Shown here: one piece after another, positions 1 through 64,000 of the stretch
How the letters are laid out: every line of letters starts with the position of its first letter
Numbering within the stretch: position 1 is the stretch's first letter
Source of the DNA: Vermamoeba vermiformis
Lineage: Eukaryota
Length of the DNA: 64,000 nt
Assembly: GCA_045837725.1 (NCBI GenBank)
Contig: JBEWZL010000044.1
Location: forward strand, 248,001 to 312,000
Reading direction: 5' to 3'
The notes under the pieces: generated by a model
The model's database searches: none
Told to the model about the DNA's origin: nothing
What the model saw: the letters and a program-made list of their open reading frames with translations, nothing else
Program-made: the position numbers and the translations under genes

Positions 1-70
1 TATTTTAAAATTGGAAATAAAAAATAAAATATTTAATTTATAAAGCGTTGTAGATTTACTACTAACACTC

Positions 71-295
71 TTAAATATAAGGAGCACTACAAAATGTACA
101 TTTATCCTTTACGCAATTCGGGCAAAGACTCCTGAATCCTAATTCCGCGTTACAACTCGGGCATTTCTCAGATTCGCCGTTCATCACCATGCAACTAACA
201 GAGAGCCTTTCGAAGCACTTCTTGCATAAATCAGCTGATTGTTTTGATCGCTTTACTGGTGCTAGAGCTGCGCTCATTGGCGGTGCTAAGTCCAT
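71..295 (-). CDS. small Cys-rich protein with 4 CxxC pairs (CRIPT-like zinc-binding spacing)
   Basis: 74-aa ORF with CKKC..CPSC..CPNC..CTFC; same cysteine spacing as the ORF at 27974. Confidence 0.55.
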   Translation of the reverse strand: MDLAPPMSAALAPVKRSKQSADLCKKCFERLSVSCMVMNGESEKCPSCNAELGFRSLCPNCVKDKCTFCSAPYI

Positions 296-346
296 CTGCT
301 TTTTGGCTGGTAGATCTGCTTTAATTTGATAGTGGGCTATCCCTTA

Positions 347-1465
347 GTGTTACCGCCACATTGAAACTTCGAAACCAATCAACAAAACGGCTATTTTATT
401 TCAGCCAGATCGAAACCGCACACGACCAACCAAAAACTATTAATAATAACACCTTTTAATCGTTAAGTATTGAAGCAACAAGTATCAAAGATATTTTTAT
501 AAATGATAGTCAGTTTAAATGTCACGCAAGTTAAAGCCAGATTGCAAAATTAAATCCGCAAGATCTAACTCCCCTGATGCGGGAGGCTCTGATCTCTTCG
601 CGCCTTAGTATATATAATTTAAGTATAATTTAATGCATGAATATTTCCTTGTTTAGAGGTGCTCAGCTGAAAATCTGATATGATCAAAATTATTAACCGA
701 ATCTTCAATACCTGAGTTAATTTAACTTAACTTTCTTTAAAATCATGCTCAGCACACCCTATATTTAATATTATTATTGCAAATTCAGACTAAATATTTT
801 GGCTGTGTGATTGGCAAAATCCATCCGTGACACGCACCCGCGTACCTCCTTGAATTCCGTTAGAATAACTCCAAATCAACTCATTTTTTCCAAATTTTCA
901 TTTAATACTTTTCTACTTTATACTGAGGTCCACAGATACCGTGAAATCAAAACTTCGCAAGCAAATTCAAATCGAATCTTGGATTTGGGCGCAATTTTAA
1001 TTGAATGAGACAAATTTTCAATAATGGACGAATTTAATGCCGCTTTCTTCACGACCATATATAACACTGCTTTAAGTTGTAATATACATATTTTTGAAAC
1101 TTATTGGAGCCGACATAAGCCGACTACAGCGTGATCCGTTCTGCACCAAATCTGATCTTTGTTGAAAAATTTCAATTTCAGTTTAAAACGTCATAGACTT
1201 CAAATAATAATACACGGACACGATGAATTGGTTAAAAAACGGGTGTAGGAATAAAATAATGACAGATTCAGATTTGAAAACAGATATGACTTTAATTAAC
1301 ATTAATTACCTCACAAATGCCGAAAGTGGCTTATCCTCAGGTCCAATAAGCGAAGTACTTAATAAATTTCAAAAGTTTTTGGTCAGTCGTGTGCGGTTTT
1401 GATCTGGCTGAAATAAAATAGCCGTTTTGTTGATTGGTTTCGAAGTTTCAATGTGGCGGTAACAC
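347..1465. mobile_element. non-autonomous TIR DNA transposon, PIF/Harbinger-like (TTA TSD)
   Basis: About 90-bp near-perfect terminal inverted repeats (GTGTTACCGCCACATTGAAACTTCG... at 347; reverse complement ending at 1465). TTA flanks both sides (344-346, 1466-1468). No transposase ORF. Confidence 0.85.
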
Positions 1466-1886
1466 TTAGTAATTAAACAATAGTCAATCGTTGTGTTGAC
1501 GAATTTTAGTTCTATTTCAGTTTTGGGCAATATCAGTTGATCCGTCTGGCCACCAACACAAACACAATAGCACATTAATTAATTTCCTTTTTGGCTCGAT
1601 GAAAATAGTCTTGATAGCATAAAAATAAGCAATAATGGCCGCTAAATTACCCATTGTAAGCAATGTACTTTGTAATTCGCTAGGTTTGAAGTCTCGCACT
1701 GAAATTAAATTATTAAGCTAATTATATTATTTATCTGAAATATTATTAATAATGCCTGCATAAAATACCAGCATATTCCTTTTTTCAAGACAGATTTTTT
1801 TTGAATTCCTTTTTAATTAATTTTTAGCAGACATCGGTTTAGCTAATCCATATTACTATTAATTATAGGCGAAACTTCCGCATAAA

Positions 1887-3032
1887 GTGAGTGAATTACT
1901 TCGCGCTGGTCAGCCTTTTTTAATTACAGCAAAGACCGTCCTGATCCCAATTTACGAGCACACCAACGAGCAGTTAGAGTTACTACGTGATATATTAAAA
2001 GACAATACTACAGTAGTTACTTTAGATATTACTATTGGAAAAAACGATGCTGACAGATCTTTTCAGCTCATCAGCGACATCTTGCAAACAAACAAAAGTA
2101 TTGACAGTTTGATGTTACAAGGACACTCCATTAACGATGAATATATGAAGACCTTATTTATAGGCCTATCACAGAACAAGACGATCAAAAAAATTGTGGT
2201 TCATTCTAGATTTGGATCGCAAGGCTTTTATTATTTGTCAGAACTGCTCAAAATCTCTTCAACGCTATCATATATAAATATACATTACGATGGCGATATA
2301 GATAGTCAATCAATCAAATATTTAAGCACCGCGTTGAAGATCAACTCATCTCTTAGAACTTTAATTCTACGAGCGCGGGTCAAAAGTGTTGATATACTAG
2401 GCGAAGCATTATTATATAATACGACATTAAGGCTATTGCAATTTAATTTTCAATCACAAGAAGTCACCGACGAAGAAGTTGAATCCTTTTGCCGATCTAT
2501 TGAAAGAAACGTTGGCTTAGAGACCTTAACTATGCATGCGCCATCAATATATACGCATAGAATATTAAAGAGCTTTACTATCAACAATACAGTATCAAAT
2601 CTTGGCTTGACGAGTTACGGCTCAAAATTGGATTTGACAGCAGATGACGAAAGTTGGATCCGCGAAATTAAAGGATTAACTTATGTAGATGGAGCACATG
2701 AGATATTAGATCGTGTATTATTGGATAATAAGCGAGTTATCAAGCATCGAAGAGAAGACTTGAAAATTTTATTATTCAACATCGCCAGATCTGCAACCGC
2801 GTTAGAATTATTTCCGATTGAAATATGGCAACATATATTTAAGTTCTTAGTGTACCCAGGTATATATGTCGGAGATCTAGCCGAGATTATATTTCCGAAA
2901 GCTTGGACGCTAGATTTTACAGTCGACAAGAAGAACAATATTGTTAGCCAGAATAACGCTATACACAATAATAATACGCGTAATAATGATAATAGTAGTA
3001 GTAAGAGCTCGAAATTATGTGTACTATTGTAA
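1887..3032 (+). CDS. RNI-like leucine-rich-repeat protein with C-terminal F-box-like motif and CaaX box (5' end uncertain)
   Basis: Repeats such as LQTNKSIDSLML, LKINSSLRTLIL; LELFPIEIWQHIFKFL; ends CVLL. GTGAGT at 1887 may be an intron donor, so the real start may lie upstream. Confidence 0.7.
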   Translation: MSELLRAGQPFLITAKTVLIPIYEHTNEQLELLRDILKDNTTVVTLDITIGKNDADRSFQLISDILQTNKSIDSLMLQGHSINDEYMKTLFIGLSQNKTIKKIVVHSRFGSQGFYYLSELLKISSTLSYINIHYDGDIDSQSIKYLSTALKINSSLRTLILRARVKSVDILGEALLYNTTLRLLQFNFQSQEVTDEEVESFCRSIERNVGLETLTMHAPSIYTHRILKSFTINNTVSNLGLTSYGSKLDLTADDESWIREIKGLTYVDGAHEILDRVLLDNKRVIKHRREDLKILLFNIARSATALELFPIEIWQHIFKFLVYPGIYVGDLAEIIFPKAWTLDFTVDKKNNIVSQNNAIHNNNTRNNDNSSSKSSKLCVLL

Positions 3033-3263
3033 ATAACTGTAACAGTAAATTTGATCCAGATCGAGATCCCAGTTTAACTTCCAAACACTTATCCTAATAG
3101 CTCCTCAACAAAATTTTCCTTGTTGGTATTAATAATAGGAAGGCCTACCTTATTAAAAGACAACCAAGCGGATCGTTCAGAACCGACGATCGGGACTTTA
3201 AAAAGCCAAGCGTGCACCAGTAATTTAAACCGAACGCTTTTATTCGATTATTATTTCCTCGAA

Positions 3264-5099
3264 TTATTTGCTATGAAAAGCAGGAACTGTTTCAAACACG
3301 CCTTTGACTTTCTCGTACGTAAAGAAAAACAGCGCTGAATTGAAGGTCAGTCGCCAAAATGAGGGACCTAGACCCTTGTAAAACCCTTTAAAGCCTTCAT
3401 AACTACAACAATATATTAAAATCTATAATTAAAGTCGAATAATTATCGCTAGATCTGCTACGTACTGCATAATTTTTTTGACCGCATCCATCGACCCAGT
3501 ATATTTTACTTCATGATGTGCTCGTTGTTCCTATTATATTAATTATATATAAATACCTTCTCGCTATATTATATTATTATCTTGTTCTTACTTGTAACCG
3601 TGCTTTCACTACGCCTAACGGATGTGTACTTAACATTGCAGCAATTTTACTCAGCCCACCTGCAACAAAACTAACTGCTCCTCCCTAAATAGGCTATAGT
3701 TAAATATACTATTATAGTAATATAATATAATTTAACGTATCGTACTGTTTTCTGATTCTCTTCTTTGAACACGCGCATGACGGTCTCGTACACGGCAAAT
3801 TGTACGGCGCCGTGATACGATGCTAATAGTGCTGGGACTATGCCCTAATTAGGAAATAATCATCAGGTGAGTAGTGCGTTCGCGGCTAATGAACGATGAT
3901 TTGACAAGTGTCATTGTTCATGAACGAAAAATACCTTGTAATATGCTTTGAAACCTTCTTCTCGCTTTATCCGCACAAATGCGTCTATAATAATAAATTG
4001 TTATTAATGTCGTTCATATTAATCGAAAAAGAGATGCGGGATCCGGATCCAGAAAATCAAACAAAAACGTAAAAAGTTCAAATGATATGTCATTTGATAA
4101 TATGTATATTACCAAATATGGTAAATACAGTTATTTATATTACGTACCAATGAGCCCTTTGTAATGCAAGCTGTGGTGGCTGGGATTGTTGTAATGAATT
4201 TGCATGCGCGTCTTAACGACCCAAATCGGATTAGTCAGCACTGCTGTCACCGCACCTAATTTGGAAAGTGTTACTATATTTGGTAATCGAGCGGAATTTC
4301 TCGAGGGCGAGTCGTACCTGCAGCAACACCGCAGACTAAAGTATGAGATATTGATTTCTTTTGTGCTTTTTCTTCCATTCTCGTCTTCAAATTATTATAT
4401 CTGTCATATTAAATATTAATTTTAAGTCTTAAAATAGCTACAAAATTATAAACCGGTGAGCAGATCCAATTTCAAATAATTTTAACTCTGTTGCTCTATT
4501 AAATAAGAGTATAAATATAGCATGATGTACTTACACATATAAATAGATGCCCCATGAGACTGAAGCCCCTAAAATAGCTGCAGCAGAGCCTTTGTACAAG
4601 CCGCGAACTCCTTCTTGATGAAAAATTCCGCGTAGAGCCGATAAAGTGCTAGTATAACGTGTAACATTCGTCCTCCGACCGTCGTGCACTGAAAATTATT
4701 TAATTAATCGGTGCAAATATTAATTTTAATTTTGTAGCGCGTGACACGAGGAGAAAATTTGGAGATCAGATCCAAAATTTTTATAAAATAGCCATTGCGA
4801 GTAAAAAGTTGATGTATTATAGAAATAGCAATAATTAAGTGCACAGAAAATTTGTTAAATTAATAAATAATTATTCGGTCAACTCTAATAAATTAATTTT
4901 CAGATCTGCTTTGGTAATTACCTTGAAACCGTGTTTTTACAACATCCAGTGGATATAATATAATAGTATTTAATATAGACGCGGACATGCCCGATAGCGC
5001 ATGACCAAGTGAGTTCAGCTTAATCGGAGGGCGGATCTGTTGTTCTTGAACCTCCGTCTGCTCGCTAATATTAGGTTGTGCTTCTTGTTTATCAGACAT
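3264..5099 (-). CDS. mitochondrial carrier (SLC25), folate/FAD carrier-like, multi-exon
   Basis: Three Px[DE]xx[KR]x[KR]-type motifs in spliced exons (YPLDVVKTRFQ, NPIWVVKTRMQ, HPLGVVKARLQ), plus EGVRGLYKG and EGFKGFYKG. Confidence 0.9.
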
Positions 5100-5487
5100 C
5101 TCTAGTCTTATTAAAATAATGGATGGCTCAAAATAAGTTCCGTCAAACAGGCAACAAACCTTTTTGTAGTAAATACAACAAGAGCGAACAATTTTATTAA
5201 TATTCAACATGGTGCTACAATATTAATTAATATTACTTTCGTTATCTACGCCACGCCAACTGAGCTGAAAAGCGATCGCGCCAACACATCCAACAAAAAT
5301 TCAAAATTAAAATTCAGTGCTACAGCTTTGAATTAAATTCAAATATCATGAACGAGTTACCACATGTAATTAATTATGTCCTTTATTGAAGAACACGTGT
5401 GCAATTCACTTTCTGTCCCTTTCAACAACATCCACAATCAATTGCCAGATCTAAATTCCTCCACTTAGAATCAACAATACCTCTGCA

Positions 5488-7388
5488 ATGGATGTCGAGA
5501 AATTTCAAGAAGTACCCGTGAAAACAGTAGGCGACGATGTTTCGAAGCCTTTTCAGCACTATGAAGAACTAAATCTGCCAGAACCTATTGCTGCCAATGT
5601 GCTGACGACTTATAAAGTCCCAACACTAGTACAAAAATACACTATCCCTATTATATTGGAAGGACGCGATTTATTTGTTTGCTCTGCGACTGGTAATTTA
5701 TTTCGGATTTGTTTCAAAGTTTTCCTTGCCACTCTTTGCAATTAAAATATGGCAACTTTTTATCAATTATTTTGCTATTCTATTAACAGATGTTCAATTC
5801 TGAATTATTTCTTGTTCAGGATCTGGCACGACAGCTGCTTACTTGCTGCCTCTAATTACCAAACTTTCGCGCGAAGAGCAGATACCTTCGTCACCTAGTG
5901 TAAGCATATGTCATATTACTATTGAAGTATAGACTCGCGTCACTTGTGACTAATGGATCGCAGAGCACTAACGCCGCATCTCCGAAATGCTTAATTTTGG
6001 CTCCAATTCGTGCCGTGGCCTATAAAATCCTTGCAAAAGCTCGCCAGGTAATTATCCTTATTAAAATGAATAGTCTTCTGCTTAGATCGCCTTAATTACT
6101 GCAGTTCCAATGTTGAAATTGAATAAGAATTAATTACATTCAAACGGAATTAATAATATGTGTTCCAATGCTCACGTCTATTTTTGTAGTGGGGGGATCT
6201 GGTCAATTTGAAGGCTTGTGCTACTTGTGGCGGCGAATCTTTCGATGCTCAATTCAAAGAACTCAGCGAAGGCTGTGACATTCTCATCTCTACTCCCGGT
6301 CGTCTCGTGGGCCTGATTAACCGTGGCTATGTATCTTTGTCCAAAGTCAAGTACTTTTGCCTGGATGGAGCGGATACTCTGCTCGATCTGGGCTTTGAAC
6401 CGGATATACGAGTCATAGCTGAACAGAAGGACATGCCTGCCGTAGGCTTTCGTCAAACAGTGCTGTTCTCAGCGACTCTCCCAAAGCAGGTTCAACGGCT
6501 GGCGCAAGATCTACTCACTGACCTGATTTTTGTGCACGTGGGTGCTGTAGCCACCAGCAGTCCGATTACACAAAAGGTTCTGCACGTCAATGATAACAAA
6601 CACACTGCCCTTGTCGATGCCTTGAATGGCGTCAATGGACCTACGGCTGGTAAGCAGTCCTAATTAAGTTTTATTAAGACGAAGTTCGGATCTTGCTCTG
6701 ATCCGATTTTTTTATTGGTTGGTCTTGACGATCGTATCTAACGTAGTCTATAGTATTTGTTCTGATGCGGAAAACTGTGAAAGAAGTTGACGAGTTTCTC
6801 TCGGGCACTATGGGCCTGCCGTCGATCAGCATCCGCAGTGACCAATCACAAGCTGACCGAAGCGCCGCTCTGGCCAAGTTCGAGTCAGGCGAGCGATCTA
6901 TCATCGTTTGCACTGACGTTACTGCCCGCGGCTTACCCATATCCCGGCTCGCGCACGTGATTAACTACGATATGCCGTTGACCATTGACGACTATAAGCA
7001 CCGCATTGGCCGGGCACGTGGAGACAAATCTGGCGTGGCGACAACTTTTTTCACGAAAAATGACAAGCACCTTGCTAAGGACCTCATTGCGGTGTTAGAG
7101 GCGTCACAACAGGAAGTCCCTGAGTGGCTCAGAGAATATGCCCCTAATCGTGCCGCTGACAACGATAGCACGCACAGCCGAACTTACGGTGGTCGTGGTC
7201 GTGGTAGCAGAGGTCGTGGTTATGGCTCCAGCGCTCCTGTGCGGGGAGGTCGTGGTGCCAATCATAAAGAGCAGCATGACGGACAGAACAATAATCAGAA
7301 CGATACAAGTGCATCCAGTAATGATAATGGAAGCAGTAGTGGCTCCGACATCAATAACAAATCTAAACCAGATAGTAATTGGTGGTAG
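5488..7388 (+). CDS. Ded1/DDX3-like DEAD-box protein with degenerate catalytic motifs (probable pseudo-helicase)
   Basis: PTLVQKY, GRDL, TPGRL, LDLGFEPDIR, FSAT, TARGL, VINYDMP, HRIGR; RGG tail and terminal SNWW. Spliced Walker A reads ATGSGTT and motif II reads DGAD. Confidence 0.85.
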
Positions 7389-7435
7389 ATGGAATAAAGT
7401 ATAGGTTAATATTGGATCTAGATCCAACAGATCGT

Positions 7436-7557
7436 CTGTCCGTAAGCGTATCGCCGTAATGCGGCGCGTTTGCCTTTTGATACGGCATCCTTTGCTGTCC
7501 GTAAGCGTACCACACGTGCAGGGCGTTTGCCTTTTGATAAGGCATCCTTTTGCTGTC
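7436..7557. repeat. about 2.1 copies of a 58-59-bp tandem repeat with a variable core
   Basis: CTGTCCGTAAGCGTA-[variable]-GCGTTTGCCTTTTGATAnGGCATCCTTTG repeated at 7436 and 7495. Confidence 0.85.
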
Positions 7558-8079
7558 TTCGTATCATACAACGCTACAGGTAAGTTGCTGGTGATCGTCT
7601 TCCACCGCTGGCTAGTAAGTCCTTCTCCTCGATCTGGCATTTCATTTCCACCGAGTTACGCCACACACACAACAACTGAACACCGTAATTATCTTCTATA
7701 TTGGTACTATGTGATCTATAATATCTCTGAAATGTATTCTTGAGTGCGGGAGATGTGATCAAGGCCCGTGTAACGGAAGAAATATTCTCTAACGGTCACA
7801 TTCACGAAACAAATCATGATTCTCTTGTATGGCTTTTAAACTGGTACGGTTAAGGAAATATTTCGTTACCGATTTTTTTAGTTTGATTATTGAACGGTTT
7901 TTCTATTGTGCGCGTGAGGCAAGGCTATCACCTGATAATTTAGTAAATCCGACCAAAAATCGCTGAAATATCAGTAATATTTGTCATTGTTTGCCGTTTA
8001 AAAAATATATAAATACGCTTTTGCGACAGTCTTATTTAAAATCAATAATACAAAGCGAATAACAACATCTGAACAAAAG

Positions 8080-9944
8080 ATGAAACATACAAAACTACTT
8101 TTGTTCGCAATCCTAGTTCTTGTAGGACTTGTGACAAGCAATATTTTACATACTAAGAGTACCACAACGGAGTCCCAACCCGAGCTCGATGATCAGAAAT
8201 CTGGCTCAACTTTAGACGCTGCCAAGAGCAAGCTCAAGGAGGTTGCTGAACGCGCTAAGAGCATGTTCACCGGAACCAAGGACCGTGTGAAGCAAGAAGG
8301 CGAGAAGGCTTACGAGACTGGTCGTGAAGGTAAGTCAGATTCACGAAGCAAATTGCTTTGGTGCGCGATCAAGATGCAGCTTTGCTAATCATGAAATCTT
8401 CTAGGCTTTCAAGAGTTCAAACAAGACGCCAAGGACATGTACGAGGGTCTCAAGGCTATGGGCAGTGACGGAATTAAGGCCGATGAGGAGAAGCGCGATC
8501 AAGCTTGCCGTATCTGTGCTGAGTTGACTCAAAAACTCGGTGGCCCGGCTGCCTACGACTATCCTGAGCGCCTCAAGAGCAAGGTTCGCACTTGGGATGA
8601 AGACAGAGCTCAACAAGCCGGATCTTCAGATTGGGCTGAGACCGTCAAGGAGAAGGCCACAGATGCGTACGAGACCGTCAAGGACAAGGTCAAGCAAGGC
8701 TACGAGACTGTTAAAGAAAAGGCTGAAGATCTTACCGACAAGGCTAAAGAAAGTTTCGAGCAAATGAAGCACCACGGCAAAGAAAGCTCAGATGCAGGCT
8801 ACGAACGCATGAAGGGCAAGGCTGAAGAGGCTTACGATACATTGCGCCACTCTGGAGAAGGTCTGAAAGAGTACGGCCGCGACAAGTACGAGAACGCCAA
8901 GGGAGATCTCAGAGATTATTACGAAGCCATGAAAGGCAAGGCTGGTCGTGCGCGTGAAGAGCTCAAGGAAGGTTCGCGCGCTAACTTTGACGAGGCCACT
9001 GGCAAGACTCAAACTGTCATTGAGAAGCTCGGTCAAAAGTTGGGCTTGAAGAAGGATCACGACTACGACGAATCCACCGGCAAATACCGCCAAGACGCTT
9101 TTGAACGTGAACGCGCTAACATTAACCGCGACACTACTGCTCACAGACTGAAGGAGCGCGTTGAAGAAATGCCCGAGAACATCCGCGGAAAGGCCTCAGA
9201 TTTGAAGAACGACATTGAAGACAAGGCTAAATACGCTGCTTACAAGACCAAGGAGAACATCAAGGACTTCGGCGAGCGTGTTTCTGACAAGGCTGAGGAC
9301 TTGGCTGATAAGGCCAAGGACCGATTCAACCAAGCCAAGGACACCATCAAGGACGTCGGATCTGAAGCTGGCGAGCGATTGAGAAACTTCGGCAAGCGCG
9401 CCAAGGATGCTGTTGAAGACCGCACTGAAGACATTAAAGAAAAGGCCGCTGAAGGCTGGGAGAAGACTAAGGACGTCGCCGAGACTTTGAAGGACAAGGC
9501 CGTCGAATCCGCTGAAACTTTGAAGGACAAGGCCGAGAACGGCGCCGAGTACATCAAGGAGAAGGCTGCTAATGGCTGGGAGAAGACTAAGGACGTCGCT
9601 GAGACCTTGAAGGACAAGGCTGAAGACGCTGCTGACACCTTGAAAGAGAAGGCCGCTGAAGGCTGGGAGAAGACTAAGGACGTCGCTGAGACTGTCAAGG
9701 ACAAGACTGTCGAAGGTACGTCATCAAAGTCACGATCCACATGACCGTTTCATATTAAAGTTACTAATCAACTATGGTAATAGGTGCTGAGACTTTGAAG
9801 GACAAAGTTTTGCACGGCGTTGAAAAGGCCGCTGACAAGACTTGCGAAGGCGCTCAATACGTGAAAAAGAAGGCTGAGGGCATGGAAGGTCCTCAAAAGA
9901 GCTTGTTGGACAGAATTAAGGCTCGATTCGGCTTGGGCAAGTAG
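8080..9944 (+). CDS. secreted LEA (group 3)-like hydrophilic repeat protein
   Basis: Signal peptide MKHTKLLLFAILVLVGLVTS; 11-mer repeats (TKDVAETLKDK, AAEGWEKTKD); introns at about 8330-8404 and 9716-9783. Confidence 0.85.
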
Positions 9945-10300
9945 ATGCCAGGCGATATCGAAACGAAAATTTGTTACAACATTTTTCAATACCTTTAAAC
10001 TAATGTTTATATCTCAATAAATCATAAAAATTTAATTACGTAACTGCTCCTACTATTTACTTAAAGCTTACATAATTGGTTAAAGTGTCGTATTGAACTC
10101 CGAGGACGATGCTCGTATTACACGCTGCGCGTTGTTCAATGAGCCTCAATGCGAACAAAAATGAACGTTAAGATGTCCTACGAATATAAGCAGCACTAAT
10201 GCTGATGAACCGAGTTCAATTTAAATCAAATCTGCGACCGCCAAGTTTTGTACCGGATTAGAAAAGGCAATTGCATTTTCAAACTAAAACGAAACACCAA

Positions 10301-10528
10301 ATGTCCGATATAGAATACTTTATCGAACGCAACCAAGTAACAAAACAAGAGTTCGATGCCTTTCACGCTCAGTTAGGCGAATCTAATTTTTTGGGATGCG
10401 CTAAATTGCCGGGAGGAGGAAAGTCTATGAGCAAAGCTGTCCATAAAGTAGATAATAAGTCGTATTTTATCATCAAGTCCACGAAGAATGGTTGTCATCA
10501 ACATAAAATTAAATTAGCGAGTGACTAA
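10301..10528 (+). CDS. small hypothetical protein (75 aa)
   Basis: ATG after an A-rich leader, single exon, AATAAA downstream. Confidence 0.5.
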   Translation: MSDIEYFIERNQVTKQEFDAFHAQLGESNFLGCAKLPGGGKSMSKAVHKVDNKSYFIIKSTKNGCHQHKIKLASD

Positions 10529-10643
10529 ACCGGATGTAGCGCCAAAGAATTAGAAAATAAATGTATAAATTTTATTAATTATATCATGGAGTTTTTCTGC
10601 GTTACAAAAGCAGAACGATCTGAATATTGCGGCCGATATTTTT

Positions 10644-11204
10644 TCAAACCCAAAAAGAATTCTTGATCAAAAACAAACACAATGCCAAAATCTTCAAGTT
10701 TAGATAGCGTTAGTGCTATTGCTGTAACAACACATATGAAAGGTAGCAATGACAACAATATACCGGTTAATGTTGCAACAAAAATACGTCGTTGAATTTT
10801 GCCTTGGCTAGCCGTTTCAGTTCAATGAAAGACAGGTAATAAATTTAAATAGGCACAATATTTTGTCACTATTGCGCTAATTATTTTATTATTACTTATA
10901 TTACACTCACAAAAAATTCATTTCAAATAAAAATGAAATAAAAATTAATTCCATCCGTTTTTAAAGTAAAGAAGCGTATTGATTTGTTAGATTTGCCGTA
11001 TATTAAATTGATTATTAGTGCTAGATAATGAACCCAGCGAAGAATGACTTGCCTTGCGGATGGGATGAGAAGAGCTCGTTCGGTTGCGCTGAGCTTGCTG
11101 TCAACACTACCATTCAACGGCTACATTACCGTGCTTGTTCCAGATATTGAACTTCGGGAATTAGTAACAACATTGTTACGCGCTGTGGTTCGTGTAATGG
11201 TCAT
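10644..11204 (-). CDS. possible small membrane protein, exon structure unresolved
   Basis: Reverse-strand frame 10644-10825 reads RRIFVATLTGILLSLLPFICVVTAIALTLS; upstream exons could not be joined convincingly. Confidence 0.25.
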
Positions 11205-11331
11205 ACGGGTAATTTTTATCCGGATTCAAACTCTTTTCAAAGTTTCGCGTTTTTAGTCATTACTTTTTGACAGGCGATATAAAAACTGACATTATTATAG
11301 TAGAATTGGATAGTAGACATCAACAGGCGCG

Positions 11332-13507
11332 ATGATCGACCCAATTTTAACCCCGATCTCAATCGTTTTCTATGCGGCAGCTTTTGTGTTCTGCACGTAT
11401 ATTATGGTCTATTTCACGCATCCAGACGACAGAAATGTAGCGTTCTTTCCTAAAGTAGTCGTTGTAAGTATCTACAAGCACCTCTGCTACTAAAGTTTAT
11501 TTGAAAATTGGAATGCGGATGTGATTATTGTCGTAAATGACATTTTATTCGAGCAAAATAGTAATAATTTATTATAGGCGATGAGCTTGACCCTCGCAGT
11601 AGCGAATATCTTATTATTACCGTTGGATGTGGCTAGTACAGCCTCAACCTACGACGGCTTGCCCATGGATGTGATTTGGTTGTGCGTTCAAATCCTCATG
11701 GCGGTGCTAGTCATATTGATAATACCATTTTCGTACTTCTATTACTCTAACTATGAACCTTATTCAAAGTAAGTTTCAGATCCGCTCCGGGATAAGTGGG
11801 AATTGAATTCTAACTTCTTAATGATAGGAAGAAGCCGTTGAAGAAGGCATTTATTGGCACTGTAGTCATATTGATCATATTCTGCATTCTATGCGCTGTT
11901 GGATACATTTTTTTGGGCGTGGCAGAAGTGCCGATCGAAGTCCAAGAGGTAAAGAAACAATTTATAGCAAGCTATTTATATTTAAATCATATAGTGACGC
12001 TATATTCTCGCATTTATAAGAATATTGGAGGTCTTTCCTTTCATTTGAAATTTTCCAGTACACGAATGCGGGATCTGATTTCCAAAGTTTATTTTAGCCC
12101 TGATATTAATACCATACAATAGGTGCAATCAGTAGTCAATGCTACTAGACGTCCCGAAGCTTCCGATTGTCCTGAATGCAACTTTGTTTTGCACGATGGC
12201 AGCATCTACTACAGCACGCGCCAATCGTTCCCAGTCAGCTTTATTTTGTTCTTAATTACCGTTATTGCCTTATTAGGCTATTTGTTGTTCATTCTATTCG
12301 CTGGCATCGGTTTCGTCGCTCTTCCTCAACAATTGATCCAAAACTACAGATGGAGACCAATGCCTATCTCCGACGAAGAGTACGTCACTATAATAATATA
12401 GGTAGTATTTCCTAATACTAATATTGCTATTTTTAGATGGAGACAACGCAAAATTAATTTGGGCATGCGAGCTGCTGCGTTGATTAGCAAGGCCAAAGAA
12501 TATCAAAAGAAAAAGCCTTGGCGCAGCGAATTCAACAAATATAAGAAGGTAAATAACACATAATAGTCATAGTATATAATAGCTCTATAAGATAATGAGC
12601 CGGGACTTGAGATCTCTGAATTGGATCTAACTTTTTATTTCCTTTTTAGGAAGTGTTAGCGCTCGAAGATGAATTCAAGTACACGAGACAAGCGCACAAA
12701 TTGAAAGGCAAACACATTCTCTATTACATCGTGTGTCTGATTGGTGGAATTGTTGGGTACGTACCGGATCTACTTTTCACTGAACGAGCATCACGTCTAA
12801 CATTACATTTCCTAATTTAGTATCTTTTTGACGCTGGCTTGGTTGGTGCACATCGTATTATTCAACTGGTTTGACTATTATCCATTCTTGAACAATTTGT
12901 TCTTGGCACTGGATGGCGTCGTTTCCTTTTTTGGAACTGTCTTCTTTGGCATATTCGGATTTTACCTTTTATGGTGCACGATCGAAGGTGTTCTCAAGTT
13001 TGGCTTGCGCATCCCATTCATTTTCGCCATTCATCCCATTAAGTACGTTGAAACAAATTTGACACGTGTCAAGAATTGTCACTAACAGTAACTTTCCTAA
13101 TTAGGAAAAAGGAGACTTATATGGATGCCTGGTTATTCAATGCGGGCATGATTCAATTGGCCTCGGTCGGAGTGTCTTATTTCTTGTCCTTGTCATTCAC
13201 CGTCTACGCCAGATTGAGCTCGAACAACGGTACGCAAAACAAAAAATATCTTTATTTCCAAATAAGGAAATACTCATTCGTTTCATTTGCAGTTATCTAC
13301 AACTTGTCCGTGTTCAACATGCGCGGCTTGAGGTACATCTGGGCACCGTTGTACTGGGTCTTGGTTGGCCTGACATTTATCTCCTTTGTGTACTTTGCAC
13401 TGAGACCTGTTGGCTACAAAAAGAGACTGCAACACACTCGCTCGAAGAGATTGCAACGCAAATATGAAATGCAGCCTTTGAACAACAATAACAACGAAAA
13501 TAAGTAA
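11332..13507 (+). CDS. LMBR1/LIMR-family multi-pass membrane protein
   Basis: VYFTHPDDRNVAFFPKVVV, NILLLPLDVA, IIPFSYFYY, GIGFVALP, ETYMDAWLFN; many introns. Confidence 0.9.
13060..13071. promoter_or_regulatory. intronic palindrome TGACACGTGTCA (first of at least 8 copies; see findings)
   Basis: Exact copies at 13060, 29726, 32296, 36172, 54754, 55131, 60893, 61676. Confidence 0.6.
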
Positions 13508-13618
13508 CGAGCCACATCCAGCTCATAACAACACCGTCATATTTATTCTTGTAAATAAAACCAAATTAATGTACATTATGCACAGTTATACTACAACTAT
13601 TATTAAAAACTAATATCA

Positions 13619-15865
13619 CTACGCAGCCTTAAAATATTCCGAAATAATTTTGAGTGCACTTTCCAGTCCGTTCTCTGTCTTCATTTTTTCCGCTGCTCGC
13701 ATGGCAGTTTGATGGTACAACGGCTTTTCAAGCTCCGTGAGACCTTTAACGAACTTCTTCAACGTCAATTTTCTCATCGGAACTGGCGCTGGACCCAAAT
13801 TATTTCGATGAATTAAATCGCCGTTGAACGGTTGATCTGCTGCCACAGGAAGCTGAAAAATAACCATATTAAGTAATTGAAAAAATAATTCGAGGAAAAT
13901 TTTTTGATCGATGTCTTACAATGAATGTCGGCAGTCCGTAGCGCAGACCAGTGTGTGTGGTACCCGCGCCACCATGATGCACGACTGCACGGCACTGAGG
14001 AAACAACCATTCATGCGATATATCTATAGTCAGATATTATTAGAGTCGGATTCAGGGTCACAAAGTATGAGGTGTGCAACGTACTCTGTTTGATGAAACA
14101 AATGTTGGCGCGTTCAGGCTGACTCGCCAAGAATTCTTCGACTTGCGTAAATCCGTGCAAATTAATCACGCCGCGTCGTTTGACTTGTTCGAGGCCTTGG
14201 ATCCACGTGTTGATAAATGCGTGTTGTTCCTTAGCTTCGAACATGATGCTCATCGTGCTGCCCATGCCAATGTAAATCGGATCATCGCCCGCTGTCAAGA
14301 ACTTTGCCTGTATAATATTTGATAAATAAGATGGTTATTACTAAATATGGCAATGTCTTAATCTTCGTACCAAGTGCTCCGGTTTCTCGAATTCATCGGT
14401 TGTGCAGTATATCGGACCAAGCATATGTTCATTTGCAGCCCTATGAAGAAAGGTCATTATCATGCATGATTACCATAAAAGGAAATAATTGTCTTGTCGT
14501 ACCAATCGTTAGGTCTCGGCAACAGCGCTTGACTGTAAAAAGTCAAACTCGGCATGGCCCATTTAGTAATCATGCCACGGAAGTCAGTACTAATTACTCG
14601 TTAATTAGAACTATTTTACTATAAATGGAAATAATTATTGCCCGTGGACTTACGTGGGTGGTAAATTGAGCAGATCTTTTCTGCACTGATTTATGGTGTC
14701 TTTAGATAACGACCATGCACCCGCATCTTGCAATTTCCACTAGAAGTAATAATTAATATTAGTATCATAGTAAAAAAAAATGACGTAATGTTAAACGAGA
14801 TTATTGTTCCTGGAGCGGATTTGATGTCCAATCAAATTTCAAAAGCGGAATTTTAGTCCGAAGAACAGATTTTGAGACTGGGCTACGAAATTATATTTGC
14901 GACGTACTTTGAGACTGTTCATGAATCCAAACAAGCTCTGTGCTGCGCCGAGCATTGGTGCTGCAAATGCACTTGTCGGTGTGTTGGGATAAAAATTCAA
15001 GACTGCGCATTTGATTTTAGGATTGGCTTCGACCTAATATTATGATTAGTCATTATAATAGTGCTATACATTATGTTTAGTAATGTTATTATAAAATTAG
15101 ATTTTTAAACGGGTGGAAAATTCGATCCGATTGGTTTTGCGAGATCTCGTACCAATGAATATCCGCTAGCGAGGGTTGGAATAGTGTATATAATATAATC
15201 AGCATCAACACATGCTTTGTGCATGGCAGTGAACCATTTTACGACCAGCGGATTGAATAGACCCTAAAAATAACGTCTGTAAATAAGGCATCATCTTTAA
15301 AAATCCTCCATTTATTAAAAATTATTATTTATATTAAATTGTATAATATGCGCATATTATACCAATTATATTACGGTTGCGGTGAATATAAAATTTATTC
15401 CGCAGTTACGATTACGCCAGACCGGAATAAATTCAATATAAATACTAATATACATAGTATTAATAACGATATTAATTCGTACCTTTAATGCTCCTATTCT
15501 CAATAACGATGGATTTCTAGAGACTTCTTGGCCTTCTTTGGTTTCAGCCATAACGTACTCGATATCACCGACAATATCGGCCCATTCGAGTCCTATATTT
15601 ATATTTAATTATGACTATTGTACAAGTATTTATTGTATAAAATCATTTGAAGCGATGGAAAATTAAGTCGGATTGGTTTTTAAATTTTAACTTTAATGTA
15701 ATGATGCTTACCGTGCTCTTCGGTTTTCTTTTGATATTTTTGAGTGGCTACTATAGTCACGCGATATCCTAACTTTTTCAACCCTTCTCCAAGCAAGATG
15801 CAGGGCAAAACATCGCCGAGCGAACCTACAGTGGGAATTACGACTTTGGGCGAGGTAGTGGCCAT
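13619..15865 (-). CDS. sterol 3-beta-glucosyltransferase-like UDP-glycosyltransferase
   Basis: N-terminal [35 protein letters not shown]; multi-exon. Confidence 0.9.
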
Positions 15866-16135
15866 TAATGTTCAATCTGTTAATCAATAAACTTTAATAA
15901 ACTCGAGGTAGCAATGACAGAACTTTGTAATCTCGTCAACGGGAGATTTATTCCAAAATTGGACAAATACAATTTTACCAGCAATTCGAATTGGTCCGTG
16001 GATCAGGTTCCATACCATGGTTGTTAATTAATCGTAAACGACAATAGGTAGTGATTTAGCGTGTTTATTTACAAATTTTGACAGATCTAGTTTCTAAATT
16101 GAATTAGCATTACAATGTTGTCTATTAGTACTCTC

Positions 16136-18470
16136 TTATTGGTTTGACACTAAATAGTTGGCTGCAAGTTCAGCGTTGCCATTGCAGACCCTAATAAAGC
16201 AAAAATTGTTAGTGATCCGGATTCACAGAAAAAACGAGATTCGCTATTGCAGTCACGAGTATGATAATTTCTTATCGCAATGGACGTTTCTTATTGTAAT
16301 ACACTTACTTTAGAGCTTCAATGCATCGCTCGCGAGGGAATCCCAAGTTGATCAGTTCTTGAATGGTGGATTCAGGGAAGGCAGCAGGAGCAGCGCTAGG
16401 TCCCGTAGGATTGTTGTTGTTGTTCGGCTGATTGGTATTTGGCGCGGACACGTCTTGCATCGTCTCGTCGGGCTGTTCTTCGTCGCGCAAACTCTTTGGA
16501 ATATCTTTTTCAGACAAGAACGGCACTGTCTCTTCACCGATCTTCAGCACTCCTTGCTTCAAATCAATAACGCACTATAAAGCAGTAATATTAACATATA
16601 TGAAATAAAAATAGCATCATAATAAAATTTGTAGGCTATTATTTGCATAAAATGATGTTTTGAAAAGTTGTTTGGATGTGGATTCGTTCACCGTACCTGA
16701 TGTCTGCGCAACATATCCAGACCCAACAAGAAGTCCATACTCGAGTCTTCGAGGATAGTAAACGAGCATGGGAAGAAGGACTTGCCAATCTTCAAGTGGG
16801 CCAAGTGAACTCGACCGACAATGCGTGCTGTACCAACACCGCGTGCAATGCCTGCAAATCTCTTGTCTACCAAGCGCATGATACTACAGCAATATTAGTA
16901 TCGGATTCATATATATTTTCCAGATGAAATGACGTAGAAACTACTATCAAATTATTTAAAGATTTAACTGACAGCCAGAAGTAGAACTTTGATCTGACTT
17001 CCAAATAAGGAAATAATGACTTACCCGCATCGTTCAGCACAAGCGACACTCATGATAGTCTGTTGGGCACCAGAGTCAACGAATGCCTTGACGGGCACGT
17101 GATTGACATCGACGTCAATGTACAACATGACCACGCGACCAAAGGCCTCAGGATTGTATTCGATCGCTTTCTCCATGTTCTCGTTAATGTTTTCTTGTTG
17201 AATTTGTTCTTCAATGCGTCGTTGTACATCAGGGTTCATCAGATCTTCTTGGCTGTAATTCTAAACATCGTCGCAAAAATAAAATCAGAATCTAATTATG
17301 GACCAATATAATATGGGCCATTATAATATTACCATTTGCGCAGCACTTCGTCGTTGTTGCTGTTGCACTCTCGTTCTGATGCGTTCTTGCAAAAGATCGT
17401 TCAAAAGCTTCGTGTCGTCGCTCAGCACTGCTTCAGCGAGTTCTGGATCCGACTAGCAAATACATCAAGTCAGTTAGCATTCTTTTAATATAACATCATT
17501 ATAATGAACTTACGCCTAATAAACTGTTCAACATTTCTGGATTGCTCTTCACGTAATTTCGGAACGTCTCCGGGTCAATATTTGAACTAAATAACGGAGT
17601 TAAGCATTTGAATATAGCAGTCATAGCATCTATTTATATAGTAGTCATATTATATAGTACTTACGGAATGGTTGGCTGTGGTTGTACGGGTTGAGGAATT
17701 TGTTGCAATAATTGGGGTGGAATTAAATTGGCTGGGAGTTGAGGGGTAGGTCTTTTCGCGCTAAATACAAATTATTATTATATTGATATTCGTATTGTAA
17801 TAATAATCGGGTTTGAATTGAATTTTTGAACCTAAATTAGGAAATAAAAAAATTATTCTTACCCGCCAGGGGAGGGATTAGGATTGGCATTCGGAATTAA
17901 CGGCTGTCCTTGCAGTAAATGTGGCGGAATTAAATTTTGTGGCAATTTAATTGCTCCTGGGTTGATCTGTGTTGGAGCTTTGCGCAAAAATAAAAGATCG
18001 TTTTCTTTGACGCCGATCTGGTTCAATTTAGTGCCGCTTTTAATTTCTTTTCCATCGAATAATAATATTTGCTTAGCGATGGGTAAGTTAATCTGCAAGA
18101 ATAAGTTAGTTCAGAAAAAATTGCGTTGCAAATTCCGATATTAAATTGAAAAGCAATTAATGAAACGGAGTACTGTTCGAATATTATTTATATCATAGAA
18201 TTACTGTTATTATTTCGCTCGCACACAGGCTATTCTTTTAAACTTCTGAGAAATAAGAAATTTACTTACTTCGACTTCCAAAATTGCCTTAACGTCGTCA
18301 ATCTGTAATTAAATGAGCGCACGGTTAATACAATATTACTCAATATTTTTTGTAATTTTCTAAATCGAGAAAAATTACAAAAATTTCGGATGTGCTTTGC
18401 GTACCTCTTCGTCAGGCTGGACGTTTAAATTAATGATTTTGCCGGTCTCAGTAGTCACTGTTATATGCAT
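16136..18470 (-). CDS. DDI1: DNA damage-inducible protein 1 (UBL, retroviral-like protease, UBA)
   Basis: N-terminal [40 protein letters not shown]-terminal UBA ([12 protein letters not shown]). Confidence 0.95.
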
Positions 18471-18647
18471 TGGGATTGAGTACACAGAGTTGTGGTAGTG
18501 TGTTGGTTTTTGACTGAAATTTAAAAGATGAAAATTTCGTCACCAGTCAACTGGATCCGCTCGTGACCGGTAGTGACGTGGCATGTTCACCCCTTTATGT
18601 TTATGACGCACTTCAAAAAAACAGGTGTATTTTGTCGGCTATCGGTA

Positions 18648-20083
18648 GGGAGTCTGTAACCTTTGTCGGTTCGGCCCAAAAACCAACCAAAAAATCCAAA
18701 CCGACAAAAGATCGGTTTTGTGGATGTAAAACTGGAACCGATAAGAGATCGGTTCAGGTTGGTTTATAATATTATATTATGCTGTATCGTGTTCGTAGGA
18801 GTCGAGAATAAGGATTTATTTATTATTGTATGAAGATAAGTTAATTTCTTGGCCAGATTTAAATCCACACGGAAGTTCATCTTCAATCGCTTTTCTTCTC
18901 CTTAGCTAGCACTTTAATTACTCTATTATGTACTGTAATTATGATTTCGGCTAATTACTGCAGTCTTGGTCGAATTGGAAAGTTGATAAGACTCGGATCG
19001 GTTCTGATCCGCTGGTGTTTCCAAACCAAGCTTACTGTCAACAACGATGTTGCTTCCACATTGTCATTTTTGCATATTTTATTTGTATTTCAACCGCTTT
19101 CTATGTAAAATGTCCAAGTATAAGCATCTAAACGGAATCAGTAACTGGTTGTACTCAGATCAGCGTTAAATACTTAGAGTAGATTTTAATTTCACGGAGA
19201 TCGCAGCACAGGCTTTATAACTACGTAGTAAAATTGTCCAGATGTAAAATCAATGGTTAAAATCTTACCAAAGATAGTCTGGGAATATAAGGTTCATCGC
19301 TAGTGCTTCGGTTCTAATCGCTCTGTAGTGCATCGCTTTCCATGAACCACCCTGATCAGTAAACCCTTAGCATGTGGAAGCAATGATATTGGTTTAGATT
19401 GGATTAGCCAGTACTACAAGCAATCTATAATAAGCGAGTTAAAATTTTGCGAGATCAGTGAAAAGCACCTGCAACTTCCTTGTAATCTCTAGGCTGGCTA
19501 TCGAAAAAGTTTTTCATAATGATAAAATTTACTCCGCAATAAAATTAGTCCTAAAAAAGTGCTCAATGGTACACCAGGGCGATAGCGGTATTGACCTCGG
19601 AAAATTGAAAAAAAGACAGCCAACCCAAAAAATATTATATGAATTCTGTAAAATATTAACAATATTTTACCGTATCATCATGCGTCAAGAGTCTTCTCGG
19701 CAAAAGAAGCCAGATTATGAGTGAATTTTGCATCCGTTGGTCGGAAAGAGTGACGGAAGATTCAGTAGTCTGTGCCGATGGGTTTACCCAATAAATTACA
19801 TTGTATAGTATGCGTTGCACCAATTAATATTTGTCCTAGAAATGCTTCGTTGATCACGCGGACAGATGGGACAAAATTGTTGCGAAATGGTCAAGAATGC
19901 TTCAAAACCATATAATTATGTGTTTTGCCCATGAGATGCGGCAAGCCTGTGGTAGTTCATGATCGGTTCAGGTCGGTTTTCGGATTTTATCGGTTCCAGT
20001 TTTACATCCACAAAACCGATCTTTTGTCGGTTTGAATTTTTTGGTTGGTTTTCAGGCTGAACCGACAAAGGTTACAGACTCCC
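18648..20083. mobile_element. non-autonomous TIR DNA transposon with 8-bp TSD (Mutator/MULE- or hAT-like)
   Basis: About 97-bp TIRs (GGGAGTCTGTAACCTTTGTCGG... / ...CCGACAAAGGTTACAGACTCCC) with few mismatches; TATCGGTA at 18640-18647 and 20084-20091. Confidence 0.9.
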
Positions 20084-20143
20084 TATCGGTACCAGTCTCA
20101 TTGGATGCGGCAGTGTTTTCGGCATTCTATTTAACTGAGCAAA

Positions 20144-21357
20144 ATGTCGAACAATCCAGAAGAAAATTTTGAGGAAGACGAAGTTGAATATGACGTCGAC
20201 GAAGGTTTAGAAGATGCACTTAAAGAGCTTGAACAAAATTGGTTTCAAAAGGCGTCGTTGTTGAAAACACATCTCATTTCCCCGTTCCACGATGCTGCGG
20301 CCAAGGGAAATACGGATAAAATTAAAGGTAGGCACGCGTTAAATATTGTCGTTGTTATTTATTTTTGCGATTCAAGCAAATAGAAGATTTTGTTAATTTT
20401 TTGGATGGGGCCGTTTAGTTTACTAGCATGTTCATAATTACTCAAAAATAATTATTTATGGAACGATTTTATACTCGAGAATATTAAGCCAAAATTCTTT
20501 AATATTGATTTTTTGGTTGGGCATCCGGCTTGATAAAATATTTGTTAATTTATTTGCACGTACCTTATTATTAATATTAAATATTATTGACAATAATTAC
20601 AGAATTCATTGCTGATGGACGGGATCCAAACATTCGAGACGAAGCCAAGAACACGCCCTTGCACTGGGCAGCGGGTGCTGGTCATGCAGAAGCTATTTCT
20701 TATTTATTATCACTTCCTAATATCGATCTCACCGCACAAAATCTTCTCGGAGATACTGCTCTTCACCGCGTAAGATCTCGATCCAAACTTTCCACCCCTA
20801 TTACCATTTCTGTCTCCGTTCCTATATCTACTCAAACGCGGAGTAGTACCATATACACTAGTAACCTTATTATAAATTGTTTAGGCCGTCTGGCGTGGTC
20901 AAACAGAGGCCGTTCGACTGTTGCTGGATAAAGGCATTGATACTCAGATAGTAAATAAGCAAGGACATCGAGTACGTATATTTATGTTATAGTCATCGTC
21001 GTAGATAAAATGAAAGGATTGGTATCGGACTAAATAGCTAACAAAGCTCGTGTAACAGGCGATAGATCTGGTCCGAGACAACTTTGATATTGGCTTGATG
21101 ATTCAAGAATACTCTCCGCCAACAGGTATTTATATAGTACTATTCATTTATATCCAGCACGTTAACGAGCGTTTCGAAATGTAGCACTTGAGTTGGAATT
21201 TATGAAGGATCTGAACTTTGATGAAGGAGAGGAAGATGGAGACGTGCATGGCAATGAAAACTTTAACTTTGAAGATGAAGAAGATGACGACGATGATGAT
21301 GGCGAGGACGATAATATGGAAGACGATCCGGGCCAGTTTGAAGACGCAGACGATTAA
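20144..21357 (+). CDS. ankyrin-repeat protein with acidic termini (OSTF1-like ankyrin core, no SH3)
   Basis: SPFHDAAAKGN, NTPLHWAAGAGH, LPNIDLTAQNLLGDTALHR; Asp/Glu-rich tail. Confidence 0.85.
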
Positions 21358-21523
21358 TCACACCGGTCTGCCGAGCCATTAATTGTTGTCATATTATAGA
21401 ACCAGTTTTGTTGTATTATTTAGCGCTATTAAAGTTTAAAAAGCCTTGAAATTTGCCGGTTGTAGTGGGTACAGGACAAAAAACTACGAGCAATTTAACT
21501 TTTATCTTTGTATATAACACAAC

Positions 21524-23518
21524 ATGCCTATTATTTATAGTATCGTGTCCCGAGAGGACACAATATTGGCAGAGCATAACGCGGCTGCTAAAAAGGTGAA
21601 CGTTCCAAATGTTGTCCGTCAGATCTTAACCAAGATCCCCACCGACCAAAACATGAAAAAAACCTATACAAATGAAGGGTAGGTTGGAACCAAAATATTA
21701 AAAAAATATTTTGCTGGTGATTTAAGTATAGACCAACAAGGGGGTAATTGCAAATAACCTCATCATTTTTCACCCGTTACAAATTTTGACCCATTAGTAT
21801 TTGTCTCGAGCTATTAGCGTTGTAATATTTGTTTAAACGTAAAGTAAATTTTGAATAATATTTTGGCTTCAAATAACTTCATTTTCACATTTTCGATTTT
21901 GCCTCGATCCGATCTTTTTTTGGCAAGCATTTATTTATTTAATTTGTTTTTTAATTAGGGTGTATTTCGATGTCTTTGTAGAAGGAGGCTTCATCTTCTT
22001 ATGCGTATCAATACAGGATTCTCGTATGTATTTTTAGCTTTTTCTTTCTCATCCTTTTACGAATTTATAAATACGTTAAGCGTTACCTTAACGCGATCGA
22101 GTTGAGTAATATTTTAATTATTATATTACGCCGACTCACCCATTCTGTTAGCATCGAGAATGGTTTGCTACCAATTTCTGGAAGCCATCAAGAACGAATG
22201 GAAAACGACGTATGGCGCTGCCGCGAATACAGCAATAGCGTATGCGATGAACGAAGATTTTGGTCGAATTTTGGCTCGTAAAATGGTATTGACACCTGAT
22301 TGACTGTTTTGAGATCTCTCCGATGCCCCGACAAATTATGTTTAAAATTTACGTTCGTTACTAATTGCTGGATTGATTTATGGTTATGCAATTGGACAAA
22401 TTTGGCAAGTGTGGTAAAATAACGCTTTTTTATCACACAGGAGTTCTATTCGAACGATCCTTCCGTGGACAAGATTAGAGCAGTTAGCGAGCAGATAGAT
22501 AGCGTCAAAGCTACCATGGTAAAAAACTTAGGTAAGTAGTAGACTTCGGATAAATTTATTTTAATCCAGGCAACCCGAGATTTTTTTGGAATCGCATCCA
22601 TCGCGCGACTTTTGACATGTCCTTAAACAGATAGGGTAATCGAACGCGGAGAAAAAATTGAAGAGTTGGTCGATAAGACGGAGAATCTCAATTATCAAGC
22701 GAATTCCTTCAAAACGAAATCGGGACAGTTGAAGAGACATTATCGATGCAAGAACCAAAAGATTACGATAATTTTTATTATCTTCCTGTTGGTAAGATTA
22801 CAAAACGATAATGAGAGCCAATTCATTCCTTGGCAATGTAGCTTGGCAAATTGCAACTTCCAAGTCCCCTCAAATCTTCAAAACTTGCCTCTTATGGTTT
22901 AAGGGGACAAAGGATCGAAACATACGAAATTTCCGTAACGCAAAAATAGCCGTTTTAAAATTTTATCAAAAATGAGCTTTGCCTAGTACGATTCGCCGTT
23001 ATTGGCAATAACCATATCGGGCAATTTCATTTTGTCGGGTCGTTTGGACCTTAAAATAACTAACACGCTTTACTTAAGGCTTTGGGCTACGCTATCGCAG
23101 CATTTGCTTGCCACGGTCCCTTGTTGAACGCTTGCATCAGTGCTATGTTCCCCGGCGACAACAGCACCGTTATTGTTAATTCAACTGTGACATCCAGTGA
23201 CACTAGATTAGGCTCGATCTCTCAAGCTGTTTACACTGCGATCGGTCTCGGTACGTATTGTGCTTTTCCAATTTCTGGACTTTATAAACCAACATACTAT
23301 ATTTAGAATATAGGGAGTCGGTGTGGATTGAACAGCAAGCTATGGCGCGCAACCAACGGAGTATAACTACTGATAAAGCGGCCTCAGGAATGACAAAGCA
23401 GCGCGACTACTTGCAGCATGCGAAGGGCGCTTCGCTAAAGACGCGCGCAAATGTGATTCATCAACTCACGACGCGATTAGTGAACAGCCGGCGAAAGATT
23501 GATAATACAGTTACGTAG
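21524..23518 (+). CDS. VAMP7: longin R-SNARE of the VAMP7 family with C-terminal extension
   Basis: MPIIYSIVSR longin domain; VIERGEKIEELVDKTENL SNARE motif; TM helix ITIIFIIFLL. Confidence 0.85.
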
Positions 23519-24184
23519 GCATGATAAGTGATGAATTAGTCAAAAGTAAATTTTGGTTTTTCAACTTATGTGAGCTGGCGGTAATCTCCCGACGATGATC
23601 GTGACATTACAACTACTGTCCACTTCGCGAATCGAACTGGGTTTAGAATCGTTGAAATAGTGTGGAGCGAGTAGCTGTAAGTACGCTATCGTAAATTATT
23701 GAGACAACTTACTAACTTCTTTCGTTCTAGCTCGGAATAGTTATCCCGTAATCGACTATTGAATGACCGCATGCATAATCATCTTCTTTGATATCATTCG
23801 TCTAGATTCTTGCTTTACCACTGAAACCTTCCATATTAAGAACTTTCGTTCGGTGAGGGCGGCAACTCAGCAGGTTAACCCTTACAGCGAACATTCACAG
23901 CTGTTCTCGTTGGGTATCGCAAGGTTGAACACTAGAGCTCCGTAGGTATCATCCGTTACTAGCAGGTTGCGTTTCACAAGTTTATTTTTAGCGCTCCACG
24001 TGGGTTCAGGCTTAAAAGGCTTCGCGTGCCTTAGTTAATCCTCAATCAACAACAAGCTACCACTCTTACCATCACTACTCATCACTATGCCTCGCCGCGA
24101 CTCTGTTCTCGCTAAGAAATGTAATGCCGATTGTGTCAAGGTTTGCCACGCTCGTTTTCTAACACGATTTAAAAAACAGTTCGA

Positions 24185-25307
24185 ATGCAATGCCCCGATT
24201 GTGCTACATCCAGGACTCAACGATTCGTCAACAGACAGATTGGAGTCGTTTGCGCCTGCGGCAACATTTTAGGAACACCGAGATGTCGTGTAAGTGGATA
24301 ATCCCTATTTCAAACATTGCAAACTGACAGTTTTTCTTAGTCTTGCAATACTCCTGGGGATCACCCTCATCAACTTAACAAAGGTCGCTGGGCCTGCATC
24401 CCTTGCAAAGCAACCTTTACTTACCCGAGAGGTTAGGATTCTTCAAATTGCTTCCCACTAAAGCACATGCTAATTAATCTTTTACACGCGTAGGTCCCAA
24501 AACTAAAAGAAGACGCGCGAAGTTTACTAACACTAAGAAGAGTAAGAAGAGCTTGAAACGTGTGACACGTCGTCTTAGCCAGATGTCATTGAGGACATAC
24601 GATTCGAATATGGAGTAAGTCGCTTTTTATGGCTCTAAACCGAGAAAAGGTATTAATACGTTTGACAATCACAGAAAGCTTTTGGCCGAAATGCTCTTCC
24701 AAAAGAAACGACAATCAAGTAACGTGGATGGAGCTTCGAACGCAAAGCTTGTGAACTCCGTGTCTAACTTGCTGCTATCTCCAACAATGGTGCCTGAGAG
24801 GGCCTTCACTCCCAAGGTACGTCGCGAGGAAAATCTCGAGCTTGGCAATTGAAATTAACTAAAATGGCAAATTTATAGACCACGGATGTGCTTTCTTATC
24901 AACCCGAAAAGAGCTCTGTTGAAGTACAGAAGAATGCCATCGATGCCACCTGCGAGTCGGTAAGTTCGAAATCTTTATTCTTGAAAGTGGATTAATTTTA
25001 GATCCTATCCGAAGCCTATTTCGGGTTTTTCCTGAATTACTATTTAATAGGGCGATAACAGCTCAGATGACTGCGATCAAGATTCGTCTGACGAGGTCTG
25101 CTCGAGTTCTTGCGAGGAGATGGTTTCTGAATCGTTTACCAACAATGCAAGTAATTAATTAATTCTCGCTTATACGACACTTATTAATCATGTATCGTTC
25201 AATCTTAGTTAAGTGATGATGATTCGGATTCTAATTTGGACATCATGGATGACACTTGGGATGACATTGCGCCAGTAGCGTCATGCATGACCGTTGATCG
25301 CCAGTAA
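24185..25307 (+). CDS. hypothetical protein with N-terminal zinc-ribbon-like Cys pairs, basic stretch and acidic tail
   Basis: Spliced frame MQCPDC...CACG...CRSC...CIPC, then KTKRRRAKF; several GT-AG introns. Confidence 0.6.
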
Positions 25308-25761
25308 AGTATGATAACGAATTGTTCGTTATCGGCAATTTTGTTGTTTTTGTTTAGATGTAAATGATATAATAAACTAGACTAGGAATTTTTATCGCCG
25401 GTTTGTTGCCATCCGAGCTATTTCCAGCTGACAATCACGAAGTTGCAACCTCTTCGAGAGTTGACGTTTACTATATTCTAAACTTTGTGAATGCATCCCT
25501 TGTTTTTATTTTTGGACGGCGAATTAAACGGAAGTTCGTTGCAGCTTCGGAAGACAGTTTTTGGGTACTGCAATCTTCATGGCTTGATACGTGACTTTCT
25601 ATTGATTCTCTACGTTTGTTTCTTTCTTTACATTTATGATAAAAGTGGTTAGGGCAAATAAATGCTTGTTGCTTTGTCGATCCACCAGGGTCGTGTTTTT
25701 TGACAACCGGGCGCAAGTTTTTACACTATTTTGATATTCTTTAGTATAGATACACGTAAGG

Positions 25762-27001
25762 ATGTGGCGTAACTTACTGAAGTTTAAAGGCAAGCATGTC
25801 CATCCAAAAGATCGCTTGAACACATGGAAGATCGTGAAAGGAGATACAGTACGTTATTAACACGCAGCAAAATATTCAAGCTATTATTTACGCATGTAAT
25901 CATATGAATTGTGGCTAATGAGAGCCCTGCACGAAGTTTTTGAGCCAGATTCAAAATTCAATAATAATTTTTATTTTTGTATGATGTTCTGATGACTTAT
26001 AAAATATCACAATAGTCATATAATTTTATATTTAAATTATTAGGCATTTACATATTTTTAGAAAATATTATAACGGGGTTGTTAGGTCCAAGTGGTCAGC
26101 GGTCCTGAGCGAGGCAAACAAGGCAAAGTAATGAAGGTTATGCGTGATAAAAATAGAGTTGTATTAGAAGGCATTAATTTGGTGAGTATTTACTCATTTT
26201 CAAAGAGATAGTAATTTTTAGAGCGGATTACCAGCAGATCGCTAATAATAATAATTATTTATTGGAGCAATATTAATTGACATTAAATAGACAAAAAGAC
26301 ACGTTAAAAAAGGAATGCAACAAGAGGGAGAAAAAAGTAATTATTACAAAGCTGCATCTCCGATCCACGTTTCAAATGTCATGTTAATCGATCCTGTTAC
26401 CAAGTAAGCACCGATTAATCATATAACCGAAGTATATGCATATTATTGTCGTGCAATACTCCAATTGTTAGAGTTGGAAGGTTTTCTTACGCGATCAGAT
26501 CTTGCTTGAAACGTTTTCGTTACTGTGACTAATTAATTTTCCAAATTAGGAAACCCACACGTGTTGGCTTCAAATTCTTAGAGAACGGTGAGAAAGTGCG
26601 TGTATCAAAGAAATCACAGGCTATTATTCCTAAGCCTAAATTGGAACGCGATTACACTTTCAGAGACACAGGTACGCGATTGAACATCATATTATACACG
26701 ATAGTGTTGCGATACTTATTGAGCTTATCATTATACAGTGGGTCCTAAGGACACTCCTGCGGATGTGGTGTTGAAGAAGACATTCGACGAGAGCACGTTG
26801 AATCCCTTGAAGATTACTTCTATCTATCACAAAGAGACTAGTCTCGTGGACGGCGCATCAGTGACTGATCGTGGTTTGTTCGATTCAGTGCCCGCAGCTC
26901 GTGACTACTACCGATCTTACGACAAGAAAACTTTGGCTGCTGAAAAGGAGTTGGTCAAGCAAATTAAGGAAGGAATGGGATCGTTGAAGATTAACGAATA
27001 G
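25762..27001 (+). CDS. MRPL24: mitochondrial ribosomal protein uL24m
   Basis: WKIVKGDTVQVVSGPERGKQGKV (KOW motif), PIHVSNVMLIDP, KVRVSKKSQAIIPKP, GPKDT. Confidence 0.9.
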
Positions 27002-27335
27002 AAGGGTAGCCAGTCTTAAATAATAAGAAGGTCAATGAAAAATTTTGTACAAACTAGCTGGATGTCGATCCGTAAATAAATTTATCCATTTAACGCGAAA
27101 ATCAGCATCGCCTCGTGCGTTAAATACTATCTATCTAGCATATTGCAAAGAATACAATAATCACTCGTAACCTCACTCCTCTTTAATTGCTACGAAAGTT
27201 CTCGTTCAAACTCTCGGTGAGTTCGCAGGTCGTGAGTTCATAGCACAAAGGTGTCACCTATAAATATCAACGAGTAAATGATCATCTCATTAATTAGTAC
27301 GAGATAAGGATAGCTAACAGCGCAGCATAATAATC

Positions 27336-27811
27336 ATGGCTTTGAGCTACGATCAGTTATTGAAAGTCAAGACAGAAGACTTTGTCGTGCGATTGTTCAA
27401 AACAGAGCGAATATTAACCTTCAAAAATGTTATGCGAGGAGCAACAGTAGCAAGCGGTTTACTTGTCTACAACTATTACCGCATCTACAGCAAGTAAGTT
27501 TAAAAGTTATTTCAATCTTTAAGGCTGAATATTTTATATTTAATTAATTGTTTAATTTCTTTAGTATATCAGAGGAAAAGAAGCAAGCAGAATCTCAAGG
27601 AAAGAAATACAAAATCAACCCGAAATACATAATTGGTCAGTTTTCGGCTGATCTGGCGTTAGGCACGCTAGGATTGGGTTTGTTTTACCTAAATAAGACG
27701 CACAGAATTATTACGCCCGTTCAGGTACGTTATGCACACCACACTCGTCGGAGTAAGCTAAGATCAGTTGTTTAGACACTGCTGGCTGAGCGACAACCTA
27801 AAAGAACATAA
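27336..27811 (+). CDS. small hypothetical membrane protein (3 exons)
   Basis: Continuous spliced frame MALSYDQLL...QPKRT with two hydrophobic segments. Confidence 0.6.
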
Positions 27812-27973
27812 TAATACGTAGCCTGTTATGCATAATATACACGTATTGTTAACGTTAATAAAACCGATCAAAAACAACGGTCAGGTCTCGAGGCAATTTT
27901 TTTGTCCGAGCATTAGCGACTACACCACGCATTGTAATACTATTATTTTATCAAAAGGCCATCATATACATCG

Positions 27974-28189
27974 ATGAGTGTTCCTAGAACGCAATTGACT
28001 GGCTACGCTCTGTATAAACAGATGTGCGTCGAGTGCGCCGATCGAGAAAGCAAAACATGGACGGGAGTGGGCAAGAAAGCACTTTGTAAAAAATGTAAGG
28101 CTAATTATGAAGGTGTTGGCGGTGATTGCCCACAGTGTGCGACCAAGAAGAAAGTCTGCCGATCTTGTAAGAGGCCGTTAGCCGCCTAA
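27974..28189 (+). CDS. small Cys-rich CRIPT-like protein
   Basis: MCVEC...CKKC...CPQCATKKKVCRSC matches the CRIPT cysteine spacing. Confidence 0.65.
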   Translation: MSVPRTQLTGYALYKQMCVECADRESKTWTGVGKKALCKKCKANYEGVGGDCPQCATKKKVCRSCKRPLAA

Positions 28190-28336
28190 TTAGCTTTAAA
28201 AGTCTTGTAAATTATGCAATAATGTTTTTCATATTAATTTATTGTATTCTCGATATTTTCTGTCTTTGTGAGTCACAGTTGACTCGATCGAGCTGAAAAA
28301 CGGTTCACTTTTCATCGTTCAATCAATCAGTCGACC

Positions 28337-31246
28337 ATGGATGACTACCCATTAACCGATCTATCAAATGATATCCTTCGGTATATATTGGAGCTGCTAG
28401 CAGAGGACTCGGTTCCCGGTCTCATCCAAATTTCTCAGCTCAGAACGGTATCAAAAAAAATTAATACAATTATTAATGATGAGTACATCCATACATATTT
28501 TATGAAAACGCTTTTACGGGGTAAGTAGTTCATTCTAAAATATTTCAATTAAATTATTGATTTTCGTTTTGCCATCACCATTTAGGGTTTTCAAAGACAT
28601 ATTTTCCGAGAAAGCTTGACAATATATACAATCATAGAGACGCAAAGGCGTTTCGAAGCAGTAAGTAAATTAACTTCAGAATCTGATCCATAATTACATG
28701 TCTGTTCCTTAGTCTTCAACTCTATGTGGCCGAAAAGCGATCACTTTGCCTCGAGGATGTACAAGCATTATTTTTGGCTTACTTTAAAGGAAGCGGATGC
28801 GACTTTTATGAAAGAATATTTGTCCATTGCCCCGAGTACCGAAGATATCCTGTCACACGATAAAATTTTACAGGTCATCGAAGTGGCAAATGAACGAGAC
28901 GACAAATGTGCGATGACGCTGTGCTTATTACCATATTTAGTATCGTTCTTTCCGAGTGTGGATCCCAACCACATTGACGTAAGTTTTTATTTGTTTCATA
29001 AGGGACTATACTAATGAATTATTAGATGATCAAACTATCGCTCATTTACGGGGTAAAATTGACTATTGAGCCCGAATTCAAAAACGAATTAGCGGAACTG
29101 CTCCGAGCTCAAACATTAGCGTTCAAACCAGAATCAGCACAAAGGCTTGACTCCGGATTATTATTGCGATTCTTAGGTATTTAGCAATAGCGTAATACTA
29201 ATAATAAGATGCTAATTAATAAAAATAGAACCGAAGAAAAAAAAAATTGTTGTACCGCAAGGTAAGAAATTTAATTCTTATTCTTCGCTAATAATATTTA
29301 GGGCGAATATTGGGACCAACTAACGCGACGGATTTATTCGTGAATCATCAAACAGATTACAAAAAAGGCAAACCAACATTTAGGACAACGAACTTTGCCT
29401 TACCGAACGACAAGAGTTACACTATCAAATACATCACCGCATCAAATAACGAAAAAACAATCACTTTTTCCAAGAATAACGAGCTGTATCAGTACGAGGA
29501 CCTGAAAACATCCAATTTGTACGAGTTGTTCGTTCGAACCAGCATTTTTTCACAGATCTTGGAGTCATTCCCACACCAACACGTGGCACTCACGGAAGAG
29601 GCCATGAAGCTACCATTCGAAGAGCAGCCGTGGTTCTTTGGTGCGTTGAGCGATGAAGAGGTCGAACAAATCATTTCAGGTCAGTTCGACAAAAACACGA
29701 CTTGACACTTTGACACGTTGAAATATGACACGTGTCAAAAGATATGTCACTCGCGATTGCTCATATTACAAAATCAGGCGCGGCTGGTCAAACAACAATG
29801 CTCATGCGATCAGTGGGCTCAAATGTTTACATGCACTTTAGCAAGCCTGCTCGTGGGCACAGTAGTTCAAACATTAAGCCACGTCGATTCGACTACGATC
29901 AGAACTTCTGGCAAGAATTCAACTCGGATTCATTCACAAAATTGAATTTGAAGTTCCACACGGGATTTTTTAACGGCGGCTACGTGAAAGATTTGCCGAT
30001 ATTTCAATTTTTCAAAGCGATTGACCGAGGAGACGAAATCAAGACTGTTTGTATGGCAAATAGTAAGTATAAATATATGATTTGCTTAGCTATTAACGTG
30101 CTTATATTATATCATTTCTTCAGGAATTGACCCAGCGCATCCAACTTTTCGACATCAAAACGTTCTACTGGGCTATTTGATCAAGAACCAGGTCGCAAAT
30201 GAAGAAATAATTCACTGGATGATTGACCAGCAGTTTCCTCTTAATATTGAGTACGTCCTAGTTTTTGAATCCGGATCGACTTACTGGATCTAACTTTCCG
30301 TAGTTTAAGCATGTTGAAGAGGCTGCTGAAAAATGTCGGTGTGACAGTCAAAACAATAGAGCGGTGCTGGCCCTTGATAACTGAGTCAATTGACGTGAGT
30401 GCATTGGTCAGTTCGTACTTGAAGGACGTGCAATCAGCGGCGACATCCAGCGTGTCTTTCCCGCACTACTACAAGGCCAGTTACACGCGACGAATGTTAG
30501 TGCATCTCGCGTGGAGATATGGCAATGACGACAATTACTTCAAGATGTTGCCAGGTGAAATTATCGAGATGATTTGTCAGTTCAATCTCGATCCGGCACG
30601 GTGGGAAGAAATTGCGGAGTTTTTAATGCAAAAAACGGTCAATATGATTGAATTCAGCACTGTTAGTTTGCCGATGGACCTGCAAATCAAATTTGGAAGA
30701 TTTTTTTGCGATAATTTCACGAGATTTAAAGAAGAATCTCATGCCAAATATCTGCGGAATATGTTCGCGCATCTACCAACAACGAGCTCGTACGTGCTAT
30801 TTGATGCATTTGAACTCTTGAAATATTACATCCCGAAGATGAAATCGTATTTTTTACGAAGAGACGGTCGCAATGGATTGACAGATCTGTTGCACTTGTG
30901 TTTGAAAACACCGTCACGTGTCACTAAAACCGACAAAAAACTCAATTTAATGAAGAAAACACAAGCACTTGACTTGCTGAAAGTGCTGCTGGACTTTGAA
31001 CCTTTGCGAAAATTTCATCAGAGTGAATGCAGTTGCTCGGACTACAAACGAACCGATCGATTGCCGTGCTTTTGGCGCACAATTAGCCACAAGAACATCG
31101 ATGCTATTGAGTACCTCGTCAGAAACAATTGGATGCCGCTAACGGCCTCGTCAACGGCTTTGTCGGCCACAGAATATGCTTGTATCTGCGGCCACGAAGA
31201 TCTCGTAAAGCCTTTAATGGAAGGCCCTGCAAAGACAATTATATGA
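28337..31246 (+). CDS. F-box protein with SH2-like segment and C-terminal ankyrin-like repeat (paralogue A)
   Basis: N-terminal LTDLSNDILRYILELL...LRTVSK; QPWFFGALSDEEVEQII; FKMLPGEIIEMICQF; SATEYACICGHEDLVKPL. Confidence 0.7.
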
Positions 31247-31441
31247 CGCAAGAAAAGTGCATGTCATTTAACCGTAAAGACGCATCCAAAACAAAGCACG
31301 GGGAATCAGTCGCGCCTTTTGAAGACGAATAAACGTCCTATTAATTACAGTAGTGCTTGTTAATGGTGCCCTAGCTTCACGGTTGGCAGACTTTCAACTG
31401 AAAAAAGTTAAGGTATTTTTTGTCATTCAACGATTAGATCA

Positions 31442-33790
31442 ATGATCAAGAAACTAAAAGGTCGAGCATGTCAGGTAGGAAAATGTTAACAGATTCGATC
31501 TTAAATGAAAAGTAAGGCACTAAATATGTTATAGAAAAGCGAAAGCCTGAAGAGGACTCGGAAAGCAGTAGTACGGATTTAGAGACTGTTGCAGTAAAAT
31601 TTAACTAATTTCAATTACATTAGAAAAAGCAAAAGTGCGAGAAGAACGGGGGCACCAAGGTATATAAATGTAAAGTTAAGATATTCTGATTTTTTTTTTG
31701 CGCATCTGTGGTCCCGATCTAAATCGTTAATTATAGAGATCTCGCCGATGATTACCAATCCCACCAATGATGACAACGAAAATAATACTAATGAATTGCC
31801 CAAACCGAAAATCATTATTCCTCCAGGTAAAAGCACTCTGAAAAATAAATGGGTGAAATTCATTTCTTTACTTAGGGCGACTGTTATTTATAAGCATCAG
31901 AACAGAAAAAGACGTTAAAAAAGGCGTATCGAAGTATATCACGACAAATTTTTGGCACAACAGTGGCTGCATCCGGTACATCACCTCAGACTACAGCAAA
32001 AAGCGAGATGCAGTCAATATCGAGAAAAGAATCTTTATTACAGTGCTAAAAAGTACATACGAGTACGAGGGACTGAAAACATCCAACTTGTACGAGTTGT
32101 TCGTGAGAACCAGCATTTTTTCACAGATCTTGGAATCGTTCCCACACCAACACGTGGCACTCACTGAAGAAGCCATGAAGCTACCATTCGAAGAGCAGCC
32201 GTGGTTCTTTGGTGCGTTGAGTGATGAAGAGGTCGAACAAATCATTTCAGGTCAGTTCAACAAAACGCAACTTGACACTTTGACACTTTGAAATATGACA
32301 CGTGTCAAAAGATATGTCACTCACGATTGCTCATATTGCTAAATCAGGCGCGGCTGGTCAAACGACAATGCTTTTGCGATCAGTGGGTCCGACTGTGTGG
32401 ATGCATTTTAGCTACTCGGACCGGCACAAACGAAAAAGAATTCCACCGTACAAACTCGCGCACAATGAGATCCTTTATTATCAACTGAAGAATATACCTT
32501 CTCCATTTTACACGGGATTTTACAACAACGGTGTTGTAAAAGAACTGCCAATCTTTCAATTCTTCAGAGCAGTCGAGAGAGGCAATTTGGAGGAAATTAA
32601 ACGGGAATTCCTCGAAAAAAGTACGTAATATTTCGTTTGCGAGCTACATTTTTACGAAAAAAAAAAAATTAGGCATAGACGCCCAGCATCCGGCTTTTAG
32701 AAGAAACTGTGTATTGCGGGCTTATTTGCACAAAAATGAGGTGGCGAAGGACAATGGCATCAATTGGATCCTCGATACCCAATTTCCCGTTAAAATCAAG
32801 TACGTTCCGATCATTTTAAGTGGCAAACATTTTAAAATTTAAATTTTTTATGGCAGTTTGACTCTTATGACCAAGTTGGTGACCAATTATGGCACGACCG
32901 TTAGAGCAATAGAACGGTGCTGGAACATGCGAACGGAAGAAATCGATGTTGGCGAGCTAATTAATGCAATATTGCCGCAATATGGCTGGTCATTCGGATG
33001 TACAGGGAATAGCTTCAAAATTAGTCACACAAAAAAAGTGCTAGTACATCTTGCGTGGAGATATGGCAATGACGACAATTACTTCAAGGCACTGCCGGCA
33101 GAAATTATTGAATCGATTTGTCGGCATGAAATTGACCAATCACATTGGCAAGAAATTGTGGAGTTTTTACTGGAAAAAGCAACGAGCCCCATCGAACTCA
33201 ACCTCAAAAAAAGACCAATCCAGCGGGCAGCAGAAATCGGAAAAATATTATGCGACAACTTTATGAAATTTACGGTGCAATCACACATCAATTACTTGAA
33301 ACGAGAAATCAACGAACCTTATCAATATCATTCCGACCAAGCCTGGATCAACATGTTGGTGCTGTTCACAGAATACATACCGAAGACCATATCTCACTTA
33401 GCAGACAATAATACGACTGTGTTGAACGAAGATCTTGGAACACTCTTGCACTTTTGTTTGAAGGGCACCGACAAATACAAGCCAATCGCAATGGCGCCAC
33501 ACACATTCAAATTGTTGAAATTGCTGCTCAGCTACGAGCCACTGCGCAATTATCATGCGACAAAGTGCTCCGTAAACTGCTGTGTGACTTCAAAAGATGA
33601 ATTCATCAGACTCCATGTGCCGTGCTTTTGGCAGGCAATTCAACACGCGAACATCGATGCCGTTAGTTATTTGGTCAGAAACAAGTGGATGCCGTTAGCA
33701 CCTGGATCTGAGTGTCCACATTCTGCAGCAGAATTCGCAATCGTTTGTAAGCACCCGAATCTTGTAGAATTATTGATGCCCGATAAATGA
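31442..33790 (+). CDS. tandem paralogue B of the preceding gene, lacking the N-terminal F-box
   Basis: Shares LYELFVRTSIFSQ..PWFFG, LAWRYGNDDNYFK, PCFW, NIDA..YLVRN.WMPL and intron positions; 5' exons uncertain. Confidence 0.7.
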
Positions 33791-33928
33791 GCTATTTATT
33801 CATTGACTGTATTTACGATGATTTTTCTTTTTTTTTCAAGTAAATAATAGCTTTCAAAAGAGTTTTAATTTGACGAACGAATTTTATTTACTGATTCACT
33901 TGCGATAGCAAACTCGTCGTACAAAGGC

Positions 33929-34718
33929 TCAAGACTGGATTAAGTTCTTCATACTCTGTACACCCTCTTCAATCTTCAACTTGGCCCAAGAAGGACGGCT
34001 CGTTACGCGATTGAGGTACGATTGGAGCTTAGAATGACCGTCGAGCCAGCCCAAGAAGGTGTGCTAAGTATTGTAAGTTAGATCCGATCCGTTACAATAA
34101 ACTACTTTCAGTTACTTACTGCAAAATAGAATGTGAGCACCACATTAATGTCTGCCGCTGTGAATGTGTTGCTCACGAGGTACTCGTTTGAAGTGAGTCT
34201 TCTTTCAAAGAACGGTAGAGCATCGTCAAACTCCTTTTTCCAGAAGGTCATATTAGCGACTAAATCTGATATTAGTAATGCGAGCAACTATATCTAATGT
34301 GTCAAAATATCTTACCATTGATCTTGTCTTTTGGAACAGTCATAAGTTCGAGCACTGCCGAGAACACTTGCTCGTCCACGTGGCCGACAACGAACGAGTT
34401 CACAGCGTCGTAAATGGCAACTTCTTTCACGTCTTTAGGCAACAATGAACTGTTAGGTGCCAAAGTACGCAAGAGATACGTGTTGATAGCGCTTCCCTCC
34501 ACGAGTGTTAAGTCACGGTCGACCATCACGGGAAATTTCGAGTTCGTGGAGTACTTGGCACGGAATTCATCGTTACGGTATTCTTCTGGCTTTAATAAGC
34601 TGTATGGCTTAATTTGAACATTCTTTGTTATGTCAGAGCCAAGTTCTTCGAGAAGCCATAGCACTCTGGTGGAGCGGGTGACTGGACCGACATGCAAGAT
34701 CTGAATCTGGTTGGACAT
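33929..34718 (-). CDS. glutathione S-transferase
   Basis: RSTRVLWLLEELG, KFPVMVD, EGSAINTYL, YLVSNTFTAADI, YLNRVTSRPSW. Confidence 0.92.
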
Positions 34719-35072
34719 TTTGAAGTACGTTGCTGTTGATTAGCGTTTGTTGTTTAACTGTGAGTTGTTGAATAATAAACAGCTGTCGCAAAAAATCTAT
34801 TTAACTTCTCGCAACCTTCCGGCTTCCTTCGGCGGAATGTCCAAATTAGGAAAAGTACTTTCGATAGCGGCGCTATCGAAGATCCAACGAAGCTAGCTAA
34901 AGAAGAATCTAGAACTTACCAAAAGTCATCAATAGACTGCAAGTCCTTCCAGGAGAACTTGGGAACCGAGATCCACTGTTCGAATCCAAATCCACAAAAA
35001 TGTGATTGGTGAAACCAAAATAACCAACGAAATACTTCATATAAAGCTGTTTATCGCCACAATATCGATGCT

Positions 35073-36718
35073 CTAGAAGATCACCACGATAACCGTCGCA
35101 AGACTTACAACAAGGATGTTCGTAGCGAAATCCGTTGCTCCGCTGACCGATCCGTTACCACGTGACTGTGGAGCTGATTCAGGGCCATTAGGATCAATAG
35201 GTGTATCAACAGGGACAGAAAACAATTCCCAGAACTTCTGCGAGGCATGCGGGAACTGCGAGACAGGTCGTAATCGATGATCCCCGTCGAAGGCAAAGAC
35301 GTCAAAGTACGACTGAATTTGGACGTCGTTGGTGTCGTCGATGAGGTAGTTGTACATTTGTTCAATGTAGTAGTCATTGTCGAATCCACCGTGAGTTTGG
35401 GCCCACACACCCCACTCGTTCATGATCACGGGCTTGCTGTGGTTCTTGGCGAAGTCAGTCCAGTACTTGATGCCGTGGTGTCCGTTGTAAATGACGTCCC
35501 AGGCCTTGACACGGAGTGCTTGGAGTTCAGTAGCATTTGCTAGTAGCTGCCAAGTGTCACCGTTTGAGCCAGGCTCGACATTAGTGTGATTGATCAGAGC
35601 CTTCCACACTGATCGGTTATGCTCGAGACCGTCGCCCACAGTGTATTGTTTGGTGTTGGACCAAGAGCCGTAAGCTGCTGTGACGCCCTGATCAGTTCAC
35701 TTGTACGTGCCCCACTCAACATCGTACGCGTCAATGCCAACGTAATCAACATAGTTGTCGCCAGGATAGCATAGAGTTGCGTTATCGACATCAGCATAGC
35801 CATTGTTAACGCTCCAAATCACTTTAAAGTTATTTCCTAGAAAGAATTAGTGTGACGAGATATAGCACTGATTGATGTCGTACCTTGAACTGCCCGCATT
35901 GTATCAACGATGTTCTTGAAATACTGGGACCAATAATCGCATCCTGCCTTTGCAGTCCATGCGTACCATCTTGAGAGATATCGTTAGTATGGTACTGTTG
36001 CCAGTGGCTCGCTTACCCTCCGTTGAACTCCCAACCAATGCGAAGATGAGCGGAAGACAGATTGTAGTGTACAAGATTCTCAGCTAAGGTCGTAAAGTAC
36101 TGGTTGTAAGTGCCAGCAGCTCCGGTTTGAATGGAGACTAAAAGGAAGTGTTAGGAATCTGGGAGATTGTTTGACACGTGTCAAAAGATATTTTGATTCG
36201 TTTTGCCTGCGTTCGCAAATGAAATGTGAAATCGTCGATGATTTACGGTTAAATACATAAAAATACAGAGCGATTAAATTATACTGCGAAATTTAATAAC
36301 GCCTATAGTGAAACAATTTTGTAATAAAATAATGCGCATCAATTACCTCCGTTTGTCTTTGGTAGCATAGGAATCGAAATAATAAACTCTCGTTTATATC
36401 CTTCAGGCACGCTATTCACCCACTCGCTCCACGGTACTAGCCACCACGTTTGGTATTGACCGCTAATGTGCTGCCAATCATCGTCCGCTTCGAACTCCAA
36501 ACCATAAACGACGGGATTGTTCAACCACTCGCTGTAATTGGCCATGTTACGAGGGCCATAGGGAGCGGCACCGGTATAAGCGCCCAATTCAGGATGCGAA
36601 ACCGCGATCTGATAAAAAATCCGTTAGAAAAGATATTGGTTTAATATGATGCACATATACTTGCACTAATAAGTAAACTGGCAACAAGCGCGCAAATAAT
36701 CAGCTTTGTGCTCGACAT
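35073..36718 (-). CDS. secreted, probably GPI-anchored glycoside hydrolase family 26 (beta-mannanase-like)
   Basis: Signal peptide; LRIGWEFNG (acid/base), YPGDNYVDYVGIDAYD, KPVIMNEWG (nucleophile); hydrophobic C-terminus. Confidence 0.88.
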
Positions 36719-37105
36719 GTCTACCGAATGAAAAATAATGCGGTCTTGTCAAAGATTTCGCCGGATATTTTGGCCTGGCACGCACCATAATTAACAAAGG
36801 CCGGGTTGGTATGAATACAGTAAAACACATGTTTATTTTTCTAGTCGTACAGTACTATTACATTGCGTTGCTACGATACAAGTTGATTTTCGTTTTGGAT
36901 TGGCAAAACGAAGTAATTCACAAAAATAGAATATTTTCTATATATTATATGGTGGTGCATGAACAAGTCAAAATTATGAGTATATTATAGAGGAAGGTGG
37001 GTTGGGAAGAGGGTTGGGGTGAAAATTCGTTGGTGGAAGATCTGATCGAGAAGGGAGGTTAGATCGACTGTCGTAGCACAGATAAGCGCGCATATAATAC
37101 GAACC

Positions 37106-40100
37106 TTATTGATTGAGAATCGCGCCGCCGTTGACTGCAGGGTTATGCAAGTTGAGCAGTGCTTGAATTCGCTTCAAGTACGCTGTGTTTCGCAGAGCAG
37201 GCAAGTGCGGACGAATGCGTGCAGCCAATTGCACGTACTCTTTGGGAGCCTTGGTGGCCGATTCAGACAAGCAAGTTTGAACCACATAGTTGCCATAGGG
37301 ATCCTGAAGCAAGGCGACAAGAGGCTCAGGCATGCCATTGGCTGATTTGGCCAAGTGCGCGGGCATAACAGTGACGGAGACCAGCTCTTTGGCCATGTAT
37401 TGAACCGTGCGTGCATTACCAACCTTGAAGCACTTCTCGATGACATTGGAGCTGAACTTCTGTGTGGCCAAGTAGAACAGTTGGCCCAACAAGTTCATCA
37501 CTAGCTTCTCACAAATCTCTTCGAGGTTCAAGTCCAAAATGTATTGCACGACGTAGTTGCCAAAAGCGTCTTGTACCAGGCTCAGCGAGTTGCGCGAGAT
37601 TTCGTTCATCAACTGCAACTTTTGTTGCAAAGTCGCGTGATCGATGCAACGCTGCATGACACAGCAGCCGTGGCGATGAGTTGCAACTTGAACGCAGTGA
37701 CGAGCCACGGCGTCGTAGATGAATTGGTTGTCATTAGGCTCCATCTTCTGCAAGCTCTTTTGAATGACGTGGTTGCCGTTCAAATCTTGAATGAGCTCAA
37801 CGACGCTGCCCTTGAGTGATTCACGCACGACGCGCACTTCTTCGGGGCTGTCCAAGAGCTCGATCATCTTCTGTACAGCACGAGTGCCGTGCATGTTCTT
37901 AGAAATGGAGACCAAATCCTTTGACACGCCCTTGACAATGGCAATGCGTTGATCAGTTGTGCAGTGCTCGATCAACTTCTGACACAAGTAGTTTCCAAAA
38001 GGATCGCTCATCAAGTCCACAATGTGCTCGACAACTTCAGTAAAGATGATTTGTGTTGCTGCGGCATCATCTTCGTCCAATCGCTTTTGCAAGAATCTGC
38101 AACCGTGTTGATCTTTGCACATGCTGTAGATGTTGCCAATGCACTCCTTCAAAGTCATATTGGTGTAACGGCTCGGTGAAGTGATCGGTACACGAGGAGC
38201 AGGAGCAGGGCGCTGAATCTGTTGCTGTGCTGGTTGCTGTTGCTTTGAAGCAATGGAGCTTGGATCCGACACTTGATCCACGTGCAAGAAATTGCAACGC
38301 TCACCGCGGCTGCAAAATCCTTGAGTGTAGTAGCGGCAAACCTGAGTGGTGTTTGGTGGTGCTTGAGTAGGGATGATCTTCTGCATAGTACCGCCTGGTG
38401 TAGTCGGGATGACCATGTTGACCATGCCGGTGGGGCTCGTTGAAACGCCATTCAACTGCTGCATATTCAACACTGGCACTGGCATAGAGTTCGAAGCAGA
38501 TGGTGCGCCGGTGATAGAGATCTTTGACTGAGTTTGACCGACCAACGTGCTTTGAACGCGTTGAGTTTGGACGCCGCGAGGTGACACGCGACCGTTGACG
38601 CGGTTGAGTTGATCTTCCTCTGAGAAGATTGGCTCTTCTTCCTTCGGTGACACCAAAAAGCTCAGTTGATGAGTCTTGCCAGCCAACGACAACAAATCGT
38701 CTGTGGATGAAGACAAATTCGACTCAGAGTTGATGGCTACTTTGCCCAAGTTCTTATTGCGAACTGTTGCACGTAATTAGTACGAGAACGTCACGATGCA
38801 TCAATTAAACACTTACTCTTCGACAGGTCTTGATTGCTCTGCTTGTTGCCAGCAAGGGGAGTCCAGATCTGCTCTTGGTTCTTCTTCTTGATCTTAATGG
38901 GAATGGGCTTGGTTCCGTTGACTTGAAGCTTGTTGGCCGAGGCAGAGGTGGGCTGTGGTGCGGCTACTTGAGGAGGCACGAGCATTGAACCACGAGGCGA
39001 CACTGCCCCTGAAGGCAAGTGTTGTGCATTTCTTGGCATCAAACCAGGAGGAGCGTGCACTTGAGGAGCCATCATTTGCATTTGAGGCACTTGCATGTGA
39101 GGTGGCATTTGAGGAGTAGGACGCTTAGGACTCGTGGGCATGTGAGTCATCGGCGAGTATTGGAACACCATGCCCTGCGACATGTTGTGCGACGCGTTCG
39201 GATCGAAATAAACTCCTTGCTCTGGCACACCATTGGGCAGCGGGCTCGTGCTCATACCAGGCGGGCGTTGCATTGGTGGCATAGCCATAGGATTCGGCAT
39301 GGCGTGTTGTGGTGCGGGAATAAATGTATTGGCTGAGTTCAAGAACGAATTTCCACCGGGTTGAAGGATCGACGCAGATTGGGATTTAGGGATGTGAACA
39401 TTGCTGTTGAGCGCTGCCATTGAAGGTTGCTGTACTCCAAATTGGCCATTTTGATACTGGTGGTTCATTTGAAGTTCAGACTTCGACACGCGCAACTGTT
39501 CCATGGGGGAGATCTGGATCGTGTTAGATGGCGTTACGGGGACGTTAGAAAATTAGCTAATAACCTACCAATAGTAGAGGTGATTGTTCCATAGGTGGGG
39601 GTAGTGTAGAGTGGCCATTATCTTGTCTGTAGGTTTGATAAAAGCGCTCGTAGTTCTCATCGCATCTCACATCCGTTCCGAACAGCCGGTAGTACTCTAC
39701 AAGCGACGATTAGTTACTATAAATAACATCGAAGAGATTGGTATGATTTTAATAAGCATCATAGTGATACGACTCAAAATTTCGGAATAAATTGAGATCT
39801 GAGATGCAGATGAATTCACCCGTAATTGATTTTATGGCAAATTAAAGGATACCAAAAGATTAAACTGCATGAATTAAATGTTCCACGGGAAGGATTGAAT
39901 TAATAAGTTGTTGGGTACAGATGGCTGTCCCAAAACGTAAAAACTACCAGAAGATTCTTCTAAGCATAAATTACAAGTAATTTAACGAAGGATTAATTAT
40001 TTGTGGCATAGATAATATAAATATACTTAATTTTACGTTAATAAAACCATCGTAATTACCTGCTGGTTCGAATCCGTCTGTGTTGAAAGCGAAAAGAGAC

Positions 40101-40270
40101 TCGGAGGCTAACTCAAGCACTGGAGGTGCAGAAGTGGATCGCTCCAAGTCGTCTGGATTGAAATCAGACTGAAACACGGAGCCTGAGTTGTCCTCATCTT
40201 CATACTTGATTTGGCTACTCGAACTTTCTTTTGCGTTCCAAGGGTCACTTTCGAACATAGGCTTTGCCAT
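37106..40270 (-). CDS. Pumilio/PUF RNA-binding protein (Puf4/5-type) with a CCCH zinc finger
   Basis: 8 PUF repeats (DQHGCRFLQ ... DPYGNYVVQ); CRYYTQGFCSRGERCNFLH; N-terminal RSTSAPP. Confidence 0.95.
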
Positions 40271-40753
40271 TACAATGCCTAAATTTTTTATCAATAAAAG
40301 TAAGCGTAAAAATGAAATTACAGCTCCATCTAACACGAAGTTTAAATTAATTTTCTCTATTGACGATCAGAAATTTAGAAAAATAGGGAGAATATTACTA
40401 CACAGTATAGTCAATAATGATTACCTTTGTTTTCTTCTTAATGATACAAAAATATACTCTTAGTAATAATACAATATGCAAATAATTATTATTATTGGGT
40501 GTTCTACAGGGTTCTTCTTATTATACAAAACACATTAGCGACAGTAGATCGCAAAAAAATATAAACAATTCTCGTATGTACAAGGGTCTAATGTGTTTGT
40601 TAGGTGCGAGAATGAAAAGAGACAGGCTGACGAAGCAAAAAAAAGCACGCGGCCAGAAAAAACCAGGCAGCTGAAATTTCACCACCAGCAAAGTTTGGGA
40701 ACCCATCAGCGAAGCGGCGCGTTCTCTAGCATGTCGCGCATCGTTTTTAGAAA

Positions 40754-42591
40754 TTACTCCGAGCAAAGTCGTAGCTTTCGTTGAAGATCTGTCGGCAGAT
40801 CGGAAATGTTCCATCCAAACTGGTTTTTTTTGGATATGTTTTCCATAATATATACGGAGCAATGTTCTAGCAATGAGGATTTCATATAGAAGCTATAGAC
40901 CTTCACTCCATGCAATGTTGCTATTTTAAGGATTATCAGTTGTACTGCCAAGATTTGCCGTAGATTTTACGGACTTACCTACGTAGAGCTGAGTGCCGTC
41001 GAGCGAAAAGCAAAGTCCCGCAATGGGGTTGCCCTTTCCAACTAGCAGAATAGGGTTACTATTGTTTGAGACTAAATTTTGAATCTCCTTACTTGGTAAG
41101 ATCTGTTCCTTGAACGTACGAGTATCAACTATATGAACGTAATTTGATGCCTCGGCGAATACCAGTACTAAACATGATGAGATACAGCGTACACAGTTAC
41201 TTCTAACTTACTGTGTTTGAGTTTTGGAGCTGGATTGAACTTCACGTTTAGCACGCTGTTGTTCGCAAATCTGTGAGCTTCTATTTCTATTTTGTTGTGT
41301 TTTTTCAACAGATCTATCAAGTTGTGCATGACTTGGACTAGTTCTCGTGTTTCCACGTTCCAAATAAAGCAGCGGCCGTCAAGTGTTCCCATTGCAAAGA
41401 GGGGACCATCAGTTTGGCACGAGCCCATTGACGCCGTTATATTGGCCTCACCTATGCGATCATAGATCGATGAGTGGTTAATCTATATATATGGTGTCGA
41501 GTGCATACCATAGGACAATGCTGTTTGTTCAGCTTCGATTTCTCGCGTCTGTTCGTCAAACAAGTACACTGAGGGTCCGGATTGATTGTTCGTGGCACCA
41601 AACTATAGTACTTAATGAATAGAAAACAATGAAAAATGCGCGTATACGTACAATGTATAGCTTGTTATTGTATTTTCCTATGCAGCAGTGCGTAAATAAT
41701 TTGTTGCGTGCAAAAAATATCGGTTCAGCATGCGTGTCCGTCGGAGGGTTGTCGACAACTAAATATGATTAGAATTGAATTAATTAGACTATAAACTAGT
41801 ACTTAATAAGGAGGCCCCGGACCCTAATGAGGAGATAACTAATAAGTTCGATTCATTGCTTTCTAACTTGTGAAGACAAATGTGATGAACGGGTCTTTGG
41901 TCAGGTATTTGAACGGATCTGGAACAGTTATTAGAATGCCAATCGACCAGGTTTGTTCTCGAATACTTACTTCCCGTGTTCTGAAAGTAATATAGCGGTT
42001 CTGTAATTATTTATAGCGAGCACTCCGTGTGAGGAACTGACGCTAAGTACACCGTTCACGCTGTCCGCTTCAGCGACACTATGAAGCTGTTTTCAATTGG
42101 TTCAGTTGATTTCATCATAAATTCGCTATTTTACCTTGCCCGTTGCTAGATCTAATCGTCGTAACGTGGGTACGTCCCAAACTGACGCATCTGGATCAAA
42201 AAGTTCGCCATATTTCGCATACAGTTCTTCTGTAACATCAAGTGATGTAATATATAGACTATTTCCATCTAGATGACGGCAATTAATCACCCAGAAGATT
42301 GACCTCGATAGAGGGCCGTGTCAATTATTACCTTGACTGAGCTCGCATAGGGAACGTTGCTGTGATGCTTGAAATATCGCTCGTACATTATATTCTTTAC
42401 ATTTGACGTCCACTAAAACTAATTCTGATAAGAAAGCGATGTCAATAGCATCCAACTCTTGCTTCGTCTTCACAAGCTGGATCAAGCCTCTTGACTGTGC
42501 CACTACGAAATAACTGAATCAATTTTTGACGTAGAATTATTGTCAAGTTTGAAATTGACTACACACCAGATTTAGCCGGTATTTGATCCAT
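40754..42591 (-). CDS. WD40-like protein with C-terminal SOCS/BC-box
   Basis: FAMGTLDGRCFIWN, VLNVKFNP, IAGLCFSLDG; ends SLLEHCSVYIMENI...ISDLPTDLQRKL. Confidence 0.7.
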
Positions 42592-42782
42592 GCAATGTTA
42601 AGGCCAGCTTGGAAATTATTTTTAATAATTATTTTTATCTATCAAAATACTATCGCTTGTGGTTGTGGTTCATCTTGCTAGCTTAGTGGTTGATAAGAAA
42701 AAACAAAAGTCGACCGTTTTTTTTTTCTGCTCGTGCCAACTCGAGCACAAGATCATTGCGCATTTATTATTAATAGACAATC

Positions 42783-45700
42783 ATGGCATTACGTATATTG
42801 ATGGTGGCTGAGAAGCCTTCCATCAGTCAGTCGATCGCTGAAATTTTATCTAAAAATCAGGTAAATCATTCTCCATTGATACATTTATTTAATTAATATT
42901 TTATACATTCTCTAACAATATTGCTCTACTTAAATTGCCTTCTAAACGATTGTTGAAAAATTTGCCTGTATTTAAACGAAATCCGATAATGACGCTTAAA
43001 ATAAATTTAGATGCAATCAAGAAAGGGAATTCTGCCAGTACATGAATTTCAAGCGCAGTATAAGGGCAAGACTGCCAATTTTAGATGCACATCTGTTGCT
43101 GGTCATGTTTACACGTAAGTGCGCGATCAATCTCAGAATCCACGTACATATATTTATTTAATAATTTTAGGACTGATTTTGATGCTAAATATCGAAATTG
43201 GGAGACAACTGATCCAGGTAAGATCAGTTACTTGTCGCGAGGACTCCTAACTAACTGCGTAATATCTAGCCACACTATTTGACGCACCCGTTCTCAAAAT
43301 TGAGTCCAATCCAAAGGGCCATGTCTGCAAGCATTTACAGCTCGAGGCTCGTGGCACTGACGTGTTGATCCTGTGGATGGACTGCGATCGTGAAGGCGAG
43401 AACATTTGCTTTGAAGTGATCGAAAATACGAAGCACTGGATGAACCAAGGCGCTAAAATTTATCGTGCTCGGTTTTCAGGTACGTGTACTGATTCTAATA
43501 GCCTTAAAATATTATTTTAACTTTTTGGATGTAGCTATTACAGCACCCGACATTAACAAAGCCATGCAAAATTTGGGCGAGCCGAACAAAAATGAGGCCC
43601 GTTCCGTCGATGCGCGTCAAGAAATCGATTTGAAAGTCGGTGTGGCGTTCACTCGCTTTCAAACACGCTACTTCCAGTCCAAATACGGCAATCTCGATTC
43701 GAAAACAATATCATATGGACCGTGTCAAACACCAACTCTCGGCTTTTGCGTTGATAGGCACGATGAAATCGCTCAATTTGAGCCCGAGACGTATTGGCGA
43801 GTGGTTCCGATGGTCGAGAAAGGCCCAACTAAAATCCCACTCGAATGGGCTCGCGAACGTGTGTTCGATCATCAAGTCGCACATTTGTTTGCAGGACTCG
43901 TGAAACAAGACAACTTTGCTACGTAAGTTAACCTCAGCACTAACAAGTAGATCTGATCTAATACTTCACCAGCGTTACTGAGTGCACCAAGTCACGCACT
44001 AAAACAGCTCGACCCATTCCATTGAACACCGTGGCTCTGTTGAAAGTCGCATCAAATAACTTGGGCATTGGTCCTCATCAGGCAATGGTGATAGCAGAGC
44101 GATTGTAAGCGAGGCCGAATGTCTTTTAACGGTAATGTTAACAATATGACAGGTACATTCGTGGTTTTATTTCGTACCCGAGAACTGAGTCCACACAATA
44201 CCCCGAACATTACAACATTCGTGAAGCATTGTCGATCCAGCGCGATCATCCTATTTGGGGTGAATACGTCACGGGTCTGTTGGCCGAAGGAAAGGTCAAA
44301 TCGAAGAAGGGACACGACGCTGGTGATCACCCTCCAATGTAAGCATATTAAGATTTTTAAGCGGCATATCTAACGGGTCAACAGTACCCCAATGGCATGT
44401 GCTACTGAAGAGGACCTTGGAGGCAATGACTGGCGCTTGTACGACTACATCACGAGACACTTTATTGCTAGTCTTTCGAGCGATGCCAAGTACGACAAAA
44501 TTAAGATTAAGTTCAGCCTTGGAGGCGAGTTCTTTTCCTATTCTGGCAAAAGAATCATTTCCGAAGGCTTCACCTCGTTGATGCCCTGGTTGAAGAGCAA
44601 AGACGAGATCAAGATTGATATGCTCGAGAAAGGCGAGCAGTTGCCAGTGGCTGCTGTTGAAGTCAAAGAAGAGCAGACTAGTCCTCCACCATACTTGTCT
44701 GAAAGTGACTTGATCGCATTGGTATGCTGACACGTGTCTTTCCCGACGACCAATGCTAATTATTCTATTAATAGATGGAGAAGCACGGTATTGGTACTGA
44801 CGCAAGTATTGCAACGCATATTGAGAACATTATTCAAAGAAACTACGTCAGAGTACGTAACGCGAGTCAGATTTTGCCGCATAATTCTAATGTCCTTAAT
44901 AGCTTGACGAGCGGTCGAGAACTCTTCAACCAACTCACCTTGGCGTTGCTTTGATCCACGGATACCGTAAGATTGTTAAAGTATTGGCCTGACTTCAGCG
45001 TCTAACTTCAAACTCCTCTACAGACAAAATTGATCCGGAACTTGTGCTGCCTAAGTAGGTTTTATTTTACCGTTACAGTGATATTTCGCGCTAACCCTCG
45101 CCCTTGCAGAGTTCGTGCTGCCATTGAACAGTACATCAGCTACATTGCACAGGGCAAACAGACCTTCGAAGCTGTCGTTGCACACACGTTAAAAGTGTTC
45201 ATTTCCAAGTTTGATTTCTTCGTTAGAAACGTAAGTAGTGGTGCATAATAGTACGAGACACATATTAGTTAATACACCGCATTAGATCCAACAAATGGAC
45301 GAACTATTTGAGGTGTCGTTCACTACGATTAAGGACATGGATCTGAACTCTAAAGTCAAGCCGAAGTGTGGCAAGTGCAAGAGATACATGAAATTCATCT
45401 ATTTGAAGTAAGTGCACGAGCTCAATCGGCTCTTCGTTGACTCACCACTCACGTGCTACTTTAGGCCACAGCGAATTTACTGCCCGAACTGCGAAGAGAC
45501 CTACAGCGTGCCACAAGGTGGTACTATTAAGGTATATTATATATATGTATTGTATTGTTCGGTTTATATACTAACGATGGTTTTTACAGTTGTACAAAGA
45601 GTTGTTGTGTCCGCTCGATGATTTTGAACTGCTCACTTTTGACGCACCAAATGGCCAGGCCTATTCATTCTGCCCGTTCTGCTTTAACAACCCAACGTTA

Positions 45701-46436
45701 GAGGGCATGGAGAAGGGTGAGTTAATTATATTTACTTTCTTCGAAGTGGGATCTGACAAACTACGTAGGTCTCGGATGTAACCGCTGCACGCATCCAACT
45801 TGCATTCACGGCATGACTATGAACACCATTTCAGACTGCCCCGCATGTGATATTGGTATAATAGTATAATTATATTACTAGACCAATGTCTTACAATCTT
45901 GTTTAGGTAAAATGGTGCTTAATCCACATCCGAAGCCAACATGGCGAGTTGATTGCAATTTGTGCAAGTTCTCATTCAAATTGTCATCTCAAATCACTAG
46001 TAAGTATATTAGCATATATTAACCATGCTTCAGTGATTTACAATCGTGTTTAGGATTGTCCGTGTCGACTAAAGAATGTGAGGAGTGTGGCGATAAGAAA
46101 CTCGAGGTACTATAAGCATTGCTATATATTGATAGTAGCCGACACTAACATACTGTGTATAGATTGGATTCCCTTCAGACAAGTCACCACTTGAAGGAGG
46201 CAAGCCTGAGATCACTGCGTGCCTCAATTGCCATGATCTGATTGCTAGCATGGTCACGCAAGACACTGGGTAAGCTTCTAATATACGCTTAATAATATAT
46301 TACCACGATATATCTCGACATGTTGTTGGTGGAGGCAAAACTAACAAGCTACATCTGCAGAACTCGCGTGTTCCGTGGTCGCGGCCGTGGAGGACGAAGA
46401 GGTCGTGGCCGAGGTCGCAAGAGACGTGGAAAATAA
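42783..46436 (+). CDS. TOP3B: DNA/RNA topoisomerase III beta
   Basis: MVAEKPS, WMDCDREGENICFEV, SYGPCQTPTLGFCV, GFISYPRTE, GDHPP, GIGTDASI, Cys4 zinc fingers, RGG tail. Confidence 0.95.
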
Positions 46437-46751
46437 TAAGCGTAATCAAGTCCTCTACATAATAAACTGATTCAAGGGATCCTCATTCGGCTAACCAATA
46501 CGCTTAAGTTTTTGATGCTTTCTTTCTCCAATGAAATATGCAATCGTTTCAATATTCACAGATGTTAGCTAATAGCATAATTATTCGCTGCTAAAAATAT
46601 CCGACCTTCGAAATTTCGATCCAGTTAAGCGAAAAAGAAACCGTTTCTCGGCCGAAAGCCAGTTCAGCTTACAAAAAAACAAATATAAAAGGCAACGAGT
46701 CCTGTTTATTATTCATTCAGATACAAAGCAGTAGAGCAACAAAAGAACTAA

Positions 46752-47560
<809 letters not shown>

Positions 47561-47662
47561 ATTAATACAATACACTAAGCGAAATAACTCTCCTTGTATC
47601 ATAGCAATTTTTGAATTAAAAACCGTGTATAATAGCCGATACAATAGTCATTTATTCGATTA

Positions 47663-50600
47663 TCATGATTCAATTTGAAGTATCTTAGTAGTAAAATTGA
47701 TATTGCTCTCGAAGTTGAGTCGTGCTCCGCGGCGAAACAAAAACAAGTCAACATTCGTGGGCATTCCTATGAGCTATAATGAATTCATTAGTACCAATAA
47801 AATACGATCCATAATGATACGTACCTTCCCGTACACGCTCAGATCCAACATTTCCAAATTAGGCAATATTGATGTCAAGTGTGCAAAGTTAGCCTCGTTA
47901 GCTTCTGGAACGAGGTTCGTTCTTATAAATCCATTTGAAGCAGTTTAGCGGCCATATTGACATTGATAACATTCGGAGGAAAGCTCACTGTGGCGCCACC
48001 AAGACACCCAACGAGCGTTAAATTCGTTATCGGATTGCTGCGAGGCAAAAGCTCAGCGAACACCACTCTACTCTCAGTTGCAGTGTTGATCGTCAAACTC
48101 CACACATTGAGACCGAGCTTGAGGTCAGGAATGGTCTCGTGAACAACGACGCGTCTCAAATTGGTCCAATTATAGAAGCGCTTGAAAGCTGCAGAAAAGA
48201 CGCGCGTTAATATAATTAGCATATCTCCTCGTTAGTGATTATGATACTTACTGTTAACAGTGATAGCCCATGGTGCCTTTAAGACCTTCATATTAGGATA
48301 GTTGCTAATAATTATCTCCATGCCCGCGTCAGTGACTTTAGTCATAAGAATGTTCAAGTACGTCAACGTTTGTTTCGAGGCGTGGTTGGTGACTTCAAAA
48401 GCTTTGTCACTAATCGAAGGAGGCAGTTTGAGCTTTTGCAACTTCTTGCACACCGTCAAGATCGTGCTTACGGAGTTGTCCGAGAGCTAATGAGGTGATT
48501 AGCGTCGTATAATACGTTTCAGTAACAATGAGAGTGACGTACTTTTTCAAACATGAACAGATCCAACACTTCCAAATTAGGCAATATCGGTGCTAAGTGC
48601 GTGATGGCGGCGTCATCGATGGCACGATCTTTATCTCCGAGAGTCAGCTGCTTCAAGCTCTTGCACTGTCCGATCGATTTCATGCCTGCACTTAATCAGA
48701 ACCAACTTCAATGCCGATGTGGCACGTACCTTCAGCGGTTACTGCAGCTTGTTTCACGCGCAACACTTCCAACTTTGGACAGTGTAACAAGGCCTGACAA
48801 CACTCGTCGTTGAACATAGAATATCGCATGCTCACGAACTCGAGGTCTGGACTGTTCTTTACAATTGTGGTAATTATGGCTGGTGCACACTGGGAACTTC
48901 TCATGATGAATTGCTTGAGCTTCAACGGCGCATTGATCACAACCTTTTGTTGATCTAGTCTGTTTTGGGACAAATCCTGTTGAACTAGTTAAGCGCAGTT
49001 CATTAGCCTGTTGTTCTTACCAAGCGAGTGAGATTTTTCAGGGCCAAGACAGGTTCCAGAGGTTCGATAAGGGATGTAATAGTTAAATCTTCTATTTGCG
49101 GCATTGCTGACACAAATTGGTTGGTGAAATCGTCTTTGACTGAGAGGTTGTTGACGCGCAATTTCTTCAAATTCTTGCGCTCTTTCAACCACGCGAGAGA
49201 TTTTGCATCAATCTCGCCGGTGTTAAAAGTGTTGGCGAATGTTTTCGTTGAGCACTGTTAATAATAATTATTTAAAATGAGCCTTCTAATAGCTAAAGAA
49301 ACTTACCTCGAAGGATTCAAGATCCGGGTGAGTGACCGTCGGCAGAAGTTCAGTGGCATTATTAACTTCAAGTATGACCTCTTTCAGTTCTGGATGTGTT
49401 TTCATGAACTGTTTGTACTGTGACAACTCAACTGCGCCATTATAGGTATCAGGAAGCACAATTTTTTCTAATTTTAGGTTCGTCTGATCGAGACTGCTCA
49501 TTATAGTGGGTGTTATTAAGCTCCGCGAAAAGTTAAGTGCCTTCAAGTTTGGGAGTTTCGCTAATGTGTTAGCAAACATTTCTGACCAAAATCCCCTTGT
49601 AGATTGCAAGTCTAACTCCTCGATGTCCTTGAACAGATCCTCCGACAACACTGATCGTTTCTTCAGTACGTCTTTGTTCTTCATGAACGAGATGGCAATG
49701 AAGTATGGATTAAAGATGTCGTACAGGTACGTCGTCATGGCTGGAGTGTATGGTACTCTCGATGGACTGACGTAGATGTAGACCAACAGTGTGCCCAAGT
49801 CTTGCAAGAAGTACTTCAAGCTGAGTTTGTAGTCCTCTTCTGAAGTCTCCAAGAGCTTCCATATTTGGTTCGTAATGTTGCTTAGCCGTGCCAAGTTAGT
49901 GAGTGTCGCATCGATTGGCTGCGTGACGAGTGCGCGGCAGGTGTATCTGAAGGTTAGAAAGATGTTGCCGTGGTTGGCCAGAGATGTGTCCAGCAACATC
50001 GTCAATGCCTCCTTATGCACCTTCGTCGTCTCTTCACTTTTGAGTTTGCATTCGGCCTTATCGATCAAGTAGATTGGCAGTGCAAATCGTCCCAAGTCAC
50101 TTTGTTTGATGACTGGTGTTATGCTTTCAATGTCCGTCTCTTCAACAAATGTCGGTTGATTGAAGACCAGTTGAAATGAGAAGCTCTTCCAGAACGATTC
50201 TTTCAGCTGCACTCCAAAGTCTCGAAGCAGCTTTGTGAACACTTTCTGCTCGTCGATCAAGTCGCGCAACCGAACACTCTCATCTAGGTCTTCATCTTGC
50301 TTTGTGATGTAAAAGAAGCTGTCTCGAACTGTGCGGAACAATTCATTGTGCCAGTACGCAGTTGAGTCTTCTGAGGTGCCAAGAAGGAGATTGAAATAGC
50401 TTGCAATCAGTTTCAAGAATGGTTCGTTGTTGTGCACTCCAAATCTTTCGATCGATCTGCGCATCAACGAGCGAAGGACTGATTTGGCAGCACGAGTCAC
50501 AATCTCTGACATGACAACTCGACGCCAAGGTGAGAACTGAGGGAGATGTTGCCACAACAAGCCCATGTGACGGAAGTTGATGCCTCGCGAGTGCAAGTAG

Positions 50601-52465
50601 GTCTGTAGCTCAGTTCCTACGCGAGGAGGTTAGGTGTATTCGTTCAATAGTAGCTTGCTAATGTTACTGTATTACCTGCAACGGACAACTGAAGCAGTTC
50701 TTGGGCAACTGCAGGCACGAATTGATTGACGTAGAACTCGAACGCCTCTCTGATGTCTGCGTTGTGTTCTTTACCCATCGGATCCGAGTTCGCAAAACCA
50801 CTGAATGCATCAGAGCTCAATGGTCTTTTGTATGCTGTGACAAACTCTTCACGGAGAAGTCGATACAAGAATGATCCTTTCACTCTTCACACGACATGTT
50901 AGTTTGTGTGCTTGTCGATACATCAGATTACGTACGAAGGGGGCTCAGGAGGCCACAGTCTCGCAACATCGACCAAGTAGTACAAACCATCAGTGCCTTT
51001 GTGAACCTCTACAGAATGTCAATCGTTAGCACGAGCACGAATTGTTGTTTGAGTAACATTACCCAAGTCAGCCGGCGTTCTGATCACTTTGTCTTTGCAC
51101 ACCGTATGAGCTTGCAAGTTGAGCGAGGCACCCAACTCGTTCATGTCGTTGTTCACCACTGGATCTGATGAGTTGAATGTTCTGCCTCCGTCGTTTGAGC
51201 CGTAGATTAATGTTGATCCTTTGATCGGCAACAGACTGATGGCAATGATGCGAAAACCTTTGTAGTCGATGACCCCTACCATTGGCACCTGTCATCAAAT
51301 ATCAGTGTCTATTTTTAGTAACGAATCTGAATCGATATCGGTTTATTAATTTTGCTATTGAATTTGAAATCGATGATGATTACTAATGAATACTTACGAA
51401 ATAGTCCGGTTTCAATCGTTTGAATAGAGCCACGATGCACTTCATTTCGTGCCCAGCACTTTTCATTGCGTTAACATCACCTGCGATAGATCGTTCATAA
51501 GATACTTGCGTTGCATTTATATTGATCGATGAGCTTACCTCCATACAGTCCATGACTGTCCAAAGCGAATTTGAACAAGATTCCTTCTTGAAAATACTTC
51601 AACCCTCCTGCAATACCCTTTTGAAATTTGATTATTATTGTTGTTGATGTCGTAAAGAAAGGCTTACTCCCATGTTGGCTGGTTTGATCGTCTTTTTCTC
51701 GTTTGGTAAAAACTTCTCGTCGATAATGATCTTCGCGTAGAGTTTGGCTGAAAAAGTAGTTATTACACTCATTTAGAAGCTGTTTAGCAATAAGGTAATC
51801 ATACCTGTTTGAAGGAAGTCTCTTTCAAGCGCAGCTAACTTGAGAATTGTGCGAGACACGAATGGATAAGCTTCTTTTCGACGTAGCTCTTTCGAAACAC
51901 TAACAAAGCGTAATGTCCAATCAAGTTTCTCATCGCTAGTCAGAATTGACGGCAAGACAATTCGATCTGCCTCCTCTGTCAAAAGATCAGAATTTGAAAT
52001 CAGTAGAGGAATCAAGCTAATAATATTATAATTTGAGACTACAACCATTTTTAAACTGTATTTTCATATCCGCCTCAGCTAAGAGCCAAGCAGAAAGTAC
52101 TTTTCAATTAAGTAAACTGCATCCAAAAAAAGATTTTCTAGTCGTGTATTACTGTCAATATAGATTTATAAGGCTGTACTTTACCTATTTCAGTTCGTTT
52201 TGACAAGTTGGTGTCCGGCTGCGGTACAGGGTTGTCATAAGGTTGCTCATCTGAGCTGTCGTTTTCTGATTGAATAATTAATTAATGAAATCCCTTATTA
52301 TGTATCTACCGTTAATTAAATACCCTCACTACTGTCGCGGTAAGAATAATTTTTGGTATTCGTTGCGTGATCCAAGTAGTGGCCTTGAAGTTCATTGGCA
52401 GGCACGCCATCATCGTCTCCATTGACGGGCGTAGAACTGTAAGCACCGGCATGTAACAGATCCAT
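47663..52465 (-). CDS. Clu-domain protein with C-terminal leucine-rich repeats
   Basis: AMKSAGHE, IDYKGFR, LIYGSNDGG, EEFVTAYKRPLSSDAFSGF, HSRGINFRHMG, EIVTRAAK; LRRs downstream. Confidence 0.85.
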
Positions 52466-52580
52466 TTGTGTTCATGAAAGCGTTGAAAAATATTTAATTT
52501 GCTTTTATTATTCTGTTGCCAAGCTACCAGAACAACAAGACATTTATTATAGTTATCTATAATATTGAGTAATTGTTTTC

Positions 52581-55626
<3,046 letters not shown>

Positions 55627-55918
55627 TTGACGCGTGAAATACGAGGTCAGTTCGAATTTTAGTTTATAAAAGTGACACCATTTGAATTACACCGGCAATG
55701 ATTCGTAATTTTGGTTTATTCATTGGGGAATATCATAACAAACGGGAAAAGAGTCCCCAAAAGGTTAAATATACTAAAAGCCAGTAGTTTCCTTCGTTAA
55801 ATCGCGTATCTTTGGCGTTTTGTGGTTGTTGGGGCAACCACCCCAAAAGCAACTATTTAAGCGTTTTCTCTGCTGCTTGTCATTATTTTCTATTCGATTA
55901 ACGTGAAACAGTCCACAA

Positions 55919-57602
55919 ATGAAATTAATTTCGTTGTTGTTCGTTTGCGCGACAGTATTTTGTCTCGGTAAGTAGATCGCTTTAAACTCAGCAACAAATA
56001 CTAATGAATTGAAAATAGGATATTGTTTCGATATCATGGGCCCAATAGATAGTGTTATTAGCCCTGGCTATTTATTAGACGGAGATACCATTGACGTCGT
56101 TAAGATCGGAACCACTCAATACTTCAGTGCGTTTGTAGCGGCTGGAGAAAAGGTAAGAATATTACATATATTTCGTAAAGCTAAAGTTTAATGTTGTAGG
56201 ATTGGAAATTATACGGAACGACGACCGACATTGAGATGGGAGACTCCGTTACGACGGAGATCTTGACGTTGGATGGCACTGATAGCCGAAGTTTTGTGAA
56301 GACAACAGTGCTAGACACTGACTTAGTATTGATATCGTGGTATAGGAAAAGTGCTCCTGCGAATCTTGAGTCACTTGTGTATCAAGTACCAACCGGGCAA
56401 AGTAAGTTTGGGATGGACCAAAAATAGAACCAGATCTAATCATGCATGCAGTCACAAAGGACCTTGAAACGCTCTATGCATTCCCATTGGACTATAATTT
56501 GGCTTCATATCACATCGCACCAATCTCGAAGTACGTTTACGCTATTACGGTTCAAGCAGCCATTGCTCGAGCTAGACGGTCCTTAGTGCCCGACACTAAT
56601 GGCCTCCTCGTTGTGAACAAGAACGGCACGGTATATATTGAGCAACAGTACTACGATGACGAATGGGTGAGTTATAATGTATATTATAACTGTGCGTGAT
56701 AGTTGTTGACACGTGCCTTCACAGCGACCATTCGGCATCGAGTTGTTCTCACCAACCTTCTCTGTCATGTCACTGAACCTCTCTTGTGGCTGTGTTCACG
56801 TGCAGTCCTTCAACTTGCAAGGCTTTTTCTTAGGTAAGCCATTCTCTTTATGAAAAACAGTGCGATCTGACCCGGCGCTTTAGGCGAGAAGAATGTCTTC
56901 AATGTGTCTGGCGAGCCAACCAACATTATGCAAGTGCGCACAGGTGACACGAGTTTGTTCCTTTATACTGTTGCCAATAAGCTGTTAGCTACACCCTACG
57001 ACTTGATCCAACAATCACCCGGAGCTGAAACGGAAATTATGTCGTTCTCAAGCTCTACAGAGTTCATTCACGTAGGCGCTGCTTCACTAGCTCCTGGCGT
57101 GGTGGCTGTGGCTTATGATACCCTCTACCTTCTTCGCTCAGTCAATGCCGCGTTCAGAACGACAGTCTATGATGTGGAGACACGCGACCAACGCATGAAC
57201 GAGTACGTCAGATTGGTGATAAATACACTGTGCATATCTAACGTTAGTGGCAGCGTCGTGATGGAGAGCAACTCGCTGTCAGGCTACTTTGGAGTAGCAG
57301 GTGTGGACGAGTACACGCACGTGGTCGCGTTCTTCCGCTGCAACGACACAGTGAGTGTTGGTGCCTGTCCCGGCCACATGGTCGTGTCGCACATGATCTT
57401 TCGACAGCCCACTCCACCTGTCGACATGCCGCCCTTGCCCGAGACACCTGATGTTGGCACAGGCACCAGACCTATTGCCGTTCAAGTACCTGTGGCGGCT
57501 AACAGACCTCAAGCGAATAACAACGTCACCAGTGCTAGTGCTGCACTCACAGCTGTTGGTGCTTTGACTCTGTTGGCCAGCGTATTCTCAAGCGTGTTGT
57601 AA
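55919..57602 (+). CDS. secreted beta-rich surface protein, probably GPI-anchored
   Basis: Signal MKLISLLFVCATVFCL; Pro/Thr stalk; C-terminal SASAALTAVGALTLLASVFSSVL. Confidence 0.7.
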
Positions 57603-57799
57603 ATATAATAAAGATATAATAAGACAAATACGCGTGCGTGCTTTAATTTACTTTATTTACGATAGAATCTTGAATAACAAGAGCGCTACTCTGTACTTAC
57701 CTCCGCTGAACTGCTTGCGATCGTTTTGAGATCAGATCTGTTAATAGCGTATTAGATACTGTACAATTAATAGGATTTAAATAAAAATAAATGATTTAA

Positions 57800-57891
57800 G
57801 AGCTATGATCAGAATTTGTTTCCGTTTCATCGATGGCGGAAACCATCTAAAACAAGAGGTGTCAGATATTTAGCTATCATCATTATAGCTC
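57800..57891 (-). ncRNA. box C/D snoRNA (guide to LSU rRNA, SNORD60/snR48-like region)
   Basis: Terminal stem GAGCTAT/ATAGCTC; box C ATGATGA (57883-57877); box D CTGA (57812-57809); internal TCTGACACCTCTTG; C'-like CGATGA. Confidence 0.85.
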
Positions 57892-58080
57892 CGCGTAATG
57901 TTGGTTATACAAAACTTGGTAAGGCGGGTTGCCTAACTTACCAAAAACGGCGGGATCTGAGTTGATCAGAAGATCAATCTGATGCGAAAAATACCGAAAA
58001 ATCTGAAAAAAACAGGATTGATTAGATATTGATAATAAAGATATGCAACGCAAATATAATGTATTTAGAATTATTTTAGA

Positions 58081-58217
58081 GATTGTATGAGCAACATATT
58101 CCGCTTTTTTCATTTTTTGGTTCAAAAGCGAGTTGTCAATTGCTCGAATACTGTATGCACAATATACGGTGTCACACTCCATGAAAAGCGAAGAGGACAT
58201 AGCATGAGTGTGCAATA
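58081..58217 (-). ncRNA. box H/ACA snoRNA
   Basis: Hairpin TGCACA/TGTGCA, H box ACAGTA (58154-58149), hairpin GAGCAA..CGCTTTT/AAAAGCG..TTGCTC, ACA (58086-58084). Both pockets are 14-15 nt from the boxes. Confidence 0.85.
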
Positions 58218-58431
58218 GGCAAAAGATTTTACACCTTGCGGATGCAGTTGAGACTTACGTTAGTTGCCTTGGCTCAAGTGCACGATCGCATTGTTTGTGG
58301 AGTTCTTATGAATGAGATTGATAGTAATAACAAGTTCAAAAAGCAAAAAGGGCGGCACACGACCCTGACTTAATCGCACCAGGAAAAATCTGGACACAAG
58401 CGTGACTTAATCGCAAACACAATGCTTGGCT

Positions 58432-59892
58432 TTATTCAGAACTCTTCGGCCTCAGTCTGAACTTGCACGCGATCGATAGATGATCTGAGCCTAGGTAGTC
58501 GTTCGGCAGTGCTGTTTGAATGCTCAGACTTTTCTCGTCAGGTATCGAGAGCAGTGCTTCAGGCTCGAGTTCAAAGTCATCGTCTTGACACCAACGAGAC
58601 TCGAGTAAACAGATGTAGTCCAATGTGAGACGAGCAATGGGCGTGTAGGTCGTGTAGGGAGGTTCAATCTTGGGCTTGTCGTGATACTTGGCTGTCTGAC
58701 ACGCACTCGGATCCACCTCAAAATAGTTCCTGTACATGCTATTTAACACGGGCAGCTGTTCGAGTGACTTGTACAACATCTCGACTTTGTCTAATCGCTC
58801 GGCAATCTCTTCATCTGTCTGCGGCTTTGGGATCACTTCAGCATCTAGTACCTCGCGTGAAGGCTGCACCAGATGGTTGATGTACCGCGAGTAGTGATTG
58901 GCCGGTGTTAAAAACGCGTGTTTGTCAATGCGAGCAAAGTTACGGCTGGTCAACAGGGCGTAGTCTGTTCCGTGAGGCCAAAAGTTGAGGTCCCCGCCTA
59001 TTATAACGGGGTACCGCTTGTCGAACTTGTTCTTGAATGCAATCACTTTGTATAATAAGTGCTCGATTTGTCGTAATCGGACGTAGCTGTATCGGGGATT
59101 CCAAAACAGATGCGTTGTGCTGCAAATTACGCCTTGATCACTAAAGTGCAAAAAGTGAGTTAGCAAATGGATACTCTATTAATTATATAGGGCTATTAGG
59201 TACCTATTAACGTCTTGTAATAGAATAATCTGTGCGATGTTGTCGCGAGTCAATTCTTCTGTCTCGACGCCCGTTGTGCCCTCAGCTAGGCTATTAAACT
59301 GAATTTCTTCGTAATCTACGCGCTTAAATCTGAAATAAAGTAATATTAGTACCATAGTTGAGTGGATACTACGAGTGGTTTGGGCTTACTTGTCTTTCCG
59401 CCAAAAGATACCACATCCGTCTTTCTTGTTACCATTCTTTTTCAGCCAAACAGAATCGTATCCTTTCTTTTCTAATTCTGGCCTCCACCACTCGTAATAG
59501 AAATCCATTTCCTAAATAGGAAACCGAAATTTAGAATTCATGGATCAAACGGACTGCAAATTAAATTATCAAAAAAAATTCAAAACAATTATTTAACCGC
59601 ATAATATTAGAGTATCAATTCATACCTGAAAGCACATGATGTCAGTCGCTAAATGCAAAATTTCGTTGAGCAGGATCTGTTTTCTTGTTCCCCATTTCAG
59701 ACAATTGCTGCTACAATAAGGATAGGTATCGCGTCGTATAAGTGTTTGGCCCAACAAATTATATGTCATAAAACTAATGCCTTGGCCTTGCTTGTCTTCG
59801 AGATCCTGCTTGCTGCTCTTTATCGGCAGGTACCTCCGAGGATACAACGACTCGAAAGTATTTTTTTGGTCTTTTTGTGTTTGATTTTCCAT
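58432..59892 (-). CDS. EEP-family nuclease, Angel/Ngl/CCR4-like
   Basis: MTYNLLGQTLIRRDTYP, DIMCFQE, TTHLFWNP, IIGGDLN, TLDYI, GSDHLSI. Confidence 0.9.
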
Positions 59893-60264
59893 TATGGAGG
59901 TGATTAATGCTTCACAAACAAAAAAAGGATTCATTTTGCAGTTTGATTGTTGAGAAAATACACAGAAGTCAAAATAGCGAGGACGAAAACTAGCCACGTA
60001 GCAGTCTGCAAAGAGAAATGATCTGGAACCTTGATATTTCGGGTCAACTGCCTTCGCAAGACATCAGATCCGATCTCATCGTGGATTTGTTCAACAAAGT
60101 AGGGATTAAAAAATAGCGTTCAAATGCATTTGATAAAGTCCTAATTACATCTATATTACCAAACGGCACAAGTGACATGTCACTTTTCACCTCCAAAAGT
60201 TGTGTATTGTTTTCAATCGTGCAACAGAACAGCCACATGAAGATTGCCATTTAATGCATTATTA

Positions 60265-61992
60265 ATGACCCTGATGATAAGTAATTTTTCTTACAAATGC
60301 TTGTGGCTCGTTGTTCTTGTTGCAACATATTCGGATGCTAAAATTATCGTCACTAGCTCTCCAGATGTTACAAGTAAGACCCCGTTAAATAAACGTATTG
60401 TATAATGTATTTACGACGGATTCGTCTTAGTTGAAGCTCATGGTGCTCCGATCCGTTTTGCAAATAATCCATCTGACTTCGCTTTGGCCGGCGAACTTGT
60501 GTTAGATTCAAATCAAAACGTCAGCGATAGAATAGTACTTGTACATAGGTATACAACTCTTAATTCCCTTGATTCATTTTGCGGCTAAATAGCCCCCACT
60601 TTAGAGATCTGGAAGATTGGACGTGGTCACTCCGCGGCATTCCGTTACAAAACGCCGGTGCTAAAGCCCTTCTATTACAGCCTGAGCCCTTTTACGGTAA
60701 GGAAGCACTGAATGAGTAATTCACAAGCATTGTTTTTGACACATCCACTTGATACAGCACTCGTTCCCGGCTTGACTCAATTTTATGGTTATGAACCACC
60801 ATCAAATGATCTCAAAATTCCTATATTAGAAATGACAGAGGCGGACTATCAACGCATTCTTGCCCTGTTCCAAACCGATGGTGCGGAGTTGATGACACGT
60901 GTCAATGTGTCCATAGATTCTTTGGGTAATTTGTGCCGCGTCGGCTTCGGACATCAATAATCTAACGGTATTAATAAGATGCCAACGAATGGGCCGAACT
61001 TTTCTCCTCGGATTGGTACATTGCATGGCAGGTGATTGTTGGTCTTGTCAGCGGCACTATATTAGCCTTTGCACTCTACGAGTACTTTGTATTCTTCCGT
61101 CGCGACGGCTGCAGATTGACTATACCACAAGCATCGCTCTTAATGACCATTGTGGGTGCTGCCAGTACGTACAAGTCATCTCCATCGTTGATTTAGCTAA
61201 TCCCCACATCTTTAGTCCGCACTGTCTACGCTGTGACCAATCCATTGACTGGACGCAGACTGTGGGACTTTAGAGTAGACTCGGTGTTTTTGACGACACA
61301 CGCACCGTTCACATTCGGCACCGTGTTCCTAATAACACTCTATCAGTAAGGTTCTTCTGCATTATGATGCATATTAATCCAATGCCAATCAGACATGAAT
61401 TGATGACGTCCATGCGATTCAACACGTTCCTAACAAAAGCAAAAATTCCATTCGCGATTGCTATTGTGATCATTTTTGCAGCAGAAATAGCCACGAGTAT
61501 CATTCGTGCCAAGAACTCCATCACAGACTACGTCATCTTCATCAACATTATATTTTATATTATTGTGGCCGTAGTCTTTTCAGCGTATTTAATCGCGACT
61601 GCTATTCGCTTCCGACAGTTTGCCAAAGGTGGCGAGAAGAGCAAGAAAGGACTACGAAAGGTAGTATTTTATCATTGACACGTGTCAAATTCGAGATCCA
61701 ACCAACAATGCATTATTAGGTCGTATTATGGAGTGCCTTGTCGTCAGTGTGCATGCTGAGTTTTGTTCTAATTTGCGGCTTTTTCTTCCTCGACAACGCC
61801 AACACACCAGTGCCGTACACAGTGATATTCTTCTGCCTATTCATCGCTATCAACATGATCAGCTTGATACATATTATCACGCTGTTCTCGTCAGTGCAAA
61901 TCATTCAATCCAGCGTGAGCAAAAAGTCTTCTGGCAAGAGTACTGAATTGAAGAGCGGCTCAGTCGAAAATGTAAATTTAACCAGCGATTAA
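60265..61992 (+). CDS. signal peptide + PA-like ectodomain + about 7 TM helices (GPCR-like topology)
   Basis: LQNAGAKALL..PG..KIPILEM PA-like motif followed by seven hydrophobic segments. Confidence 0.7.
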
Positions 61993-62030
61993 AATACGAT
62001 AATCTAACATTTATACATTGCACGTTATAT

Positions 62031-63325
62031 TTACACGGTTTCTGTCGCATTTTCAACTTGCCACTCTTGCTCGTAAAACAGCAGATCGAGCACATCCATC
62101 ATAGTAAATGTTCGTACTTCGTGCACGCTGATGACTTCATCGAATACATTCTGCATCTTGTACCACTTAGCGTCTCTTCGTGCCTCTTGCAACATGCCGA
62201 CAATGTTCTCGCACAACTTGTTGTCGAATAGGTTCTTGATGCACCGACCAGTACACAAGTCTTCATACGGCAAGTTACACACCTCCGTCATGCAGTCTTC
62301 ATATTGGTTATTCGGTATCATTGCGTCTAACATACCTAGGAATGAAACTACGTGTTATAAAAGCCAGTACAAACTAATGAAATAAATTTGATAATATTTC
62401 CTTTTATGGTAAATAAGCTACGTACCAATCGAATAAACATAGCCAGCCCCGCCTTCGCAGTAAATATCGCCCCAATTATTATGGAACTTGCCCATGTAAT
62501 GTGGCTCTTGCCAATCAAAGTGCGACAAGCGCTCTAGTAGTCGCGGATACACGATGAAACTGTCGTCATCGAGTTTTACGAACCATTTTTTCTGCGAATA
62601 ATGCTGGTACGCGTGCTTGAATGCCGCAATCACTTTGTTCTTCATTGCGCGGCCTTGCTCAGCTGCAACAATAGAATTAATAACTGCATAAGATTTATAT
62701 GCACCTATTTGTATCTATTACCTCCGCCTACATTGACGCAGTTCGGTACTTTCGTGCACTCAAAATCAGAATAAAATACGAGACTATCATTGGGTAATCG
62801 TTTGAGCCACGTTCTATAGCCCCAATCTTCACGCTCTGCTCTTCCAGTGCCTGTGCAACAAATTGGATTATAATCAAAGCTAAGATAATTTCAGCGAAGG
62901 AACTTCGTATCGGATCTCCAAATCTTACCAGTAAATACCATGAACAATACGTCGTCCAAGGTAATGGGATATTTTGGTGCTGTGCTCGTAATGTCATCAT
63001 TATTTTTTGGGCTGTTACTCTGCTTTGTTGGATCTGACGTTGGCACGGAATTGCTAAATCCGAAAATTAGAAAAAATAGTAGGAATAATTAAGCGTGTAT
63101 ATATAGAGCATAAATACATTTCCTGCTATAATAGAATTTTTCCACTTAAATTAAAAATAATTACCTAATTGGCATTTTAATATCATCGTCGTTAATTGTG
63201 TGAGTCTCCTCAACCACTTGCACTATTTTTGGTGCATTGTATGTGCTCAAAAACGTTGCCCAAAAGGTCAGCGATATGATAGATCCAACTACTACACCAA
63301 AGAAAAATTGTCTATTTATGACCAT
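62031..63325 (-). CDS. GT31 glycosyltransferase (Fringe/C1GALT1-like), type II membrane protein
   Basis: N-terminal TM, WFVKLDDDSFI, HYMGK, YCEGGAGYVYS, YEDLCTGRC. Confidence 0.88.
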
Positions 63326-63476
63326 TGGTGAGTGTATTAATAGTCCGTTGAGCTGTCACTATGTCTTCATCAATTGAACTATGGTGTTATGTAAAGGCAC
63401 TGCACGTTGAATAAATAAATCGATTTTAATTAACTATTTACATCAAATTCACAAAATTACTATTGTACAAAAAGAG

Positions 63477-64000
63477 TTAGTTGTTGCGTGGACTTGCAGC
63501 GCCAGCATCGATCGTCTGCATGCCGTGGGCAGCTAGATCGTTGACAGGGAGGCAAATCTTGATCTCAGGGATCATGCCAGCCATGGGTCTCAAATCAGAA
63601 GCCGAGACGCGAGGGCTGATAGGAGGCGTCTTGAGAGCCAACTGAGTATCCATCAGGATCTTGACTTGAGGGTTGTACTCTTGTAAGCTAGAGACTGAAG
63701 CTGGAGTCAATTTCTCGCAGCGGCGGAGATCCACCGATTTGATCGGTGAGCGGATGTCAACCAGTGTTTGAACAGAGAAGTCGGTGATCAAGGAGCAGCT
63801 TCTCAAGGTTAAGTTGGAGAGCGCAGGGCACGATCTAATGATCCAGGTAACGCTCTGCAATAAATTGGAATTAGATCAAGTTTGCAAAATATTTCCTAAA
63901 ATAGACGGCATTCAATTTACGAAAGATTCTTTACCTTATCCGTAACTTTACTGCAAAAGCTGATATCCAACGTGCTTAGCTTCTTGCAGCGCTGTCCAAT
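63477..64000 (-). CDS. 3' end of an LRR (FBXL/AMN1-type) protein, truncated by the window edge
   Basis: CKKLSTLDISFCSKVTD, CPALSNLTLRSCSLITD, VDLRRCEKLT. Confidence 0.8.

Follow-up and report, generated by a model that had tools for sequence, protein, structure and literature searches.

DDX3/Ded1 is a central helicase of translation initiation and stress granules, and its function normally requires ATPase activity, which in DEAD-box proteins is abolished by mutating either the motif I lysine or the motif II glutamate. DEAD-box proteins can also serve as static RNA clamps and not as unwinders, as eIF4AIII does in the exon junction complex. To our knowledge, the behavior of ATPase-dead DDX3/Ded1 is known from engineered or disease mutants, and a literature search by title and abstract opening, with subscription journals outside its scope, found no description of a natural ATPase-dead DDX3 paralogue. 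Pseudohelicases are assessed by sequence, structure and function (PMC9539457), and two that act as cofactors or scaffolds are Utp25, a pseudohelicase of the yeast SSU processome with vestigial motifs (PMC9539457), and MUT-15, a CPUG pseudohelicase of C. elegans that lacks the Q motif and carries NNAE in place of DEAD (bioRxiv 10.64898/2026.09.04.749402).

The gene analyzed here lies at 5488-7388 on the plus strand of the window, i.e., the whole 64,000-nt stretch of Vermamoeba vermiformis DNA under study, in which Rfam gave no matches. It consists of five exons and four introns (127, 64, 142 and 104 nt, in order), all bounded by GT..AG, and its 1464-nt CDS, closed by TAG at 7386-7388, encodes 487 aa and is free of internal stops and frameshifts. 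Its parts, together with the support provided by spliced contigs from a close relative (run X5), are as follows.

5103-5487, no strand: short intergenic stretch that separates the helicase ATG from the divergently oriented Mito_carr gene on the minus strand, presumably a promoter shared by both genes.
5488-5692, plus strand: exon 1, with the start ATG, the NTE-like KFQEVPV, the Q motif PTLVQ (5620-5634) and SATG, with which motif I opens; its donor, 5692/5693, is confirmed by an X5 spliced contig, and its first ~120 nt lie outside X5 coverage.
5820-5899, plus strand: exon 2, with SGTT, which completes motif I (Lys to Thr; the motif spans 5683-5833); joined in X5 at 5691/5819 (cut +1) and 5899/5964.
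5964-6047, plus strand: exon 3, with motif Ia PIRAVA (6003-6020); acceptor confirmed by X5.
6047/6048, plus strand: exon 3 donor, inferred from its GT, the reading frame and the alignment.
6190-6649, plus strand: exon 4, with the GG doublet, motif Ib TPGRL (6292-6306), motif II DGAD (6364-6375) and motif III FSATLP (6466-6483); Pfam DEAD at 7e-18; donor at the X5 joint 6648/6753 (cut +1).
6754-7388, plus strand: exon 5, with the RecA2 domain, motif V TARGLPI (6921-6941), motif VI HRIGRARG (6999-7022), the CTE segment EVPEWL, the 82-aa tail and the TAG; Pfam Helicase_C at 5.3e-19; X5 contigs cover 6753-7349.
7140-7385, plus strand: low-complexity C-terminal tail of 82 aa (S14, G13, N12, R8).

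The gene is transcribed and correctly spliced. Introns 1, 2 and 4 are removed at the modeled junctions in the X5 contigs, each of the three joints being GT..AG, in a run whose RNA label is a guess in its record, whose depth on the helicase gene is low (1-4) and whose coverage leaves out intron 3 and the 5' end of the gene. Of the splice junctions whose confirmation an earlier, sequence-only reading of this locus had called for, those of these three introns are confirmed, with intron 3 (6048-6189) placed by GT..AG, the reading frame and the alignment. X5 also keeps DGAD, with only a synonymous GCG>GCC change, as well as HRIGRARG, and among its listed differences none alters motif I, DGAD or HRIGRARG. 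Three RNA-seq runs labeled with the same species (X21-X23; together 38.9 million records) yielded no reads on 5048-8600, and the 8, 22 and 17 reads that fell anywhere in the 5.6-kb stretch were mostly partial matches, 95-99% alike. Silence of the gene in these runs or their origin from a different strain would explain this, and since the neighboring genes are almost bare too, these runs say nothing specific about the helicase gene. Runs X10-X20 shared small fractions of words with the sequence and are not counted as evidence of expression or habitat.

The gene had been proposed to lie next to a LEA gene and hence to be linked to stress or encystment, a suggestion the data do not bear out. The neighbor at 8395-9744 matches Pfam YtxH (59.8 bits, cut-off 37.5), no Pfam LEA family matches it at E<=0.01, and its Apolipoprotein match, at 62.2 bits, stays below the cut-off of 90. 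X5 depth is 77-333 on the neighbor vs. 1-4 on the helicase gene, and the two are therefore not visibly co-regulated. The neighboring protein is LEA-like in amphipathic repeat character only.

Both RecA-like domains of the helicase-like protein exceed the Pfam gathering scores, with DEAD (PF00270) on exon 4 at 65.4 bits (cut-off 26) and Helicase_C (PF00271) on exon 5 at 68.9 bits (cut-off 23.5), and these domain matches, which constitute the evidence for its fold, assign it to the DEAD-box fold family. Its motif I reads SATGSGTT (residues 66-73, interrupted by intron 1), its motif Ia PIRAVA (residues 109-114), its motif II DGAD (residues 182-185) and its motif VI HRIGRARG (residues 359-366). 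Beyond the Walker A lysine and the DEAD glutamate, the motif I glutamine is lost to alanine, the Thr, Glu and Leu of PTRELA are replaced, and motif VI carries a T>A change and is one residue short between its two arginines. The Q motif PTLVQ, Ib TPGRL, III SAT and V TARGLPI are kept, and of the RNA contacts, motif Ia preserves its Arg and motif V its Thr and Arg, alongside the GG doublet, Ib TPGRL and QxxR. Read originally from the letters alone (ATGSGTT, APIRAVA, DGAD, HRIGRARG), these replacements are all found in the spliced model, where the junction that forms motif I is present in an X5 spliced contig; the open frame with its canonical introns, the RG-rich region and the terminal WW reported at the same time were likewise recovered.

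The extent of these losses is apparent from a census of 319 DDX3-like comparators. GKT occurs in 319/319, and motif II is DEAD in 317 of the 319 and DEID or DEGD in the others, such that the glutamate is universal; the motif I lysine and the motif II glutamate are each missing from the window protein alone. It further lacks 21 of 72 near-invariant positions, with losses in Q, I, Ia, II, V and VI, vs. none in five canonical DDX3 proteins (100% kept) and at most ~2 in two Vasa proteins (100% and 97% kept). The Walker A lysine, the motif II glutamate and the motif VI arginine spacing of an active DEAD-box ATPase are all absent, and the catalytic residues are replaced as in a pseudohelicase defined by sequence. 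Because the roles of the motif I lysine and motif II glutamate are established and both are gone, loss of ATPase activity is predicted, in agreement with the original proposal.

The DDX3 ancestry of the protein is nevertheless readable. Its top matches are named DED1, DDX3/DDX3X or RH52 (50-52% identity for the best of them, within an overall range of 42-52% for Ded1, DDX3X, PL10 and RH52), and these names and a DDX5-rooted tree, where it falls among DDX3, PL10 and Vasa rows at a position that is not fixed exactly, agree in giving DDX3/Ded1/PL10 as its closest relatives and group. The NTE segment KFQEVPV and the CTE segment EVPEWL align with their Ded1, PL10 and RH52 counterparts and, together with an RG-rich C-terminal tail, are features that define the DDX3/Ded1/PL10 group; the tail holds six RG dipeptides, GGRGRGSRGRG at 7188-7220 (residues 422-432) and an NWW end at 7377-7385, a WW C-terminal end being shared by 82 of the 319 comparators. 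Another group feature, a long N-terminal low-complexity region with RYxPPHLR, known as the eIF4E-binding region, is absent, as had been noted from the sequence: 44 residues precede the Q motif, compared with a median of 189 in the 290 comparators starting with M. The short N-terminus is genuine. The ATG lies ~385 bp from the start of the divergent Mito_carr gene, too close for a further coding exon to fit upstream, and inspection of 5103-5487 showed no PPHLR-like ORF.

The nearest relative of the window protein is a cluster of five JGI records named 'DDX3X' (P0121), whose full-length member P0485 has 535 aa. The spliced window protein matches P0121 at E=5e-123 with 49.5% identity over 404 aa (local blastp), a similarity that, like the Pfam matches, is not due to chance, and the two are sisters in the careful tree with a support of 93/68 (SH-aLRT 68; not starred), although this node joins the two longest DDX3 branches (1.17 for P0121) and long-branch attraction is therefore possible. 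Shared features extend beyond the tree: the exon ORFs P0482 and P0483 start and stop at the exon 4/5 boundaries of the window gene, both proteins carry the EVPEWL-RG-WW tail, nine rare residues (e.g., M187L and A329C) are common to them vs. six for the next best comparator, and 6 of the 11 invariant positions lost in P0121 coincide with losses in the window protein (p=0.053). Their degenerate motifs, however, differ. P0121 retains AQTGSGKT, PTRELA and the glutamate (as DEID), all three of which the window protein lacks, whereas its motifs V (VACHGIDL) and VI (FRSARLCK) are degenerate where the window protein reads TARGLPI and HRIGRARG, and each degenerate form (DEID, VACHGIDL, FRSARLCK) is kept in every cluster member covering the given motif. 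Unlike the window protein, P0485 is also extended at its N-terminus, by 45 aa that include RYVPPHLR.

In the tree, neither protein belongs to the supported clades of animals, fungi or plants, and an AU test rejects a placement of the window protein together with five DDX3/PL10 rows from animals (p=0.0026). A tentative extension of these observations is that the gene studied here and the P0121 cluster represent a clade of pseudohelicases derived from DDX3 and so far not described, in a eukaryote lineage distinct from the animal, fungal and plant DDX3 clades that were sampled, where constraint on the ATP site may have been released once and different catalytic motifs subsequently lost in each lineage (I Lys and II Glu here, V and VI in P0121), with the RecA fold, RNA-binding motifs, exon structure and RG/WW tail remaining under selection. 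Its members could, without ATP, regulate or scaffold Ded1/DDX3 oligomers or mRNP condensates. Searches seeded with P0121 gave nothing above 55% identity among the matches listed and did not enlarge the clade, a search of the ESM Atlas with P0485 returned generic DEAD-box clusters only, and the exon 5 ORF had no identical entry in the collection searched. A metagenome scan with exon 4 gave only three loci, which at 32-41% identity were rejected as relatives and regarded as generic DEAD-box genes.

Could the gene be a decaying duplicate, released too recently to have acquired a stop or frameshift? Its end branch is very long (2.16 vs. a median of 0.31, or ~7 times canonical DDX3), the 21 near-invariant positions are gone, X5 depth is low and X21-X23 are without reads on it, all of which such decay would accommodate. 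The 487-codon frame, however, remains open despite ~108 lineage-specific rare residues (108 of the 405 core residues are rare in the family), when the probability of seeing no stop is ~0.008 if ~100 missense changes are neutral, a figure in which indels are not yet counted. The share of consensus residues retained follows the conservation of the columns, falling across their classes from 71 through 64, 59 and 44 to 11%, all four introns keep GT..AG with three of them seen spliced, and the degenerate motifs are identical in X5 as far as its listed differences go. Against X5, six of 702 nonsynonymous and six of 222 synonymous sites have changed, and the resulting pN/pS of 0.32, based on 12 of the 17 differences that the X5 pieces carry, is borderline in the binomial test (p=0.045). 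We thus consider decay unlikely. Together, these data support the view, put forward in the sequence-only reading, that the gene is maintained, with purifying selection keeping its frame open in a sequence that evolves ~7-fold faster than canonical DDX3.

The same rate bears on whether the window gene might be not a paralogue but the organism's sole DDX3/Ded1 orthologue, whose evolution would be fast in its lineage. The position of the window protein and P0121 outside the supported clades and the AU test result would suit such an explanation. DDX3/Ded1, however, normally needs its ATPase, and a sole copy devoid of both the lysine and the glutamate would be extraordinary. Nor is the genome generally fast-evolving, as judged from a Rac exon of the window that serves as a conservation yardstick and matches human Rac1 with 202 bits over 132 aa in a PDB search; only the helicase gene shows the 7-fold excess in rate. 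We therefore hold a sole orthologue to be as improbable as decay. Slightly more doubtful still is a protein that remains an enzyme, a noncanonical ATPase or helicase relying on other residues in place of the lysine and glutamate, since the kept nucleotide-only motifs (the Q-motif Gln and its upstream aromatic, F to Y; SAT; both Asp of DxxD; H/R/R of motif VI) and the GKT and glutamate of the relative P0121 are set against two residues that are universal in the comparators and individually indispensable for DEAD-box ATPase activity, and against the altered motif I Gln, motif Ia and motif VI spacing.

In light of these results, we consider it probable that the window gene encodes a maintained, ATPase-impaired, DDX3-derived pseudohelicase, predicted from its sequence to function as an ATP-independent RNA- or protein-binding module. 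Such a pseudohelicase is uncommon, yet has precedent. The predicted two-RecA-domain fold, most RNA-contact motifs and the Ded1-type RG-rich tail with its WW are retained, and the chemistry of ATP hydrolysis would be lost with the Walker A lysine, the DEAD glutamate, the motif I glutamine, PTRELA and the motif VI spacing; as the residues for hydrolysis are missing, the protein is probably a nonenzymatic binder of RNA or protein. Binding would most likely occur through the retained RNA-binding face and the C-terminal tail, and the protein may modulate or scaffold mRNPs or the canonical DDX3 machinery without unwinding RNA. An ATP-locked RNA clamp was set aside as unlikely, because clamping of this kind needs nucleotide binding and the Walker A lysine is gone.

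If the pseudohelicase assignment is true, the gene is a natural experiment in what the DDX3 fold and RG/WW tail do without ATP turnover, and a young, still readable addition to the very few DEAD-box pseudohelicases on record. Ded1, DDX3X, PL10 and RH52 share with the window protein the two Pfam domains, the NTE and CTE and the RG-rich tail with WW, but they keep the motif I Lys and Gln, the motif II Glu, the Thr, Glu and Leu of Ia and a full-length motif VI, and they possess an N-terminal extension, whereas the window protein has none of these, no RYxPPHLR and a 7-fold longer branch. eIF4AIII differs in that its motifs are intact and it is locked by its partners with ATP bound, while the window protein is without the Walker A lysine. 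Utp25 and MUT-15 combine like the window protein a DEAD-box fold with degenerate ATP motifs, and the likeness is limited to that fold, with no closer homology claimed: these two are ancient and strongly diverged, whereas the window protein belongs clearly to the DDX3 branch, with most of its motifs readable and its Q motif kept.

The helicase gene is real and unusual, and its sequence indicates that the product is most likely a DDX3/Ded1-branch protein turned pseudohelicase. Built from the sequence at 5000-8000 together with stop-to-stop frames on the + strand, the model has a CDS of 1464 nt encoding 487 aa and ending in TAG, with a G+C of 0.50 vs. 0.27-0.39 in its four introns (127, 64, 142 and 104 nt), all of which are GT..AG. 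Pfam places a DEAD domain in exon 4 (7e-18) and a Helicase_C domain in exon 5 (5.3e-19), while the N-terminus is short, with 44 residues before the Q motif vs. a median of 189 in the 290 comparators starting with M, and a divergent minus-strand mitochondrial-carrier gene starts ~385 bp from the helicase ATG.

Exons and altered or terminal elements of the helicase gene (frame-closing model)
5488-5692, + strand, exon 1
5820-5899, + strand, exon 2
5964-6047, + strand, exon 3
6190-6649, + strand, exon 4
6754-7388, + strand, exon 5
Motif I, SATGSGTT, interrupted by intron 1
Motif Ia, PIRAVA
6364-6375, + strand, motif II, DGAD
Motif VI, HRIGRARG
C-terminal tail, RG-rich GGRGRGSRGRG, ending in NWW

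Directly past the stop codon, a tandem duplication with a unit of ~57-59 bp (7436-7550) includes 34-nt copies at 7460-7493 and 7517-7550 (91% identity) and exact 15-nt copies at 7436-7450 and 7495-7509; it may serve as an element of the 3' UTR or be no more than a small repeat.

Motifs I, Ia, II and VI, the RG region and the terminal WW read identically in the spliced model and in the sequence-only reading, and the Q motif (PTLVQ), Ib (TPGRL), III (SAT) and V (TARGLPI) are kept. From 481 collected proteins, 319 DDX3-like comparators were aligned with the model (at least 330 residues and at least 250 bits) and 162 were dropped as too short or distant. GKT stands in motif I of all 319 and DEAD in motif II of 317, the other two being DEID, in the nearest relative P0121, and DEGD; the Lys of motif I or the Glu of motif II is missing in the model only. 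At columns conserved to at least 98%, 21 of the 72 are lost in the model (P47L, A66S, Q67A, K72T, T110I, E112A, L113V, Q116K, Y136C, D164G, E183G, M187L, F220L, G244A, H304R, G305S, A329C, A333T, D338P, T364A and G367D), clustering in motifs Q, I, Ia, II, V and VI, whereas the controls (five canonical DDX3 and two Vasa proteins) keep 97-100% of the same columns.

The Walker A Lys and the Glu of DEAD have established roles in the DEAD-box ATPase. With both of these and the motif I Gln lost, motif Ia changed and the arginine spacing of motif VI altered, ATP hydrolysis should be abolished, and the same changes in motifs I, Ia, II and VI are predicted to weaken ATP binding; the earlier proposal of an ATPase-dead protein is thus soundly drawn. 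The RNA-contact elements are mostly kept (the Arg of Ia, the GG doublet, TPGRL, the QxxR element as QADR, and the Thr and Arg of V), as are the CTE and the RG/WW tail, a combination that favours ATP-independent binding over unwinding. The protein may act as an ATP-independent RNA- or protein-binder, probably as an adaptor, competitor or scaffold on mRNPs or canonical DDX3 machinery; a clamp held in place by ATP, of the eIF4AIII or DQAD type, appears less likely, since nucleotide binding itself would be compromised.

Against a 5.8-billion-protein collection ('longer' band), exons 4 and 5 match DED1, DDX3 and RH52 proteins with identities of 40-52% and have no closer hit. P0121 (491 aa, from JGI records named DDX3X) is the nearest protein, with 49.5% identity over 404 residues (runner-up 46.7%), and its own next relatives reach 52-55% identity among the matches listed in a word-indexed search and at most 55% among those listed when HMMER was run exhaustively over 1.84 billion representatives. 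Five members make up its 90% cluster: P0485 (535 aa) has the N-terminus in full, as an extension of 45 aa that contains RYVPPHLR, whereas P0482 (147 aa, on 7 contigs, the longest of 367 kb, C-terminal end ...TLGK) and P0483 (204 aa, starting VDTK...) are exon ORFs whose ends match the exon 4/5 boundaries of the window gene. Wherever a member covers motif II, V or VI, it has the cluster's degenerate form (DEID, VACHGIDL and FRSARLCK, respectively), and those covering motifs I and Ia have AQTGSGKT and PTRELA intact (P0121 and P0485, with P0484 for Ia).

In a careful IQ-TREE analysis (37 rows, LG+C20 PMSF) the model and P0121 are joined at 93/68 (not starred). The pair falls into none of the well-supported DDX3 clades (animal, fungal, plant) and sits in a region where basal branching is not firmly ordered; an AU test rejects grouping the model with five animal DDX3/PL10 rows, a group chosen after seeing the tree (p=0.0026). 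The end branches are 2.16 for the model and 1.17 for P0121 (median 0.31), and long-branch attraction may lie behind the pairing. Sequence comparison offers modest tree-independent support for kinship: the two share 9 rare residues (at most 6 for any other comparator), 6 of the 11 invariant positions lost in P0121 are among the model's 21 (hypergeometric p=0.053), and at two of these, M187L and A329C, the replacement residue is the same.

That this putative paralogue is maintained, as previously claimed, is borne out by graded retention, the open frame, splicing and the substitution pattern, all favouring a living gene. Rare residues (at most 3% in the family) occupy 108 of 405 core positions, and retention of the family consensus falls across column-conservation classes from 71 through 64, 59 and 44 to 11%, a gradation that points to selection on the fold rather than neutral decay. 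For this CDS the expectation is 0.048 stops per missense change, and the probability of a frame still open after 100 unselected missense changes is ~0.008, before indels are counted. Contigs of X5, a sequencing run of a differently labelled close relative, show 17 differences from the window; the 12 listed affect 11 codons, of which 5 change silently and 6 alter the amino acid (one of the 6 through two bases, scored as a synonymous plus a nonsynonymous step), giving pN/pS = 0.32 for these 12 (702 nonsynonymous and 222 synonymous sites; one-sided binomial p=0.045). DGAD has a synonymous GCG>GCC only, HRIGRARG is the same as in the window, and motif I has no change among the 12. Eight of the 12 crowd into 106 nt (6513-6618), with one in the next 281 nt (6753-7033); such patchiness might stem from a tract of recombination or conversion, or from a second allele.

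X5 contigs join 5691/5819, 5899/5964 and 6648/6753, all GT..AG, and likewise lack the next gene's two introns (8328-8402 and 9714-9781), so X5 contains spliced RNA, though its record merely guesses 'RNA'. The proposed splice-junction check thus succeeds for introns 1, 2 and 4, with intron 3 and the 5'-most ~120 nt of exon 1 outside X5 coverage, which is shallow over the gene (depth 1-4). Speaking against expression, three RNA-seq runs labelled as the window's species (X21-X23, 38.9 million records) gave 0 reads on the helicase gene and almost nothing on its neighbours, which looks like another strain or a wholly silent region. Most of their reads are partial and match at 95-99%, and those at 4300-4486 and 8600-9700 show fixed differences (for example 4352 T>C, 4361 T>C and 4391 A>T), suggesting that the species label may span more than one diverged lineage.

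A stress or cyst link through an adjacent LEA gene finds no footing. The next gene (8002-9900, +) encodes a signal-peptide-like N-terminus and a long amphipathic KDKA/E-repeat protein that matches YtxH (59.8 bits), with Apolipoprotein under cut-off and no LEA family matched in Pfam, and its X5 depth exceeds that of the helicase gene 20- to 100-fold (77-333 vs. 1-4). Elsewhere in the window, 29295-31246 and 31857-33790 are seemingly two tandem paralogous genes. They share a nearly identical sequence (...LKTSNLYELFVRTSIFSQILESFPHQHVALTEEAMKLPFEEQPWFFGALSDEEVEQIISGQF..., resembling SH2 by eye), and after it each has a region of ~320 aa, ankyrin-like at its end. Judged by eye from its ORFs, a large gene at 37106-39552 (-) combines a Q/P-rich N-terminal part with a CCCH-like zinc-finger motif and Pumilio-like repeats.

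DEAD-box pseudohelicases are already known; a search of titles and abstract openings, with subscription journals outside its scope, turned up no account of a naturally occurring ATPase-dead DDX3 paralogue, and no DGAD in a DEAD-box context was found in the literature outside subscription journals. The abstract of PMC9539457 calls Utp25 'the first fully validated pseudohelicase', and bioRxiv 10.64898/2026.09.04.749402 presents C. elegans MUT-15, with the Q motif absent, NNAE replacing DEAD and no ATPase, as a scaffold of the CPUG complex. Utp25 and MUT-15 are both ancient, and their sequences can hardly be recognised any more, whereas the Vermamoeba protein is a much younger offshoot of the DDX3 branch whose motifs can still be read.

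What the first reader, a model, noticed from the sequence alone, without database searches (positions are those of the whole stretch)
13060..61687. Recurrent intronic 12-bp palindrome TGACACGTGTCA
Seen: exact copies at 13060, 29726, 32296, 36172, 54754, 55131, 60893 and 61676. Seven are intronic (LIMR, both F-box paralogues, GH26, NSUN2 twice, 7TM) and one is exonic; several extend to 14-16 bp. Near-matches also lie in introns at 3902 (TGACAAGTGTCA), 44728, 53302, 53465 and 56707. A given 12-mer is expected far less than once per 64 kb, and the flanks are mostly unrelated. Known: it contains a CACGTG G-box and two inverted TGACA half-sites with 2-bp spacing, as in TALE-homeodomain dimer sites. 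Inference: a genome-wide intragenic protein-binding or chromatin-organising element, a splicing hairpin (often close to the 3' splice site, where TGAC may act as branch point), or a transposon footprint.
Basis: partly seen in the sequence, partly recalled or inferred. Interest (0 to 1): 0.8.

Follow-up and report, generated by a model that had tools for sequence, protein, structure and literature searches.

The report
Exact 12-base palindrome inside short introns
One exact 12-letter mirror-image DNA word recurs in the tiny introns of a probably amoeba-like microbe, mostly at a set distance before the intron's end, which suggests an undescribed intron signal whose job is still unknown.

Summary
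TGACACGTGTCA occurs 8 times in 64 kb, against 0 in 100 shuffles, and its core is the most over-represented 8-mer of the window. Seven of the 8 copies lie in spliceosomal introns and one in a coding exon. Both one-mismatch copies are intronic too. Introns make up about 16% of the best-modelled 19 kb.

New here:
- The word is all-or-none: 11 ACACGTGT, 9 GACACGTGTC, 8 full copies.
- Flanks are unrelated, and there are no target-site duplications and no longer element.
- Six of 11 independent intronic full or partial copies end 32-35 nt before the 3' splice site (P about 0.003). This includes one 209-nt intron.
- The word is absent from 637 kb of other eukaryotes' NSUN2 loci.

Named protein hits suggest an amoebozoan. 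No related genome could be fetched, so neither conservation nor a genome-wide census was tested.

Best reading, with low confidence: a lineage-specific recognition site for a symmetric sequence-specific factor, kept inside introns and acting together with transcription and splicing. Rivals are an RNA mini-hairpin, the core of an intron-borne mobile element, a recombination hotspot and a branch-site variant. My text searches found no description of it. The same 14-mer also marks gene junctions in a group of tailed phages, which is probably unrelated.

The parts
13060..13071 (.). Exact copy (14-bp palindrome 13059-13072) in the 62-nt intron 13043-13104 of a plus-strand LMBR1-like gene. 17 nt after the 5' splice site; ends 33 nt before the 3' splice site.
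   Evidence: the LMBR1 Pfam hit for the upstream exon is weak (E 0.003)
29726..29737 (.). Exact copy in the intron of F-box-like paralogue 1 (plus strand). The intron is 29680-29777 (98 nt) or 29680-29741 (62 nt); both keep the frame. Partial copies of the TTGACAC half lie just upstream.
   Evidence: the choice of 3' splice site is not resolved
32296..32307 (.). Exact copy in the matching intron of paralogue 2. It is not independent of 29726, because both lie in a 329-column block of 93% identity while the rest of the two genes is 48% alike.
36172..36183 (.). Exact copy (16-bp palindrome 36170-36185) in the 209-nt intron 36138-36346 of a minus-strand GH26-like gene. Ends 34 nt before the 3' splice site.
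54754..54765 (.). Exact copy (14-bp palindrome 54753-54766) in the 63-nt NSUN2 intron 54737-54799. 17 nt after the 5' splice site; ends 34 nt before the 3' splice site.
55131..55142 (.). Exact copy in the 57-nt NSUN2 intron 55094-55150. Ends 8 nt before the 3' splice site and overlaps or abuts the likely branch site.
   Evidence: (joint in X21 and X23)
60893..60904 (.). Exact copy in a coding exon (reads M-T-R-V-N) of the plus-strand 7TM-like gene, 21 nt before the 5' splice site of intron 60926-60978.
   Evidence: (X6 joint 60924 to 60978)
61676..61687 (.). Exact copy (14-bp palindrome 61675-61688) in the 59-nt intron 61661-61719 of the same gene. Ends 32 nt before the 3' splice site.
   Evidence: (X6 joint)
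44728..44739 (.). 11-of-12 copy (last base T) in the predicted 53-nt intron 44722-44774 of the topoisomerase III-like gene. Ends 35 nt before the 3' splice site.
3902..3913 (.). 11-of-12 copy in an intron of a minus-strand gene (read as about 3845-3934). Ends 57 nt before the 3' splice site.
53302..53309 (+). Half copy TGACACGT in NSUN2 intron 53288-53348. The 12-mer register ends 35 nt before the 3' splice site.
53466..53473 (+). Half copy ACGTGTCA in NSUN2 intron 53421-53476, 3 nt before the 3' splice site.
56707..56718 (+). 10-of-12 copy in the predicted intron 56667-56724, 6 nt before the 3' splice site. Its TTGAC is the only branch-like word in range.

Best explanation
TGACACGTGTCA is a lineage-specific, letter-exact cis-element that this (probably amoebozoan) genome keeps inside its very short spliceosomal introns. 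It usually ends 32-35 nt before the 3' splice site, just upstream of the branch site, and less often sits in the last 3-8 nt.

I think it is most likely the recognition site of a symmetric (dimeric) sequence-specific factor that reads the duplex word within transcribed gene bodies. That factor would act together with transcription and splicing, marking a subset of roughly 5-10% of introns. I do not think it is a promoter element.

Shown: the excess, the exactness, the intron bias, the positional bias, the lack of a shared body, and the absence of the word from distant eukaryotes' NSUN2 loci.

Inferred: that a protein reads it, that it is read as DNA rather than RNA, and that the effect is on splicing or elongation.
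For: Excess and sharpness:
- 8 exact copies against 0 in 100 shuffles.
- Its core is the top 8-, 10- and 12-mer of the window. Counts go from 11 ACACGTGT to 9 GACACGTGTC to 8 full copies.
- 8 exact copies against only 2 one-mismatch copies.

Symmetry: the palindrome runs through the centre (ACGT). A symmetric dimer on duplex DNA requires this, but a hairpin loop does not. No other ACGT-centred palindrome of 12 bp or more exists, so sequence rather than shape is kept.

Intron bias:
- 7 of 8 exact and 2 of 2 one-mismatch copies are in introns.
- Introns are 16.3% of the best-modelled 19,187 bp, exons 61.3% and the rest 22.5%.
- P(7 or more of 8) is 2e-5 at 16% intron and 4e-4 at 25%. With the paralogues merged (6 of 7) it is 1e-4 to 1e-3.
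- No copy lies outside the gene models.

Position:
- The distance from the word's end to the 3' splice site is 33, 34, 34 and 32 nt (exact copies) and 35 and 35 nt (partial copies). This includes a 209-nt intron.
- 6 of 11 independent intronic copies fall in one 4-nt window, P = 0.003-0.004 under uniform placement.
- P = 4e-5 if placement is restricted to the space between the 5' site and the branch site, or 0.002 without the long intron.

Other points:
- Flanks are unrelated.
- The one exonic copy is far above chance for a 12-mer, which a DNA-level site allows.
- CpG is not depleted (observed/expected 1.14).
- The nearest described motif in my searches is the plant G-box bound by the bZIP protein HY5, which matches at 11 of 12 positions (abstract of PMC4415419).
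Against: - No binding, expression or splicing effect was measured. The motif introns that RNA covers are simply spliced out.
- Ordinary transcription-factor sites are degenerate and sit in promoters. This word is neither, so the reading needs a special gene-body role.
- A fixed distance to the 3' splice site is more naturally an RNA or spliceosome property than a DNA one.
- Conservation in related strains or species could not be examined. The one read-laying run showed only 40 of 727 differing positions. The closest related DNA found was only 53-61% identical in protein.
- Everything rests on one 64-kb window, on 6-7 independent exact copies, and on partly home-made gene models.
- The positional classes were seen first and tested afterwards.
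Confidence: 0.3

Rival explanations
1. RNA-level element. The transcribed word folds into a 4-6 bp mini-hairpin, or two copies pair with each other. A splicing-associated factor reads it near the branch site, so it works as an intronic splicing enhancer or silencer for a set of introns.
For: - The intron restriction and the 32-35 nt spacing from the 3' splice site are what an RNA or spliceosome-linked element predicts.
- The self-hairpin appears in the minimum-energy fold of 4 of the 6 exact-copy introns folded: LIMR, GH26, NSUN2 a and 7TM.
- The one-mismatch copy at 3902 changes a loop position only.
- Two genes carry two exact copies each, which could pair: 54754/55131 and 60893/61676.
Against: - The hairpin is weak: -4.0 kcal/mol for the 16-mer.
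- Whole-intron z-scores run from -1.8 to +0.7, so none is unusual.
- There are no covarying variants.
- The other partial copies break the stem.
- A hairpin does not need a self-complementary loop.
- One exact copy is exonic.
Confidence: 0.25
2. Mobile or insertional origin. The word is the surviving core, or the two joined ends, of a very short intron-borne or intron-generating element (introner-like). Alternatively it is a 12-14 bp insertion or excision footprint that is tolerated only in introns.
For: - Exact copies outnumber decayed ones (8: 2: a few), as in a young family.
- Flanks are unrelated, so the unit is only 12-16 bp.
- The shared layout (5' site, word, 14-21 nt, branch site, 13-19 nt, AG) in introns of 53-63 nt would follow from common descent.
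- The word is lineage-specific: 0 copies in 636,931 bases of other eukaryotes' NSUN2 loci.
- Introners are a known source of introns (abstract of bioRxiv 10.1101/2022.06.06.494994, seen in the listing).
Against: - There is no target-site duplication.
- No pair of TGACAC...GTGTCA ends encloses a longer inverted repeat beyond the palindromes themselves.
- There is no shared body. If the flanks have decayed to randomness, a neutral 12-mer should have decayed too.
- A neutral insertion should also be found between genes, and none is.
- Without the word, these introns would be 41-51 nt, at or below the shortest introns seen here.
Confidence: 0.2
3. Recombination or double-strand-break hotspot. A symmetric nuclease or hotspot-activating factor cuts or marks the word and starts gene conversion.
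For: The two F-box paralogues are 48% alike overall but 93% alike over a 329-column block (29490-29818 against 32061-32388) that is roughly centred on the motif intron.
Against: This is a single case. The block could be protein-level conservation plus recent conversion for unrelated reasons. The idea explains neither the intron restriction nor the spacing from the 3' splice site.
Confidence: 0.05
4. Branch-site variant. TGAC in the word serves as the branch point, and the rest is incidental.
For: In the intron at 56707 the TTGAC of the partial copy is the only YTRAY word within 8-40 nt of the 3' splice site. At 55131 the word abuts CTGAT. The short form of the F-box introns would use TTGAC or ATGAC.
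Against: The six copies that end 32-35 nt upstream lie too far away. Five of the six have their own CTAAC-type (YTRAY) branch word 13-26 nt from the 3' splice site; only the 7TM intron lacks one. A branch site does not explain a 12-bp palindrome.
Confidence: 0.05

Closest known systems
G-box / ACGT-core elements bound by bZIP or bHLH dimers (for example the HY5-bound plant G-box quoted in the abstract of PMC4415419)
   Same: A dyad-symmetric word with a CACGTG/ACGT centre and a TGAC flank. The plant G-box quoted there matches at 11 of 12 positions. GACACGTGTC appears in plant papers, judging by their titles on drought, as a stress-response element (listing only).
   Different: Those sites lie in promoters, are degenerate, and belong to plants. 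Here 0 of 8 copies lie between genes, the word is all-or-none, the host looks amoebozoan, and no binding protein is known.
Dedicated intronic splicing enhancers (yeast Mer1-dependent introns, Rbfox sites); recalled, not looked up
   Same: A short fixed word found only in a subset of introns, with position-dependent action.
   Different: Those words are not palindromes and are read as single-stranded RNA. No regulator and no effect on splicing is shown here.
Introners and introner-like elements (bioRxiv 10.1101/2022.06.06.494994 and PMC12130899, abstracts in the listing), and internally symmetrical introns of Hypoxylaceae (PMC8469720, abstract start only)
   Same: A repeated sequence that coincides with introns, with symmetry.
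   Different: Introners share tens to hundreds of bases, often with inverted ends and target duplications. Here only 12-16 bp are shared, and no duplication or longer element is seen.
Fixed 3' intron motifs of intron-poor protists (PMC2483917, title and abstract start only)
   Same: A conserved word at a constrained distance from the 3' splice site.
   Different: Those motifs are the branch site and acceptor themselves and occur in nearly all of a few introns. Here the word is additional to a normal branch site, palindromic, and present in a minority of many introns.
TALE-homeodomain dimer sites
   Same: Inverted TGACA half-sites two bases apart.
   Different: Not tested here.

Membership tests
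G-box type bZIP/bHLH binding site | Palindromic ACGT / CACGTG core | tested here: met
   The sequence itself
G-box type bZIP/bHLH binding site | Lies in promoter or upstream regulatory DNA | tested here: not met
   7 of 8 copies in introns, 1 in an exon, 0 outside gene models
G-box type bZIP/bHLH binding site | Core shared by many sites with varying flanks | tested here: not met
   There are 30 CACGTG, but 8 of the 11 ACACGTGT are the full 12-mer
G-box type bZIP/bHLH binding site | Bound by a bZIP or bHLH dimer | not testable with these tools
   Needs EMSA, DAP-seq or ChIP
Introner / MITE-like mobile element | Copies share sequence over the whole element | tested here: not met
   Flank alignments of 27 of 28 pairs are at the level of random pairs
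Introner / MITE-like mobile element | Inverted ends plus target-site duplication | tested here: not met
   No direct repeats flank the word. No longer inverted ends found
Introner / MITE-like mobile element | Copies coincide with introns | tested here: met
   7 of 8 exact and 2 of 2 one-mismatch copies
Structured RNA element (hairpin) | Fold more stable than shuffles | tested here: not met
   z-scores from -1.8 to +0.7 for the 9 introns folded
Structured RNA element (hairpin) | Compensatory changes keep the pairing | tested here: not met
   No other ACGT-centred palindrome of 12 bp or more. Partial copies break the stem. Only one window was searched
Intronic splicing regulatory element | Restricted to introns, with positional bias relative to splice sites | tested here: met
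Intronic splicing regulatory element | Changes splicing when mutated or when its factor is removed | not testable with these tools
   Needs minigenes or knock-outs
Branch-point sequence | YTRAY word 10-25 nt before the 3' splice site, used as the branch | tested here: inconclusive
   Position fits at 55131, 56707 and the short-form F-box introns. It does not fit for the six copies 32-35 nt upstream. Branch use was not mapped
Known RNA families (Rfam) | Match to a covariance model | tested here: not met
   0 matches at gathering score in the window; no tRNAs

The most novel reading that the evidence does not exclude
The word is an 'intron tag': an exact 12-bp palindrome set about 33 nt before the 3' splice site in some 5-10% of the introns of an amoebozoan lineage. 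It would be read by a dedicated symmetric factor that couples transcription or chromatin to splicing of that intron set. Alternatively, it is the selected core of an unknown class of ultra-short intron-generating elements.
Probability: 0.15. Interest if true: 0.85.

Novelty: new variant of a known kind. Interest (0 to 1): 0.6.

Why it matters
Short introns are usually thought to carry only the splice signals. A letter-exact palindrome in a sizeable minority of them, at a preferred distance from the 3' splice site, would point to an extra layer of intron recognition or gene-body marking in a poorly studied protist lineage, or to a new way in which introns spread. It is directly testable by a genome-wide census, comparison of strains, footprinting and minigene mutation. 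If the word turns out to decay neutrally, it is instead a marker of a recent, very odd insertion process.

Tried and rejected
Genome and earlier notes:
- The window's own genome is not held.
- Earlier notes of this scan had nothing on this genome, its relatives or this sequence.

- It gave intron joints for 2 motif introns.
- It showed only 40 of 727 differing positions, so conservation of the word in the 90-95% identical RNA runs and in the metagenome contigs could not be read.

Relatives of the NSUN2 exon in metagenome contigs:
- 80 loci were returned, the best at 53-61% protein identity, and none was close.
- They are mostly intron-less or are transcripts, so neither intron-position age nor orthologous-intron conservation could be tested.

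Taxonomy:
- The Clu1-like reading frame had one hit, at 63% identity.
- The PUF reading frame had a 94% hit on a 3.3-kb JGI contig, probably a transcript, whose DNA I could not fetch.
- The protein atlas gave no taxonomic help.
- My guess that the organism is Vermamoeba vermiformis is untested. The GC of 41.7% in PMC7125106 (passages) matches the window. But 3.5 introns per gene there (2.7 in the table of PMC10980511) is far fewer than the 12-18 per gene seen here.

Other negative results:
- Rfam and tRNA scans found nothing.
- CpG is not depleted.
- Introns fold no better than shuffles.
- No transposon-like pair of ends was found.

Literature:
- The strings TGACACGTGTCA, GACACGTGTC and TGACACGTG plus 'intron' returned only primers and plant G-box/ABRE papers.
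- Phrase searches on palindromic intron motifs and on introners in Amoebozoa gave nothing relevant.
- No supplementary files were opened.

Viral contigs:
- A scan for the 14-mer found no relatives of the eukaryote, only scattered single hits and a phage group (see noticed in passing).

Gene finder:
- My gene finder over-calls in its first form and under-calls between 14 and 29 kb in its second. I therefore used only the 43-62 kb region for the fractions.
Full report
**1. The observation**

A k-mer count shows that this is the dominant repeated word of the window. ACGTGTCA/TGACACGT is the top 8-mer (23 on both strands), and ACACGTGTCA and GACACGTGTCAA top the 10- and 12-mer lists.

The word is all-or-none. 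There are 30 CACGTG, 11 ACACGTGT, 9 GACACGTGTC and 8 full 12-mers. Up to two mismatches gives 15 sites: 8 exact, 2 one-off (3902, 44728) and 5 two-off. By my arithmetic about that many two-off sites are expected by chance.

Four copies extend to 14-16 bp perfect palindromes. Flanks of 45 nt on each side are no more alike than random pairs in 27 of 28 comparisons. The exception is the F-box paralogue pair.

**2. What the window is**

No genome is held for it. It is a eukaryote with about 41% GC, dense genes and very short GT..AG introns with CTAAC-like branch words.

Spliced joints from public RNA confirm introns of 47-63 nt. The 63 introns of my better-scoring gene models have a median length of 56 nt.

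Pfam names neighbouring genes: PUF with a CCCH finger, a Clu1-like protein, topoisomerase III, a DEAD-box helicase, NSUN2-like, GH26, and weakly LMBR1.

The PUF reading frame has a 94% identical hit on a JGI contig. Its named hits are led by Arcella, followed by Stereomyxa, Balamuthia, Vannella and dictyostelids, so an amoebozoan is likely but not shown. RNA runs carrying the same species label are only 90-95% identical to the window.

**3. Where the copies lie**

- 55131 and 61676 are in introns whose removal is seen directly in RNA. The joint 55092 to 55151 appears in 3 reads of X21 and 15 of X23, and the joint 61658 to 61718 appears in an X6 contig.
- 54754, and the half copies at 53302 and 53465, are in introns of a 12-intron NSUN2 model. 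Its spliced frame is open (764 aa) and aligns in single stretches with homologues across those junctions.
- 13060, 29726 and 32296 are in introns by reading frames and splice signals.
- The F-box introns have two in-frame 3' ends (62 or 98 nt), and I could not decide between them.
- 36172 lies in a 209-nt intron of a minus-strand GH26-like gene. The exons on either side join in frame. Pfam confirms GH26 only for the next exon.
- 60893 is coding (M-T-R-V-N) and lies 21 nt before an intron seen in X6.
- Both one-mismatch copies are intronic as well.

In the best-modelled 19,187 bp, introns are 16.3%, exons 61.3% and the rest 22.5%. Seven or more of eight in introns has P = 2e-5 at 16% and 4e-4 at 25%. 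With the paralogues merged, P is 1e-4 to 1e-3. None of the copies lies in the part outside the gene models.

**4. A positional rule**

I measured from the end of the word to the 3' splice site. The distances are:
- 33 (LMBR1-like), 34 (GH26, in a 209-nt intron), 34 (NSUN2 a) and 32 (7TM) for exact copies;
- 35 and 35 for the copies at 44728 and 53302;
- 8, 6 and 3 nt for 55131, 56707 and 53465;
- 40 or 4 for the F-box pair;
- 57 for 3902.

Six of 11 independent intronic copies fall in one 4-nt window, with P = 0.003-0.004 under uniform placement. With placement restricted to the free space between the 5' site and the branch word, P is 4e-5, or 0.002 without the long intron.

I noticed the pattern before I tested it, and the gene models are partly my own, so it needs a genome-wide check. 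Five of the six upstream copies have their own CTAAC-type (YTRAY) branch word 13-26 nt from the 3' splice site, and the 7TM intron has none, so there the word is not the branch site. In the copies that end 3-8 nt from the 3' splice site, TGAC may be the branch site.

**5. Tests of the candidate mechanisms**

*RNA hairpin.* The self-hairpin appears in 4 of the 6 exact-copy introns folded. It is worth only about -4 kcal/mol, and the introns' z-scores run from -1.8 to +0.7. No other ACGT-centred palindrome of 12 bp or more exists in the window, so nothing covaries.

*Mobile element.* I found no target duplication, no shared body, and no longer inverted ends.

*Methylation.* CpG observed/expected is 1.14.

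*Known RNAs.* None.

*Paralogues.* The two F-box genes are 48% alike, except for a 329-column block of 93% identity around the motif intron. That block is a gene-conversion tract. It makes the two copies one event and gives a weak hint of recombination at the word.

*Other eukaryotes.* 80 metagenome loci around NSUN2 homologues (636,931 bases, best 53-61% protein identity) hold 0 copies of the 12-mer. They hold 6 of the 8-mers, against about 19 expected for even composition. The excess is therefore specific to this lineage.

**6. Reading**

Exactness without covariation, and symmetry running through the centre, point to sequence-specific recognition of a duplex. In practice this means a symmetric dimer on DNA, or pairing between two copies. 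Intron restriction and the spacing from the 3' splice site point to a link with transcription through, or splicing of, the host intron.

I therefore put first a gene-body recognition site acting co-transcriptionally (0.3). Close behind are an RNA-level element (0.25) and the core of an intron-borne mobile element (0.2). A recombination hotspot (0.05) and a branch-site variant (0.05) trail. The remaining probability is for something I have not thought of. None of these is shown.

**7. Comparison with what is known**

The nearest described word in my searches is the plant G-box bound by HY5, which matches at 11 of 12 positions (abstract of PMC4415419). Such sites are degenerate promoter elements, and this word fails both of those criteria.

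Introners (abstracts) share whole bodies, and these copies do not. The fixed 3' intron motifs of intron-poor protists (PMC2483917, listing only) are the splice signals themselves.

String and phrase searches found no description of this word as an intron element. The library is limited to open-access papers and preprints, and I opened no supplements.

**8. A side result**

The 14-mer form was scanned in IMG/VR and gave 118 loci. Most are single hits. A few contigs carry many copies, for example 9 in the 15.4 kb of L188 and 8 in the 6.5 kb of L186.

L188 is a tailed phage with baseplate J, gp25, P2 GpU and tail-fibre proteins. There the word sits within a few bases after the stop codon of one gene and before the next gene, at all 9 places. 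It contains the bacterial -35 hexamer (recalled), so it is probably a phage promoter or operator. I regard it as unrelated to the eukaryote.

**9. Verdict**

The intron bias is confirmed and a positional rule is added. The mechanism remains open because no related genome could be examined.

Noticed in passing
window 13093-13108, 3844-3853, 4255-4264, 12641-12650, 13258-13267, 17001-17010, 26541-26550, 34841-34850, 53340-53349, 59511-59520: A second recurrent symmetric word of the CC(A/T)6GG class occurs 25 times against about 5 in shuffles (maximum 13). It is often extended to TTCC...GGAA, and once forms the 16-bp palindrome TTTCCTAATTAGGAAA. Several copies straddle a 3' splice site (..TTAG|G), and one lies just upstream of a start codon. 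The resemblance to MADS/SRF boxes is recalled, not tested.
   Followed up: partly
window 29490-29818 and 32061-32388: The two tandem F-box-like paralogues are 48% alike overall but 93% alike over a 329-column block that covers an exon end, the motif intron and the start of the next exon. This is a likely gene-conversion tract.
   Followed up: partly
L188 (IMG/VR contig of 31.7 kb), L186, L140-L144, L156-L161, L163-L168 and others: A group of tailed-phage contigs carries TTGACACGTGTCAA at gene junctions, within a few bases after a stop codon. There are 9 copies in 15.4 kb of L188 and 8 copies of the 12-mer in 6.5 kb of L186. It is probably a phage promoter, operator or terminator word.
   Followed up: partly
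window 46336-47669: RNA depth is 20-48 here against 0-5 elsewhere in the laid 20 kb. Many reads run on into unlike sequence or show odd joints, including opposite-strand joints and replaced segments. This suggests a highly expressed gene family or a repeat shared with other loci.
   Followed up: no
window 43001-63000: Raw RNA reads filed under the same species label as the best DNA holder are mostly only 90-95% identical to the window. This suggests deep divergence within that label.
   Followed up: no
window 15341-15362; 60170-60185: There is a 22-bp perfect palindrome (15341-15362) and a 16-bp one, AAGTGACATGTCACTT, whose halves resemble the motif's TGACA/TGTCA without the central CG. Overall there are 39 perfect palindromes of 12 bp or more against about 20 in first-order Markov simulations (maximum 26).
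   Followed up: no
window 8395-9744 (+): A 449-aa open frame has apolipoprotein/YtxH-like repeat matches, like the LEA-type stress proteins of desiccation-tolerant organisms.
   Followed up: no

Follow-up and report, generated by a model that had tools for sequence, protein, structure and literature searches.

The minus strand of a gap between two convergent genes, lying within the 64-kb stretch of DNA analysed here (the window), carries two snoRNAs of different classes, and each of them is framed by consensus splice signals. The assignment of one as a box C/D snoRNA is well supported and can be held with little reserve; that of the other as a box H/ACA snoRNA is likewise well supported, and is put forward with a little more caution. 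To judge from the signals on either side of them and from the exons that these define, it is likely that both snoRNAs are intronic and that their setting is non-coding. The explanation favoured for the whole locus (Table 1) is an independent host transcript with a promoter of its own and one snoRNA per intron; since its splicing, promoter and processing are predicted, this fuller proposal is made tentatively, with a confidence somewhat short of even.

Table 1. Features of the proposed host locus and its surroundings, in window coordinates; all are on the minus strand
Feature	Position	Strand	Basis or remark
Last exon, Angel-like gene	58432..59139	-	Pfam PF03372 Exo_endo_phos, E 3.9e-6
Repeated 12-mer GCGATTAAGTCA	58414-58403 and 58377-58366	-	2 copies; possible promoter of an independent host
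Putative exon 1	58259..58316	-	3' end set by GTAAGT donor 58258; 58316 is the 5' end guessed in the preliminary description
Putative intron 1	58003..58258	-	256 nt; GTAAGT, TATCTAAT at 58028-58021, tttttcAG
Box H/ACA snoRNA candidate	58081..58214 (approx.)	-	5' hairpin, H box, 3' hairpin, ACA
Putative exon 2	57942..58002	-	61 nt, non-coding
Putative intron 2	57738..57941	-	204 nt; GTAAGT, TATCTAAT at 57758-57751, ttaacAG
Box C/D snoRNA, snoR1/snR48 type	57799..57892	-	C and D boxes, stem, Rfam snoR1 match, guide
Putative exon 3	57701..57737	-	37 nt, non-coding
Third GTAAGT donor	57695..57700	-	without partner

Splice signals and coding capacity of the gap

The flanking genes are convergent, as the preliminary description of this DNA had stated, with 57602 as the end of the plus-strand gene and 58432 as that of the minus-strand gene, which bears an Exo_endo_phos domain. 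This leaves a gap of 829 nt between the end of the former and the stop codon of the latter (TAA, 58434-58432). The Exo_endo_phos domain fits the label Angel-like that had been given to the minus-strand gene, and that label is kept here. The convergent neighbour (55920-57602, plus strand) has several exons, a start resembling a signal peptide and a hydrophobic, GPI-anchor-like C-terminal tail; its last 232 residues matched no Pfam family. At a greater distance in the window, a large minus-strand exon (37109-38776) encodes a protein with a CCCH zinc finger and Pumilio repeats, whose best named relatives belong to Amoebozoa (Arcella, Stereomyxa, Balamuthia and Vannella), with a JGI protein 94% identical to it; next come Schistocerca, an insect, then dictyostelids, and then early fungi.

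Direct reading of the minus strand of the gap finds the splice signals at the places first claimed for them, with GTAAGT donors at 58258, 57941 and 57700, and acceptor AG ends at 58003 (tttttcAG) and 57738 (ttaacAG). Both acceptors are preceded by the word TATCTAAT, of which the minus strand of the 64-kb window contains just these two copies, and the branch-like A of this word lies 19 nt ahead of the AG at acceptor 58003 and 14 nt ahead of it at acceptor 57738. Of the 25 GTAAGT words on the minus strand of the window, three are gathered inside 560 nt at this locus. When the 829-nt gap was subjected to 5000 dinucleotide-preserving shuffles, at least two intron-like patterns (donor...CTAAY...YAG) appeared in 14 of them, and at least three GTAAGT words in 3. 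The introns of the Angel-like gene itself are 63-115 nt long, with GTAAGC, GTATGA or GTACCT as donors and CTAAT or CTAAC as branch words. One of these (59204-59141) is seen spliced out in RNA reads of three runs and in one contig of run X1, a run 99% alike whose contigs cover 58475-59329 only, that is, the upstream coding exons. The donor, branch and acceptor words of the proposed host introns are styled like those of the introns of the Angel-like gene, and so follow the local splice grammar.

The third donor, at 57700, has no CTAAY...YAG partner inside 400 nt. The minus strand reads AATAAA (57657-57652) about 40 nt downstream of it, within the region of the convergent gene's 3' UTR; an orphan donor lying next to a poly(A) signal might direct the exon RNA to decay in the nucleus.

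The exons had been described as holding no useful ORF, and this is borne out: the form spliced in silico has a single ATG, which opens a frame of 5 codons. The stretch of about 173 nt from the Angel-like stop to donor 1 similarly has one ATG only, again with 5 codons. The unspliced minus-strand DNA does contain an open frame of 105-110 codons (57883-58215), which lends some colour to the view that the region codes for a small protein of 110 codons, or else that the features described here are coincidental. That view is scarcely credible, given that the frame starts within the H/ACA hairpin, spans both an acceptor and a donor, and matches no Pfam family at E up to 1; moreover, the conservation seen in a relative, set out below, tracks RNA structure rather than codons and ends where the snoRNAs end.

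A C/D RNA and an H/ACA RNA

The box C/D RNA is found in intron 2 where it had been placed, at 57892-57799, with a length of 94 nt including its stem. The C box AUGAUGA (57883-57877) and the D box CUGA (57812-57809) are accompanied by a terminal stem of 8 bp, and the RNA also contains a 12-nt D' guide (57866-57855), an internal hairpin and a C'-like GAUGA (57831-57827). In a scan of both strands of the window for a C box followed 45-130 nt on by a D box and closed by a terminal stem of 5 bp or more, this RNA was the sole candidate in 64 kb.

Comparison with Rfam, one of the checks that had been suggested for these RNAs, gave a divided answer. Run at gathering thresholds, it left the window without any match; run in E-value mode, it matched 57806-57890 to snoR1 (RF00345) at 34.9 bits (E 2.3e-5 for a 1-kb search, 0.0015 for the window), and this was the only Rfam match in the 64-kb window at E up to 0.5. 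Because the score of 34.9 is below the gathering score of 49, the RNA is filed as snoR1/snR48-like by target and not as a member of the curated family. It has in common with plant snoR1 (RF00345) and yeast snR48 the C and D boxes, the terminal stem and a near-identical guide, the stretch UCUGACACCUCUUGU being identical at the guide position in the snoR1 alignment; it departs from them in its second guide and its D' box, as well as in the score just given. The genes of plant snoR1 and yeast snR48 are not known to lie in introns of non-coding hosts.

The guide was compared with 105 eukaryotic LSU rRNA loci taken from metagenomes by means of a published LSU primer, 96 of which have at least 40 nt upstream; the two LSU loci that were checked against Rfam were both returned as LSU_rRNA_eukarya. 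The complement of the 12-nt guide core is present just upstream of the primer site at 67 of these 96 loci, and a further subset has a variant that would extend the guide duplex. Archaeal LSU loci have the target site in a diverged version only. The LSU 12-mer matched by the guide is presumably the SnoR1/snR48 site, an equation that relies on the snoR1-like guide and on the rRNA sequence. The C/D RNA would then be aimed at the ...AGAGGUGUCAGA... site of LSU rRNA and would correspond in function to plant snoR1 and yeast snR48. Arabidopsis SnoR1 is described as targeting 25S G2792, and probably also G2794, and as the apparent orthologue of yeast snR48, the guide for G2791 and G2793 (PMC8053127, consulted in part).

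The D' box is degenerate, and may be read either as UUUA, which gives the plant spacing, or as UAGA, which does not; the box is thus too ambiguous for the position-5 rule, by which the fifth nucleotide upstream of D or D' faces the methylated residue, to single out one residue. The guide upstream of the D box had no recurrent match among the LSU rRNA loci, and in the relative it is replaced by other sequence (loose end at 57817). A 14-mer of the guide region occurs at 120 places in genome contigs, and none of the 20 places tested against Rfam was rRNA; the last three letters of this 14-mer are unpaired with most LSU rRNAs.

Intron 1 carries the H/ACA RNA, again at the position first proposed, as an element of about 134 nt with two hairpins and both boxes. 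The H box ACAGUA (58154-58149), which fits the consensus ANANNA, lies in the hinge and the ACA (58086-58084) after the 3' hairpin. The element folds at -34.8 kcal/mol, with a z score of -2.84, and 1 of 200 shuffles folds as well. From the top of the pocket to the box there are 15 nt in the 5' hairpin (to the H box), if a 4-bp helix inside its minimum-energy fold is taken as open, and 14 nt in the 3' hairpin (to the ACA); the rule for pseudouridylation pockets, as given in a report on Neurospora, is 14-16 nt (PMC2780460). Rfam H/ACA families gave no match to this RNA at E up to 10, and a 22-mer of its core had 0 matches in metagenome contigs.

A strict bipartite scan with the pockets of the H/ACA RNA over the 105 LSU loci, which represent about the 3' two-thirds of LSU together with spacers, gave no recurrent site. 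A relaxed scan gave one, for the 3' pocket, at +169 nt from the first base of the primer site and at this same offset in 62 loci. The site is weak, with nine pairs, one mismatch and a 3-bp arm, and the scan is not above chance, 43 of 60 shuffled pockets having reached the observed count. The uridine concerned would be a known yeast pseudouridine, and this was given no weight. The 3' two-thirds of LSU rRNA, over which the scans extended, thus yielded no convincing target for the H/ACA RNA. A published eukaryotic SSU primer had no match in viral contigs, and the loci include one SSU rRNA only, which is reduced and atypical. It lies on a metagenome contig (L168, positions 1-2297) that reads from the 3' end of a eukaryotic LSU through about 110 nt into a shortened SSU rRNA, with 1449 nt for model positions 1-1716, and forms an unusually compact rDNA unit.

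Conservation of the snoRNA bodies in a relative

Three RNA-seq runs of 2026 (X21-X23), although they carry the same species label, derive from a relative that is 90-95% alike, with reads at least 99% identical amounting to 0 of 82, 0 of 89 and 0 of 44, respectively. The reads of this relative cover the coding exons of the Angel-like gene and, beyond them, two islands at 57757-57930 and 58018-58278; their depth is zero in the bins 57670-57756 (exon 3) and 57931-58017 (exon 2). Over the snoRNA bodies the reads are about 92% identical, and in the C/D RNA they extend over 57817-57892. The alignments break at 58216, which is 1-2 nt past the predicted 5' end of the H/ACA RNA, and at 57892, which is exactly the 5' end of the C/D RNA. 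Conservation in the relative is limited to the snoRNA bodies, and the exons do not align. The reads themselves continue into unlike sequence, and must therefore come from longer RNAs and not from mature snoRNAs. A second group of reads, with a loose end at 57866, diverges there into sequence with a different C box. Because the reads show these two contexts, one running to 57892 and the other diverging at 57866, the relative has at least two snoR1-like paralogues.

Laid over the H/ACA fold, the sequence of the relative has 10 substitutions and one deletion, and these leave the H box, the ACA box, all four pocket strands and the lower stems untouched. Eight of the changes are at unpaired positions, be it in apical loops, in a bulge or in the 3' tail. 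Two border the ACA box, and one disrupts a base pair adjacent to a bulge. Such a pattern of change is the one expected if the sequence encodes a working H/ACA guide. Inside the H/ACA hairpins, several read pairs of X21 and X22 connect 58118 on one strand with 58216 on the other; the simplest explanation is template switching at a stable hairpin when the libraries were prepared.

No read joins 58259 to 58002 or 57942 to 57737; as the RNA runs are of the relative, whose exons do not align, missing junction reads do not weigh against splicing. They may nonetheless be counted in favour of a different origin for the two RNAs, from an unspliced mono- or dicistronic precursor cut by endo- and exonucleases, as in plants, in yeast clusters and in Dictyostelium, the splice-like words then being unused. 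The organism is probably an amoebozoan, a placement of moderate confidence made from one protein, the CCCH/Pumilio protein mentioned above. Of the 47 C/D genes of Dictyostelium discoideum, 46 lie between genes, about half of them in clusters, according to the part of the published account drawn on here (PMC8817022). The layout of the gap makes this origin quite unlikely. Two full sets of donor, branch and acceptor bracket both RNAs exactly, and only 14 of the 5000 shuffles held as many; the word TATCTAAT is found nowhere else on the minus strand of the window. The H/ACA RNA begins 44 nt and the C/D RNA 49 nt from its donor, with 78 nt and 61 nt, respectively, from snoRNA to acceptor. Intronic snoRNAs of Neurospora mostly start 41-60 nt after their 5' splice site (PMC2780460), and on this measure the spacing is typical of intronic snoRNAs.

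The proposed host transcript and its counterparts

The best explanation of the locus is a short spliced transcript of RNA polymerase II, read from the minus strand downstream of the Angel-like gene and without coding capacity. It would start from a promoter of its own in the approximately 170 nt past the Angel-like stop codon. The only useful products of the host would sit in its introns, namely a pseudouridylation guide of the H/ACA class in the first and a methylation guide of the C/D class in the second. After splicing, the lariats would be debranched, exonucleases would trim them to the bodies protected as snoRNPs, and the exon RNA would be discarded.

For the start of such a transcript, the 12-mer GCGATTAAGTCA deserves attention: its two copies, 37 nt apart, occur nowhere else in the window and are followed by the pyrimidine run CCCTTTTTGCTTTTTG, and the pair together with the run could be a putative promoter or start region of the host. 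An AATAAA on the minus strand (58436-58431) overlaps the TAA stop codon of the Angel-like gene, so that the Angel-like mRNA could end ahead of exon 1. The distance of about 170 nt from that stop codon to donor 1 offers little room for a promoter, which counts against an independent host. As the preliminary description had already allowed, the Angel-like mRNA might itself be the host, with both introns in its 3' UTR and the output of snoRNAs tied to its transcription; once spliced, with junctions far past the stop codon, the mRNA would be a target of nonsense-mediated decay. The AATAAA on the stop codon speaks against such a 3' UTR host, as do the twice-repeated 12-mer and the pyrimidine run, read as a promoter, between the stop codon and exon 1, while the common strand, the mere 174 nt from stop codon to donor 1, and a gap sequence in which neither a TATA box nor a known upstream element is recognised all speak for it. 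The 3' UTR host is possible, though on balance it appears doubtful. The shortness of the interval, only 174 nt, leaves the own-promoter and the read-through readings both standing.

For the independent host, the outcome is accordingly mixed when set beside the non-coding gene with one snoRNA per intron that was originally proposed: both snoRNAs are upheld and so, by sequence statistics, is their placement one to an intron between canonical splice signals and non-coding exons; the splicing of the host and its independence from the Angel-like gene are predicted. In animals, non-coding hosts with a snoRNA in each intron are a classical type of gene. The comparison drawn at the outset with animal genes of the GAS5/UHG type would hold for the predicted layout: the splice signals are present and non-random, each putative intron has a single snoRNA, and the exons are non-coding.

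The claim of novelty was, on the other hand, overstated. According to the parts of the published accounts drawn on here, Neurospora crassa has five UHG-like hosts of C/D clusters, non-coding, with one snoRNA per intron and confirmed by RT-PCR (PMC2780460), and arrays of C/D RNAs in Oxytricha trifallax have been judged, from conserved 5' splice sites, to be intronic in probable non-coding carriers (PMC3177221). Nor is a host of mixed H/ACA and C/D content new as such: the introns of human SNHG12, in the description consulted, yield SNORA66, SNORA61 and SNORA16A, all of the H/ACA class, together with the C/D RNA SNORD99 (PMC6759952).

The locus resembles the UHG, GAS5 and SNHG genes in having a snoRNA in each intron, short non-coding exons, both classes of snoRNA, and exons that drift while the snoRNAs are conserved. 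Unlike them it is far smaller, about 0.6 kb with two snoRNAs, and it may form part of the upstream coding gene; splicing, a 5'TOP start and decay of the exon RNA, which are features of those hosts, would here have to be assumed. The resemblance to the UHG-like hosts of Neurospora lies in the compact genome, the short introns with canonical splice signals, the presence of short ORFs only, and the spacing of snoRNA from donor (44 and 49 nt, against 41-60 nt). The Neurospora hosts differ in that they carry C/D RNAs only and were confirmed by RT-PCR, whereas the present locus mixes H/ACA with C/D and is a predicted host. With the carriers of Oxytricha trifallax it shares a protist setting, and an intron location deduced from splice sites beside the snoRNAs, with no other conservation to draw on; the Oxytricha arrays hold 4-12 C/D snoRNAs each, in contrast to two RNAs of different classes here. 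Within the limited literature covered, no description of such hosts in Amoebozoa was found.

The locus is thus of a known kind, and leaves what is known of the mechanism unchanged. That a lineage which is probably amoebozoan uses non-coding hosts of mixed class in the GAS5/UHG style, as against the 46 of 47 C/D genes that are intergenic in Dictyostelium in the account cited above (PMC8817022), is conceivable, but must be rated rather unlikely at this stage. If it were true, dedicated non-coding hosts of snoRNAs would be either much older than one would gather from animals and fungi, or much easier to re-invent. The genome of a poorly studied protist gains two snoRNA genes that are probably unannotated, of which the C/D RNA would be a deep orthologue, by target, of yeast snR48 and plant snoR1, and the H/ACA RNA is without an Rfam family. 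The layout would place an intronic, non-coding host in a lineage of which the model species, Dictyostelium, makes very little use of introns for its snoRNAs, and the locus in this way bears on how often snoRNA genes switch between independent and intronic expression.
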